Shown: in pieces, positions 1 through 64,000 of the stretch
Layout of the letters: every line of letters starts with the position of its first letter
Position numbering within the stretch: position 1 is the stretch's first letter
Made by a program: the position numbers and the translations under genes
The notes under the pieces: model-generated
The model's database searches: none
The model's input: only the letters and a program-made list of their open reading frames with translations
Told to the model about the DNA's origin: nothing
NCBI GenBank assembly: GCA_024704765.1
Contig: JAKMXF010000277.1
Span: 62,001-126,000 of the forward strand
Source of the DNA: Oopsacas minuta
Taxonomy: Eukaryota > Animalia > Porifera
DNA length: 64,000 nucleotides
Direction of reading: 5' to 3'

Positions 1-2
1 GG

Positions 3-482
3 GCCTCAGAGATTGGCTCTGCAATTGGAGGAGTACCCAGACTCATTATAAGACCATTCGGTAAGCCAGTTCCGGTCGGTACAAATGGTGGTGTTACTCT
101 GTACGGTACTATAGCGAGCTTTATGGGTGGAGGAGTTATCGGTATTGCCTATGTATTGACGGGTATTATATTAAACTTATACATGTCGTATTCTCAAGGC
201 ACGGGAATTAGCTTAGATCTCCAAGGAGTGTACAGAGTATTTCATTTCTTCGCATTCGCAGGAATTGTTGGATTTTTAGGGTCTGCTGTCGATTCATTAA
301 TCGGTGGAACCTTCCAATATTCAGGGATAAACGATAGAACGAATAAAGTGAGTGAGAACAAATCTGAATGCACGCAACATATAAGCGGCTGGGATATCCT
401 TGACAATAACATGGTCAACTTAGTGTCTATTGCTATTGTTACTGTAGCTGTATGCTGTGTACTTTATAAAATGGATCAATAA
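3..482 (+). CDS. TMEM19: TMEM19 / DUF92 membrane protein, 3' part (starts upstream of the window)
   Basis: The frame is open from position 3: ASEIG...PRLI...KPVPVGTNGGVT..G..AS..GG, then GFLGSAVDSLIGGTFQYSG and DILDNNMVN, all typical TMEM19/DUF92 motifs. Stop at 480-482. Confidence 0.88.
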   Translation, partial: ASEIGSAIGGVPRLIIRPFGKPVPVGTNGGVTLYGTIASFMGGGVIGIAYVLTGIILNLYMSYSQGTGISLDLQGVYRVFHFFAFAGIVGFLGSAVDSLIGGTFQYSGINDRTNKVSENKSECTQHISGWDILDNNMVNLVSIAIVTVAVCCVLYKMDQ

Positions 483-1327
483 GTTACCCCATGGATAATT
501 AGAATATTTAATAGTGTATTTTGTTCCCATGTGATTTTATGTGTCAATAACGAATCTATTAAATCTTTGGATATCGGGGAGTACATCCGGAAATATTCTG
601 GGTGAGTTAATATTCCTGCCTGTATTTGGACAAGCTACACCTTTTGGTAAATGGGGTATGGCAAGAAATGTGGAGTATTCTCTGGATACTGTAGGAATAA
701 GAGTTTTCTCAGATTGATGAATTCATTGTTACTGAAATAATGTTTGTACTCATTTTCAGTATATGCAACTAAATTGGTGTGGATATTGTTTTTATGTGCC
801 AACTGTGCCTGACCGTCCCAATACCTTTGGGCAGGCAGGGTGCAAGTGACCAAAATTGACCTGACAACACATCTCTTGGATTATGTAACGCCAAGATCTA
901 TCAGAGTAATCTACACTTGTTTCTTACCAAATCAACTTATCATCCACTAATTGCATATGATTATTGAACACTGCCTCCTATGAACAGAAAGACACCAAGT
1001 CTGTCTGCAACTGAGTCTTACTACTTCACACAATTATGAATTCCTCACTCAAGCATTTCTAGATATGACTGTATAATTCTATTATGGAATTACTGTTTTG
1101 TCTACTATCAAATTACGAACATGATCTTTCAGCCATATGATAGAATATGCTGTTTACCTCACCAGCTAATTGCTAGTGAATTGAATGAGTTGGAGAATAA
1201 CTCTACTTCGCCACAACATTGTTTAACAAGCCTCCAATATATCCTCACCAGACATATTGTCGACCTCTACTCACATTTAAGTGAGCTCTTGATACTCTGA
1301 ATTAAATTACAAAATTAAACCAATATA

Positions 1328-2845
1328 ATGAGTGATAGTTACACTTTGCCAAGGAATTTCCGATTCCAACCAAATGCACAGGTCTCAGCGACTTCGCTTA
1401 CCCAGCATGGGGTGTCTATTCCGAACTTACACCAGGACATGTTAGTAGGAAACGAGATGCAGCGATTCGGAAGCGTCCCTGCTAACCTACAAACTCTTCC
1501 ATTCCAAAATATACCCAGCATCCCAGTGTATACCAACAGCTACCCTTACAATTATCCGAGTCGACCTCTAAGCGCGCCTTCTAGCGCTGCATATCAAATT
1601 CCTACGCCAATCCCTACGCATCTACAGCACCCACAAATGAACTGGAGACGTCCTACTAGTGCGTTCTATCCAGTATCCAGTCCGAACGACTATTTCTACA
1701 CGGGCATACCTGTAACGAGAAGTGCGTCCTATCCTCTGCAACATACGACTCAGAGTCCGCAGAGAAGACACAGCATGCCCGTAAACAAAGGATCGACTTC
1801 TGATGAATCCAATAATAATGTGAAGAAAATCCAATTAGCGAATAAGTTAGAGTTGGAAGAGGTAAAGCTGAACAAAAAATCTCGTGAAGCATACGTTGGT
1901 CTCGTGATTGAAGTATTACCAGAATCATTGGATCAGGATGTTATTCTTGTCGTACAGAGGGTCACGGTCGGAGGTCTATGCCAAAAAGATGGTAGAATAA
2001 AGCGAGGAGATCGTATACTTAAAGTTAACGGGTATCGCGTGAAAGACTTTGACTCGGCTATGGAAAATCTGCGTCAACCAAACGTTACCATAACAGTTGC
2101 CAGAGTCACGAAACAATTCAAACGAGAGCATCTACGGACTGTGTCATGTTCTCTATTCGGATATAAGCCATCTTTGAAGCCTTCAAAAACCACAACAGTC
2201 TTTTCCAGTGGCACACCTCGCCTGGCCAAAGGTGTGAACGAGGTTAAACTAGAGCTCGAGATGATTTCATTATGTAGGCGATTAGAGAGGGTTAAGAAGG
2301 GTAGCAAGAAATCGAAATGGCACAGCTACAACGTTGATAGAGAGGAGTACCTATCACGAAATACGGACAGTAACGTTATCAAAAAGCACCAGAAAAAGGC
2401 CACAAAGCAACAAGGTACAGACGTGAAGAAACGAGCGCTGAAAGTTCAGAAAGTGGAACCAGAACGAAAAGTACTGGATGAGCCATTGAGCAATAAACCA
2501 ATAACTCCATCAAAACGGCCAAAGGCTGCGTACAATAGCAACAACATTTCAAACCCAACTCATCTACAGGTGTACCGCACCATGCCTGTTATGCAACCTC
2601 AGAGATATTGGGTACCCACGGTGTCCAGCCCGCAATATAATCCTATGTACCAAATAAGACAAGTTCCCATCAACTATTCGCCATATCAGAATGGAGGTGT
2701 TTATCAACAAAAAATGAGGTATCCAAAAACCCGACGTACACCTATTCCTGAGTATTTTAAACAAGGAAATAGTCAAGCATCCACCATGAAGAGGTCACCT
2801 ATCAGTAAAAGAAGTTCCAGTGGTGTAGAAGAAACTTTGTTGTAA
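1328..2845 (+). CDS. Intronless 505-aa protein with one PDZ domain flanked by P/S/Q/Y-rich and K-rich low-complexity regions
   Basis: Single ATG-to-stop ORF. PDZ-like segment LEEVKLNKK...GLVI...VVQRVTVGGLCQKDGRIKRGDRILKVNG...VTITVAR. C-terminus EETLL. Confidence 0.8.
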   Translation: MSDSYTLPRNFRFQPNAQVSATSLTQHGVSIPNLHQDMLVGNEMQRFGSVPANLQTLPFQNIPSIPVYTNSYPYNYPSRPLSAPSSAAYQIPTPIPTHLQHPQMNWRRPTSAFYPVSSPNDYFYTGIPVTRSASYPLQHTTQSPQRRHSMPVNKGSTSDESNNNVKKIQLANKLELEEVKLNKKSREAYVGLVIEVLPESLDQDVILVVQRVTVGGLCQKDGRIKRGDRILKVNGYRVKDFDSAMENLRQPNVTITVARVTKQFKREHLRTVSCSLFGYKPSLKPSKTTTVFSSGTPRLAKGVNEVKLELEMISLCRRLERVKKGSKKSKWHSYNVDREEYLSRNTDSNVIKKHQKKATKQQGTDVKKRALKVQKVEPERKVLDEPLSNKPITPSKRPKAAYNSNNISNPTHLQVYRTMPVMQPQRYWVPTVSSPQYNPMYQIRQVPINYSPYQNGGVYQQKMRYPKTRRTPIPEYFKQGNSQASTMKRSPISKRSSSGVEETLL

Positions 2846-3004
2846 CTTCGCGAAATATGTTGTGTTGTATTTTACTAAGAAATTGTAGGAGTTCAGTATT
2901 GTAAATAGATTTGTATATTAGAAATACAAAAGTAACTTCAGATTGAATTTTCATTGAATATAGCTAAACGGTATCAATTTCAAATATCTCAAAATAGCAT
3001 CAAA

Positions 3005-3769
3005 ATGGTTCTAATTGAAGAAGATCTCACTGCCCTACAATTCACATTCTATACATTCATAATCCATGAATTTTTCTTCTTTCTTTTCGTTTCTTTCTAC
3101 AATATAATCGACTACTTTGGGATATTCCCTAATTCCAAGATACGAAAAATCACTCGGCCAAATGATCAACCTAGAAAACTATATTGGTTCACGACCTTGG
3201 GATTCAATCACATAATTATAGGGCTCCCTGGGGCCTACAGTATATATGCTACTTACCAATATGTTGGAGTCCAATTTTCTGGTCCTTTACCTTCATACTC
3301 AACAATTCTCGCTCAGTTCATTGCCTATGCTATAATAGACGACTTCGTTTTCTATTGGGGCCATCGATTAATGCACTTACCATTCCTTTACAAGCATATC
3401 CACAAGCAGCATCATAGTTTCAAGCGGTCCAATGCAATAGCCGGCGAATATTTTCATCCTATCGATTACATAATTTCTGGTATTCTACCGATTATGGTAG
3501 GTACTTTGACTCTCAGGCCACATATATTGGTTGTATGGGGTTGGCTGGTGCTGCGTATTTGGGAGGCTTGTGACGGTCACTCTGGCTATGACCTCATCTT
3601 TGTACCGTTTCGTTATTTCCCATTTCGTCCAGGCGCGCAAGTTCATGATTTCCATCATTCGCAGAATGCTGGCAATTATGGCAGTCTCACTAGTCTCTGG
3701 GATTGGCTATGTGGAACAGATCTATCGTACAAAGATTACATAGCAAGACAGAATATAAAGGTTGAATAA
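3005..3769 (+). CDS. Fatty-acid-hydroxylase/sterol-desaturase family protein, ERG25/MSMO1-like (intronless)
   Basis: Three histidine boxes (HRLMH, HKQHH, HDFHH) plus GEYFHP, GHSGYD and GNYGSLTSLWDWLCGTD. First true ATG at 3005; the ORF-track start at 2954 is TTG. Confidence 0.85.
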   Translation: MVLIEEDLTALQFTFYTFIIHEFFFFLFVSFYNIIDYFGIFPNSKIRKITRPNDQPRKLYWFTTLGFNHIIIGLPGAYSIYATYQYVGVQFSGPLPSYSTILAQFIAYAIIDDFVFYWGHRLMHLPFLYKHIHKQHHSFKRSNAIAGEYFHPIDYIISGILPIMVGTLTLRPHILVVWGWLVLRIWEACDGHSGYDLIFVPFRYFPFRPGAQVHDFHHSQNAGNYGSLTSLWDWLCGTDLSYKDYIARQNIKVE

Positions 3770-4155
3770 TAAGAATGAATTCTAACATTATAATCCGGTT
3801 ATGTTCTACATTATGCATAATTGTATATAACTGGTACGTACTTTTCTAATTTTAATTTTTATAAAAGTATTTATTTGAAGTGTTATTATTGATGCATTTT
3901 TAAATATAGGCCAGCTTTTCCGTCTGCTTTTGAGCAGATATAGTGCATAGTGCGGGCTTGAAATATGATAGGAAATTCCAGCTGTGTGTCTCGGACAATA
4001 AAATTATCCCGCTAGAAATTTAAAATTTCTGTATAATTCGCCCATAATCTTGTAATTTTGTTTCCCTTTGGAAATTGCCTTGGGCTATTACTGACTATGA
4101 GTTACCTTATAAATTCGTTAGATTTCGCTAGTCGCTGGCAAAATAATTCTAATAG

Positions 4156-7100
4156 ATGGTATTCGAAACTGTATTGGTTGATATCCTCAACCGATTCCTC
4201 AGTCCATACGTGAAGAATTTAGACTCTTCACAGATTCAAGTCAGTGTCTGGTCAGGAGATATTCGTCTAGACAATCTGGAAATCAAAGAAAATGCCTTGG
4301 AACAGTTTGAAATTCCAGTTCGTGTACATTTCGGTTTCTTAGACAAATTCAGAGCAAAGATACCCTGGAAGAATCTTTACAACGAGCCGACTATCGTTGA
4401 AATTGACGTGAGTACTTACGTTGCGAAGGGTGCATTGCAGTTTTCACCCGTCCTAACTATTATCGAACTACTAAGAAAAGTGCCTGCTCAGAAATCCTGG
4501 ATAATCCCTTGATCCAAATATGTCTACAGTATACCCCATGAGTTTATTAGTTATCATTTACTATCTTTTATTTCTCTAGGGTCTCTATATTATCGCTGGA
4601 CCAAATTCAGCATTCAAATTCGATCCAACTAAAGCTGAAGAAGAAGCAAGGAACAAGAAACAGAGGGAATTGGAAAAGTTTAAACGTCTCAAAAAGAATA
4701 AGAAACAAAAGAAAGAAAAACAAGAGGAGGCCCAGGACCAAAGTTTCACAGAGAAAGTCGTTACTCAGGTTCTTATAATTTATTTATTATTCAATCACAC
4801 AGTCAATTCCCTATTGAAGCTCAAGGAACCGCGATAATTACTTCCATATATGATTATCCTTGTTTGATATTACGGGAGTTGACTGTATCTGCCTCACAAA
4901 TGCCCTAATTATTATTGTGACCCATACTTTTCCTAATAAGCATTCAAGCATATTAATTCTATTAATTATTACGCTTGATTTAATAATCAGAGACTAGCTA
5001 TATTCGTTCTATGCAATTATTTTCCATTATCAACATACTAATATACCAAGGATGATATCACGTGGCATACCTCATTATTGAAGACATAGAAAGTTAATTA
5101 GTATAATCATACAAACCAAAACAGGTCATTAAGAATCTACAAGTTACTATCAAGAACATACACATCCGCTATGAAGACACACACACTATCCCAGGTAAGG
5201 TATTCGCAGCTGGAGTCAGTCTCAGTGAACTAATTATGCACAGTGTGGACGGCAACTGGCAAGTAAGTTAATTAAAAATTGAAATTACAACCACCCAATA
5301 TGTATATATTGTAAGCTATATGGCTGATCTAGTGTGGATTATATATAATACTATAGAATTCATAGCTAGGTGGCACAGCTTCTGATTCAGCTAATAGTAT
5401 AATCTACAAACTATTCGACTTGAAATGTCTCGCTCTCTACTGGAATGTCATATCACAATCCTACTACTTGATTAATAATAAGAAAGAGGATCTACTCAAT
5501 GTGTTGAAAACAGATATTGCAGACGTCTCTAGACTACCTACGAATCTCCAATATATATTGATGCCTGTATCAGCTAACGCTAAGGTAAGTGAATTATTGA
5601 TGAGAACAGCATAATTGCCAACTCCCTCCAGGTATCCTTTGATTTATCTGAGTTTTACGGGTGGAATAGGGGAAAAAGCGTGAAATTTCGGGAAATCCTC
5701 TTTCGGCAGGTGAGTTCATATTATTCATTGAAATAGGTACAAATCGATACTAAAGCTGGGCAGGATATCAACATCCCACAAGCCCTTGTCAATATCCAAG
5801 TAAATGAACTGAATCTTAACATATCTATTGAGCAATATAGACAGGTGCTTTCGCTACTTGAAGAGTTTGATCGTCTCAGTAGAAACAAGCCCTACGCTAA
5901 ATTTCGACCTGAAGTTCCTCTGAAGAAACATTCAAAAGAATGGTGGAATTATGCGATCAATTCTGTGTTGTCAGAGATTCGTCCCAAAACTCGTGAATTT
6001 ACATGGGAGCATATCAAACATCATCGTGAGATGTGTAGAAGGTGAGTTTGACAATATATCTATGTGTGTGTCCTAGACCTAAGTAGGCTGTTGAGTTGAT
6101 CTGTGTGGGGAATAAAGTCCACCCAAAGTGACCCTAGTTGCGCTTTCACGATTTGATATTGGCTAATGTGTGCACCAATTCGCAAGATTAATCGCCGTTT
6201 TTCGTTTCAGATATATCGCCAAGTATGAGAAGAAATTACTTTCCACAACTTCCAACCCAGAACGTAGCAAAACCATAGCAATGTTGGAGAAGGAACTCGA
6301 TGTGTTTAATATATTGCTGTGTCGTGAGATTGCAGAAGAGCGAGCTGCTAAATATAAGAAGCAAAAAGCATTGAAAAAGGAACAATCCAAGTCTACTTGG
6401 TCATCATGGCTAGGCTGGGGTGGAAGTGGTAAATCAAAATCAAGAGATGATGACGTAATAATCGGTGACATAAATCTTGGATCAGCTGGAGAACTCGATG
6501 AGGAGAAGAAAAAGTTTTACCAAGCAATTGGATATTCGGAGGGCACAGTGCCTGGTAAAATCAACGCACTTCCCAAGGAGTATGTAGCTTATAAACTGAA
6601 TTTCCACATGAGCAAGTTGATTCTAAATCTACGTGATCAAAATGAAGGTATCGCCAAACTTACAACAGATAATTTCATCACTAATGCTAACTACAGGCCT
6701 ACTGCTAAAGGCTTGAATTTCCACACTGAGGTAAGTTTCTAAGGCATAAGGTATCTTAAGAAGATGGGGCCACTAATTGAATACTTATATTCCAATAGTT
6801 CTCAAGTGTTGTCATAAGCGGATGTCGGCGTGGCACTCAGCGACCTATCATTTTACGCAATACCAGCTCAATGAGGACTAGTACTAATGTTCAACGTCCG
6901 CTATTTGCTCTCAACTTCGAGATGAACCCTCTCAATTCCAAATTAGACTTTAGAATAGGAGCATCTCTACAGCCAATTGAAGTAGTATATGATGCTAAAA
7001 CTATTGATAGTATAATCGGTATGTTCATTATCCCACCAGAGATTCATCTATTGGATCTCCGCAAGGCTGCTCTTGCTACTGTTGAAGATATCAGAACTAT

Positions 7101-10100
7101 GTCTCGTGCTGGACTACAGTTTGCTATTCAGAATCGTACCATCATTGAAATTGAGGCTAGTTAAGTAGTAACTTTAGTCCATGCTGTTCGCAACAATGTA
7201 TCTCATAATTACGAGTATTCCAATTATATTTAGGTTGATATACAAGCACCTTACTTCATAGTACCCGAGAAAGGCGAGTATATGCCTGATACACATAAAA
7301 TGTTAATATTTGACCTCGGCTGTCTACACATCACATCTGATACACAAGATGCTCTCTCACTTGATGTCAATACAGCTACCCAAGAACAATTGGAATCTGC
7401 ATTTTATGACAAATTCAATGTTAGGCTAGATAACCTACAGGCTTTAGTAGCTGCGCCTGGCCAGGACTGGGCGAAAGCCAGACTACAGTATGATGACTTG
7501 AAATTACATCTTATTAAACCTACAGGTATATAGACTACTATTTTAGAAAAGGGCTCAATTTATGAAAATCCGATTTATATAGGATTTGAATTGGCTGTTT
7601 CCAAGAGCTTGATCCCTAACGACACTCGACTTCCTAACCTGAAAGTTAATGGCATTATCAAGGCATTAGAACTAACATTATCAGATCGTAAGATACAGTC
7701 TCTCACTGAGATTATTCTCAGCCTCCCGCTACCACCACCTAGCTTAATTGACCATGCAACACAGGTAGATATACAAACCTTTGGGCAGCATATTCCTTAG
7801 AAAGTAGCTATATACATATTTCACACCTTTTTAGGTAGCTACAATGTCACCACCAATCCAAGCCGCGCATATCCAGCGAGAAGATGAATTCGATAACTTA
7901 TACCAAAATCTAAACCTGAAATCAGCAAATGATATATTCATCAGTGCTGAAGAACTAGATGAGACCTCTGATTTCTTTGACGCCAAGTCACTAGATAGTT
8001 CTAGTGATACAGCTAGCATCACTACAGTATCTTCTACTACTTCATCGGATACTTTTGGAACTGATGAACCTCAGCTGCCAACATATATTAAGGTTTGTTA
8101 TGTTTCTAAATACTGGTATAGCTTTTTGAGTCAAGTAGCGATGTTTCTATAAATCAACCGTTCCTAACCATTTTCACCCGTGGACCTCATGCCGTCGTCC
8201 GTTGACCACCAAGGGTCCATCCACCTCAGGCTAAGAATCGCTTCCCCCTATTTATCCTTAACCAACACAGATAACCTACTTTACATATAAAACGCATAGT
8301 ATATGCTACAATACACCAGCAATATCAGTCACTTAAAATAACGTAATACTATGTACATTGTACGAATACTATAGAATGTTACTAGTTTTCAGCTGCTTCC
8401 TGTTCAGCTGTTAAATCTAAGAACACCTGCTCGAGTGTAGTCTGTGTAACTCCGTAGTTTTCAACAGGATTCTTCGCTTCCTCCATACAAGCGAAAATTT
8501 CTGATAGTTTAGCTGCATGTTGTGGGATTTTAAAGTTAATCATCCCTGTGTGTGACCGAGAAATCTTATTCTCAGGAAATCTAGCAGATATGTGTTGTAT
8601 CAACTCTTCTTGACCCTGTTTACACTTCACTGTCAGTGTGTATCCACTGCCGAATTTGTTCTTCAAGTGTTGTAAAGTACCCAAGCATTTCATCCTACCA
8701 TTAACCATTATCGTCATTCTATGACATAGCGCTTCGCATTCCTCCATACTAAATAACAGTGGAGTAATACATACGAATTGCTTTTTGGAAGGAATCTTAC
8801 CTGTGAGATGTAATGACAATACAATGTCCTTCTTGACTGTATTCCGTGAGTGTGTCCCATAACAATCTCTTAGAGACAGGGTCCATACCAGAAGTAGGTT
8901 CGTCTAACAGGACCAATGGCGGGCCTCCAACCAACGCTATTCCTGTGCATAGTTTCCTCTTGTTACCGCCACTATAACAGAAATTCTATATAACATTTTC
9001 CCTAGCAATTTTGCTCTTGAATGCTTACCTATATGTTCCACATAGTCTATCTTTATACTCGCTTAGATATAGCCTCTCTATGATCTCATTAACAGCCAAG
9101 TTAAGACCTGGTCCTTTCAGACCTCGTATTCTACCGAACATGAGCAACACTTCTCTGCCAGTCATTCTGTCGATCAGTGCGTCGTATTGTGGACAATATC
9201 CCATTAAGTGTGATGCCTATAGAGGTTCAGATTGTTCATGAAATATTTGAGAAATACAAACAGCTATACCTTCTCGATTCCATATCTCAAGTCTATTCCG
9301 TTGATAAACGCTGCCCCTGAAGATATATCTTCGTCTCCTGTTATCATTTTGAATGTACTGCTCTTACCAGCTCCATTCTGTCCAAGCAATCCGAATATTT
9401 CTCCTCGTTTCACTTCTAAGCATAAATCATCTACCGCTACTATTGTTGGAGATCGATCGCACACTGTAAACGTGTTTCTATATACCTAAGAAAGTTATGA
9501 AAAATATCAGATTTTGCCCATATTTGAGCATTCCGTCGAATGGTTAGCCAACCAACTCACTTTCCCAATATTGTAGAGTGTAAGTATATTTCCATCAGGA
9601 TTCCATGTAGTGTAATATGACATGTCCTCTGTTGTGACATTAGCCTGCTCGTTGAGTACATCACTGTCTACAAACGCACCAGTCCCACTTCCATTCGCGT
9701 CGACGATATATCGTGGTCCCATTTTGTGACATGGAGACATTATTAGCTTGAAAATCTTCTGTATAATATCTAAATTGTATACAACATAAACGAAACTTGT
9801 TGAAAGCGAAGTACCCTATTAATGCCTTCTGCGAATAGTCAACTCACTGGATTCTAAGATATATAGTCCAAGCAGAAACACGAAGCCTTCAATCACCATT
9901 GCAATAACAAACCTCCCAATACCTGGAGTCTCCAAAGCCAAAACTACATCTTGGAATGCTATACCACTTAATTTACAGAATTCCCGAGTTTCTGCATTTT
10001 CAGCACAAATATTTTTGTAATAAGTGTTCGCCACCATGTCAGATAAGGCTTGCCCTAGACAGTAGTTGGGCATGAAGAGAAATATCTAGAGAACATAGTG

Positions 10101-13100
10101 TAATTCCCAATTTCCCAACGATTTACATACAAACTTACCCATTTCATGATATCTGATGCATCAGTTAATTGCAAAACTTCCAATAAGAATATAATTAGCA
10201 CTGCAGCACAGCCAGTGGCTATATTGAACAGTACAGTAAGAACGAAAGCTGTGGTCGCTGTATTGAAGAAGTATGAGAACAAATACATCAACGGGATAAT
10301 ACTCCAGCCGTACAGTAGAAGTAGCAAAGCAACTACAGGTAAGTTTTCGTCTTTATAAGCTGGCACTTGAAATGCCGCGAATAGAATTAGGATAAACACA
10401 CAGGGTACAACATAGTTGATAATATCCCATAGGAATCCTGACAACCAGAATGAAGAGAGATGCACACCAGACACTCGCTGTATGTGTTTAGCCTTTGAAG
10501 ATCTTTCGTCTACAACGAATACTACGAAACTGCTGGCTAAGAACGCCATACCGAATACCATGTCAAACGCTACGGAAAATCCAACCCCAATCCTAAGAGA
10601 AAAATACATCAAATTGAATTTTCCCGCCCAAAATCGTGAAGAATGAACTAGACTTACCCTAATAGACTGTCTGCCTGACTTTTAAGATCAGCAGGTAAGG
10701 GAGCATTATACCCTACAATCTCGTCATCCTCACCTCCAGGTATCGACCTTAACAGACTGTTATATACCTGATTAACAGCAAGAGGTAACATGTGATAGCC
10801 TTGATTTGAGAACCAAACAGTTACATTAGGGCCTCTATATTCTGCGCCGAATTGGTAGGACTGATCAACATCAGTGTTAGACAATTTGTTGTATTTCTTT
10901 AGTATAAAGTCTTCCATTTGTGTACCATTGCTCGCGTTCATATACAATATATTAGCAGATGAATTTGTATTGAGATAGGATTGCATTGCTTTATTTCTGG
11001 ATTGTGCTAGAGAGAATGGAACAATTATATATATATATGTATATTGCCCTATTCCAAGAATGCCTCAGATTGACTTAATGCCTACCTGTCGTTGATAAAT
11101 CCGAAATGATTGGAATATTGCTTTCTCTGTACAAATTCGGTGTCATTTGCAAAGCTCTCTGCTCAGACATACCTGGAGCAATTATACTAACAACAAGAGC
11201 TAGTAACGTGAATATACATGGGAGTAGTAACTGTGGGATGATGGCCTTGTAATTTCTCGTTGTGTTATGAATTCGCTTTACAAACATTGCATAGAATTGT
11301 AGGAACCAGAGATTGTGGCCTGTTACAGGTCTCAAACGGTGCGGCTAGAAAGGCAAAAACGTTCGTGAATACAGTGTTAGAATTTGGCGGATATAACGAG
11401 ACATAAGGACTTACAGAACTGAGTGGTGAGATCTCACTGATCTTCTCTTTTGTTGGAGTTTGTCTAGAGTTCTGTATAGCAATCTTAGTGCGTTCAATAG
11501 ACACATTATTTAGTGATATATTCGGGTCAATCTTGTCTATCATGATACTATTAGGCTGAGCATTCCCATTAGAGTTTTCTAAGGCCAGATGTCTTCCTGC
11601 TAATAGTAATTCCAACTCTTCATCCTCTTGAGATCCAACATGCAAGAATACCTCCTCCATTGTTGTAATACTTACTCCATAACTCGTTATTCCATAGTCT
11701 TCTTTGTTGTTTTGTAATATGTCGAACATGGTAGGGAATGCCTGTAAATTCAAGAGTGTATACATCTTTGATTCAACCATGCAAACTGAAAACTCACTTG
11801 ACTCCTATTTTTGGGCAGAATGTATGTCAATTCAGCTCCTATGTTAGACTGTAACTTAGCTTCAGGCACATGTTGAGTAATGAGTTGTGTGATGGCAGGA
11901 ACGTTGCAATTTGGCTCTTTTACACAAGTCATATGATAGCCAACTCCAAACTTTGATTTCAGGAACAAAGGACTCCCACAGCATCTATATATGAAATCCA
12001 AAGTTAAATGCTTCCGAAAATTTCTTCTATACACTTACTTGATTTTTCCAGATGCCATAATTGCTATCCTGTCACCTAAGAAATCAGCTTCATCCATGTA
12101 ATGTGTTGTCAGCATAATTGTTTTGTCTTGTTTGTATCTAAGAAGAAGATCCCATGTATCTCTTCTTGCACCAGGGTCCATGCCTGTTGTTGGCTCATCC
12201 AATATAACAACCTGGAAATGTAGGTAAAAAATCAATTGACTATATGAGGATCGTTTCTACAAACTTACCTTGGATTTTCCAATGAGTGCGATACCAACCG
12301 ACAATTTTCGTTTCATTCCTCCGCTAAGATTCTTTGTGTAGACTCTAGCCTTGTGATAGATGCCTAGTGCAATCATTAATTCAACAGCCTCTTCTTTTAC
12401 ATCTTTCCAACTTAAGCCTTTGAGCATTCCAAAGAACCATAAATGTTCCCTTACCTAGAAAAGACAGCATTCGAATAACTAACCATATTGTGGTGTAGTA
12501 GTTGTAATTTACCGTCATGTTGTCATAGAGTACATCATGCTGTGGACATAGTCCTAGACTCCTTCGGACTTTACTTATCTGGCTACGGATGTCAAAATTG
12601 TTGACTTCTGCAGTCCCAGTACTAGGTGGGTATATCCCTGTCAGCATTGACATCGTTGTAGTTTTACCAGCACCGTTGTGACCTAAAAGAACTGTAATTT
12701 GGTTCTTGTACATCTTGAGGTTGATTCCGTCTACGGCCTTCTTTTTCTTTTGTCCTAGCCCTCCGAAAGTCTAAACATTTCCTAATCAATCTTACATATT
12801 GAATGATTTATCGTTTACTTACCTTGCTTAAGTCTATTATTTCTATGCCAACTTCATTATATTTCGGTTCAGATTCAATGAATTCACTTCTATCCTGTAT
12901 TCTCTTGGTCAATTTCTTTTTCGGCGTGTACCAATAGGATGGCATGCAAAGGAAATAGAATGGCTTTGGTACACCGAAATCTCCAGGAAACACGTTGTCA
13001 ATATACCAAGCAAGAATTGTGTAAAATTTGAAATCAAACCATAGAATAATCAAGACAAACATGAGGGAAAATTGATCACCAGGAATCGGGCTGGTGGACA

Positions 13101-16100
13101 CGCTACTGAAACTAGCGCTATCACCTCTCGCTTCGAATTCTGAGAAAAGTCTTGAACCGAGCGCCAGCGCAGTGTTTGAGAATAGACATAGTATTATCTT
13201 CACTTGATAAGGCAACTCATCATAGGTTTCATCACTTTGTATGAAAAAATACGGGCAATACGTCATGAAAAAAATCACTCCAGACATGACCGTAGCAACA
13301 TTCGTTTTTGAAAATAGCGTAGCTAGAAGTGTAGCGAATCCAATTGTTGCCAACGTGTACAATAACAGGAAGAGGAAAAACAATGCATTGCTAGCCCAGA
13401 TGAATATGCCTCCACCCACGATTAAGATCATGACCATAATAATAGTGACTAGTAGGAAAATGAAATTTTTAAGGAACCATGCGAGTTTCTGTGCTATACC
13501 TGAAGCTCCCATGATTTTCAGTGATTCCTAAAAAAGAGAAATAATCAGTAAAATTTGGCTGTCCTCGCCTCAAAAAAGTGAGATATGTAAGAATATTGTC
13601 AGCACAGTAACAAACCTTCAGTTTTTTCTCTTTCTCATAAACGAGAGATCTAACTATGAACATTGTTGGTATAATGAATGACAACATCAATAACAGAGGT
13701 AACCCATAAGCCAATGCCATGCTGAAGTCGTATTCAATATATTTGCGATATGGATACCTAGGAATGCAGATATAATTATTAATTGCCTGCTTATTTGGCA
13801 AAGCTGTCTACTTACTGTTGTATCTGTATGTTCAACTCTGGATATGAGGAATCTGGATTGAGCTGTTCGTATCTGTATCTTAAGATTGCTTGTTCCAATG
13901 CCGCTTGTACTGGCAAATATCCTTGATAGATGTATCCGGGTTTGTCACCTGTCAAATTATCATATTTGACTCTGGGACCTTGTCCTGCTATTCTTGGAAA
14001 TAAAATATTTGTCCTCCAATCACCTAATATTTAATTCATGAGAAAATGTAATAATAATTCCTAGAAATGATATAATTACTAGCGAATAACTAACCACTTG
14101 GTGATTTTAATGCTTCTGTTGCATTTGAATCATTCTTGAAGTCGATATGTTGTAATTTCTGAATCAGAGCTAGTATATTAGTAACATTAAATATTTCTTC
14201 CAATTTCGAAACATTTACAAATGGCCGTAATTTGTCATCAAACCGTATTTTATACTCGAATTGTATGCTATTTGCTTTCTTCGTGTTGTTAAGTGAGATT
14301 CCACCCAAATATTTCGAATAATAGAATTCATCAGAATCGTTCTTTTGCGAATCTAAGAAATTTACCATTTCACTCTCGTTTTTGCGAAAATCAACATCAA
14401 TGAACAAATTCAAGAAATACCCCATAGACTTGAATCTTTCCGCGATATCTCGAACTTCCCTTGTATCTGGCGCAAACAAAATTATCTTTTTCGAGTTTTG
14501 CAAACTAGTTGGCATTGGAAAAACCATTGGTGCAATCGTTGCTAATTTCATGTCAATATCTGTTGAATTATTTATCGATATCGGGTTCCATCTTCTCTCC
14601 TCATGATGTATCTGTACGAACTGATATCTCAAGGCTACTAATACTGCAATGTATGCAACTGGTAGGATGAGCTCGAAAATGGTGAATACCCAACTTCTGA
14701 ATTGTAATATGAAATTCTTGATAAGAAGCAAGCCAACAGTTCGAAGGAAACTGAAGCAGCCCATGTCTAACTACAAATAAATCAAAAGTTATTAATACAG
14801 ACACTATTATACAAGGGCATTTATAATAGTTAGCCAATTGGCATTGAATATTATAGGCAGTCAAATTTGAGCACGTGGAATCTGATACTATTTAAATCCA
14901 CTTCGTAAACCCATTAATGCATCATATATCATAAAGTCATGCGTTTTGGCTCTGAGGAGCTATCAAACACTACGAAGCGTGAAACACACACATGACTAAT
15001 ATAACATCCAAATTAATAAGATAACACACATAGTATATCCCTCCCATTCGATTCGGTCATCATACGTTGTTCGCCTTATGATTAGTGTAGAGTAGAAAAT
15101 ATGGTTAGCGCCTTGTTGGATCGATTTTAGATAAATGAACAAAGATTGTTTGTAATCGCTTGTCCAGTCCAAGGTTGCACAATAATACACAAGGTTTTGA
15201 TATATTTTACGAATTCCTTTCTAAAACTCGCCCGCTCATAATCTTAATAGATTTCCCATCATACCACCAAGACGATAATTATCACCAGACAGCACAGCTT
15301 GTAATTTGCCTAAGTTTTCTAATTTATTATAACCTGCTTAAAGCACCGTTATCACATTGGCACTTATAATCTAGGTGTATACCATTGTCTTGAACACGGT
15401 GTGGTGTTTAGCGACAAAAAGAAATATGAAATATGATTTTACAGTGATTTCGCGTGCTAAAGGGTAATTTTCGCATTTGCCGCCAATTTTTCGGAAACGA
15501 AATCCAATCTGTGGGGGGTAACACATGAAAATTACTGATCTTCTATGTAAACTTCACAACGCCTATGCCGATTTAGGTTTGTTTTTTCTTGTTCAGTTGC
15601 TTGCTGACATCATAATAGAGAAGATTGGAATCCTAATCACAAAAGAAGAGCAAGAAAAAGAAATTCCACAATTACTCCTAGAACTCAAAAATGGAGTAAT
15701 TCACATGAAACAGCGTACATGGGATCTCATACTGAATTCTGAACTCGGTGTGCTAAAAATGTTGGACCTAACAACCTTCAAGCCTGGTACTAGGAATGAA
15801 CCATTAGCTCTGATTTCTAGTGAATACGATAACAAAGTATTTTCTGTTGAAGTGTGCATAGCCGAGAGACAATCACCTGAATATCATACTCATTTCAATT
15901 CAACACACAAGACTGTTCGCCTCGTAACATACCCAATGCATTTTGGCTTGCATAAAAATTCTCTTTTCAATGTTACATCTTTGTTAGTTTCACTCTTGCC
16001 ATCTGTTGAGAGCACTAAAACTTCTAATCTCGCCACACAAACTGTCGCTAGTGTAAATCAAATTGACGACGCTATGGAAGGAAATTTGGGCTATAAGCCA

Positions 16101-19100
16101 AGCTTTTGGGGTCGGGATAACGAAAAAGGCCTACATCTTGAATTGCAAATGTATCCAGCTTCATTAACTTTATACAACAACACAGGACCATTCATCAAAG
16201 CAGAATTCCTTGGGATTCAATCATCAATAACATTACAGCGTCTCAGAATGGATTTAGAATTCATTATTCAAGGATATCTCATCTCGGATTTAAATCCTGA
16301 AACGAATTACCCAAAACTTCTCTACCAAGTTGATCCTACTGTGCCTTTTCTCCAATTGAAAATGAATGTTTTCAAGGAAGCTACTTTGAATGACAAATAT
16401 CTTGACCTACAACAAAAAGATTTATATGTTGAAGTCAAGTTAGCCAGAAATAGGCTCATATTACTGGCTGATTTAATCGCCCAAGTTGTTCCTTTCTTTA
16501 CACAGCTTGCCCAAATTAATTTCACTCAAAACACCCTAATTGATTCCGCGAAAGACGCTGCTACAGTTACTGCCAAGGAAACTGCTGCGGCTGCGAAGAG
16601 TAGCTCATCTAGTCGAATCGGATTGAATATACTAATTGAAGCCCCTAGTGTATTGATTCCCTTGCATTGCAAGTCTAAAGATGTCTTCATTATAGATGTG
16701 GGCAATTTCAATGCGATGAATTCCTTTCATTTTGCTTCAGAAATATATGGATCACCTGAAGACCCAAATGATACATGGAAAACAGACCACGGACACCCTG
16801 CTGTAATTGATAAAATGAAAGTTGCATTTTCTGACTTACAAATTAACCGTTGTCATTCATATGAACAATGCGAAATAAATAGTGTTGATTCAAATAAAAA
16901 ATTCTCAATCTTGCAACCAGTCAATGTAGACCTCTTCCTTGATCGAACGCTGAATGAATGCCTGGCCAATATTCCTAAAAATAACCTCTCAATAAACATT
17001 GATATAATTTCTCTTCACATCAAACCTCAAGACTTGGTCAATTTAGCCTTTATTGTGAAGTCATTGGGATTGGTACAAGCGTCGCTAGATATTTCTAACG
17101 CACGCAAACATGTAAATTCACAGCAATCAGTTGATCAGCCACAAAAGCCAACAAATCATGATACCCCTGTTACACCTGCAATAGAGACTTCGAAAAACAT
17201 CTTTGTAGCAAGTGCGAAACTTGAAACGGTTAAAATCACAGTTTATTCTGAAGAAGACAGTTTTGCTGACATTTTCTTGACGCATCTAAGTGTCAACGCT
17301 GAAGTTAAACCGCCAATTTCAAAGTTACATGCGGTTATTCGTGGTTTTGGCATACGTGACCTTACGCCTAATTCTATATACCCCGAAATACTCAGTACAA
17401 ATTCAACTACTATGAATTTAATTGAGCTACAATTTGAAACTTGCCAAGATGCAACCAAGGGTGAAAACTTCTTTAATCTAGCCAATTCAGATGGAAAACT
17501 AACACTAACGATTGGTAAAATAAAATTCTATCTGATTTATAGTTTTATGAATCACATCCTTCACACTTTACTTCAGTTTAAGGTTAGTAGAAAGACAGTC
17601 GAAGCACTTAAAAAACAGGCCAAGAAACAAGCAGCAAATACAGCAACATCTACTGTAGACAGAATTACACAAACTGATGCTAAACGATTTTTGATTGCAG
17701 TTAAGGTGGAGGCTCCTGTTATTGTAGTTCCTGTCAGTTCAGAGTCGAATGAAGGGCTCGTACTAGATCTGGGTCTTATTACGGTTAATAACGCTTTTTC
17801 CATCGAAAAACCACAGTTCTCTAAGGATAAAGTCTACAACTATGCTCTCGACATTTCAAATCAAAAAATTATATTCGACAATATTGACTTAACAATCTCA
17901 TCCATTCAATTATACCGACAAACTGCTCATAGCTTGACTCCAACAACATCAGATCCAATATTGCAATCTTTCGAGTTGGAATTATCCCTCATAAGAACAA
18001 TACCTTTCAACAAATATGATAAACCTCAAATGTTAATTTACCTATCTCTTTCTCCGATCATTATGGAGTTCCATCTCATTGATTACAAAACTATTCTCAG
18101 TATAATCCAATCCAATATCAAAAGTGGTAAAGTTCTGTCTCTGCCAATCGACGAGACTGACGCTGATTCACCTGACGAACAAGAGCTCGAAAGTTCTATA
18201 AAAGACACAAAATCCAAACCGATTGAATTACCAAATATAGCATTTTATTTACATTTAGACGGGTATACTCTCTCAATAATTGCTCGAGATCAAGAAATAT
18301 CTACCCTCATCTTGAAATCTTTTGATATAGAAGTAAAGAGTATTGAATCTATGCTATCTGTCACAGGTGAATTGGGTGAGTTGAAATTAACACAACCTCA
18401 ATCTACGCATTACTCAAACATTATTAGCTTGGCGCCTGGATCTGAACACCTCATCTGTTTCAACTTAACATTTACTCCCAACTTGCCTCATGATTCGACT
18501 CTACACTCTTTCAATAAAGAATATGACTTGGAATTGAATGTAGACGTTGGTGAGGTTGAAGTTGTCATTCTTTATAGCTACATCTCAAAAATGATAAATT
18601 TCGCTACGAACTTCAGTCCAAAACGAACCCCAAAATCGGATGACGTAGAATTACCTGAAGAATATGACCCAACGCCTCCTGATGAACGTATTCTCAAGTC
18701 GATTGCTTCACTGGACAAATTCGCCATGATGAAGCAACGTTTAAAAATCAACATAAACTTCAGGGCCCCTGTCATATATATCCCGCAGAATTCAGTAGCG
18801 AATCAGGTTATAGTTGCACGTTTAGGTAACATAACACTCCAGACTGAGCCCACGATTAAACACATTCCTGATACAAAGGAAGAAATATTGACTGATTGCT
18901 ACCAACTGACCTTTTCTAAATTAACTATTTCACGCGGTTTCATCAACATCAGCAATGATAACTACCTTCAATCATTGATTTCCATGCGGCCACTCACGTC
19001 AAAATTCTGCCTGGAAGTGTCTCTACTACGTCGTGTAACTCCATCGACCAAAAGTCCTTTCCTTTTAGTTCAGTTACATCTCCATGAGATATCGCTGTTA

Positions 19101-22100
19101 CTGGGTTCATTAGACCTTGAGATGATCACTGACGTCATTATAGGTCAAATAAAGGATCAGGACACTACGTTAATTTCGAACGACTCTGATTTCTCCTTCT
19201 CCCTCTCAACCACTCCTCTTGATAAGCCTGAAGTGAAGCGGAAGCCTAAGGTAGAGACACGTAGACTAACACGTATGGGTTCTGTATCGCAGCCGCATAT
19301 CTTCAAATCAGACCCAGAAACAGCTCTCCTCTCTGTGAACTTACAGATTGACAGCATTGGTTTGAAAATTTTCCACATGGAAAAGAATATACCAAATGCT
19401 TTGAAGGAAATGGGTGACCTGAATGAATTTCCTATCCCACAGGAAAAGAGTCTAGCTTATTTAGCGATTGTGAATGCTTCCTTGGTTGGAGAGGTAAAGC
19501 CAAATCTCGTTACAGGAATTAATCTTACACTCAATGATATTGTAGTACAGGATAATAGAGTTGAGATGGCCGACAAAATTTCACGTATGATTTCCCGAAG
19601 TATTCTAGTTAAAGATGAACGTCCTCTTCTTGCTATAGAACTGAAACGGCTCTCTAGCGATGACTTAACCATGAGGTTATTCCTATGCAACTTAACAGCT
19701 ATTTTCTCAACAGAATTTCTCATAACAATCGCTCTATTCTTCTGGAAACCTATAGAGAGGGTGTCTCAGATTACAAATGAGGGTCAAGAGAAGGCAAAGC
19801 GCAGAAAGAAGACAAAAGAAATACCACGTAACACTCCCACAGACCTACAAAACAGAATACCAACTTTCCGCCTAAATATAACTGTTAAAAATCCAACAGT
19901 TTTGCTGATAGAAAATACAACTGATAGAAATCCTCGTACTCTTGTAGGTAAGCTAGAACTTTCAGGGATAGTTAAACATGATAAAGGGCTAGGATTCAGC
20001 ACAACATTCACCCTCTCTAATGCTCAACTATACACTTGTTTATACAATACAATCGCCAATCCCTATTCCTACGTCGTAGCTCCATTCGTCATGCATATGA
20101 ACATAAATGGAATCGCAGAAGAAATCCACATTGTAATGGAGAGTCTACAAATCAATCTCACACCATCCACGCTAGCTTTAGTGACTCATATAGCTGAATC
20201 TTTGAAATTCCCTGATAAACATGATCTAGGATACGCACCAATTGATCTATGGGAAGCACACGATACAGAAAAGTATTCTTGGTTCCTTCGATCATCTGAA
20301 TCGATTGATTCCTGGTCTGTTGTTCTTGACAACATAGAAGACAGTTCAACACCAGCATTGAAGACAGAGAGACTGGATATAGAGGTTCGTAGTATTGATT
20401 TTAAACTCGACAGTGAGTATAAAGGTAAAATAACTCCTATCATGCTTATACATGCTTCAGCTGGAGCGGAGATACAAAATTGGAAGACACAGGTAGAAAT
20501 GCTTGCCTCATTTACAGTAGAAGCCTCTTATTTCAACGAAAAGCTCTCAACATGGGAACCTCTCCTCGAGCCAGCACAAAGCCGTACCACAGCCAATTTA
20601 ATACCATTTCGTTTCAAGCTAGAAATGAACACAAGTGACAAAGGATCCACAAGTGACGTAGTGCTAATCAGTGACTCTGACATACAAACACAAGCGATCC
20701 AGGCAGAGTATGCTATCGAGCTAACAGCATTAGATGGTATCAATATAACTGTTTCAAGGGAACTGATTGAGATATTAAGCAAGTACAAAGATGAAATCGA
20801 TTTGGTTAAGAGTAATGTAAAATCTTGGGACAGCACTGCATCAACCGATGAATCTGGAAATTCTGTTTTCGTGATACTGAATGAGTTGTCTATCCCGATT
20901 AAGATCACACTTGATGAAAAGGACATTTTATTTTTCGATCATAAAGAAACATCTAAATCTCGTACAATTAACGACAACACACCATGCCATATATACACTT
21001 CGAATGCTGTCGAAGATTTGGCACAGGCTATTCTTTCGAAACGTGGGAAAGTTAAGGACCACTATATGCACGTGTCTCTTGAGAAGTATCATACAATTCC
21101 ATTCATACCCATCCATCGTACCGGTAATCTACTCTACTTCCTACCACCAACAAAAGATCACTTTTTAGTTGTTGAGATAAATCTGATAAATGGTTATAAA
21201 CAAGTGATTATACGTTCTCCAATGAAAATACGAAACGAATTGGATGTCATTATGGAAATATTCGCCTCACCAATTGATCAGGATGCTTCTGGCCTGACAT
21301 CTGTAGCTACCATACAACCCAAAGAAACATATTACGTTCCATTACACCACACATACAACAATATATTCAGTCTTGCACCACACCAACTAATATACCGACC
21401 TTCTATGTTACGTTTTGGTAGTCATACAAAGTTCTCAGCTCAGACAACAGAATGCATGGTTCACACCGACTCCAGTGTATCACCAAAGGAAGATCCTCCG
21501 TTCAGTTTCACACTTGATGCTACAGAAGACCATTATACTCGTGAGCCACTCAAATTTAAACGAAATTCTGACGGTAACTATCCTCACCATATATTCACAG
21601 CATATGTACCTTCTATCATTCATAACCTGTTGCCTGTTGTTCTGAACTATGAAGTTGAACACTCGAGATTCAAGTCACGAGTCCTCCCAGGCTCTACTTC
21701 TAATATCCTATTCTATTCACCAGATAAATCAACTAGTGTGATACTCACAATCACGTTATATGAAACCGTTTTCCAAGGGAAATTTAGTCAATTAAGTGAC
21801 AATGAAACTTCAAGTTGTAAAATGCAATCACAAGACGGTAAATTATCATTTATCCTAGGAGTGTATGCTGAAACGACTGGCTCACTCCAAATCAAGGTAT
21901 TCGCTGCTTATTGGGTAATAAACAAAACTGGCCTCAATTTACAATATAAAAGTAGTGAATCAGGTTTTAACAAACCTTTAAATCATGAATCAACAGACGA
22001 ACCTATGTTATTCCCATCCACCAGTCTTGGTAGTAAAGTTAAGTTAGCAGTTAGACGGTTAACTTTCGGTAGTACGTCAACAGAATGGTCGAATTCAGTT

Positions 22101-25100
22101 GCGATTGGAGCAGTAGGCAGCGAGAATCTGGTTGAGTCTAACATCCCTGGTGGTTCAGGAGTCTCTTACCAATTCGGTATTAGAATCACAGTATCATCAT
22201 CTTCACTGACAAAAATCGTTATAATAACCCCGTATAATCTTCTTATCAATAACACGAAGCAAGAACTAACGATTCAAGAACAGTTAGTTGATTCCGTTCT
22301 CCTAAAACCAGGAGATTGTACGCCTTTCTACCCAATTGAGGATACATGTAAAATTGTCCCAGATACTTCTGTTAAAGGTGCTGTGCTAGATATCGCGATT
22401 CCTGGTCAGATTCTACTGCAATTTGATGGTGACAATCCTGCTATCCCTGTTGATATCAGCACAAATGTCTCAAGCAATGTTATTACATTTCAATCATATT
22501 ACGATGGTGCTGTTCCATTACAGATCGTGAACTCTCTAAGCGAAGTATTGATTGAGTTTAAACAGAAAGGATGTACTGGAAAATCGAATCTTGTTCCACC
22601 AGGTTTGTTTTGATATATTTATTGGGGTATTGGCTGTAATATCTTGAACAAATATAGGCACATCTCTGAATTATACTTGGGAAGATCCTTCAAAGCCGCA
22701 TGAAGTAGAATGGTGGCCCACGAAACAGGAAAAAGTGAAGACGACTGCATCAGTGAATTTCGACGCTGATGGAAAAGTCAATTTTCCTTTCGGTCTTGAT
22801 ATGAGTATTGTTGTGGAAGGTTCGACGCACTCTTCAAGTACACATGACGATTTTGATGATATTTCTACGGAAGCCTCTATGCTGATGTCTTCTACAAAGT
22901 CTAAAACAAGTATGTACACATTTTTTTCAATTTAATAGGTGTCAATCCACTAGTGTTAGCTGTATACGGTCGTATTTTAATAGTGCTATATTTTTTCACG
23001 AAAACTATGTATTTCTTCAGTCACGAATATTAGAGGTGCAGAGTTATTATGGATCAGTTTTTTGGATGGACTTCAACGTATTTTGCTCATAACAAACAAT
23101 TCAGTTATAGCCAGACACGCAAAGCAAGTACAGAAACGTGAAAAGATAAATTTTAGTTTCGCAATGCTTGTTGAGGAGATTGGCATTTCTCTAATTGATG
23201 CTATTACTCGTACAGAGATTGCTTACATCACTTTAGTTAGTTCTGATACAGTATGGCAATATCTCAAGAATGGAAGGGTGAGTGTTTCCAACGCATTTAC
23301 TGTGCTGACTATATAGTGTAACACACTAAGGTTCCAGTGACCCATAAAATGCGTCCCGTTTCTGAATTCCACTTTGTGGAGGTTGATTTGTATGGGACTA
23401 GGTTGTCTTTCACTCGGTTTCCAGATGTTCCCTGTTTCCACATGCCCTGTTTATGTTACACTGTATAGTCGCCCAGTATCGTATGCTTTTTGTTTTTCTA
23501 TTTTTCCATATCCATTCTACAACCCACAGCAATTCATATTATTAACTGAACAGCTGTATATTTATTAAATACAGCTCTCATAATTATTCTATTTCATTCT
23601 CGTTATTCTAAATATAGCATTAATACTATATCCTGTCACATGTGTGAGCTAACTAATTATTATTCAGATATGGAAAACTATGTCTGGTGAGATAATCAAG
23701 AAACTAGAGTCAGCTTACACGCTAGATCCGAATAGTAATATTGCCAGCAATGAATTGAAAGTAGATTTTCAAAGCATGCAAATACTTGAACCCTACTCTG
23801 GCCATTTAAGAAGAACACATTTTCCAGGACTTTCGCTAGAGTTACAGGTAAGACGTAATTTTCACATGAATACCCCAAAAGATTCAATAATACCCAATTT
23901 AGATTTCATCAAGCCAACTCTACTTTGACATTAAAATAGCTTCAATACAAGTCGACAATCAAATGGCCCATATTCTCTACCCGATTGTCTTTCATTCAGT
24001 CGCTTTACCAACAGATGCCCTGAACTTCGACCCTAAACCATTCCTAGAGGCTAGCCTCATCCTTTTACTCAATAAAAAGATGGGTAAGTATATTGTACTT
24101 TCTACAAATATTTCCTTTTTAAGATTAGTAATGTTTTGCTAGTTTTTACAGTTTAATATTATATCATTCTTATAATGAAATTTTATTCCCTGACTTCCTA
24201 ACTCTTGGAAACTGATCTTTCAATTTCTTTCTCATGATTACAGTCGTACCCGTAAATTTGGACTCTAACGCGAAAAGAGTCTATCCACGATGGTGGAAAT
24301 TGACTGTAATTGCTTACTATAGTGAATTCGATGAACATCCGTTATTTCAAAGTTCTTGTGCAAGAAATGAGTTTTAATTTGGACATTGGATTTATTGAGG
24401 GAGTGATCGGATTATTTGGAGACTTAGAGCAGAGAGAATGGACCACAAAGGAACTTTTTGAATACGATTACAAGAAGGTACGATTTAATATTTATCTTTT
24501 AAATTGCATACAGTCGAACTCGGATACGATTTCCTTCCTCAAAAGTACTTATAGCCACTTCCTCCAACGAGTGTATATTGAATGAGAATTGATTTTTATG
24601 CTATCTCCTAAGGATCTCGGGTTGAATATAAAACTTTGTAGAGAATTCTTTCCTCTCATATCGAGTTCTACTGTACTTATATATTTTTGGTTTGTATATT
24701 CCATATTTGGGCATATTGAATTTTGATATCTCAGGTATTTATATACCAAAACTAATTGTGTCCACAAATTATTTCTATTAATATCCCAGTATTTCATATG
24801 TACTATGTTTATTGGTTAGCCACGACCTACATGTGATAATTACCCATAAATTGCAAACCAATCTTACTTAGAAACCTGATTTATTCAATTATACATTTTA
24901 GCGTCAACATGAACTTCATTGTAATTTCTAATTATTTCTAATGAATATTGTAAAAGCACAATTAGTAGTTATAATATTTCAGCTAAGTATCATTCCTCTC
25001 TTCTCAGTATTCCTCTGATGATGTCTTGTTGTATTACCTTTAGGCGTATTCGTTCCAACATTCTCATATTTATGAGATTTTGTATCGTATTGTGCGAAGC

Positions 25101-28100
25101 ATTCTGGCATAGTTACCGAATTCCCGATTAAGAATGTTACATTATCACCAACTAGTCCAGGCTTTTTTGGCTTTCCTATTGGTGTGGATGTAGACTTTGG
25201 AGATTGTAGTGAGCGTGTATTTTGGTAAGGAGATTGTAGTGAGGGTGTATTATTGCAAGGAGATTGTAGTGAGGGTGTGTTATGGTAAGGAGATTGTAGT
25301 GAGGGTGTGTTATGGTAAGGAGATTGCTGCATTTCTTTTGAAGTTATTGTGGTTACTATTGGTGTTGAAGTTGGTGTTGATGGTAGTGGTGATTTACATA
25401 TATGTGATATGTTAGTATTCGGACTCAACTTTTTTCTAAATATATTAATAAATAAATAATAAATAATTGCTTATTGAGGCATAAAATTGGAAAATTACGT
25501 CGCTGTAATTTGATATTTTGTTTGTTATTGTACAGATTGTATATTAGTATAGTTCTTAACTTGCCTTGGTTCGTTAGTCATAAACTTCATATTGTGGTAG
25601 TTAGAATTTGAAGTTGGTGAAAACGAGCTTTTCCATCCTTTACAATTTGTTGTAACTTGTGAGGAAGGTGTACTGATGGGAGATGAAGATCTATCATTAT
25701 GGCATATTTCTAATGAGCTATTTGGTCTAGAAATATGTTCCTTTATCGTTGATTCTATCGGAGTAGCTGTAGATGAATTGATTTTCAAAATTTTCAGTTG
25801 TGTCCGTTGCCTTGGTTCTATTGTTGTCTTTTGGAGAGGATTCTCATCAGGCATGTTAATGTATTTGGGACACACTCCCATATTATTCATTGACTCCTTT
25901 ATCCGTCTACACTCATATGACAATACTGTAGGCAATTTGTCTTCTATTTTTTCCAGAAATTCTATAACAAAATTGTAAATATTTATTTCAAAACTATCAT
26001 ATATTTCGTACTATTCACTTACTATAGACAGTTTGTAGCATTGTCTTTCTTTCATATTCCATTCTCTGATATCAATTCCTGTTTGCAAGTTTTTTAGATT
26101 GATATTCTTTACAGAAATTTTCTTTTATACTTGAGGAAATTTGCATTTCATATTGTTAGCATTAGCTAGTTAGATGATAATTATAGAATGAGTTAATTAC
26201 CATACATAGAGTTCATTATTTGGGTACACTTTACTTTCATAATTACTATACATACGTATACGTAAAAACATGTAACTTATTGAAATATCAAATGCTTACT
26301 TGTGTTCCTACGTAGATTATCAATGCTAGTATTACAGAATTAGAGGGCTCTGTAACCGCATCTCAAGGTAGTAAACATTTTATAGACTATCTGCACTTAT
26401 CGCCGCTCAAGATTAATCTTAGTTTCAGTCTACAACATGGGAGTGAGCCAGTAGATAAACGTCTCGCTAGAAAGGTTTGTTTATTCGTGTTTGTATTTTT
26501 CACTCCGTTTCTACAGGCGCCGTTTGTGGAGGGTATACTGTTACACGAACAAATGCATTTAGTATTTGAATCGAGTGGTTAGTTCTATTTTAGTTGCTAT
26601 CTTATTGCACCATCATTGCCATATGTGTGCTATATAAGCTTGCATAAACTTGGAAAAACATTCAGGTAATTTCCTCTACGTAATATTATATAATATTCTA
26701 GTAAAATCAACAGGCAGGCGCATATACTTAGAAATATTTGTACCCACAAGAATATCTCTAAGTATTTTGTCGATTTACAGGTTGTCACTTCGAAAGCATT
26801 CAGAGTTCTCCTCGATTCACTCGGAGTGCCCGGATCAGCTGACAAGGTTCTACTACAACTCAAGTACTTAGAAATACAGCATAGAGCAATGACTCAGCGA
26901 CAGATTACGCAAACATTCATCAAGCACTATAAACAAGCCGCTCTGACTCAAATCTATAAAGTTTGTTCTCGCAATTTCACTTTTTGAATTGTGTAGATTA
27001 TGTATGCATTTTTTGCCTTATGCAAATCGTATATCATTGAAATTGGAATTTTTCTTAGATATTACTTGGCCTCGATGTAATAGGAAATCCATTAGCATTG
27101 ATTCGACAGATAGGCGGCGGAGCTAAAGATTTATTCTACGAACCTTACCAAGGAGCTATTGAAGGGCCTGAGGCATTTATTGTTGGAGTTGGACATGGTA
27201 TCACTAGTTTAGCTGGTAGTACAGTTGGTGGTGTAGCTGGAGCAGTGTCAAAGATAACTTCAACTGTTGGGAAAGGTAGTTGGGGATTTAAAAACTGTAC
27301 TTCACTACTTGCTAGTGTCGGGAGTGTCGGCACAGGGCAAATTTTAAGAATATAGTACAGTTTCTATTGAAACACAACCATTTTATAGGTTTAGCTGCTC
27401 TTACCTTTGACACACGCTTTCAGAGATCAAGGCAGAGACAAGACATCAAAGCTCGGACAGCTGGAGAAGAGTTTTTCAGGGGTGGAAAGAGTTTCGCTAC
27501 CGGACTCTTCGAAGGAGTTACAGGTAAGTTTGACTACCCCCATAAATAACAAACCTGTGAAAATTTGTATAGTGCAAAACTATGCAGTTTTAACATTTTC
27601 CCCTCTTTCAGAGCTTCGCTTAAGTTGTGGCAAACTTTCCTACGTTTTTGGGTACGAAATTCCTAAATTTCCTCCTCATTTTTCCCTATACTCTCTATAT
27701 CCTATAATCTACCAAAATACAGAAATAAATATTTTCTAGTGTTTTGTTCGAAATAATTCTAGTTTCTTTACTGTGCTCTTTCCACCATACAGCACACATA
27801 TATATGTATAGGAAAGGGTTATTAGATGTCCTGCAAAGCGATGTGCACTCGTGTCATCTTTCCCAACGATGACTTTTATCTTTTTCTTTGCTTTCTCGAA
27901 TACTCCTTGCATATTCGTATTTGTAATTAACCCATTTTCGTTAAAGGCTGTGTTAAATGGCATATTTACAGAGTCTGGTATCCATTCAGCTTGAAAATCC
28001 TCCACAGGACGTATGTCAATTACGACACATCCTTTTTTACCAACTTTCCCACTATGCAAACCTTGATTTAATAATTCCACCATTTCTTGCCCAGAAATAG

Positions 28101-31100
28101 AGAACGTCTTATTGTTTTTAATATGGTCAAGTTTCTGTTTCGGCTTGTCTTCCAACGGCACGGGGTTGGTCATATTCAAAGGTACGATAGCGTATTGCCT
28201 CTGTGGGCCAGTTGCAGGCGTTTTCGAAGCTAAATATTCCGCTTCTTCCATGCATTTGTCAATATTTATATCTGGTAAATCTGAAAAGAGAAGAATGCAA
28301 TCATTGAACCCAAAAGTTAACAGATTCGATTTCAATTGCCAAAGTATACCCAAACCAATAAATAGTGGAAATGTACTGTTATTGACCAGAAGTTTATTCC
28401 AGATTAAAAAGATCTTTTCAAGTGGGAATACATGTGTGAAAACCGTTAGAAACCATGGAATAGCGTACAACTCCGGTTGAAATCCAATATCGAATAGATG
28501 GTTGTATAATTGCGGTGCATGGAAGGCAATTAATTGTGAGAAGACAGCTAGATATTCCTGCATAACAGGCGAATTGTCTTTGAGGAAGAAATTGTGAACA
28601 TATTTGTCAATAAAATTTAGCATAGAAGCGTATGCAATTGCCTCGCGATGGAAGTTTACTACTAGGAATGTGGCAGCTAAGGAATCTAACCCTTGCCAGT
28701 ATACCAACTCAATTTTTGTGTTCAGAAAAGCTTTGAGAAGTCTTTTCAGCTTTGAATGCCCTTCTGAGGATGCGAGAAACTCGTTGTACTGATGACAACG
28801 AGGGATGTCCACCTCAATTTGCCTGTCAATTGGTGATTCGCTTTCTTTATCAACTTCATCGTAGAGTTTTTGATAGTTAGATTTGACATCAAGCAAAGCT
28901 GCCCAGATTTGAGATCGAAACAATGGACATATATCCTTTTTGCTTTCGAGTTTGATCTGATCCTTGGTATGAGGATAACCTACATAGTTTAGTATCGTTA
29001 ATATTCATGGTATAAGATTACCTTGGATTATTTATGATTATAAGACGGAAATTCCATGCTAAAACCATGCACAAATGTCTAGTTTCTAACCACCTTCGAA
29101 ATTGGCAAAAAAAAAATCACTAATTTGAAATTACTCACTTTCCAACAATCTTCTGAACAGTATCACCCTATGAAATTGATACTCTACATCTTTCTCCTTG
29201 ATTGAAGCAGGCAGTCCAATAGAATCCTTAGGTATTTGTGGTGGAATAGATTGATCTGTTAAGATCAATAGCGGATAGAAATCAGGTGTTGTTAAGTGAT
29301 TCAGCCTCTCGTTGAGCTTATCCATACTGATCGTAGTATGTTGATCTATAAGGATTCAGATGGAATTCTGTTAGCAGTCTAGACCCTTTCTGTACATGTA
29401 GCTCATATACCAATTTTAACAGTCTGTGGACCCCCTGCTGTCGTCCGAGGGGTCCATGTACCCCATGTTGGGAACCGCTGGTCTATACCATAACACTTGT
29501 TTTCGTTATCTTAACTAACCTGTATACAGCATCAATATTTCCTTTTCCTTCCCGAAACTTTCTTTATTTTTGGTGATAACTTGAGGTAGCGAGCAGATTG
29601 GAGCTTTTGACTGTACCAAGCCGTTCTTTTCCAGTTCATGCAATAGATCACCACCTGCTAGAGACCACAGGAAGAACACCTCGTGTATGTCACGTTCCCC
29701 TAGTAAACTTTTAAAACTATCTACTTCTCCATTCTGGCCTTGTATATCAGTTAACATTTGCGTGAAAATGCTGATATCAAGCCTTTGTGTTCGATTCTGC
29801 GTTGATTCAAAACATGTTGGGATTAGTGGTAAATTCGGTGAGGGCTTAATTGTATCTTTTAGGAACGGATGTTCTAAAAGATCCCTTGGACATGGCCGCA
29901 TGCTCGCATCTGGGTTCAAACATTTGACCAGAAAATCGGTTATTTCCTGTGGTATTGAGAAGAAGAGCGTTGGTGCTTGCTGTGTGTCGAATAAGAATTG
30001 AGGTATTGACATGTTTTTGACGGTTGTAAGGTGTAGAATGCGTTTGCAGATGTTTGTGAGTGAATTTCTCCGTGGAAGGTCGGACCATATTTGTTTTCCA
30101 ACAAGAGCTTCCATTAATATAATGCCTAAGATAGATTTTATCAAAAAATTCAGAATATTTAAATCTCTAATTATTACTTACCCAAACTCCATATATCGAT
30201 ATTAGTATTCTTTCTGTATCTTTCCTTCGCTTCTTGACCTTCTCTAATGAGCTCAGGCGGCCAATACACAGGAATACCAATTGGAAATTTAACATATTCA
30301 CCGTATTCAGTTACATAATACATACCGAAATTCGACATCTTTATTTCACCATTACTCGTAAGCTGTACGTTTTGACTTGATAAATTCCTGTTGATCAATC
30401 CAAGTTCATTCATATGCACCAGGCCAGATACAATGCTGTATCCCAGCCGTCTTACTAATGCAAGGTCACAGGAAAAGTCTCTCAGCACATCTTTGTTTTC
30501 TAAACATCTTTGATGATACTCACTGACTATCAACATTCTATTCTGTTTACATCTCTGTATCCAAATGTATTGACATAGATTTGGGTGTCTGATGCCTTTT
30601 AGCTTTTGAAAACGACCCACAATGTTGATACTTGTAGGTACGAGTGATACTCCATTTACAGGGCCACGATTGATTAGAGCATTTGTCGCAAAGAATGATA
30701 ATATTCCAATATCAGCATCTCCATATAAGGACATTGCTGAAAATTGTGCAAAAATAATGTTTGTTAAATTAGGTAAAAAGATTAGTCAGGGTTTACGGAT
30801 AACCCTTTGGATGAAATCCATTCCTTTTATCAGTGATCCCAACCTGGGGTTCATGGACTCCTTGGTGGTTCACAGACGACAGCAGATGGCCGAAGGATCT
30901 CAAAATCTGCATTGCAGTGTATGGAAGAGGATCGACAGAATGTGCTAAAATTCGTATAGGGCTCAATGGGTGAAACAGGTTGGGGCCGTATATGATGTAA
31001 TATCTATCATCATATCATGGGATTTATCAAGTGTATGTTCTATTTCTCAAACACTTCCCTAGAGTAGGTGAAATGGATGGAGTCATGTGCACACTTTCGA

Positions 31101-34100
31101 CCCTGCATTTTTATAACCTACCATGAATTGTTAAATTAACATCGAATCTATTATGAACGAGCTACATTTTGTTGGTCCTGAGGTTGTATAATAATTCTAT
31201 GTTCATTGTCTTGACTTATGGTTGAATAATTATCATCATGGTTAATTAAGTTTGCAATATATTCACAATCTTGGCTTGCCTTAAAACATGTACCATATGG
31301 TTTCAAAGTCAATTTACCTACACAAACACAATCACCATTATACATAATTGCCATTAACTTCTAAGCTTTGAACTACAAACATGTAAGAGTATAGCAGTGC
31401 TTTCATCTCGTAACTTATTCAATTCTTACTTCTTCTGACTCATTATATATGTAGTTAATTTGCATTGTAAGAAACTTGCATTTTCTATTAGGTGTCGTGT
31501 ATCAGCCAGTGAAAGGAGTAACTGAAGAAGGTGCAGTTGGATTAGTAAAAGGAATTGGTAAAGGTTTGATCGGAGTTGTAACCAGGCCACTCGGAGGCGG
31601 CGTGGATCTATTAACAGCTACATTTGGAAGTCTCCAAAAAGCTGTCAGTGGTGATAAAGTACTGGTAAAGAAACGCCACCCACGGTTTATCGGGCAAGAT
31701 AAAGTTATATCAGTAAGTTATGTTTTATCCTGTGTTACGCCAGTGTATTTAGCAAACTGATTTATATACAGTTTGGGCTGACTAATACAAGGCGGATATC
31801 ATTTCCACTACGTTTTACCTATAATGCCTAGGCATGGTTTGTGATATCTGCTTACGAACGGCAGTATCCACTTATGTACAAAACACAAGCCTGATTATAG
31901 CACTTAACATAGTGTGCTAGCTCTGTCAAGATTCTTGCTTGCAATTCAGTTAAATCAGTTAGATTTCAGCTGTTCCCAAACATTATCACCCGTGGACACC
32001 TATGCGGCTATGCCAATTTTGGGACCCTCTTGATCTCCCATATACTGCACCCCTTGCCGTTGTCCAGGGGGTCCATATGCCCCAGGTTGTGAATCGCTGA
32101 GCTAGAAGTATCATGATAAAATAATCATGTGTACAGTTCCATAAAAAAAAAATTTGAATACAATTAATTCTTAGTAATACTGTTTTCGTGTTGATGTTCC
32201 CTCTCTTCTTTGTGCGAATGTAGGTTTTCTTCGAAATTCAATTCAATTTCGTTTGTTTCACCTAATATAATTGAATTACCTTTTTCGGTCAATTTATCCA
32301 TTGTCTTATTCCAGTCGTCAATCTGTAGAATATTTCTATCTTCTTTCATAAACATTACAGTATCATTTAGACTCTTTTTCATATTTTTTTCCCAAACCAG
32401 ATCATCGATAATATCTGTTACAACTACATTTGGTTCAACCACGTAATCGACATCTACAGGTACAATCATTTCCTGTTGAACAAATAGTTGATTATCCCCT
32501 TCATATTGGTAATGTTCAATCAGCATAATAGCAGGACTCGATAACAGGAAAACAACTCCCATAATCAGGATAAATATAGCACCCTTCACATTATCATCTT
32601 TCGTAGATTTTATAAACATCATTGATGGGACGATAAAGCTTAATATCGCTCCAGCATAACCACCAGTAACATTCAAAATAACTCCAACATTGGGCACCAT
32701 CATTGCGATAATCATTGACCCAAAAATAATCAGGAGGGTAATGAATATAAAATAGAATTTGGGAATGAAAATATCTGACCTTAGTTGCCCTCTTGTAAAA
32801 ACGAAAGAGTAAATACATGATCGCATGGGTAATATCACCATAGGGTAAGATATGATTACACTTATGCAGAATGCGAGTCGAAGTATTTGGTGTAAAAACG
32901 AAGTGGAGAGGTTACGAAATATATCTGTACCGATTAATTCGCTTACAAATGTGAAGTACCCGAAAATTCCAACGGTAGAGTATATAATACAAACTAGTAG
33001 CATCGCTCCTATTACTAATGGTTTGACGCCACTTACGCCTTTCATGCTATCTGGAAAGGTTTCGAGGTATATCAACATTTGCGATTGACAGGAAAAACCG
33101 GTTAAAATGATCGGCATGCATATGAAAACTCCTTTCAAATCGAATAACTTCACATTGGGATGAAATACATTTGTTCGACCAAAATAAAATGCTTCAATAA
33201 AAAGATAAATAATGAAAACAGCATACGTCAACAGGGAAAATACACTGAATGGCACCAAGCTTGATGCATCTCGTATAAGGCAAAGCGGTAAGATAATAAA
33301 TACTGCGACAAATGTGACAACTTTTTCACGAAATAAAATCCCTTCTTCAATGCTTGGAAAATTTGCCTTCAAAATTGTTGGTATAATATCTCCAATAATT
33401 ACAAATGATGCAACTCCAATGCCAAATATAAACGCTATGATACAAGTTGCAATGAAATATTTTCCAAATCGACCATAGATGTTTTCTGCAGTTGTCTCGT
33501 AGGAATTTGTCGAAGTAATAAGTGCTGCCTTTAGTAGAAATATTGATGATTCCACACTCATATATCCTGCGATAAATATCAATATTACTCCGAGTATACA
33601 ACCACATTGTTCAATGCAATATGGCATAGCAAGCATAGGAACCCCTAACATAGAATTGCCAAGGTTTAATACGTAGGGTAATGTATAAGAGTCGTACGAC
33701 ATAATGTATTGGTGATTGTTGCGAGCAGTCAGTGGATTTTGCCTTACTTTTGTATGTTTGCTATTGAATTTCTCGTTCATATGGTTTTGTAAGAATTATA
33801 ATCTTTTTGTACAACCAACTATAAAGTACATTGTTCTATCCGCACCTAAATCATTGATATGAAATTTGTTAATGTATATTTGGGACATTTTTGTATGAAA
33901 GTATATTTTGTATAACCCCGTTATCACCATCATTATTATCAGCATCTTATTGGAACTACAAATATGATCTAATTATGACTTTTATATTCCATTCAGAAAA
34001 TCTACATTTTTGTTTATTTGTCCAATTAATTACGTAACAATTATGTATGCACTAAGCAACTAGATTTCAGTGATAATTATGTGTGAGATCAGACGTAGAA

Positions 34101-37100
34101 ATTTTGTACATTTGTGTATGTAATTATGCTCTCAATGACTGGAGCTTGTAACAATTAATGAGCCGAATATGCAAAACAGATATATATGCCCTGTTTGGTG
34201 TAAAAAATAGCGCTGTTATCATCATTTCCTTGGTTTTTAGCTAATATTGCATTCAAGCCATAATCACTCGTAGATTGCACTACGTCTCTGCTTAACAATA
34301 GAACGAAACACCATATAACCTTTCTGTTGTATTCTACATAGAGTTTATTCTCCAGAGATCGTCTATAGAAAACCTAATTTATTCATTATTGTAATCATAT
34401 ACAAACAGTTTTATAGGCATTTGAACCCATAATACTTCAATGTAATTGTTATGGACCCATTATTCAACATAGTCCTGTATATACTAGTTCACGAATTTGT
34501 CTGTTCGTTATCGAATTTTTCCATTACGTTTTGCTCCGTAACATACGTTTTGGTTTAATTTTAATTATATATTACACAACTAAATATACCTCAGCAATTC
34601 GTAAGGAATATCCAATCAACCCATCACTAGTATTCGTTTTATAATGATGTGAATAAATTGTGGTTAATTAATAAAAGTTGTCATCTCAAGTTTACCCTGC
34701 ATAAAGGCTACATCATGTGTGGTCTATGTATTGCCTTTCCCATCACCCAGTGTATTTACTGCTGATATATATAGGTGTGCAATCGCTTAGTATAAATATA
34801 GTAATAATTTCCATTATTCAAAAGTGAATTTATCTATACTTCCATTTACCTACAATAGCACTGCATTATTGGTGTATAGCCCAGTCAATTTGAAAGTCTT
34901 TTCACAACACAAAATGACACATAATCCAAGTACAAGCGCTTCAGCTCGCTCAGAATTCCAAGTTGGTGGAAAATTCCGTTTAGTCCGTAAGATCGGCAGC
35001 GGTTCATTCGGTGATATATATCTCGGCGTGAATATAACAAATGGAGAAGAAGTTGCCGTAAAGTTAGAGTCTTTGAAGGCTAGACACCCTCAGTTACTAT
35101 ATGAGTCTAAATTATACAAGATACTACAGGGAGGAGTTGGTATTCCACATATTAGATGGTGAGTTTATGAAATATGTATTCAATTATACATTATTGAGTG
35201 ATTTATGACTGAATTCTGAAAGTTCTTTGTATACAGACCCCATCCCAATTCTCCCTAATTACTCCATTATTCCCCAGGTATGGCCAAGAAAAAGACTACA
35301 ATGTCCTAGTGATGGATCTGTTAGGCCCTAGTCTAGAAGATCTCTTCAATTTCTGCTCACGTCGCTTCACAATGAAGACAGTCCTTATGCTAGCTGACCA
35401 GATGATCGGTCGTGTCGAGTATGTACATAATAAGAATTTTATTCACAGAGATATCAAGCCTGATAACTTCCTTATGGGGATAGGTCGACACTGTAACAAA
35501 CTGTTTTTGATTGATTTCGGTTTGGCAAAGAAATACCGAGATACACGTACAAGACAACATATACCATATCGAGAGGATAAGAATCTTACTGGCACAGCTA
35601 GATATGCTTCTATCAACGCTCATTTGGGTAAGGAGTATTGTGAATATTTGAGTCTTCATTTTATTCCTACGTTACTATGGTAACTAATATAGACTGATTA
35701 ATTATGACGTCAATACGTTAAATATCCAATAAATACAGTATATTTAATATATTGTTTACACAAAGTATGAATTGTATGCGAATCTTGTAATAATGAATTG
35801 CAGCATCAAATTATGTAAATTCTCTATTCAGGTATTGAACAGAGTCGGAGAGATGACATGGAGAGTTTAGGCTATGTTCTAATGTATTTCAATCGTTCAT
35901 CTCTACCATGGCAAGGCCTGAAGGCTGCTACAAAGAAACAGAAATATGATAAAATATCTGAGAAAAAGATGTCTACACCTGTTGAAGTTCTCTGTAAAGG
36001 ATTCCCAGCAGAATTCGCTATGTACCTCAACTACTGCCGAGGATTAAGGTGAGGAAAACCGCAATTTGTCTGTAACCGAGTTTAGTGATACATGTTTTGA
36101 CAAAAATGATCCCTATATGCTTATTAGCCATTTAACCATGGATGATGGTTTTTGTTATTTATGTTATACTAATCCACCTCCAACCAAACGAGTAGTATCC
36201 CAAATGACCTAGAACAACATCCAAGCAGATATACTAACTCCACCATCTATGGTTAATATCTAAAAGCATATACCATTTTATCATGAAACGTTCGGTTTAG
36301 TATACGATTTCTAACTAAATTACCTTGAATGTAACATCTGTATTGATTATCAACCAGCAGTTTTTTTGAGATAATTATTAAAGGCTGATGACATATAAAT
36401 CATTCTTAGTAGAGTTAGATTTAATATAAAGGATGACTTAAATGTAAAGTCACTAATAGAATTCTGGTTAAATGTTGTCAATTATATCATTACTATGACA
36501 GCTAATTGCTGATATTAATAAGGCTATGATCCTATCAATTTGGACACTTTCCAGGAATTGATTCATGTCCAACACAGATAGAACATTCAGTTAACTTTCA
36601 AAGTGCCAAATTGTCTTGGTAGATTGTGTTCTAATTGTTTCCATGATATTTTTGCCAATTTGAAATTAGCCAAAACATTAATTACAAGTGCTTCAGTTTA
36701 TCCAAATATGGTGAAATATTGTGTACTTTATTTGTACACTTTTATGATGACGCATTCAATATATTTTGATGATTAATTTCTTTTGATAAGTGTCCTAGAG
36801 TCTAGACGTGTAATTTTGCTTCGAGAACAATTGTTCTATCGAATCGTAAGTATCGAACACTTCCTTGATTCAGATGGTAAAATACTCTAGCATCACTAAT
36901 ATCGGAGTAAAATTATTGAATTCGAAATACCACGCGTTGAATACAGTGAAACCTCCTATAGGCTATGAAATCGGGGAACTTCTGGAAACGAAATGAAATG
37001 AAATATAGCGAATTCCTAGTCTTGTATAAATTGACGTCCACACAGGGAAACGGGGTAGCATTTTCGGCCTCCCTGGTTACAATGTATATATACAATATAA

Positions 37101-39168
37101 CGCGTATTGATTATATACTATTTCTCCTTAGATTTGAAGAAGCCCCTGACTACATGTATCTCCGTCAACTATTCCGTATTCTATTCCGTACACTCAACCA
37201 CCAATACGACTACACATTTGATTGGACAATGTTGAAACAAAAAGCAACCGCACAAAGTACATCGAGCTCCAACTTGACACCCGGTATACCACCTTCAACA
37301 GGAATTCCACTGATGCCAACTTCGACAATACCATGTGGCGTCGGGACAAGCGCAAAGCCCCCAGCCTCCCCAGCGATGCAGGCAACACCAGAAGATCTGA
37401 GACGGGATAGAATGAAATTCGATAAGGATTCATTAAGTAAAAAGATCTAAGAAATTTAAATAAAAGTACTTTTTACTGCCTTCTCTCTCATACACACAAA
37501 ACACACAGTATAAAGACCTTCAATTTTCAATTGACTTTCGATCATGAAATGTGCATTTGTTCTGCACGAATACATTGTTAATTACCCCCTAGTTAATTAC
37601 TGTTTACATTCTCCTATACCCTCACCTATCAACGCTAACTGTCTATCTTATTATGTTAGAGAAACTTACTTTGACTATTTGCTAATTAAACGTCTCAACA
37701 CACGCACACACATGGTCATAATTCGACCAGTTGCTACCATGAAGACATTTGTGCCACATACAGAGGTGCCGGATGAATACAAATCATAAGCCATATCTAC
37801 TATATACCCATTTGAAATATGAATATTTAAATCAAATCCATGAAAATCCATAAATTTCATGGTTCTGATGGTCCAAGGACTTTAGAGAATCCAAATCCAT
37901 CCGGCCTCTCTGGCCACGGACGACAGCAGGGGTCCAGAGGATCTCAAAATTTGTGTTACGCTATGGGAAGGGTTAAATTTGTATTCACAAGGTGAACACG
38001 GTTGTAAACATTCGGTTTAAGAAATGGCATTTTCGGTGAAATATCCGCGAGAATTATTTTACGATCTCTTCACGTAGGTTTAATCTTACCAACATATAGC
38101 GGACGAATTGAGCCATTTCCTTGTATATCCGCTATAATTAAGGTATAGCTATTGCATTATAGTTCTACAATATATGTAAATTTGTCGATATATCAAAATT
38201 CAGCTGACATGTCTTCCCTTCCTCCCACATTTCGTTCCACCACCCAATCACTATAATATTCTGTAATTATTGCATTATTCATGTGCACGATGTCTCTAAC
38301 TGAGTTTCAATATGGTTACGTGGTTATTAGCTTTTGAAACATGTGTAGTTTCAGGTGATTTCTATGTGTTAGTAATTAATAATTGCTTGCTGATTAGAGT
38401 AAGTGATTTGATTGCAGATTTACTTGTTAACGGGGTTTGACGTATTCTATTGTTCTTATTATTATTGCATTTGCAAGTTATTGATTGTATACGTACGTCT
38501 ATGTATGCTGACCTATACTACATATGCTCCAGAGATCGATCTTAGAATTTCAATTTTCAGTTTCCTTCAACTGTACTCTGCCCCTGAGAACTTTCGAAAT
38601 CGTTGGATTCTTGAGAAATTCACATTTTGTCTTGCTATCTAGTATTATCTACAATTTGTTTAGTGATACTAATATATTTCCTGTTTTATATGCATAAACC
38701 TTTGGAATTTAATTTTTGACATATTTTCAAAATTCAATTAATTCCCCCTTCCCCCTCTAGGTCTTCGACTTACAATCAGCACTAGGTAATTTCATTCTGA
38801 ATGACATAGAAAACGCTAAATACCTCCGTACACTCGTATACAAAGGCCATCTACTCATAGAAGAGTCTAAAAACATAGCAATTTTTATTGTAACAAACAA
38901 ATTATTAATTAAAGCCGAGCGAAAGAACTTCGACCCATTGAACCCGTGGAAAGATGAAGCTATATACCCGTTCGAGGAGATTACTCATGAGATGGACTTA
39001 TCGCTAGATGGGAAGAAAACAATATTAATTCTTCATATTGTGAAACATAGAACTTTGTTTTCACACGGTAAACCACGTGTAATGATATCAACATCTGATC
39101 ACAAATCAGCTGATATATTCGCGGCACAGTTTAACCAGGCTCTCGCGGAATTTAACAGCTCCTATTAG
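4156..39168 (+). CDS. VPS13: VPS13A/C-type bridge-like lipid transfer protein, 22 exons, about 4,020 aa; host of five nested genes
   Basis: Chorein-N start [15 protein letters not shown]...IPWKNLY; C-terminal ATG2_C-like GLDVIGNP...FYEPYQGA...[10 protein letters not shown] and a final PH-like exon. Exons: 4156-4407, 4580-4768, 5125-5262, 5366-5584, 5737-6041, 6211-6730, 6799-7155, 7234-7525, 7583-7764, 7835-8092, 15597-22602, 22658-22909, 23021-23277, 23668-23847, 23903-24083, 24323-24477, 26316-26474, 26781-26960, 27059-27275, 27389-27523, 31492-31712, 38761-39168. All junctions are phase-compatible and sum to 12,063 nt (4,021 codons). Confidence 0.92.
4800..4885. mobile_element. TA-targeting MITE, family B (TIR CAGTCAACTCCCG-like)
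   Basis: cagtcaattcc ... cgggagttgactg followed by TA. The internal gaagctcaaggaaccgcgataattacttc is the reverse complement of the segment near 39480 and 49620. Lies in VPS13 intron 2. Confidence 0.6.
8155..8243 (-). mobile_element. hAT (Charlie/Buster-like) MITE, family A, degenerate internally deleted copy
   Basis: caaccgttcctaaccattttcacccgtggacc ... aagggtccat ... aagaatcgct matches the ends of the copies at 31967 and 50497. Confidence 0.55.
8382..14764 (-). CDS. Full-length ABCA-subfamily lipid transporter (ABCA3-like), multi-exon, nested antisense in VPS13 intron 8093-15596
   Basis: N-terminus [26 protein letters not shown]1: [40 protein letters not shown]2: [39 protein letters not shown]-terminal [13 protein letters not shown]. 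Many short GT-AG introns. Confidence 0.93.
24511..24673. mobile_element. TA-flanked MITE (Tc1/mariner/pogo-type ends), 163 bp
   Basis: TA|cagtcgaactcggatacga ... tcatatcgagttctactg|TA: imperfect TIRs of about 18 bp with TA on both sides. Confidence 0.65.
24979..26062 (-). CDS. Orphan S/T/P-rich protein, about 297 aa, three exons, nested antisense in VPS13 intron 24478-26315
   Basis: Exons 26062-26023, 25961-25565 and 25435-24979 join in frame (894 nt) through a 61-nt GT-AG intron and a 129-nt GC-AG intron (AG|GCAAGT). No domain recognised. The 5' end is uncertain. Confidence 0.55.
25199..25327. repeat. 30-bp tandem repeat, about 4.3 copies, encoding [10 protein letters not shown]-like decapeptides on the minus strand
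   Basis: ggagattgtagtgagggtgtgttatggtaa is repeated head-to-tail with few substitutions and no spacers. Confidence 0.95.
27736..30734 (-). CDS. TBCK: TBC1-domain-containing pseudokinase TBCK (kinase-like + TBC + rhodanese), 4 exons, nested antisense in VPS13 intron 27524-31491
   Basis: Start [16 protein letters not shown]...[19 protein letters not shown]; [16 protein letters not shown]...YWQGLDSL...[11 protein letters not shown]; rhodanese [10 protein letters not shown]. Exons 30734-30182, 30125-29520, 29345-29139, 28979-27736 (2,610 nt, about 869 aa). Confidence 0.93.
29385..29480 (-). mobile_element. hAT MITE family A, partial, inside TBCK intron 2
   Basis: ...ggacccc ctgctgtcgtccgagg ggtccatgtaccccatgttgggaaccgctg|gtctatac: one intact TIR followed by an NNNTANNN flank. 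Confidence 0.7.
30831..30990 (+). mobile_element. hAT MITE family A, about 100 bp upstream of the TBCK start codon
   Basis: cagtgatcccaacctggggttcatggactcc ... gacgacagcag ... ggatctcaaaat ... ggtgaaacaggttgggg shares blocks with the copies at 37913 and 45268. Confidence 0.7.
31967..32099 (-). mobile_element. hAT MITE family A
   Basis: cagctgttcccaaac ... ccccaggttgtgaatcgctg: both TIRs present, degenerate. Confidence 0.7.
32164..33780 (-). CDS. SLC38A10: SLC38A10-like amino-acid transporter (AAAP family), intronless, nested antisense in the last VPS13 intron
   Basis: [46 protein letters not shown] and YPMVILPMR match the SLC38A10 transmembrane core; 538 aa. Confidence 0.8.
   Translation of the reverse strand: MNEKFNSKHTKVRQNPLTARNNHQYIMSYDSYTLPYVLNLGNSMLGVPMLAMPYCIEQCGCILGVILIFIAGYMSVESSIFLLKAALITSTNSYETTAENIYGRFGKYFIATCIIAFIFGIGVASFVIIGDIIPTILKANFPSIEEGILFREKVVTFVAVFIILPLCLIRDASSLVPFSVFSLLTYAVFIIYLFIEAFYFGRTNVFHPNVKLFDLKGVFICMPIILTGFSCQSQMLIYLETFPDSMKGVSGVKPLVIGAMLLVCIIYSTVGIFGYFTFVSELIGTDIFRNLSTSFLHQILRLAFCISVIISYPMVILPMRSCIYSFVFTRGQLRSDIFIPKFYFIFITLLIIFGSMIIAMMVPNVGVILNVTGGYAGAILSFIVPSMMFIKSTKDDNVKGAIFILIMGVVFLLSSPAIMLIEHYQYEGDNQLFVQQEMIVPVDVDYVVEPNVVVTDIIDDLVWEKNMKKSLNDTVMFMKEDRNILQIDDWNKTMDKLTEKGNSIILGETNEIELNFEENLHSHKEEREHQHENSITKN
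34914..37450 (+). CDS. CSNK1A1: Casein kinase 1 alpha, 4 exons, nested on the same strand in the last VPS13 intron (31713-38760)
   Basis: Near-identical to CK1-alpha motifs ([14 protein letters not shown]...[72 protein letters not shown]). Exons 34914-35158, 35278-35627, 35832-36048, 37132-37450. Confidence 0.96.
37913..38005 (+). mobile_element. hAT MITE family A, internal fragment
   Basis: ccacggacgacagcaggggtccagaggatctcaaaatttgtg matches the internal blocks at 30860-30910 and 45290-45330. Confidence 0.55.
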
Positions 39169-39405
39169 TATAATTTTCCCTAATTATTAATAATTCTTTA
39201 GTTTAGTTTAGTATTGCTATAATTGTGCTTGTATATACTTAGCTGACTTTCGAATCTAGGAATTATTTCTATATTAATTATACTTGTGTTTGGGTGTCTA
39301 TATGTCAAAATAATTGGAAATTGTGTGTCTTATATTTTGGGTTACGTCATGAAGATTATATATTCTCAGAAACTTGGTGTAAGAACTTTGAGTAGAAATG
39401 AGCTA

Positions 39406-39534
39406 CTGTCAACTCCCCTTATGTCAATTGTACAAATATGGTCCCAAACCGTCCAAGTAACATATATTCCATCAGTTATATCGAAGTAATAATTATCACG
39501 GTCCCTTGAGCTTCGATGTAACGTGAGGTGATAG
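39406..39534. mobile_element. TA-targeting MITE family B
   Basis: TA|ctgtcaactcc ... atatggtcccaaaccgtccaag ... ttatatcgaagtaat ... cccttgagcttcgatgtaacgtgaggtgatag|TA; near-identical core at 49575-49669. Confidence 0.65.
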
Positions 39535-39703
39535 TATTTTGAAGAACTCTAGCCTCTACTTGTTACCATAGTGTTTCTGACTGCCTTTTACTGAAATATC
39601 TCCTAATTATTGTCCCATTTTTCAGATCACAAATGAATAGTATTGTATACAGCAATGTTTACTAAATTTATTTAATACTTAGCAATCCGATCACTCAATA
39701 GGA

Positions 39704-42700
39704 ATGAGGGGTATCTTCTTGATAATCCTCATATCTCTATGTATTCAGAGCTCATACGCAGCTCTACCATTTGATTGTGATAACACAAATGACCTGCAAG
39801 CTGATTCAGCACTTGATAGCCAGTTCAGTACTACGTTTGATAGAGATTACTTCACTAACGATTCTGTTATTAATATTGTTGTAATGAAGGATACTAGTTA
39901 TGATGCTTCTAATGTGAAAGGTGAATTATTGAGCTTTTAAATTTGGGAATATTTGTATTATTTGATATAAAATATGAATCCAGTGAAAATAGTGTACTGT
40001 TTAAACGGGGAATACAGTAAATGGCGGTTATAAGAACACCCTTGGGAGAAGCAATACACGTTCTTATTACAGGTCTAAAGATACAGGAGCATATGAGAAC
40101 CGTTTTCCAGAGGATGGTGATTATATCCTGCCTGTTATTATAACCGACATCTACTGTGTTTTCTAGGAATTTTCTTTTCCGTATTCGGCGTTGAAACTAA
40201 CGGCAGCATCACTACAACAAGCTACGGAACCTTCCCAATAGTAACAACAGTAGAATCTGCACTCTCAACAGTCAACTCACCATGTGAGTTCGTAACATTT
40301 TCCCTCTGGCCTGGTCAAATTACTGTATTCTGGAAAGCAACTGGTACAACTTCCTACCCAGAAACAATACGTCTATGCGTTGGTATAGCTGTAACAGAAT
40401 CTCCCATAACTGGCTATCTCAACTGCCAAGATATACGCAGGGCCCAAGCAGTTACAAAACCGGATATAACACCTGGACACGGGATGTGGAATTCTAATAT
40501 TGATCTGATGTGTATGGTGACTGTGTTCCCAGCTCCTGTATTCAATTGGTATTATAATGACGTCATGATACAGGTAATAATGTATAGACCATGGTAACTT
40601 CCATATAAGGAATGATTGCAATGATCATTTTCTATGGCAACATGAATATTCTCAGATATATAGAAGTTAACGTCATAAATCATTTTGAGCTGAATAAACT
40701 TTATCATTAACAGCGGGCTTAATTTTTCCGTTACCTTTAGAACAATGCGCATCACTTACTCATCGACACTTCAACCTCATTCAACGGTGATGACGATCAT
40801 CAAAGCACACTCAGTGTACGCAATTCCCGTACATACGATACAATATTCAATTACCACTGTACTGTAACAAATGTATTACAATCGACAGAAGTACGCTCAG
40901 ATAACGCAGTACTGACTATTGGAGATCTGCCATTAGTTCTAGTGGAGAGTCCTGATGCTAAAGTTAATGGGTTTCTAGAGGACAGTCTGGTTATTAAGTG
41001 TGTATTCGTTTCTTACCCTAGGCCAATGGTTGTATGGGAGAAAGAAGGTATTATTAATTAACTTTTAGATCAGCAGTTCCCAACCTGAGGTCCGTGGACC
41101 CGTTGTATTGGGAGGTGGTCCGCAGAATGTGTTATCATTGGTATAGTGGGTGCATGAGTCAAAATGATTGGGAACAGCTCCTTTAGAGTATCTGTTTATT
41201 TATCCATGGTCCTTGCTCACAATCAAATGACACTAGGGGAGAGAATACATAGTTACTTGTTAAGAAAATCTGTCATGTATCTGGCTAGCTATTTCGAGTT
41301 TATTTGGAGGCAACTCTACTAATTTACTTGACAGCATGAAGCCATGGAATTCTATGTGAAACTAGTCATTGAAGTTAGTTAATGTACTTAGCAAATTATA
41401 TAAACAAAGAATTACTTGATTCAGCAAGAAACTATTAGATACGATTTTTGAAAATATGACCATGGATGTATTCTGTAAACTACAAGTCAATTCTATGATT
41501 TCTATCTATCATATCTTTAGGTATTCGCCTCGACAACACATCAGAGATCGTAATAATCCCAGGAACAGACATAGAAGACCCTACGTCAGGAATAATAATT
41601 AACAGTAGACTAGCATTCTCATCACTATCACAATCTGATTCAGGAAATTACTCCTGTAAAGCAATGCGTGGAGGAACAATATTAGCTAATATAGACTCCG
41701 TATTCACACTGGATATAATATCAGCTGCTTCTATTACATTCCTAACACCAGATTCCATTGCTATAGTAGGCACATACGTCACCCTTAACTGTCAAGCAAA
41801 CGGAATCCCCACCCCTACGATTAGATGGTTAAACAGTGCTGGCGTTGACATCGGCCAAACTTCGAGTATTTCAGTGCGCGTTATGATTTTCGGTATAAAC
41901 ACATGGACGTGTGAAGCATCAAACGCTGGTGGTATGGAAAACCTTACGGCTAGTATCACCGGTTATATAACAGCCGCGGGTATAGCTACTCCACCTGGTG
42001 ATACTACAGTAGCTTATAGAGATAGAGCAAGTTTTGTGTGTGTAGCTAGTGGTGATCCTTCCCCTGTTGTTAAGTGGTATTTTACTGAGACGGGTGGAAC
42101 TACTGAGATTGAGTTGAGTGGTAATGAGGATGTGTATGATATTTCTGAAGCTAGTTTGGTTATACCTACAGCTACATTGAATGAACAAGGTTGTTTGTTG
42201 TTTGTTTTATAGTATTTATTTGACTTATTACGACTAATTAGACACAATAAATACAGAAACAATCAGGTTTGAGCCAGGTCCCTCTTAGAAGTTAAAAGAT
42301 GGTTTCAACCCAACAAACCGTGAACAAAGGGCACCTACTATGTTCACCTCCCTCACCTCTAGCCGCTGCCCTGGCCCATGAGTATTATAATCTGCCCTTT
42401 TCAATAGCTATTGTCCAGTCCAAGCACTCAAAAATTGAATACAAATTTGCAATTTTCGGATATTTCCAATAGGACAATAACATACAGTTTCAAGCAGTTT
42501 AAATAAGTTTAATTCAGCTTTTTTTGCCCCGAATTCACGCCTGAATTATTTATATAAAGTAGATTTCGCCTATTAGCTAGTCTTATTCCCCAATATTTCT
42601 TTATAGGATCATATCGCTGTGAAGCTAGTAACTTAGCAAACACAGAAAGCTCATCAGCTACCTTAACAATACAAATAGTACGACCATCTGTACAGATAAC

Positions 42701-45700
42701 TCCAGCATCACAAGATGTAGTGTACAACACAGCTCATACGATTTCATGTCTTTCAAGCGGTATACCTACCTCTGTGAATTTTATTACCACCCCACAAGAG
42801 AATAAAGTATCTTCTCCGTATGTGATTACGTCATTTAATGAGGGGAACGTGGGGTTATACAGATGTGTGGCGGTTAATCCAGCTAACGGGGAGTTAGCTG
42901 TACAGTCAGCTACGTATTCATTGACACCGTTATCAGTAGCAGTAACTCCGGCTGCTACTATTGTGGATATTTCTAGTTCAAGTTCTATTACGTTAACTTG
43001 TAGTGTTTCAGGTAAGTTGTAGGGAATCGAGATCTGTTCGAGATAAGCTTGGGGCCGTTTACTTTTAAGTGATTACAATAATGGCTACAATTACAACCCA
43101 AGGTTTTCAAGCGGCTGCAATTACATTTATGATTACAACCACAATTTTCAAACGATTAAGATACGATTACTATAAATTGGTGCATGATTTACGATTATGA
43201 TCTGAGGAAAAATGTGTAATCGATTGCAATTGTAATCAGCCCTCGATTCGAGATATCAAATATAAGTATCCTGTATCTAGGTTCCCCAACATACACGTCA
43301 TTAAACTGGTACCACAAGAACCCCTGCTCAGAAGAGACAGTACAAATATCAGGCACTGAATCAGGCCTATCAATATCCCCAAGTACCCTAACGATTATCC
43401 CAACATACGTCACAAATTTCCTACCTGGAGAGTATATATGTGTAGCTGAGAGGTATTCTATTGAGTTCAGTGGTAGTGCTGTACTTACTGTGACGTCACT
43501 GACAGATACAGTTACAATTGATCCGCCGATTTCTGTAAGTTTATGTATTTTATAGTCAAGAGTTAAGTCGACACACATTGTTTCTATTTCTTTCATATAG
43601 ACTTACAACTGCCCAGATCTATCTGGTGCATTAACACGTGACTTACAATGCAACGCTATGTCATCTGGAAGCAATCTAGTAACATATTCCTGGTTCCTAA
43701 ACCAGAATAGACTAGATCCAGGTTCTGATACATCACGTATAGATTTATTACCAGATGGATATGGTAATTATAGATGTGTAGCTACTACTGGACAAATATG
43801 TGAATATTCAGAATCAGCTGTTGATGGTGGTTTGAGTGTTGATATAGAGTTTACACATTCTACACTTGTTAGCGTAAGTTTCTATAGAAGTAAATATTTT
43901 CACAACTTTTGAATATTATACCCTCTAAACAGGTGGAAGAGAGTATCACAATAAATTGCCTCGCAAACGGGTTTCCAACAATCAATTATTCATGGTCAAA
44001 GAATGGCAACATAATCATTGGTCAAACTACAAGCATATTCACTATAGGAGCAGTAACAGTAGCAGATACAGGCGAATACACATGCTCTGTTAATATTTCT
44101 GAATGCACGGGAGTGATGACGTCATCTGGGGTTATTATAAACGTCATACAAACTTCTCCACTTATATCAACAGTCCAGGATAATATTGACGTTGAATTGG
44201 GCAGGAAACAGGTTCTCACGTGTCAAGGAACTGGTCTACCAACACCCAGTTACCAATGGTACCATAATTCAGTTCCAATCCAAAACGCGGAATCTGCCAC
44301 ATACACAATTACGTCAGCTACTATAACCGATAACGGTATATACACATGCGAATTGTTTTCATATGTTGATCGTAGTTTCCAGGATATTTCACTTATATAC
44401 GTATACCAAGCACCAATTGATATACAGATAACTGGCCAGCCAATGGTTCCCAGTGAAATCGGAGATACAGTTGTGTTAACGTGTAATGCAGTTGGTATTC
44501 CCGCACCGAGTTATCAATGGTTTTCGAATGATGATGGTTCGTTACTTTCCAGTGATGCGAGGCTAGAAATCACGGTGGTGGAGGAAACTGAATACTCATG
44601 TCTTGCGGACAATGGCCGTGGCATAGCTCAAGATTCTGTTGTTATTTCAATAGCCCCAGAGCCTTCTAACTTGTTGATAATTCTCCCTGTCGTGTTGAGC
44701 ATATGCGCAGTGCTAGTATTCAGTATAATGATAAGTGCAGTGTGTCTAATGTGGGTGTATAACATTAGAAGAAGGAGAAGTGATTTAAAAGGTGAAATAG
44801 CAGGTGATTCTAATGTGTTACTTGCTGATCCGCCAGTTTTAAATGAAGATGGTGATGCACAGCTGGGGATAGAAGAATCTATTGCTAGTACTCCGTCTAT
44901 TACGGGTGGATTGCAGAGTGATAATATTGGGAAGTTAGGTGGGCTTGATCGATCTAATCCATTGACTGTGGAGCAATTACAGGTGAGTCTGTTTAGAGTT
45001 CAAATTCATTTAAGTTTACTCAATTGGTTCCCTTATGTAATTCTATAGACTGTGTTATCAACAGTCGAGAAGAATGGAGGATTTGATGGAGACAATGAAT
45101 TGAGTTTAGATTTTGAGAGTACTCCCAGTAATATGGCTAAATGGACTACAATGCCTAAGGATAGTGAGATTAAGAATAGATACATGAATGTACTGCCTAA
45201 CCAAGATACCATGGTGGAGCTCGCTGATAGTACAGGTATTTACAAACAAATTAGCATACATACACAATCCATATGAACCTCTTGGTGGTCCACGGACAAC
45301 GGCAGGGGGTCCAAAGCATCTCAAAATTTGTATTATAGTCTCTGGAAGAGAGTCCACAAAATGTGTTAAGATAGATATAGGGTTCCACTGGTGAAAATGG
45401 TTGGGAATCGCTGCTGTATACGAATGATCAAATAAAAAACTTTAACTCAAACTCATATTTATAGGAGAATCTGGGTCAACTTACATAAACGCAAACTTCA
45501 TAATAAACTACAAATCCAGTAAAACTGCCTATATCGCAGCACAAGGGCCTCTCCCAAGTACAATCGTAGACTTCTGGCGTATGGTATGGGAAAATGATGT
45601 ATCAGCTGTTGTAATGACGTGTCTTTTATTTGAGAGGAAACGTATACGTTGTGCCCGCTACTGGCCTGATACACAACAACGTCCTACTGAGATTTATGGT

Positions 45701-46473
45701 CATTTCAAGGTTTCTATTGATTCGTATGCTAAAGCTGATGATTATGAAGTTGCTATGCTTTATCTCGTTAATCTGAAAGCTGGGCCTGATGAAGTGCAGA
45801 AAAAACTTGTTAGTTTAAATACCAAAATATTATTTAGATTAGTTTCGCTTTACTTCCAAGGATTTTACTTAGACATTCCACCATGGAAATATTGAAACAT
45901 TTATGTGTCTTTTTTACAAATAATTAATTGCCTGACATTTGCCATTAATGGATGTAAAACTTGGAAATGCAGGCTTTTTCATTTTTTGAAAATCCCGGAA
46001 AATTCTGGGTTTTCATTCCTCTTTCTGAGGATTCAATTTCCTTAGATTATTACGTCATTTCCATATTCCACCAGTAAATATAAAAAAATATAGCAAAAAA
46101 TTGCTAAAATTTCCAGTGGACATGATGTTGCATTCTCTAGGTCCACCATTACTGGTACAAATCCTGGCCAACGTACGGCGTGCCCAAAGAGACCCACAAA
46201 ATATGGAAATTCCTTGATGAACTCAACAATACACTCAAAGACTCCGACAAACCAATTTTATTCCATTGCAGTGCTGGTATAGGACGAACAGCTGTTTTCA
46301 TTGGTATTGACATGGGCATGCGTGAGTTCAAAAGTTCAAGCAAGGTTGATCCGCTAAAATACCTATGTTTGCTGCGAAAAGGCCGTGGGGGCTCAATACA
46401 AACAGCTGAGCAGTACTTGTACATGCATTCTGTATTGTCTGATTTTATCAACTCGCGATCAACTACAATCTGA
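39704..46473 (+). CDS. Receptor protein tyrosine phosphatase: signal peptide, Reeler-like N-terminal region, about 10 Ig domains, TM, single PTP domain
   Basis: Signal peptide MRGIFLIILISLC; repeated Ig C...W...D.G.Y.C patterns from 40440 to 44650; TM LLIILPVVLSICAVLVFSIMISAVCLMWVY; PTP motifs KNRY, YINAN, YIAAQGP, DFWRMVWE, RCARYWP, HCSAGIGRT, IQTAEQY. Stop at 46471-46473. Confidence 0.88.
40015..40156. mobile_element. TA-targeting MITE family C, near full length, in RPTP intron 1
   Basis: TA|cagtaaatggcggttataag ... ttataaccgacatctactg: 19-bp TIRs with 2 mismatches. Confidence 0.75.
41071..41180 (+). mobile_element. hAT MITE family A with degenerate 8-bp TSD
   Basis: ttttagat|cagcagttcccaacctgaggtccgtggaccc ... 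gattgggaacagctc|ctttagag (6/8 TSD match). Confidence 0.75.
43069..43238. repeat. GATTAC/GTAATC-rich palindromic interspersed repeat in an RPTP intron
   Basis: Multiple gattac units on the left and gtaatc units on the right; ends gtgattacaat / attgtaatcag are inverted. Confidence 0.5.
45268..45413 (+). mobile_element. hAT MITE family A lacking the left TIR, in an RPTP intron
   Basis: ...cttggtggtccacggacaacggcagggggtccaaagcatctcaaaatttg ... ggtgaaaatggttgggaatcgctg|ctgtatac. Confidence 0.7.
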
Positions 46474-47407
46474 TGCTTATTACTTATTTATATTAGTTAC
46501 CATATAAGGACATAGTGAATACTACATTTATTTATTTTTATTGTACGCAATTTTATTCTATATTTTTATTCTATCTAATTTCCCTATTTTATCTGCTATT
46601 ACATGCTTTCTAGCGTATACACTGTATTTTGTTGTGCTTTCTGTGTGAGGTATATATAGCGGGTACTTTGAGCATATTGGATGAACTAGTATCCTTGCTA
46701 CCCTCCCGGGATTTGGGTACTTATCCTTGGAAAATGCCGAAAATTTCTGTTTTTTGGCAAGTTTCAGGGTATTTTCGAGTGTAATATGTGAACTACAGAT
46801 TTGGGGATGAAATACTCACCATGGATCAAATCATTTTCACTACATCTAATTTTTTCTAATTATATTTACTTACGCATTTTGAGCGAATTCTTTCTCCTTG
46901 TGTGGTCGCACAATATGCGTGAACTTCGAGTTCATAATTACTAAGACGTCAATACATTCAATCCTTTTTAATAATAGAAATTGTTTAGTTTGTCTCAAAT
47001 CTATCTTCTGTTTCTCAAATTTTGTTATACATTTCTCGTGATAAGGTGAGTAATTTGAATTTCATCTAGATAGAATTTGCTGCCACTGGCTGCTAGTTGG
47101 ATTATTCAGCATTTTTGACACGTTTCGGCTGGTCAAGTTGAAACAAAGCCGACGCAATATCCTTTTGTCAATGTATTTCCTAGAGCTGTAGAACACCAAA
47201 ATGCCCACTCTTGTCTGCCCCGTGTTTTTATGCTTCGCCTATTTCCAAAGTTTGCTGTCGAAGTTTTACTCAAAAATGCATCATTCTAACCTACACTTTT
47301 CTTCAGCTTTTGTAACAAATCTAACTTCATGTTTACCCAATAGTTTAGAAGCTTAGCGTATCTTTCACACACACACACATGCAACACTGTCATTTTCACA
47401 AGATAAT

Positions 47408-50400
47408 ATGCGTTCTTTCACACTGATAATCCCACTAATTATCCTATTACTAACCCGATCCACTTACTCTCAAACCTCACATCATCCTGAATTTTCAGCG
47501 AATGAATTCAATGGAGAAATAATAGAAAGTGCGGGTATAGGTGATGCTGTATTGACTGTAACAGCTACTGATAGTGATGGTCACAATATAGCATACTATA
47601 TACAAGGACAATCTCATACTTTCTTTGCATTGGACGCGACAACGGGTGATATTACTGTAAATGACTTTTTGGATAGAGAAACACACGATTTTGTATCATT
47701 TGAAGTAAGTTTATTCATTTATGTAACTGTTGTATACTTGCTTACACAGTTCATACATTTTGGCCTTTAAAGTTATTTTGACTGAATTTGGCATAAACTT
47801 GGCATAAACAATTTTTTGACATTAACATGGTATGAATTATTCAAGTTTGTAGCATAAACCCTCTCCGTATGTTATCTGTCAACACTTTTTTTTCTATGCA
47901 GAATATACTTCTAAAATATATGCAATTCAGTTTAGAAAACCGCCGTAATGCCTTCAATACTTGTAGGTTATTGCTGTTGATGATGGATCAAGTCCACAAA
48001 CCAGCACAAGCCAAGTAAACATAGCAATACTTGATTTCAATGACAACAAGCCTGAATTCACCGTGTTTCCTAACCCTATAATGATAAGTGAAGATACAGC
48101 ACCATCTACTACGTCTCCTATTGAATCGTTTTTTGCTGACGACCCTGACGCGGGTATCAATGCATTGGTAGCTTATTCTCTATCAAATGATCCTGATAAT
48201 AGGTTTTCTATTGATGCTCTGTCTGGAAAATTGTATTTACTTCAACAACTTGATTTTGAGGATCAGACTGAGTTTAACATATTGGTAATCGCTACTGATG
48301 GAGGTGAGAACGTGATTTTCCCCATTGGATAAATGTAATCGCGATTGCCGTTAAATGATTACAATTGCGATTACATATCTAGCATTCATTTGATAAAATG
48401 TAATCACAATTGTGATCAAGTAATTGTGATGTAATTATTCCTAATGAATTCAGGTACCCCAGCACTTTCCCGTCAGAAAGGCGTGCAGATCATAGTAACT
48501 AACGTTGACGACACACCTCCAGCCTTCGAGAACCTGCCATACTCAGTCACTATCCCAGAAGACACTCCTGTCGGTACAATAATATTTACAGATATTTCAG
48601 CTACAGATCAAGATTCTGTAATTAGCAATGCAATAACTTTCACTATTCAGTCCGGAGATGACCAGACTAGATTTTCTATCACGAGTGGTGGAATGCTTGA
48701 AATAGCAGCTACTCTTGATTATGAAACAAAAACTTCTCATGAATTAGTTATACATGCACAGGAAGTCACAACTGTTAACCCTACACAACAGACTGCAACA
48801 GTTTCGATTACTATTATTATAACGGATGTGAATGATGTTGCCCCTAATCTACCCAATACTGTCCTGGTTACTGTACGTTGCATTTAATACAGTAAATACC
48901 GGTTTTCCGTGGCTTTTCTGTATATCGAAATTTCACTCGATAGTTTCATACCTAGCCGATAAATATTAGAAAAAGGGTTAGACCGGAATCGATAGTACTT
49001 TATATGGTAGACACAGATTATTACGTAGATATTTGACGTCATTTTCCAGATTTCTCCTATAGGTATCAGAATCAATTGAAGTAGGCCATTCAGTAATCCA
49101 ACTAGAATTCACTGATGAAGATACAGTAGTAGACAGCTACACATTCGAAAATATAACACCTGGGTCTAAATTCATGGTAGATAACAATGGATTAATCACA
49201 ATTGCCAGTACACTTGACTACGAAACACTCACCTCTGAGACTTTTGAAATACGAATGTGTGAAGCAGCAGCTGCTATATCTACTCTATGTGCTACTACCA
49301 CTGTACAAGTTACAGTCACTGATGAGAATGACAATTCACCTGTGTTTGCAGATACAGAATATACAGTTGATATAACTGAAGAGCAAGCTAATCCAGATTT
49401 CTTTACTATTACTGCTAATGATGTTGATACTGGTAAGTAACGGTTATACAGTGGAAACGGTACTCATATATTCCTGTACGTATATTTATGTCGGTTGTGA
49501 GAACATGTTTTGTTACTCCCAAGAGTGTTCTTATAACCGCCATTCACTGTATTTATATCAAAGTCTGAGATTGTCCAAATATGATCCCAAACCGTCCAAG
49601 AATATTCCATCGGTTATATCGAAGTAATTATCGCGATCCCTTGAGCTCCGATATAACCGGAGTTGAGTGTATTTATATTGACTATTTCTTAAAGGTTTAT
49701 TTGGTGGAGTCGTCTACTCTCTTGATGGACCATTAAGTAAAAATTTTTCAGTGGTAAATACAACAGGAGTAATCAGTAATACAGACCCACTCGATAGAGA
49801 GACAAACCCTACTATTCATCTAGTTTATATAGCAACTGATACTGATCCAGATCATCCACGGTTCACATCTGTTCCTCTAATTATAACCTTGATTGATGTC
49901 AATGATCAAACTCCAGCTTTCTTGAGCGTACCATCTCCGTGTGCATTTGAAGTTCCTGAAGGGGTAATTGATTAGCGATTTGTTTTGTAGAATAATATAT
50001 AGCATTACTATAAGGTATTAATTTTAATTACATTCATTGTAGTCTGTTGAGGATATTTTTACATTCACAATAACAGACGGAGATATAGGAACTAATGCAG
50101 TTACATCAGTAGCAGTAGATAGCGGAGATTTCCGCATAGATCCTGCTACAGGCACAAAATTTACCCTCCAAACCAGTGGATCCCTTGATCGTGAAACAAT
50201 ACCCAGTTATACTATAGTCCTAACCGCAACTGATTCAGGAACTATTCCGTTGAATTCTACGATAACTTGTACAGTCACTGTCACTGATATTAACGATGAA
50301 ACGCCGGCATTTGGGCCGACGCAATCTGCAACTCTAGCTGAGAATGCTGCAGTTACAGATGCGGTTACTACCATTACAGCTACTGATGCTGATATCGGGG

Positions 50401-53400
50401 CTAATGCTCGTTTGACTTATGAGTTTAATTCTGGTAATGATGAGGGTGTATTTGTAATAGATTCTGCTTCAGGTTTGTAAGTTATTTAGTCTATAGCAGT
50501 AGTTCCTAACCTGAGGTTCATGGGTCTAAAAATTGTATTGCAGTATATGGGAGGGGTCTACTGGCGAAATGGTTGGGGGAACCGCTGGTCTATAGTAATT
50601 TAGTAATTCTTGTAATTATGAAACTAAGGAGTGACATTACTCCATTTCTCCTTAATGAACCCCTGTTTACGAAGGATAACGAATATCAATTTCTACTTAT
50701 TATGTCATAATCCATTTTCTATTCTACAGGATCTATTACACTGCAAAACACTCTTGACTATGAAACAACACAATCCTACACCCTAGAGATACTAGCATTA
50801 GACGCAGCTGATCCACCACTTGTAGGAACTGGTACAGTAACTGTAGCTATAACAGACGTGAATGATAATGCTCCTACTTTTGGGCAAATTCGCTATGAGT
50901 TTACTGTTACAGAATTAGCTGTTAATGGCTCTGTTGTTGGGACTGTTTCTGCTACTGATGATGATCGTGATTCTCCTAATAATGATTTTAATTTCGCTAT
51001 TCTGAGTGGTCAGTTGAGTAATTTATGTTTGAGAAATGACGTAATTTTCAGTGTATAAGCACCATCCTCTGGAACACGCTAGTCATATATTCCTGTATAT
51101 TTATGCCGGTTAGAGAAACATGTTTTGCTACTCCAAATGGTGTTCTTATAACCGCCATTCACTGTATTGCCTATGGGAAATCTCCGAATCTTATAGACGA
51201 ATATCTTTCTACGAATTTCAATTCATTCAATCAATTTTTAAACACTTGGCTTAGAATTTTCATATCTTAGTGACTCTAGAAACTTATTGGAATTCTAAAT
51301 TTTTGCCTTACGTTTATTCAATTCCAAGAATATTTCGACATTTTTACACTTTTTGGATATTCAAAAATTTCTCTAGAATTCCTGTGAACTACTCTAATGT
51401 GATGAATATTTTATAGGTAATACTGGTGTTACATTCGAGCTGAACCCTTTAGTTCCTGGAGAGATCATCATTCTAACACCTCCTCTATTTGATATAACTC
51501 CAAGTTTCATACTCACAATTACTGTTACTGATCAAGGAACTGATCCTTCTTTTCTAACTTCATCTGTTATAGTCGTGAGTTGTAATTCCAAATATCAAAT
51601 CTTGACTATATTACAAACCGATTTTATATATAGAATGATTGTAGTATTGATAATTGCAAAATACTCACTTTTCCGCAATTTTCCGTTTGGTGTCAAGTTT
51701 GGTCAAAATGTTAGAAAAATGACACAATTACCTGTGACTAAACCATGGCCAATATGACCTTATGTTGAGAAATTGGGTTACAGAATTTATACCAGAATCT
51801 GCCCAGAAATTCCAGCTATGACTTCTATCTATATATTATAGGCTATTACAGTTACAGATACCAATAACAATCCCCCAGTTCTAGTCGACGCATCTTACAC
51901 ATTTACTGTTACAGAAGGAACACATGTTGGTGCACTAGTAGGGTATGTATCTGCTACAGACGTGGATAGTGATGACGTCACTACATTCGTGTTCTCTCTG
52001 GACAATTCATGTTAGTTATATCCTAATGGTTTTGTAGCAGATAATGAGTATTACTCTTGAGATTTAGTTTGACTAAGTTTGGCCTGAAGTTATCTGTACG
52101 TATTCACAATTTTACTCGCTTTTCATAATTTTCACCGGATTTCGAAAATATCCAAAATATTGCAGGAACACAAAGGGTACACGTGTTTTCAAAATTTATA
52201 TCACAGTCTATGGAAGGTTGTCTATATAGTGTGTTGAAATAGCATCAATCCAGACCAGGCAATTTCGAGTCGAAAATCACTGAGATTTCCTTCTTATAGC
52301 GGCTCCATTTGCAATCGACTCAGAAACAGGAGTAATAACCACTACCTCCGCTACAATTGACAGAGAAACAACCCCTTCATTCTCCTTCACAGTACAAGTA
52401 GAAGATTCTGCTACTACCCCTATTAATCAAGATGTAGCATCTGTAACAGTTATAGTGATAGATGTTAATGATAATAATCCTGTGTTCTCTCCCGCTTCTT
52501 ATACGTTCATTGCTGTTCCGGAGAATTCTATGGCGGATTTTTCTGTTGGTACAGTTTCAGCTACTGATGAAGATATGGGTATTAATAGTGACATTTCTTA
52601 TGCTATTATCGGTGGTAATCAACATGGATATTTCAAAATTGATGCAACTACAGGTGTGTACACAATTGTTTAGTATATTTTTGCAGGCAACTCCCGATAT
52701 ATCGAACTCTGAAATTCTACACTTGAGCTTCGATATATCTTGAGTTGACTATATTTCACTCATAAATGATGATAATATTACGTCATAGTTGTGAATTTTG
52801 GTCCCAAACTCGAACTTGACCGAGCGCGGCCCAAAATACGTGGAAACGGGAAACTTCTAGAACGGAGTGAAAATACATTTATCGAATTCATAGTCCCCCC
52901 ATACAAGTGAACCTCCACGAATGGGGAATTTAGCAGGAATTTGGAAACGTCATTTTTCGGCATTCTATATGTTACACCCTCCTTTTTATCTTAATATCAT
53001 ATAGGTGTTATCACTACCACAACTACTGCAATTGATTTTGAGTTAATCCAATCAGTCACTATTACAGTAGAAGCAAGAGATGGTGGTGTAGTACAACGAG
53101 CTACAGACGTCGAAGTCGTAATTCCAATCGAAGACCTGAATGATAATCCTCCTTCCTTCCTCGGTGCACCATATTCTACTTCTGTAGCAGAAGATATTGC
53201 AATTAATGATACTGTATTTACTATTATTAAACAGGACGCTGATAGTACATTAGTTGTAACATTGAGTATCATATCTGGAGATGCTGGTGAGTATTTTATA
53301 ATACGTTTTACTTATACGTATATCGGCAGGCTATATTGCCGACGATATTTTTCTATTCACTTTTAGTGTGTTGAAGTCATTTTTTCAGGTTAGGAAAGGT

Positions 53401-56400
53401 TACTTTAACCGAATACGGCCAGGAAAATGTGTGATTTTATGACCTCAAAAAGGTGCTAAAATCTCGTATTTGGTGCGAGAATTGGTTTAAACTGAATGGT
53501 AAAATTTTTACTGTTCCTTTTTATTACGAACGTAAAAACTCAGACCGTAATCGGTTAATATACATTCTCACTCAGGTAGGCAATCTCCCAATATCAGCTA
53601 AACTGAAATTACAGTGAGTATTCCTTGAGAAATTTCTTGAAATTCACATTATAATATTCAATGTCACATAGTATTATATTTTTCACGTTTCTTAGGTAGT
53701 AACTTTCGCACTGAAGGAATGAATGTCCTCGTTCTAAAATCTTTGGATTATGAAACTACAGCTTCCTATACCCTTACACTCGAGCTAGACGATAGAGTAG
53801 CTCAAGCTACGACTACACTAGACATCACAGTCACTGACGTAAATGATAACACTCCTACATTAGATGCATCAAACGAAGTAGTATTTACATTCCCAGAAAA
53901 TAGATCTATTGGTGTGATTACAACTATAGTAGCATCTGATATGGATGAAGGAGTTAATCAAAATCTGTATTATGATATTGATGATACTCATGGGATATTT
54001 CAGCTAAGTCAATCTACCGGAGTTTTGACTCAGATATCTTTCTTTGATAGAGAAACTGATGAGCAATATGTATTAACGGTAAGTTTAGTGTGTTCAAAGA
54101 TTTGAATTGATACGTATTTCACCGAAAGTTTGAATCAATTATTATCCAGTTGATTCCGCTTAAACGGAACTCTCGTTATACCGAGTACTTGTTTTTAATG
54201 CATTGTATATTCCATATAGATAACAGTGAGTGATGGCGGTTTTGTACCTAGAAGTGTTATAACAACTATTACTATTACTATAACAGATGTTAATGAATTC
54301 ACGCCAACATTTGAATCGAACCTATACCGTGAAGGCATTGCTGAGGATCAAACTGTACCACACGATTTCTCCTCCAATACATTAGCTATTGATGGTGATG
54401 CACAACTTGCTGATAATGGAAAAATTATCCATTCTATCGTAAGTGTAGAACCAGCCGTATTCTTAGGAGCCTTCTCTATCAATGAAGATAATGGGCTGTT
54501 GACATTGATGAACCAGTTGGATTACGAAGCGGTGAGTATCTTCTAAATAACAAATATTCCTAATTTCCTCGAATATATTGTGATGCATGAATCATTACTT
54601 AATTTTGATTCTGTGGTCACAGTATTTTCAGAATTTTGCATTTGAAAATATTCAATGCACTTTAAATATTATCCTTTGTCTATTTCTCCAGATTCAAGAA
54701 GCAGTTGTCATCATTCAGGCACAAGATGTACCTGCAACTGGCACTCCTCTTTCCTCTACAACTAGTGTTATTTTCACAATCTCAGATGTAAACGACAATC
54801 CACCGATATTCTTTTCAACCACTCACACACTAACTATCTTTGAAAATGCTGAATTCCCTTCTACCATTGGAGTATTCACTGCTAGCGATTTGGATTCTGA
54901 TATTCACGGTCCAATAACATACTCTAATAACTCTAGTATGCCAACTCAATTCACATATGATTCTACTACTGGTGTACTAGAACAGACAGCTATATTTGAT
55001 AGAGAAAATCTGTCTCATACAAATCCTGTTACATTTGAGGTATATTATTTTCTGTGTCTTTGATATTTTCCGAATTATTACGCAATTTTAAATGACTTAG
55101 AAGTTTCTCAATTTGGCGGTTTAAATATGATAGATAAATTGCGAATGATTTTAGGGAATTGTAAATTAACGCGCGCGTATTAATATGCGTAAACTATTGA
55201 GTATATAAATACTGTATTCTTCGATTATATTTATTTCTATGTTTAACTTGTTTGATTTCTACATAGGTGATAGCTACAGATGGTGGAGGTATGACGGGCA
55301 CTGCTACAGTAACATTAACGATCCTAGACCAGAACGATAACGCCCCTGTCTTTGGACTACCAAGTTATGCAATATCTATTGCTGAAAACTTTGTAGTGGG
55401 CGATATAGTCATAACAGTGACTGCTACTGAAACGAATGCTGACGATAGTGCCAATGGGGTTATCCAGTTTGTTATCACACATGGAGGTGATGATCATTTT
55501 CATATACTCGATCCAAATACCGGTGAAATACGTAGTCTTTTGTCTTTCAATCATGAGGAGGAGACAACATTCGAACTGACAGTAGCTGCTTTCGATCAAT
55601 CTTCAAATCCTTTGAGTACCTTCGTAGCAGTTACAATTACAATTACTGATGTGAATGACAATCCTCCAGTTTTCACATTTTCACGCTATGAGCTCTATGT
55701 GGAGGAAGGGGCTACTACTGATAGACTTGTGATGAGTGATGTGGAAATATTTGCTACTGATTCAGATCTACCAGCCAATGTAGATATAACTTATACTATT
55801 TCTGATCCAACTTTTAATGCTATAACTACTGCAGGTGAATTGATTCGAATTTCTATACTAGTTTCAGTAGACTCGCAGGTTGTATATTAAGGCGAAACCT
55901 CCATAAACGGAGATTTGGGCAGAAAGGGGGATACTTGGTAGCATTTTCGGCTTTGCGACCCTGGTAACCGTTTCTGAAGGTTACAATATACGAATATTTT
56001 ATATTATATCTTTCAATGTAGCAAAACTGGCTGAAGTGAAGACTGCTGTTGCTATAGACTTTGAGGCGACACCAACATTCGAATTTGAGTTAATTGCTAC
56101 TGATGCAGCTGCGGGTGGAATGACTGGTACGACAACACTCTTCATAACAATAAAAGATGTTAATGATAATCCACCTATCTATAATACATCTGTTACTGCA
56201 CATACATTCCCTGAATCAACATCTGGGGGATCAGTGCTATTCAATGTGAGTTGAATTGAATTCCTGGAGGGAGGGGTATTAATATGAAACCTATTACAAC
56301 CATTAATTATATTGGTAGAGAGCCTTTTTCGACATTAATACTAACATATTTTGTCCTGGCGCCAATCCATGTAGTCTAATTCCTTAGCCTCTTACTACTC

Positions 56401-59400
56401 CAATACAAACAAAATTTATATTTAAACTTTCTTGGAAAACAAGCACAAATTTTTCAATCTCTGTTTATTCTCCGTTTTCCTTTAGATCAAGGCAGTAGAT
56501 GCAGATTCCACTTCCAATGCAGAAATAACATACTCAATCACAAGTGGTGGTGATAGTAAATTCGCAGTACAACCCGACTCAGGCATAGTCACAACCACGA
56601 ACTCACCATTTGATTTCGAATCTAGAACCTCATACACCGTAACATTTACGGCAAGAGATGGTGGAACAACTCCAATGAGTGACACGATTGATATTACAGT
56701 TACTATAACTGACGTAAATGATAATATACCAATGTTTGCAACCAACCCTTTCAGATTTGAAGTAGATGAAAATGATGCTACGCTGACTTTTCCCATTCCT
56801 GCTACAGACTTGGATACAAGCGCTGCTTTCAATCAAATTATCTACTCTATTAGGTCTGAAACTGAACACGATCTCTTTGATATTGATAACGTCACTGGTG
56901 TAGTTTTCCTCAAAAAGGAATTTGACAGGGAAAGTGGTGGTTTGGAAATCACCTCATCAGGTCTTGGGTTTCACGAAATTGTAATTCAAGCAACTGATAT
57001 GGACAATCCAGCTTTTACGGCTACAACACACGTAGAAATAAGTGTGAGAGATTTGAATGATAACCACCCTGATATTGATCGCGATTGTCCAATATCTCTA
57101 ACTGTACAAGAGTTAATTACACCCCATCTTACGACACTCACAATCATTCCCGCTACTGATGCTGATTTTGCTCAAACTCCATTTTATATAATCGCTGCTG
57201 GCGATGATGATAATATCTTCCAGATTTTACAAACTGGCGAGCTTCAACTTATTGGCGTATTAGACCGTGAGGATAAACCAGATTTTACTCTCCAACTCGA
57301 GGTTCGTGATGGTGGAACACCCGAATTAACATCTACTTGTAATATTCTTGTTACAGTGGATGATTCAAACGATTTTCCTCCTGTATTCGCTCTCAATCCT
57401 AGCAAAACAATACCTGAAAACACAAATATTAGTACTGTTCTATTGACCTATACAGCTACCGATGATGATATTGGAACAAACGGTGATATTGTATACACTA
57501 TAAATACTGGTGATACAGCTAATAGATTTTCCTTGGGGCAAGTTGATGGCATATTGACAGTAGCTGGCGAATTAGATTTTGAAACTATTAATATGTACAC
57601 TTTGATTATACTCGCTGTTGATAAGGGTACTCCATCCATGTATGGGACCGGAACGATAACAATCACAATCACAGATGTCAATGATAATCCTCCTATTCTA
57701 ACAGAGATTACAGCAATTGAATTCATGGAAAACATTGCTACTGGTCCTACACCTGTTCATACTGTAATGGCTACTGATGCTGATTCTGGTGTCAACAAAG
57801 ATATCACGTACGAAATTCGCGGCACTAATTTTGGCATCTTCGCTCTTAGTCCGTCAACTGGTGAACTTACTATTGCTGATGATACGAATATTGATCGTGA
57901 GGTCACTGATGAGTATGTGTTAGAAATCGTAGCGATAGACATGGGCACGCCTCCTTTGGAAGATAGCCTATTTTTGACGGTCACGATACTCGATTTCAAC
58001 GATAAAACACCTGCTTTCTCAGATGGTGATCGGTCTATTGCTATTGTTGAAGATACACTCGCAGAAAATTACACTGGACAGATTCTCTTAACATTTACTG
58101 GTAGTGATAATGATATTGGAATTAATGCTGAATTTGAGTTCAGAATTGATGCTGGGAATGTTCCTGCTTTATTTACGCTTACAACAAATGGTATACTCAC
58201 ACGAAGTGCTTCCATAGATCGCGAAGCAGTAGACAGTGTCAGACTCACATTAACCATATACGATCTTGGTACGAATTCACTATCAAGTAGTATATTCCTT
58301 GACATAGACATCACTGATAGTAATGATAACACACCAACATTTGGGAATCTGTCATACGCTTTCGATGTGGATGAGAATTCAAATCTCACTTTTTCAATTG
58401 GTGATATAATAGCTATGGATCCTGACGAAGGTCTTAACCAAGATATTTCATATATTATCACAGATACAACCCAACCATTCGCTATTGATAAAAGTACAGG
58501 AAAGTTAACAGTTTCTGGTTCTCTTGATAGAGAGACGACTGATGGTTACGCGTTCGAAGTAGAAGCTTATGATGCTGGTATACATCCACGTACTGGCACT
58601 ACTACAGTTATTATTACCATTCTTGATCTCAACGACAATCAGCCTAGATTCACAGATACAACGTATGCATTTGAGATTCCAGAACACTTTATGGTGGATA
58701 CAGCTTTTGGAAAAGTTGAAGGCACTGATGCTGACATATCACCAAATGATGAGCTTTATTATTATGTTATGACTGGAAATGATACATTTGCAGTTGATAC
58801 CATTTCTGGTGAAATATCCATAGTTCGAGATCTAGACCGAGAAAACGCCGCTGATGTATATCTCACTGGAATTATCATTGTTTCTAACTCAGCCACCTTT
58901 CCTGTTGCACCTTTTAATTTTGTGTTTTCACAGACGGAGATATCTACCCTAATATCGGATATCAATGACAACCCACCAATCTTCACAAGTGATTGGTATC
59001 GCCGAGGAGTACTTAGCGACACTGAATTTAAATCAATCGTGACATCTGTAATTGCTTCTGATCTCGATTTGATTAACGATACATATTTTGGAGGAGAAAT
59101 AGGTTTTCTTAAAAATCCATCTGTAACTAATGCTGCCCAATTTGATGTTAGTAGTACTGGAAATATTTTTTTAGCGGAAGATGTGACAGGTGAAGTGGGC
59201 GAACATTTCGATTTATATGTCCTTGCATCTGATAATCGACTACTTGATCCACACTTTAATACCACAACTCGTGTTACCTTATGGGTATTGACTATCGATC
59301 AACAAGCAGTAATTACGATACACGAACCCAAAACAGATGTATTGCTGATGTTAGATATCATCGTAGACGCTCTGCAAAATATCACACAATCGATAATCAA

Positions 59401-61867
59401 CATTGATGATGTGGTTTACAATCCAGATAATAATGCGTTTACAGATATTTATTTCCATGCTGTTGATGGAGATACATTAGCTATCATATCCAGAAATACG
59501 ATAATTAAACTTGTAGATGAGAATAGGGTTAGTGTTAATTCATTGTTGAGGGATATTCAAGTTACTGAAGTCAGGCCTGCAAGCAATCCTGTGGTAAGTT
59601 TTTGGTTAAGTAATTTTGTTTACGTGTTTTGTTAAATAATATTGCAAATTGATCAGAACACTTCCGTGAAGTTTCTTTCCATGTCTTGAATTGTTTATTT
59701 CGAATATGGTTAGTAATATTAAATTCATTATAATTTCTGATCACATCGAATTATACTCTAATGAGCTGACACTACCAAACTTAGATATTTTTCCAACTCT
59801 CTGAGATTGTAGATGTATGTGATATAGGGATATATGGTTGTGAGTGCAATCATTCTATTATATACAACCATATATTCCTAGACATGCAATCTATTAATAA
59901 CTGCAATTATACAAGAGATTAAGAGAATTTTTCATGATGGTATAATAACTATTAGTGACATTTGTTTCTAATCTACTCATTAATGTATAAATCTATGGTC
60001 CAACAATTGATTATCAAGAAATGTATGGTGCTAAATGAGAGCCCTAATGTTTCTGAATGTTATTACTCAGGACCATTCATTTATTATATGACTCAAGTCG
60101 TTGGTTTTCATGCGAATATTAGACAGGTATTTCTAACTATACGAATTCGATATTATGGATTTTCTAGTTGACTCTCACCAAAATTTTCTAAGAAGTATAG
60201 TCCAGGGCGCCGACTTTTGAAATACCATAAGAGGGCTCAAGATTTTTCACCGATAATTGACCATTTCCACTAAATAGTGTATCTTTGAATTCAACTTGAC
60301 AACGTCATTTAAGTTTGAATGTTGTCGAGTTTCCTTCAATTACTGCTTCGTAAGTATAGCGATTGATAGACTATTATTTCCACCGTAAAATTTGATATTT
60401 ATCATATTCTATTAGCTTTAATTTCAACTAAACTCTAACGTAATTTAGCAATCAACTAACTTTAACAATAATTACGTCTGTTGGCATATTTGTATGTGGG
60501 CTGGATTGTAATGTTCAAAATGTTCAAAACGTTATTCATAGATAGTGTACATCATTGCCACAACATGCAATTTGGTGATTTCTCACTTTGTTGTAAAATC
60601 TCAATATTATTATCAATTAGAATCGAAACATATGATTCACAGCTATATGTTGTATAATTCTAATTCTTATCATGTTTGCTAATAAGAATATAGCTTATCA
60701 ATAAATTAAGCAGCTAGTGCTAATTATTACATGTAACGAGTTAATAAATCAATTCTCTCCGTATTATGAAACATATGTACGTTTGGTTTTGGTTTAAGTG
60801 TGATAAATATTAATAACCTGTGTTTTCCTCATTCAGCTGGGTAATATTAAATAACCACCTTGAGACCCTCAGAAATATGTTCGATTTACTCAGATATACC
60901 ATTTTCATGAAATGTTAATTATTATAAGATCCTATATCTACTCACACTTTGAAATTTCAACGTATTTGGAGTATTCAGCATATGATTGTGGATTCACAAG
61001 CATAGCTAAGTGTTTTTATATGAAGTGACAAGATTACTCATCATTAATCCGATTGGAATGCAACCATTAGTATTTGAATTTCAAATATGCAATTACCATA
61101 TATTGAGTTCCCATAATATAGTACACTGTGTTTAATATGGCACTGGTTAACCTTGGGTCACTTGCAATATGTCAACCTGGCGTCTCACAATGCCGTGAGA
61201 GTTGGCACCTCTGTACTTTGCCAGAAACGGAACCATGCTATTAATGTAAAATAGCTCTAGTTAATCAGGTTAAAATGACTTGTGTCGACCCCACTAAGAT
61301 ATTTCAGTTTTATCCAATTCTTTCGAATTTTAGGTGTCTTTGGATCCAATTCTGCTAGGTATATCAATATTTTTGGCTATTCTAGTTCTAATATGTTGTT
61401 GTTTACTTATTCTATGTGTGATATACGACCAGATTCGTCGTAAACAAATCAAACATCGTCAGCGTGTTTCTCTATTGAAATCTTACGATGCATCACTTGA
61501 TTATAACTATTCACTTTCTGGACAAGCACACGAAAACCCAATGTGGCTTCACCCTTACGAACAATGGGAGAAGGAAGATGAATTCACCAAAGGAAATCCT
61601 ATGTTCTATGAATCGCAGGAGTTTGTTATGGACATGTTCCGTGAGAGTGATGATGAAAAATCTGAAGAGACAATCTCCTTTGGGTCTTGGGGCGCTTCTA
61701 AAATTAAATTACGCGGTAGAATAGGGAGAAAGGGGACTTCGGGCGCTTCGACTATCACCAGAATGTCCGATGTTGATCATGACTACAATGTTGATTTGTT
61801 AGCTGAGGTTTTAGGTGATGATCTTCCTCCGTCTGGAGCTGAACCCTCAGAAGTTTCTAATATTTAA
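47408..61867 (+). CDS. CDH23: Cadherin-23-like giant cadherin: signal peptide, about 25 EC repeats, membrane-adjacent domain, TM, cytoplasmic tail
   Basis: EC repeats with DxD, LDRE/LDYE and DxNDN motifs across about 17 ectodomain exons from 47408 to 59593. The post-EC segment (IDQQAVITI...LQNITQSIINIDDV...TDIYFHAVD...IIKLVDEN...LLRDIQVTEVRPA) is colinear with the CDH23 membrane-adjacent domain as I recall it. Last exon 61334-61867 holds the TM, an NPMWL motif and the C-terminus EVSNI. Confidence 0.8.
48331..48432. repeat. Second GATTAC/GTAATC palindromic repeat copy, in a cadherin intron
   Basis: atgtaatcgcgattg, gattacaattgcgattacat and atgtaatcacaattgtgatc share units with 43069-43238. 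Confidence 0.5.
49449..49549. mobile_element. TA-targeting MITE family C, deleted copy
   Basis: TA|cagtggaaacgg ... gtgttcttataaccgccattcactg|TA; the right end is the reverse complement of the left end of 40015. Confidence 0.7.
49560..49669. mobile_element. TA-targeting MITE family B, right half, abutting the family C copy
   Basis: aaatatgatcccaaaccgtccaag ... ttatatcgaagtaattatcgcgatcccttgagctccgatataaccggagttgagtg|TA. Confidence 0.65.
50497..50587 (+). mobile_element. hAT MITE family A, 91 bp, with perfect 8-bp target-site duplication
   Basis: gtctatag|cagtagttcctaacc ... ggttgggggaaccgctg|gtctatag; TSD at 50489-50496 and 50588-50595. Confidence 0.85.
51049..51164. mobile_element. TA-targeting MITE family C, partial
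   Basis: catatattcctgta ... aaacatgttttgctactcc ... gtgttcttataaccgccattcactg|TA is highly similar to 49449-49549. Confidence 0.65.
52684..52751. mobile_element. Minimal family B MITE (two TIRs with a short spacer)
   Basis: caggcaactcccgatatatcgaa ... ttcgatatatcttgagttgact forms a hairpin of about 22 bp. Confidence 0.6.
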
Positions 61868-62925
61868 GTTTTTATATTATATATATACACACCCCATAAT
61901 ATATGTATCACTATCCTAACTTTACGAACTTTTTTTACCCATTTTCACTCTAAGTTAATTTAGTTAGCTTTGCGGGTACTTTCTTGTCCCGTAATTTCTA
62001 TTTCAAACTTTCTATGAATTGTTTAAATTATAACTTATTTCTTGCCTTTTGATTTCATACAATAGATGGGTTGTCTGGATAGATTGGCGAAGGTTACGTC
62101 ATCTGTATCTTGAGAAATTTGTTATATTTTTCAATGATGCATATCACAGTGGTTTCAACTTTCAAGAAACGATCGCAGGAAACTTTTGTTGGCCACTTAA
62201 TTTCAGAAATAATGAAATATCCCAGAGCTGCGACGCCACGGCAGTCAATTTTTTCTCAAAATTCCAGCAGCTGTGTCCAAGACCCGTTGGAGTGGGAATT
62301 TGAACTTTGCCGTTGCGGGCATTTTAGCCACAACCTTTAAATTATCTGTAACATTTAGTTTCCTGGCATAATTTTATCAAAATGTTTCATGTATTCGCCA
62401 ACCACTATCAGTCATTTGCAACAACACTAAACTGCATAATATCTTTGAATATTTCACAACATGAGCTTAGCTTGTTTATCTCCTCCACACAGGTTTGTTC
62501 ATCAGTTCCTTGCTAGGGAATCATTGGAAAAATTTCTTATCGATTATCGTAGTTGCAGTTCAATTTGTAAAGATAAGCTCTAGTTACTAAATTCGATAGC
62601 TATTTTCATAATTTGGCCAATCAAATTTATGTGTGAAATGCTCATCTCGGAAAGTTAGTCAAAATAACATATTTGCCCCCCTTAATGCATGCTCAAATAG
62701 GAAAATATAAGTTGCTCGCAAATGCATCGATTTTGACTGTATTTCGATGGCAACCTTGTCGGAGAGGCATTAATGTCCGATGCCAAGGTCTCGTCATATT
62801 TGCTTAATTATTCATGGAATATATGAATACGCTAGCTTGTGACTTATAAACCATTTGTTATATGTTGAAACATGGTGTAAATTGTATAAATTTCAAAGTA
62901 ATAAATACAAAATCATATTTAGCCC

Positions 62926-63299
62926 ATGGCAATTACAAGCCATGCGAAAGCGTTATTTACCTCTCTCAAGGAAGTATATGGTCCTCAAGTTGCTGTCCTA
63001 GCAACCAATGAGGTCAGAGGAATGTTTTGGAAGAACGGCCTGACGATTAAAGAATTCTTCGAGCCATTCTCTAATCTCAATATTGAATGGACATTACGTG
63101 ATCCTAGTGGATTAGGTGGTGGATCAGGAAGTTCACAAAATATACATTCACCACAAGCGAATGCTGGTTTGCTCGGCACTTATAAAATCCGGACACTGCA
63201 CGTAAATATTTCCGAGGTTACAGGCCCAGATAATCCGCCGATAAGTTCGGAATTGTTTGATCAGATTTTGCAAGAAGAATTGGACGACATTGCTAAAAG
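62926..63299 (+). CDS. TRAPPC8: TRAPPC8 (Trs85, TRAPPIII subunit), first coding exon; the gene continues downstream, probably beyond the window
   Basis: MAITS...VYGPQVAVLATNEV...KNGLTIKEFFEPFSNL...LRDPS...IRTLHVNISE parallels the TRAPPC8 N-terminus; donor AG|gtaggt at 63299/63300. Confidence 0.75.
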
Positions 63300-64000
63300 G
63301 TAGGTTAAAAACAGGCCAATTGCAATTATGGGTGTAATTTAAACTTTCATTCAAGTACACCCATGATATAATCACAGAACTCCAAATAGTTTGCAATCAC
63401 AGGGTATTTTGCCAGAATTTTCAAAAATTTCTTCTAATTGAAATTCGCAAATAATCAATCTAATTCCTAAAATCCTGATGATTGTGAATAAGTTGATTGA
63501 TGCCATATGACCATAAATTTCACATTGTAATTTTCGATGTCCTTTGACCTGATTAACCAATTTTTTCATAGAGAGTTGCAAAATAAATGTTATACGTTGA
63601 TAAAAATTTGGTGACAATATACTGGAATTCATTATATTTTGCACTATAATCAACATTCATGACATAATTTATAACAAGCTGATAGATATGTAAGCCCGAA
63701 TCGAACATCTGATTTACACAAACAATTAAATTTAATTGAGATTCCTTTTCCAGAAAAATTATTCATTTCTATTTGACCATTATTGCTAACATTAGAATCG
63801 AAACATGCAACTTTATTACTTAAGTGTAATATGTTAAATACTGCCAGGCGATTTTAGTGACTGCACTAATGTTGTATAATGACCAAGCATGGCCTGGGCC
63901 AAGTATTGAAATTACTGCTTAGTATGTAAAAAGATTTGTAAAGCTCTGCATACAGTTTTGAAAAGTAAATGGAGGCGGCACAGGCAATCTTGAGATCCTG

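Follow-up and report, generated by a model that had tools for sequence, protein, structure and literature searches.

A VPS13 gene hosting other genes in four of its introns is broken into false genes in the public annotation of the glass sponge Oopsacas minuta

We analyzed a 64-kb window of the genome of the glass sponge Oopsacas minuta (64,000 nt of contig JAKMXF010000277.1; positions are counted from the first nucleotide of the window). On the plus strand, a VPS13 gene model with 22 exons spans positions 4156-39168, a locus of 35,013 nt. Its coding sequence of 12,063 nt is one open frame with a lone stop at the end and translates to 4,020 aa. Exon 11, a single exon of 7,006 nt, makes up 58% of this coding sequence. 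The exons are separated by 21 introns, 17 of them small (55-390 nt) and four large. The features of the host gene are listed below.

VPS13 exons 1-5, plus strand, 22-exon model: 4156-4407, 4580-4768, 5125-5262, 5366-5584, and 5737-6041
VPS13 exons 6-10, plus strand, 22-exon model: 6211-6730, 6799-7155, 7234-7525, 7583-7764, and 7835-8092
VPS13 exons 1-10 as a whole, 4156-8092, plus strand: aa 1-904, chorein / VPS13_N region, with Pfam VPS13_N on three ORFs
VPS13 intron 10, 8093-15596, plus strand: 7,504 nt, phase 0, encloses the ABCA gene
Junction 8092>15597, plus strand: sequence expected at the joint, with exon 10 ending in ...ACATATATTAAG and exon 11 starting with TTGCTTGCTGAC...
VPS13 exons 11-16, plus strand: 15597-22602, 22658-22909, 23021-23277, 23668-23847, 23903-24083, and 24323-24477
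VPS13 exons 11-16 as a whole, 15597-24477, plus strand: aa 905-3581, with Pfam VPS13_M and VPS13_VAB
VPS13 intron 16, 24478-26315, plus strand: 1,838 nt, phase 0, encloses the orphan
VPS13 exons 17-20, plus strand: 26316-26474, 26781-26960, 27059-27275, and 27389-27523; aa 3582-3811
VPS13 intron 20, 27524-31491, plus strand: 3,968 nt, phase 1, encloses TBCK
VPS13 exon 21, 31492-31712, plus strand: aa 3812-3885, with RNA joints on both sides
VPS13 intron 21, 31713-38760, plus strand: 7,048 nt, phase 0, encloses the SLC38A10-like gene and CK1-alpha
VPS13 exon 22, 38761-39168, plus strand: aa 3886-4020 and the stop, VPS13_C domain

All four large introns start with GT and end with AG after a pyrimidine tract. 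Junctions 8092>15597, 24477>26316, and 31712>38761 are in phase 0, and junction 27523>31492 is in phase 1. A preliminary description of this DNA had the VPS13 exons joining in phase across four large introns, about 20.4 kb of the 35-kb locus in those introns, remaining introns of only about 55-390 nt, and another gene in every intron above 1 kb. All of this was borne out: the splice sites lie at the exact coordinates and leave a single frame of 4,020 codons, the large introns total 20,358 nt, and all four are occupied. The genes that they enclose (guests) are the following.

Guest 1, 8382-14764, minus strand: putative ABCA3-like full ABC transporter, multi-exon; deposited product of 1,768 aa, with about 1.08 kb of introns in total
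Guest 2, 24979-26062, minus strand: orphan; deposited product of 297 aa, intron of about 190 nt
Guest 3, 27736-30734, minus strand: TBCK, 869 aa in four exons (30734-30181, 30124-29520, 29345-29137, and 28977-27736)
Guest 4, 32164-33780, minus strand: SLC38A10-like amino-acid transporter, one open frame of 538 aa; Pfam Aa_trans, 2.4e-42
Guest 5, plus strand, the strand of the host: CK1-alpha, 376 aa in four exons (34914-35158, 35278-35627, 35832-36048, and 37132-37450)

The coding regions of all five guests lie wholly inside host introns, with 212-1,310 nt to spare, and the guests fill 59-85% of each large intron. Four of the five (the ABCA3-like gene, the orphan, TBCK, and the SLC38A10-like gene) are antisense to the host, and only CK1-alpha shares its strand. 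The SLC38A10-like gene and CK1-alpha are arranged head to head, 1.13 kb apart.

The domain order along the host is VPS13_N, VPS13_M, VAB, and VPS13_C, as in VPS13A/C proteins (VPS13_N, repeating middle, VAB, VPS13_C). In the Pfam search, VPS13_N (PF12624) matched exon 1 with 4.1e-36, and further pieces matched profile positions 366-690. PF25033 (1.1e-64) and PF25036 (1.4e-39), both found in exon 11, correspond to the middle repeating region and VAB. When the short C-terminal exons were searched singly, exon 22 was the only one with a Pfam match (VPS13_C, PF25037; 3e-7, 30.8 bits vs. a cut-off of 21). PDB matches of the host were VPS13C and VPS13A (human, best) plus a fungal VPS13, and no others. 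An exhaustive protein search yielded one close fragment (171 aa) and distant full-length VPS13 proteins, the latter used only for colinearity. No close full-length VPS13 relative was found in the protein libraries, and a word-index search gave only exon-sized ORFs of relatives. Using blastp, the distant full-length proteins aligned twice, at aa 1-1418 (E 1e-157) and at aa 1778-3986 (E 8e-152), and the two alignments together cross all four large-intron junctions. Exons 17-21 are colinear with the C-terminal part of these proteins. The host is very probably an intact, single VPS13 gene, putatively of the A/C type, that encodes a bridge-like lipid-transfer protein and hosts guests in four introns. 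In comparison to VPS13A/C, the O. minuta protein is longer (4,020 aa) and has extra internal copies of the repeating region, seen as several overlapping alignments.

Four guests were assigned to families. Guest 1 has the architecture of an ABCA transporter, with Pfam matches to ABC2_membrane_3 and R1_ABCA1, and the deposited gene call also has Pfam matches. Its best PDB match was ABCA3 (132.6 bits vs. 127 for ABCA4, a small margin obtained with one 234-aa exon), suggesting that it is ABCA3-like. Guest 3 (TBCK) carries Pkinase, RabGAP-TBC, and Rhodanese on exons joined by RNA-supported introns, and translation of its model yields 869 aa and a single stop. Guest 4 firmly belongs to the Aa_trans family; among the Atlas clusters closest to it that carry a name is "sodium-coupled neutral amino acid transporter 10", which serves as a lead and not as an alignment. 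Guest 5 has Pfam Pkinase and an AATAAA at 37459, and one of its exons (107 aa) scored 228 bits against CK1-alpha in PDB, vs. 196 for delta/epsilon and 145 for gamma. The ABCA, SLC38A10-like, and CK1-alpha guests all have intact, conserved open frames.

For RNA evidence, spliced contigs of one public run (X4) were compared with positions 26100-31900. Each VPS13 junction supported in this way corresponds to one assembled contig of one run, not to counted reads. In these contigs, splicing of the host pre-mRNA removes three of the four large introns with the guests inside them, joining host exons across introns 16, 20, and 21. The joint 27523>31492 was present in an X4 contig that skips 3,968 nt with GT..AG ends, the shorter side measuring 38 letters. 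For 24477>26316, the 108-letter loose end of an X4 contig before 26316 matches 24446-24475 exactly, and for 31712>38761, a 28-letter loose end behind 31712 is identical to 38763-38790. All three joints, for which the preliminary description had called for transcript evidence, were therefore found in spliced X4 contigs. The three small introns among exons 17-20 were also present as GT..AG joints in X4 contigs. At least one guest, TBCK, gives rise to a spliced mRNA of its own in this RNA sample: its three introns appear as CT..AC joints in a single X4 contig of 2,551 nt.

The locus was then compared with related sequences, which came from three independent ENA assemblies (contigs of 193-747 kb, VPS13 identity of 63-77%). 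Judging by this identity and by the shared microsynteny, these assemblies probably represent other glass sponges. The gene order of the nest is the same in all three, which answers the question of the preliminary description whether related sponges share the nesting. Since the same nest is present in at least four related assemblies, it is old in this lineage. L002, L003, and L004 share with O. minuta the splice sites of three large introns (10, 16, and 20) as well as the donor of the fourth. For intron 21, both ends are conserved in L005, where the order exon 21, transporter, CK1, and exon 22 is also the same. Exon boundaries in the N-terminal region coincide in position and have canonical sites in L004 (exons 4-10) and in L003 (exons 8-10). 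At exon 7, O. minuta has a GC donor where L004 has GT. Exons 17-20 are 90-98% conserved in relatives and exon 21 is 89-96% conserved; exon 22 keeps its acceptor in L005 and is 72% conserved there. The guests are conserved as well. The ABCA gene lies on the minus strand in L002-L004, ORFs of 505-521 aa are present at the position of guest 4 in relatives, and the exons of CK1-alpha are 74-100% identical in L005.

An interleaved arrangement like this could in principle be an assembly chimera of unrelated genes. The probability of this is negligible, and we rejected it on the basis of the identical order in the three independent assemblies, of DNA contigs, and of the RNA spliced over the guests. 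The DNA contigs are those of run X2, which are unspliced, so read as DNA, and tile 26100-31900; one X1 contig covers this whole region, though it may be source data. Misassembly, which the preliminary description had asked to exclude, is excluded by the shared gene order. More has to be weighed at intron 10. There, the ABCA gene could divide VPS13 into two genes, one made up of exons 1-10 and encoding an N-terminal chorein fragment, the other beginning in exon 11. The deposited models are drawn in this manner, stopping at 8152 and restarting at an ATG at 15525, and a search for transcript-derived protein fragments that used the initial 120 aa of exon 11 as the query found none that spans 8092>15597. 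However, four assemblies share, in phase 0, the donor context of intron 10, QLPTY[IV]K|GT, and its acceptor context, AG|[LVF]LADI. Conservation begins exactly at 15597 and not at 15525, and from one species to the next the read-through tails past 8092 bear no relation to each other. Stop codons without an intervening ATG occupy the frame directly upstream of the exon 11 acceptor in the relatives, so that a separate coding sequence cannot begin with exon 11 there. In addition, full-length VPS13 proteins align through 8092>15597 (aa 904/905) in single blastp alignments, and the same annotation wrongly cuts at two other places, 24477 and 27523, that are spliced according to the RNA. We consider two separate genes very improbable, and a pseudogene was likewise rejected. 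The use of junction 8092>15597 in the mRNA of a single VPS13 gene is strongly supported by these comparisons, although at this intron it is predicted and at the other three it is seen in RNA.

The number of coding guests depends on the orphan in intron 16. Its product is rich in Pro, Ser, and Thr, is of low complexity, and contains four tandem 10-residue repeats; it matched no Pfam family, and no tblastx match was detected in L002, the most distant relative. These properties would suit a non-coding or spurious transcript, which would leave four protein-coding guests instead of five. Against this stand the deposited annotation, which calls a 297-aa gene, and translated minus-strand matches in the corresponding position of L004 (40% over 102 aa; summed E 7.5e-27) and in L003 (53% over 58 aa; summed E 3.4e-17). 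Moreover, run X4 holds 0.61 of the words of the orphan-bearing intron, vs. 0.65 of those of the neighboring stretch, which is about the exonic share (estimated). A non-coding orphan is therefore rather unlikely, and the orphan is probably a fast-evolving protein-coding gene. Consequently, where the preliminary description counted five complete protein-coding guests, four are confirmed by their Pfam and PDB families, and the coding status of the fifth is only probable. It had also listed three guests with introns of their own (ABCA, TBCK, and CK1-alpha). These three stand, but the orphan appears to be split too (by about 190 nt), so the count is probably four.

The main result of this analysis is that the public annotation of O. 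minuta breaks VPS13 into several false genes. Its deposited pieces number at least three, of 923, 2,736, and 232 aa, and none of the deposited gene models includes exon 21. Deposited protein P0001 maps exactly onto the stretch of exons 11-16 (15597-24477). The corrected model restores a complete VPS13 of 4,020 aa. Surveys of lipid-transfer proteins, of domain architectures, or of "missing core genes" in O. minuta inherit the fragment error.

Hosts with several guests are known from Drosophila dunce and from human NF1, the intron 27b of which harbors OMG, EVI2A, and EVI2B. In both, a large host carries several complete and separately expressed genes in its introns, most of them in opposite orientation to the host, and both hosts have very large introns anyway. 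In contrast, the other introns of O. minuta VPS13 measure 55-390 nt, so that the guests account for essentially all intron bulk, and several of the guests are themselves conserved multi-exon genes. The preliminary description regarded this as an extreme case of nesting, which was an overstatement, since glass-sponge genomes have already been described as rich in conserved nested genes (PMC10282587). In Aphrocallistes vastus, 2,432 genes (12.4%) are nested, many of them conserved (Francis et al. 2023, PMC10282587). As at the VPS13 locus, all introns but those that enclose whole genes are short in a compact genome, and the nests are conserved between hexactinellids and cause automatic annotation to fail (PMC10282587). 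For O. minuta, only 83 nested genes are annotated, which the authors blame on annotation software and settings (PMC10282587). The VPS13 locus, its five guests, and its conservation are not mentioned by Francis et al. 2023 (PMC10282587); to that study, the present analysis adds three host junctions in RNA contigs and the demonstration of mis-split deposited models. The locus typifies the heavy nesting of genes in glass sponges and is no new phenomenon. It offers an RNA-supported, conserved case of a compact genome packing conserved housekeeping genes into the introns of another gene.

In the reading that we favor as very probable, a single VPS13 gene is transcribed across 35 kb of the plus strand, and one or two independent genes lie in each of four large introns among its 21. 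The guests may use their own promoters inside the host introns, and host transcription would have to read through the poly(A) signal of CK1-alpha. In this compact genome, genes may have moved into introns to form the nest, which would have persisted since. The RNA contig of TBCK gives an additional view of guest expression. Just before the ATG, 20 foreign letters are joined at a TTTTCAG acceptor, indicating that leader trans-splicing acts on a guest here. A nearby 5' exon was ruled out as the source of the 20 letters, which had no match with up to 2 mismatches in the 64-kb window.

A TAG acceptor directly precedes the start codon of VPS13. Together with the foreign letters on the TBCK contig, this bears on a further idea, according to which CK1-alpha, and perhaps same-strand guests genome-wide, would at least partly be made from host pre-mRNA, by spliced-leader trans-splicing at the 5' end and polyadenylation at AATAAA (37459), which would release an mRNA from the VPS13 intron, like an operon inside an intron. 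We regard this as speculative and improbable; no acceptor-like AG was found within 18 nt of the CK1-alpha ATG, which speaks against it. If true, it would help to explain why glass sponges tolerate so much nesting. One guest lies on the host strand, and host transcription would have to continue past its poly(A) signal, which makes the locus convenient for studying transcriptional interference and the role of spliced-leader trans-splicing.

We modeled the VPS13 gene (4156-39168, +) with 22 exons, which join into a coding sequence of 12,063 nt (4,020 aa) with a single terminal stop at 39166-39168. Exons 11-16 were taken from the exact placement on the DNA of P0001, the deposited Oopsacas minuta VPS13C protein, exons 17-22 from RNA-supported joints, and exons 1-10 were resolved by open frames, splice sites and conservation. 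The ORF at 15525-22613 (2,362 aa) is 100% identical to P0001; window coordinates equal those of the deposited locus L001 plus 5524 (GCA_024704765.1, JAKMXF010000277.1). Seventeen introns are small (55, 55, 57, 68, 70, 78, 98, 103, 111, 113, 152, 169, 172, 239, 306, 356, and 390 nt). The other four, introns 16, 20, 21, and 10, measure 1,838, 3,968, 7,048, and 7,504 nt and total 20,358 nt of the 35,013-nt locus. All four have GT..AG ends and pyrimidine tracts at exactly the coordinates proposed in the preliminary description, and the 22-exon model bears out every number it gave for intron sizes and share of the locus. Exon 11 (15597-22602) is a single 7,006-nt exon holding 2,335 of the 4,020 codons, and the two ends of the gene are split into small exons. 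Intron 7 (7156-7233) has a GC donor in O. minuta (GAG|GCTAGT); its ortholog in the related assembly L004 uses a GT donor (GAT|GTGAGT) at the identical codon position. Upstream, 386 nt separate the VPS13 start codon from the end of an ORF of the fatty-acid hydroxylase family (2954-3769, +; Pfam, 2e-29).

The host was identified by Pfam matches to VPS13_N on exons 1, 6, and 7, to VPS13_M and VAB on exon 11, and to VPS13_C on exon 22 (3e-7, above the cut-off), and its PDB matches were human VPS13C and VPS13A. An alignment of host aa 1778-3986 with P0015, a distant full-length VPS13 protein (E 8e-152), spans the junctions of introns 16, 20, and 21. Because host aa 1040-1940 gave several overlapping alignments onto one region of reference VPS13 proteins, this part of the predicted protein is indicated to contain extra internal copies of the repeating region.

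As previously described, five genes lie within the four large VPS13 introns, of which they fill 59-85%:

Guest genes and their host introns
8382-14764, minus strand, intron 10 (8093-15596): guest 1, ABCA full transporter by Pfam; deposited product of 1,768 aa, ~1.08 kb of introns
24979-26062, minus strand, intron 16 (24478-26315): guest 2, orphan; deposited product of 297 aa
27736-30734, minus strand, intron 20 (27524-31491): guest 3, TBCK; 869 aa, four exons, RNA-supported
32164-33780, minus strand, intron 21 (31713-38760): guest 4, Aa_trans transporter; single 538-aa frame
34914-37450, plus strand, intron 21: guest 5, CK1-alpha; 376 aa, four exons

The best PDB match of guest 1 was ABCA3, by a narrow margin. 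For guest 4, the closest named clusters are SLC38A10, a lead to an SLC38A10-like identity. CK1-alpha has introns of 119, 204, and 1,083 nt and an AATAAA at 37459. No family was found for the orphan, which shows weak same-strand conservation in the related assemblies L003 and L004 and none in L002, the third one compared. About 61% of the words of host intron 16, which encloses it, are present in the RNA run, and at 25050-25250 (-) a 10-residue unit of the orphan protein occurs in four tandem copies within a Pro/Ser/Thr-rich stretch. The SLC38A10-like gene and CK1-alpha stand head to head, 1.13 kb apart (33781-34913), a layout also seen in L005, an extension of one related locus; this interval could be a shared bidirectional promoter.

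Splicing across the large introns was seen in the public run X4, which contains spliced contigs and is therefore an RNA run; each RNA junction is represented by one assembled contig, not by read counts. The joint 27523>31492 lies within one contig (3,968 nt skipped, GT..AG ends, shorter side 38 letters). Another contig, aligned from 26314, has a 108-letter loose end whose 30-letter consensus equals 24446-24475; with two ambiguous letters, AG, this gives 24477>26316. A third, aligned up to 31714, continues with 28 loose letters equal to 38763-38790, which with an ambiguous GT gives 31712>38761. Thus, three junctions predicted in the preliminary description occur in RNA. The small host introns 26475-26780, 26961-27058, and 27276-27388 are all present as joints, and one 2,551-nt contig contains CT..AC joints for all three introns of TBCK. 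A single RNA sample contains spliced transcripts of the host as well as of TBCK. In X5, a run with another organism label from another study, contigs over 26785-31804 were unspliced and 95-99% identical, with many substitutions and small indels; they probably represent DNA from a close relative or from a divergent Oopsacas population.

For 8092>15597, the evidence is indirect but consistent, and comparison of sequences argues that exons 10 and 11 are spliced together. The junction is in phase 0 on both sides. In the window, L002, L003, and L004, exon 10 ends in ...QLPTY[IV]K followed by GT, and exon 11 begins, after a pyrimidine tract and AG, with [LVF]LADI.IE[KR][IV]GILITK. Conservation of exon 11 sets in with the acceptor rather than with the ATG annotated at 15525. 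Immediately 5' of this acceptor, the frame contains stop codons and no ATG in all three relatives (in L003, a stop abuts the exon), and the read-through tails 3' of the exon 10 donor are unrelated between species. One-piece alignments cross the junction with P0015 (aa 1-1418, E 1e-157) and with P0040, another distant full-length VPS13 (aa 2-1413, E 3e-160); a beetle VPS13 likewise aligns unbroken.

O. minuta belongs to the glass sponges (Hexactinellida), as we infer the relatives do. Their exon 11 counterparts (63-77% identity) lie on long ENA contigs. L002, L003, and L004 all show the order VPS13_N exons, ABCA (-), exon 11, small exons, TBCK (-), exon 21, Aa_trans (-); L005 extends this with CK1 (+) followed by exon 22, ~7.2 kb past exon 21. 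Counterparts of introns 10, 16, and 20 measure 7.2-9.6, 1.7-1.9, and 3.5-4.0 kb, with splice sites and phases kept. This identical interleaved order excludes misassembly, a concern raised in the preliminary description together with the question of recurrence in related sponges. Because gene order, splice sites, and phases are shared, the nest predates the divergence of the compared species.

The VPS13 nest is thus real, accurately described, and conserved, and arrangements of its kind are already known in glass sponges. In A. vastus, 2,432 nested genes (12.4%) were reported, "many of which are conserved" (Francis et al. 2023, PMC10282587), so calling this locus "an extreme case of nesting" is not justified. 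The same paper gives O. minuta only 83 nested genes and puts such low counts down to the settings used in gene prediction; nesting and VPS13 both go unmentioned in the O. minuta genome paper (PMC10280926). In the deposited annotation, the host is split into models of 923 aa (ending at 8152), 2,736 aa (15525-24585), and 232 aa (26188-27549), each false end being a read-through past the true donor into the intron. Exon 21 (31492-31712) is in no deposited gene model, and its 74 VPS13 residues are absent from the public proteome. The locus is valuable for the corrected model of VPS13 and as a well-documented test locus.

The spliceosome removes introns holding whole genes, and TBCK yields spliced mRNA of its own. 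Each guest would be driven by its own promoter, and the host polymerase would traverse four antisense genes and continue past the poly(A) signal of CK1-alpha. The genes may have been relocated into the host introns, possibly among the few insertion-tolerant places of a compact genome, and afterwards retained.

The TBCK contig includes 20 letters that are not found in the 64-kb window and that are attached at a TTTTCAG acceptor (30735-30741, -) 2-5 nt before the ATG; they resemble a spliced leader acquired through trans-splicing. Spliced-leader trans-splicing has been reported for glass sponges including A. vastus, and the TBCK contig agrees. No AG was found in the 15 nt before the SLC38A10-like ATG, and the nearest AG preceding that of CK1-alpha is 18 nt upstream. 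Acceptor-like sites precede two other ATGs (4147-4158 and 14765-14777): TAATAG directly before that of VPS13 and TTAG 3 nt before that of ABCA.

Follow-up and report, generated by a model that had tools for sequence, protein, structure and literature searches.

A complete gene for casein kinase 1 alpha (CK1-alpha) lies on the same strand within the last intron of VPS13 in the glass sponge Oopsacas minuta. Conserved splice sites, an in-frame TAG and a gapless alignment with homologues all point to this arrangement, which a preliminary description of this DNA had proposed. We consider it likely that the locus is an ordinary case of same-strand nesting that has been stable in evolution, with an autonomous CK1-alpha and with VPS13 mRNA produced by plain cis-splicing. 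The window, i.e. the whole stretch of DNA analysed here, comprises 64,000 nucleotides, and all positions below refer to it. Its proteins match GenBank Oopsacas minuta proteins at 100%, one of them annotated as 'VPS13C [Oopsacas minuta]', and the locus is part of contig JAKMXF010000277.1 of assembly GCA_024704765.1. The + strand carries every exon of VPS13 and CK1. The relevant features are these.

31492-31712, + strand: penultimate VPS13 coding exon (...GVVYQPVKG...DKVIS), recognized by its sequence and by 44% identity to mammalian VPS13C residues 3489-3561
31713-38760, + strand: last VPS13 intron, 7,048 nt, phase 0, with two complete genes inside
32164-33780, - strand: amino-acid transporter gene, single exon, 538-aa ORF (Pfam Aa_trans, 2.4e-42)
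34657-65, 34716-25 and 34791-99, + strand: putative CK1 promoter with ATTGTGGTT, TGTGTGGTCT and TATAAATAT (TATA), respectively, invariant in seven loci
34914-35158, + strand: CK1-alpha exon 1, ATG at 34914, donor gtgagt, following intron in phase 2 (Pfam Pkinase)
35278-35627, + strand: CK1-alpha exon 2, next intron in phase 1 (Pkinase, 2.6e-15), 100% amino-acid identity in six loci
35832-36048, + strand: CK1-alpha exon 3, next intron in phase 2, 100% amino-acid identity in six loci
37132-37450, + strand: CK1-alpha exon 4, stop TAA at 37448-50, in agreement with the GenBank model
37451-37690, + strand: conserved CK1 3'UTR ending in TGCTAATTAAA, with ATTAAA at 37685-90 (MAFFT alignment of six loci)
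38312-38398, + strand: 'first exon' of GenBank model LOD99_3586, whose product P0027 begins with MVTWLL…LLIR, the model continuing at 38761; probably an annotation artefact
38741-38760, + strand: host acceptor, pyrimidine tract and TAG, with tag/GT at the same codon and the in-frame TAG in 6/6 related loci
38761-39168, + strand: VPS13 terminal exon, C-terminal domain (putatively PH-like), 135 codons and TAG (39166-39168) (Pfam VPS13_C)

The host gene extends from 4156 to 39168 on the + strand. It opens with a Pfam VPS13_N match at 4156-4512, one exon of 2,362 codons carries VPS13_M and VPS13_VAB, and its exons from 22074 to 31709 give colinear tblastn hits. Having an N-terminal chorein region, a middle/VAB part and a C-terminal domain in one colinear gene, the host can be assigned to VPS13 on its domain content. 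The penultimate exon displays 91-99% amino-acid identity across six related loci, where a GTAAGT or GTGAGT donor is found at the same codon. In the window, this exon ends at 31712 with a complete codon (...GTTATATCA), followed by gtaagt from 31713, and the intron is thus in phase 0. At the other end, the acceptor ttcccccttccccctctag is followed by GTC, the exon starting at 38761; because of an in-frame TAG at 38758-38760, the terminal ORF opens exactly at the acceptor. The homologous intron of the relatives measures 6,742-7,292 nt. The host intron contains ten sense-strand AATAAA/ATTAAA hexamers. An Rfam search of it (outside 37196-37236) gave no match, and no convincing copies were found of a possible dispersed repeat at 31960-32130. 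Pairing of the intron ends, which would bring donor and acceptor together, was considered and rejected, the duplex energies being no better than those of shuffled sequences in six loci (z from -1.1 to +1.8).

CK1-alpha shares this intron with a second gene. The amino-acid transporter is antisense to VPS13 and stands head-to-head with CK1; relatives carry transporter ORFs, 57-68% identical, in the same place. The preliminary description made no mention of it. The corresponding GenBank model has only 179 aa, as against the 538-aa ORF, and an exact-protein look-up of the 538-aa transporter returned no record.

The three introns of the guest are all of the GT..AG type, 119, 204 and 1083 nt long, and their phases, read directly from the sequence, are 2, 1 and 2 against phase 0 of the host, exactly as had been stated before. 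When exons 2 and 3 were searched separately against PDB, CK1 isoform alpha was the best match in both cases, with 251 bits versus 209 for delta (exon 2) and 147 bits versus 129 for delta (exon 3), which by sequence similarity identifies the guest kinase as the alpha isoform. On the human chain, the matches run over residues 79-194 (exon 2) and 196-266 (exon 3), so that a single residue remains for the split codon. GenBank has a CK1 model of 376 aa with the same limits.

CK1-alpha also looks autonomous, because a TATA box, upstream motifs, a 3'UTR and an ATTAAA signal are all conserved, their function being suggested by this conservation. The motifs ATTGTGGTT, TGTGTGGTCT and TATAAATAT follow in the same order in 7/7 loci; the two upstream ones are of TGTGGT type. 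The TATA box is found 78-153 nt upstream of the CK1 ATG, and the TATA box together with the two upstream motifs at 78-257 nt, in DNA that is otherwise saturated with changes (mean column identity 0.41). Downstream of the gene, the poly(A) hexamer lies 230-273 nt from the stop codon in every locus. A hairpin GTGCA-N7-TGCAC at 37551-67 is conserved within the 3'UTR, past which conservation ceases after a CA-rich stretch. An AATAAA at 37459 is found in the window only and not in the relatives. The distance from the CK1 poly(A) signal to the host acceptor is 1.07 kb.

These traits suggest how the locus may work. The 7-kb phase-0 last intron of VPS13 contains a head-to-head gene pair, the antisense transporter and the sense CK1-alpha, the latter probably being a transcription unit of its own with a putative TATA-box promoter and ATTAAA poly(A) signal. 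Judging from conservation and homology, full-length VPS13 mRNA would be formed by plain cis-splicing of 31712 to 38761. When host transcription reads through the guest, the short guest introns (119, 204 and 1083 nt) most likely pair with their own nearby sites, so that the host donor would be left with only the host acceptor. A part of the host transcripts would probably terminate at the poly(A) site of CK1, or gain CK1 exons and be degraded.

CK1 mRNA might instead be cut out of the VPS13 pre-mRNA, as in an operon placed inside an intron: a leader would be trans-spliced to an acceptor shortly before the ATG and cleavage would occur at ATTAAA, each transcript yielding either CK1 or VPS13. Spliced-leader trans-splicing does exist in glass sponges (PMC10282587), and spliced-leader addition to CK1 is possible, because in every locus a pyrimidine-rich tract followed by AG precedes the CK1 ATG by 18-50 nt; such addition would fit other models too. 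In the window, AGs occur at 34857-58 and 34878-79; as the preliminary description had noted, neither shares the frame of the ATG, the offsets being 55 and 34 nt. Against an origin of CK1 from the host transcript, the invariant TATA box and the two upstream motifs, standing in saturated DNA, point to a promoter belonging to CK1 itself, and the head-to-head position relative to the transporter is the usual layout of divergent promoters. A downstream gene of a spliced-leader operon is expected to have no promoter of its own, whereas TATAAATAT and the two motifs, to which we ascribe promoter function, are present in 7/7 loci. We therefore regard the operon model as unlikely. Similarly little credence is given to a regulatory variant, according to which the guest poly(A) site or exons would switch VPS13 to a PH-less form or a decay target, the CK1 promoter tuning full-length VPS13, or CK1 would be carved from the host transcript by trans-splicing. 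If such a switch were true, a regulated fraction of the VPS13 pre-mRNAs would stop in the guest or be spliced into it, the PH-less product being comparable to the mammalian short isoforms, and CK1 promoter activity would set the amount of full-length, membrane-targeted VPS13.

The preferred reading, plain cis-splicing around an autonomous guest, depends on whether the segment 38761-39168 belongs to VPS13; had it been unconnected with 31712, CK1-alpha would lie downstream of the host. This point was examined comparatively, and a VPS13_C match, the conserved acceptor and the missing start codon all indicate that the segment is part of VPS13. The match to Pfam VPS13_C covers 38761-39165 (3e-7, 30.8 bits versus a cut-off of 21). 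Amino-acid identity of the exon to its relatives is 71-75%, starting at residue 1. Codon positions 1 and 2 are 84-87% identical versus 44-56% at position 3, a coding pattern, and at both edges nucleotide identity, which is 0.3-0.5 within the intron, climbs to 0.72-0.85 on the exon side. The conservation begins exactly at the conserved acceptor, and the exon does not supply a start codon, no Met occurring before residue 78. VPS13 proteins of an insect and a fungus span the 31712/38761 join gaplessly, with no residue missing: on the Cimex protein the penultimate exon reaches residue 3106 and the terminal one, aligned over 3108-3153, starts at 3107, and in the fungal protein the former ends at 3032 and the latter starts at 3033. 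A full-library profile search with the terminal exon returned one relative's exon ORF and one weak unrelated match, with no transcript-derived protein spanning the join, and a PDB sequence profile search with the same exon gave no match. Its AlphaFold model is poor (pLDDT 52), with strands and, after them, a helix at the C-terminus; all of the ten nearest Atlas clusters are PH-like, which is a lead only. Since the terminal exon lacks a start codon, begins at a conserved acceptor edge and aligns gaplessly with homologues, and since the exons are colinear, the position of CK1-alpha inside VPS13 rather than downstream of it, and with it the join of 31712 to 38761, is supported, indirectly, by conservation and homology.

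Public annotation presents the region differently. GenBank splits O. minuta VPS13 into at least three models, one of them a piece of 2,736 aa without both ends, and its LOD99_3586 (P0027, 164 aa, 'hypothetical protein') is the last VPS13 exon given as a separate gene. If this were correct, VPS13 would end near 31712 without a PH domain and CK1 would lie between two genes. The GenBank model, which joins 38312-38398 to 38761, speaks for such a reading, as does the existence of mammalian VPS13C isoforms ending shortly before the PH domain (P0010). However, none of the six related loci shows a match to 38312-38398, the supposed first exon, between CK1 and the acceptor, and the conserved ORF lacks a start codon, beginning instead at a conserved acceptor immediately behind an in-frame stop. 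Distant VPS13 proteins that cross the join without a gap also contradict it. Moreover, RNA was mapped for the O. minuta annotation by TopHat with -I 5000 (PMC10280926); the pipeline was blind to introns longer than 5 kb, and the public annotation misses the nesting for this reason. A separate small gene at 38761-39168 is thus very improbable.

The preliminary description also held that the junction phases make any splicing error between host and guest shift the frame. All single mis-splices indeed give early stops. The rule fails for CK1 exons 2 and 3 taken together (567 nt, 3 x 189), whose joint inclusion keeps the host frame but carries stops in that frame. One could see in the mismatch (host 0; guest 2, 1, 2) a selected safeguard by which nonsense-mediated decay destroys every host-guest mis-splice, and the early stops and the identical phases in all relatives would agree with this. 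However, with textbook phase frequencies, three guest introns without a single phase-0 one are expected in about 1 in 7 to 1 in 3 cases (~0.13-0.3). Because all relatives share the CK1 introns, their phases count as one observation, one inherited state, and not as several. In this AT-rich DNA any wrong frame runs into a stop after no more than about 20 codons, chimeras that stay in frame would be equally harmful or more, and the frame-preserving pair of exons 2 and 3 would leave the supposed design incomplete. We find selection for mismatched phases highly unlikely; the 2/1/2 phases are probably inherited CK1 features and coincidental with respect to the host.

Nor does the shared strand set the locus apart as strongly as had been supposed. 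In human, antisense cases make up about 63% of the nested genes, leaving about 37% on the same strand (PMC3192792), and the statement that same-strand nesting is much rarer was overstated. The further claim that strand and phases call for some special mechanism is not supported either: the phases accord with chance, nesting is common in glass sponges, the guest appears to have a conserved promoter and poly(A) signal to itself, and ten sense-strand hexamers lie in the intron anyway.

The arrangement is conserved. Gene order, splice sites and exon edges are the same in six loci, which come from five assemblies of other glass sponges. In a more distant relative (L009), the penultimate exon, the donor and the antisense transporter are kept, the locus sequence ending before CK1. 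An assembly error that misplaced CK1 and the transporter between two VPS13 exons is extremely unlikely, as the same order recurs in these six loci of five independent assemblies and four runs of one study, presumably DNA, contain 83-99% of the words of 31400-39300, introns included.

Nested genes are common in glass sponges, and their layout is conserved between these sponges (microsynteny); 2,432 nested genes (12.4%) were reported in Aphrocallistes vastus, whereas the annotation of O. minuta lists no more than 83 (PMC10282587). Like those, the present case has a complete gene in an intron of another one, belongs to a compact hexactinellid genome, is conserved in layout between glass sponges and was missed by automatic O. 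minuta annotation. In contrast to that report, the guest here is multi-exon and same-strand, and it occupies the last intron of its host together with an antisense gene; the A. vastus paper gives no strand breakdown of nested genes and no description of the VPS13/CK1 locus.

With the same-strand nested genes of human and Drosophila the locus shares a guest carrying its own, here putative, promoter and poly(A) site in a host intron. Host transcripts there are subject to interference by exonisation, premature polyadenylation and intron retention (PMC3192792). The same side products would be expected in the sponge, which, unlike mammals, performs spliced-leader trans-splicing. Short isoforms of mammalian VPS13A and VPS13C resemble the sponge situation in that the transcript can end shortly before the PH-coding part and then gives a PH-less protein. 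They differ in that the gene itself provides the alternative terminal exon, and at another exon border (P0010, from mammalian VPS13C, departs from the long form about 17 residues past the sponge intron position), whereas a PH-less sponge product would arise only as a hypothetical by-product of the guest poly(A) site. Spliced-leader operons of nematodes, tunicates and flatworms likewise combine same-strand genes, an acceptor-like AG before the downstream ATG and a spliced-leader organism, but the sponge guest lies within an intron and not past the 3' end of the upstream gene, and it carries a conserved, putative TATA-box promoter.

The locus by itself does not reveal a new mechanism. Nesting of this kind is already known in glass sponges, and VPS13/CK1-alpha is a further case. 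The split VPS13, the probably spurious LOD99_3586 and the shortened transporter nevertheless matter, as the O. minuta genome paper argues from gene presence and absence. For the study of nested genes, the locus offers a clean and deeply conserved test case of a host transcript reading through a complete same-strand gene, the sense guest having three introns as well as a conserved poly(A) signal, in an early-branching animal whose introns are short and which performs spliced-leader trans-splicing.

The last intron of VPS13 (7,048 nt) contains an autonomous-looking gene on the sense strand, casein kinase 1 alpha (CK1-alpha). Direct reading of the sequence bore out all coordinates and phases of the preliminary description (host intron 0; CK1-alpha introns 2, 1 and 2).

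Features of the VPS13 locus
8382-14764, minus strand: ABCA-type transporter gene in another VPS13 intron, same place in relatives
27736-30734, minus strand: TBCK-like gene (kinase, RabGAP-TBC and rhodanese) in another VPS13 intron, same place in relatives
31712, plus strand: exon end at the host donor, ...GTT ATA TCA/gtaagt, complete codon at the end (sequence reading)
32164-33780, minus strand: single-exon amino-acid transporter inside CK1-alpha's host intron (Aa_trans, 2e-42, Pfam)
34657-34665: CK1-alpha upstream element 1, ATTGTGGTT, invariant in 7/7 loci
34716-34725: CK1-alpha upstream element 2, TGTGTGGTCT, invariant in 7/7 loci
34791: putative CK1-alpha TATA box, TATAAATAT, invariant in 7/7 loci
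34914-35158, plus strand: CK1-alpha exon 1 (sequence reading; Pkinase, Pfam)
35278-35627, plus strand: CK1-alpha exon 2 (sequence reading; Pkinase, Pfam; PDB match)
35832-36048, plus strand: CK1-alpha exon 3 (sequence reading; PDB match)
37132-37450, plus strand: CK1-alpha exon 4 (sequence reading)
37685-37690: putative CK1-alpha 3' signal, TGCTAATTAAA, at the end of the conserved 240 nt, CA-rich stretch next
38761, plus strand: first exon base after the host acceptor, ttcccccttccccctctag, then GTC TTC GAC (sequence reading)

The host is recognized from both ends, by Pfam matches to VPS13_N at 4156-4512 and to VPS13_C at 38761-39165 (3e-7, 30.8 bits; cut-off 21 bits). Two of its parts match GenBank proteins with 100% identity: the 2,362-codon ORF at 15525-22613 corresponds to [quoted passage not shown] (P0001), and the terminal exon to "hypothetical protein LOD99_3586 [Oopsacas minuta]" (JAKMXF010000277.1, GCA_024704765.1). 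These matches identify the window as O. minuta, a glass sponge. The frame of this exon runs from 38761 to a TAG at 39166-68. Since the acceptor TAG (38758-60) is an in-frame stop, the splice site itself marks the opening of the frame.

CK1-alpha is interrupted by introns of 119, 204 and 1,083 nt, all GT..AG, and the GenBank model (376 residues) has the same limits as the gene read from the sequence. Matched exon by exon against solved structures (PDB), exons 2 and 3 fit CK1 isoform alpha best (251 bits versus 209 for delta, and 147 versus 129). On the human chain they correspond to residues 79-194 and 196-266, and the single residue in between accounts for the codon split by the intron.

The preliminary description makes the nesting depend on whether the exon at 38761 is joined to 31712. 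The four sequencing runs matching the locus come from one study and none is recorded as RNA; as they contain even the introns, they are presumably DNA. Six homologous loci were found in five other glass-sponge assemblies (ENA) via the transporter ORF. All six share the order penultimate VPS13 exon, antisense transporter, CK1-alpha exons 1-4 (on the VPS13 strand), terminal VPS13 exon and receptor phosphatase gene, with exon ends at identical residues. The host donor, GTAAGT or GTGAGT, follows the same codon in every locus, and the acceptor is a pyrimidine tract followed by tag/GT at the same codon, its TAG in frame; no methionine precedes residue 78 of the terminal exon. Precisely at each of the two edges, the nucleotide identity of these loci to the window changes abruptly, from 0.3-0.5 on the intron side to 0.72-0.85 on the exon side, and codon positions 1 and 2 are 84-87% identical versus 44-56% for position 3. 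Cimex VPS13 aligns to the penultimate exon up to residue 3106 and to the terminal exon from 3107, a fungal VPS13 up to 3032 and from 3033; the residues being consecutive, the two exons adjoin without a gap. Mammalian and insect VPS13 are colinear with plus-strand exons from 22074 to 31709, and their mapping found no VPS13-like sequence between 31713 and 34800. These five indirect, comparative lines (order, splice sites, identity step, gapless homologues, colinearity) agree with the nesting originally proposed, and we consider it highly probable that CK1-alpha lies within VPS13. The layout has persisted in lineages that share only 66-74% identity in VPS13.

GenBank treats the terminal exon as a separate gene, LOD99_3586, whose model starts with a 29-codon exon at 38312-38398. 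This first exon, however, has a counterpart in no relative, and the split annotation is explained by the mapping of O. minuta RNA with TopHat -I 5000 (PMC10280926), by which a 7,048-nt intron could not be found. GenBank breaks VPS13 into models at 15525-24700 and 38312-39168. P0001 (2,736 aa) begins at the Met inside the large exon and ends in intron sequence read after 24585, LOD99_3586 (164 aa) consists of the terminal exon plus the unsupported first exon, and both lack the N-terminal chorein exons from 4156.

The amino-acid transporter, absent from the preliminary description, is head-to-head with CK1-alpha. Its ORF has 538 codons (57-68% identical in relatives), of which GenBank annotates 179 residues (32164-32703). 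In the most distant relative found (ERZ20067936), whose VPS13 is 60% identical, the penultimate exon with its GTAAGT donor and the antisense transporter are retained. A Logan contig (SRR29297748) also carries a transporter; over its last ~120 residues this shows full identity, and the contig probably comes from the same species.

The DNA between the divergent transporter and CK1-alpha start codons is saturated between species (mean column identity 0.41), and despite this three elements, of which the TATA box lies 78-153 nt before the CK1-alpha ATG, are invariant and keep their order in all seven loci. From this conservation we read them as CK1-alpha's own promoter. TGTGGT, which forms the core of RUNX-type binding sites, occurs in both elements upstream of the TATA box. 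Midway between the start codons, at 34372-34400, is another conserved block, AAACCTAATT.ATTCATTATTGTAATCATAT. Downstream, conservation continues 240 nt past the CK1-alpha stop and collapses after a CA-rich stretch; we take this segment as the putative 3'UTR and the hexamer at 37685-90, which lies 1.07 kb upstream of the host acceptor, as the poly(A) signal. Among the compared loci, only that of O. minuta has the AATAAA at 37459. The 3'UTR hairpin GTGCA-N7-TGCAC (37551-37567) is kept in all loci and gave no Rfam match. Each locus also has pyrimidine tracts followed by AG 18-50 nt upstream of the ATG, which would allow the addition of a spliced leader; glass sponges are known to trans-splice (PMC10282587).

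Host polymerases would transcribe through the guest, whose short introns would pair with their own nearby sites, so that host donor would meet host acceptor. The mean O. minuta intron of 341 bp (PMC10280926) fits splicing by intron definition. Part of the host transcripts may be lost at the guest poly(A) site or by CK1-alpha exon inclusion and decay, as has been reported for nested genes in humans (PMC3192792). Sense-strand AATAAA/ATTAAA hexamers number 10 in the last intron and 35 in the host gene, so reading past them is routine for VPS13; the one at 37685 is the sole conserved one. The VPS13 3'UTR and gap to the next gene (39169-39703; 539 nt) contain neither hexamer and are poorly conserved, so the host's own signal is not obvious. 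Base-pairing between the host-intron ends, which might approximate the splice sites, did not exceed shuffled controls. We regard the whole explanation, nesting plus these steps, as likely, and no more than that because we infer the steps. That VPS13 C-terminal isoforms are under the control of the guest's processing signals, or that CK1-alpha is carved from host transcripts, seems improbable.

The two AGs upstream of the CK1-alpha ATG are indeed out of frame. It had also been claimed that any mis-splice shifts the frame, but exons 2 and 3 together measure 567 nt, a multiple of three, although that cassette meets host-frame stops after 17 codons. The phase mismatch itself does not carry weight: by our arithmetic, with textbook or equal phase frequencies, in about 13-30% of cases three introns would all avoid phase 0, the relatives share these introns by descent and add no replication, and in this AT-rich DNA a wrong frame of any kind soon meets a stop. 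Same-strand cases are the minority among nested genes, but not "much rarer": the antisense share of human nested genes is ~63%, a figure cited in PMC3192792. By our reading, four of the five guests in VPS13 are antisense. Nesting is a genome-wide feature in glass sponges, with 2,432 nested genes (12.4%) in A. vastus, and the O. minuta annotation was noted to under-call them (PMC10282587).

The locus works like, and belongs to, the class of same-strand nested genes, here with CK1-alpha as guest and a VPS13A/C-type protein as host. Set against P0009 and P0011, other mammalian VPS13C sequences, a mammalian VPS13C isoform (P0010) ends 22 residues past the point matching the end of the sponge penultimate exon, hence without the PH domain; its exon border and the sponge intron position are ~17 residues apart. 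Same-strand nesting as a kind of arrangement is already known. Neither the O. minuta nor the A. vastus genome paper (PMC10280926, PMC10282587) describes the CK1-alpha/VPS13 locus, its conservation or the annotation error.
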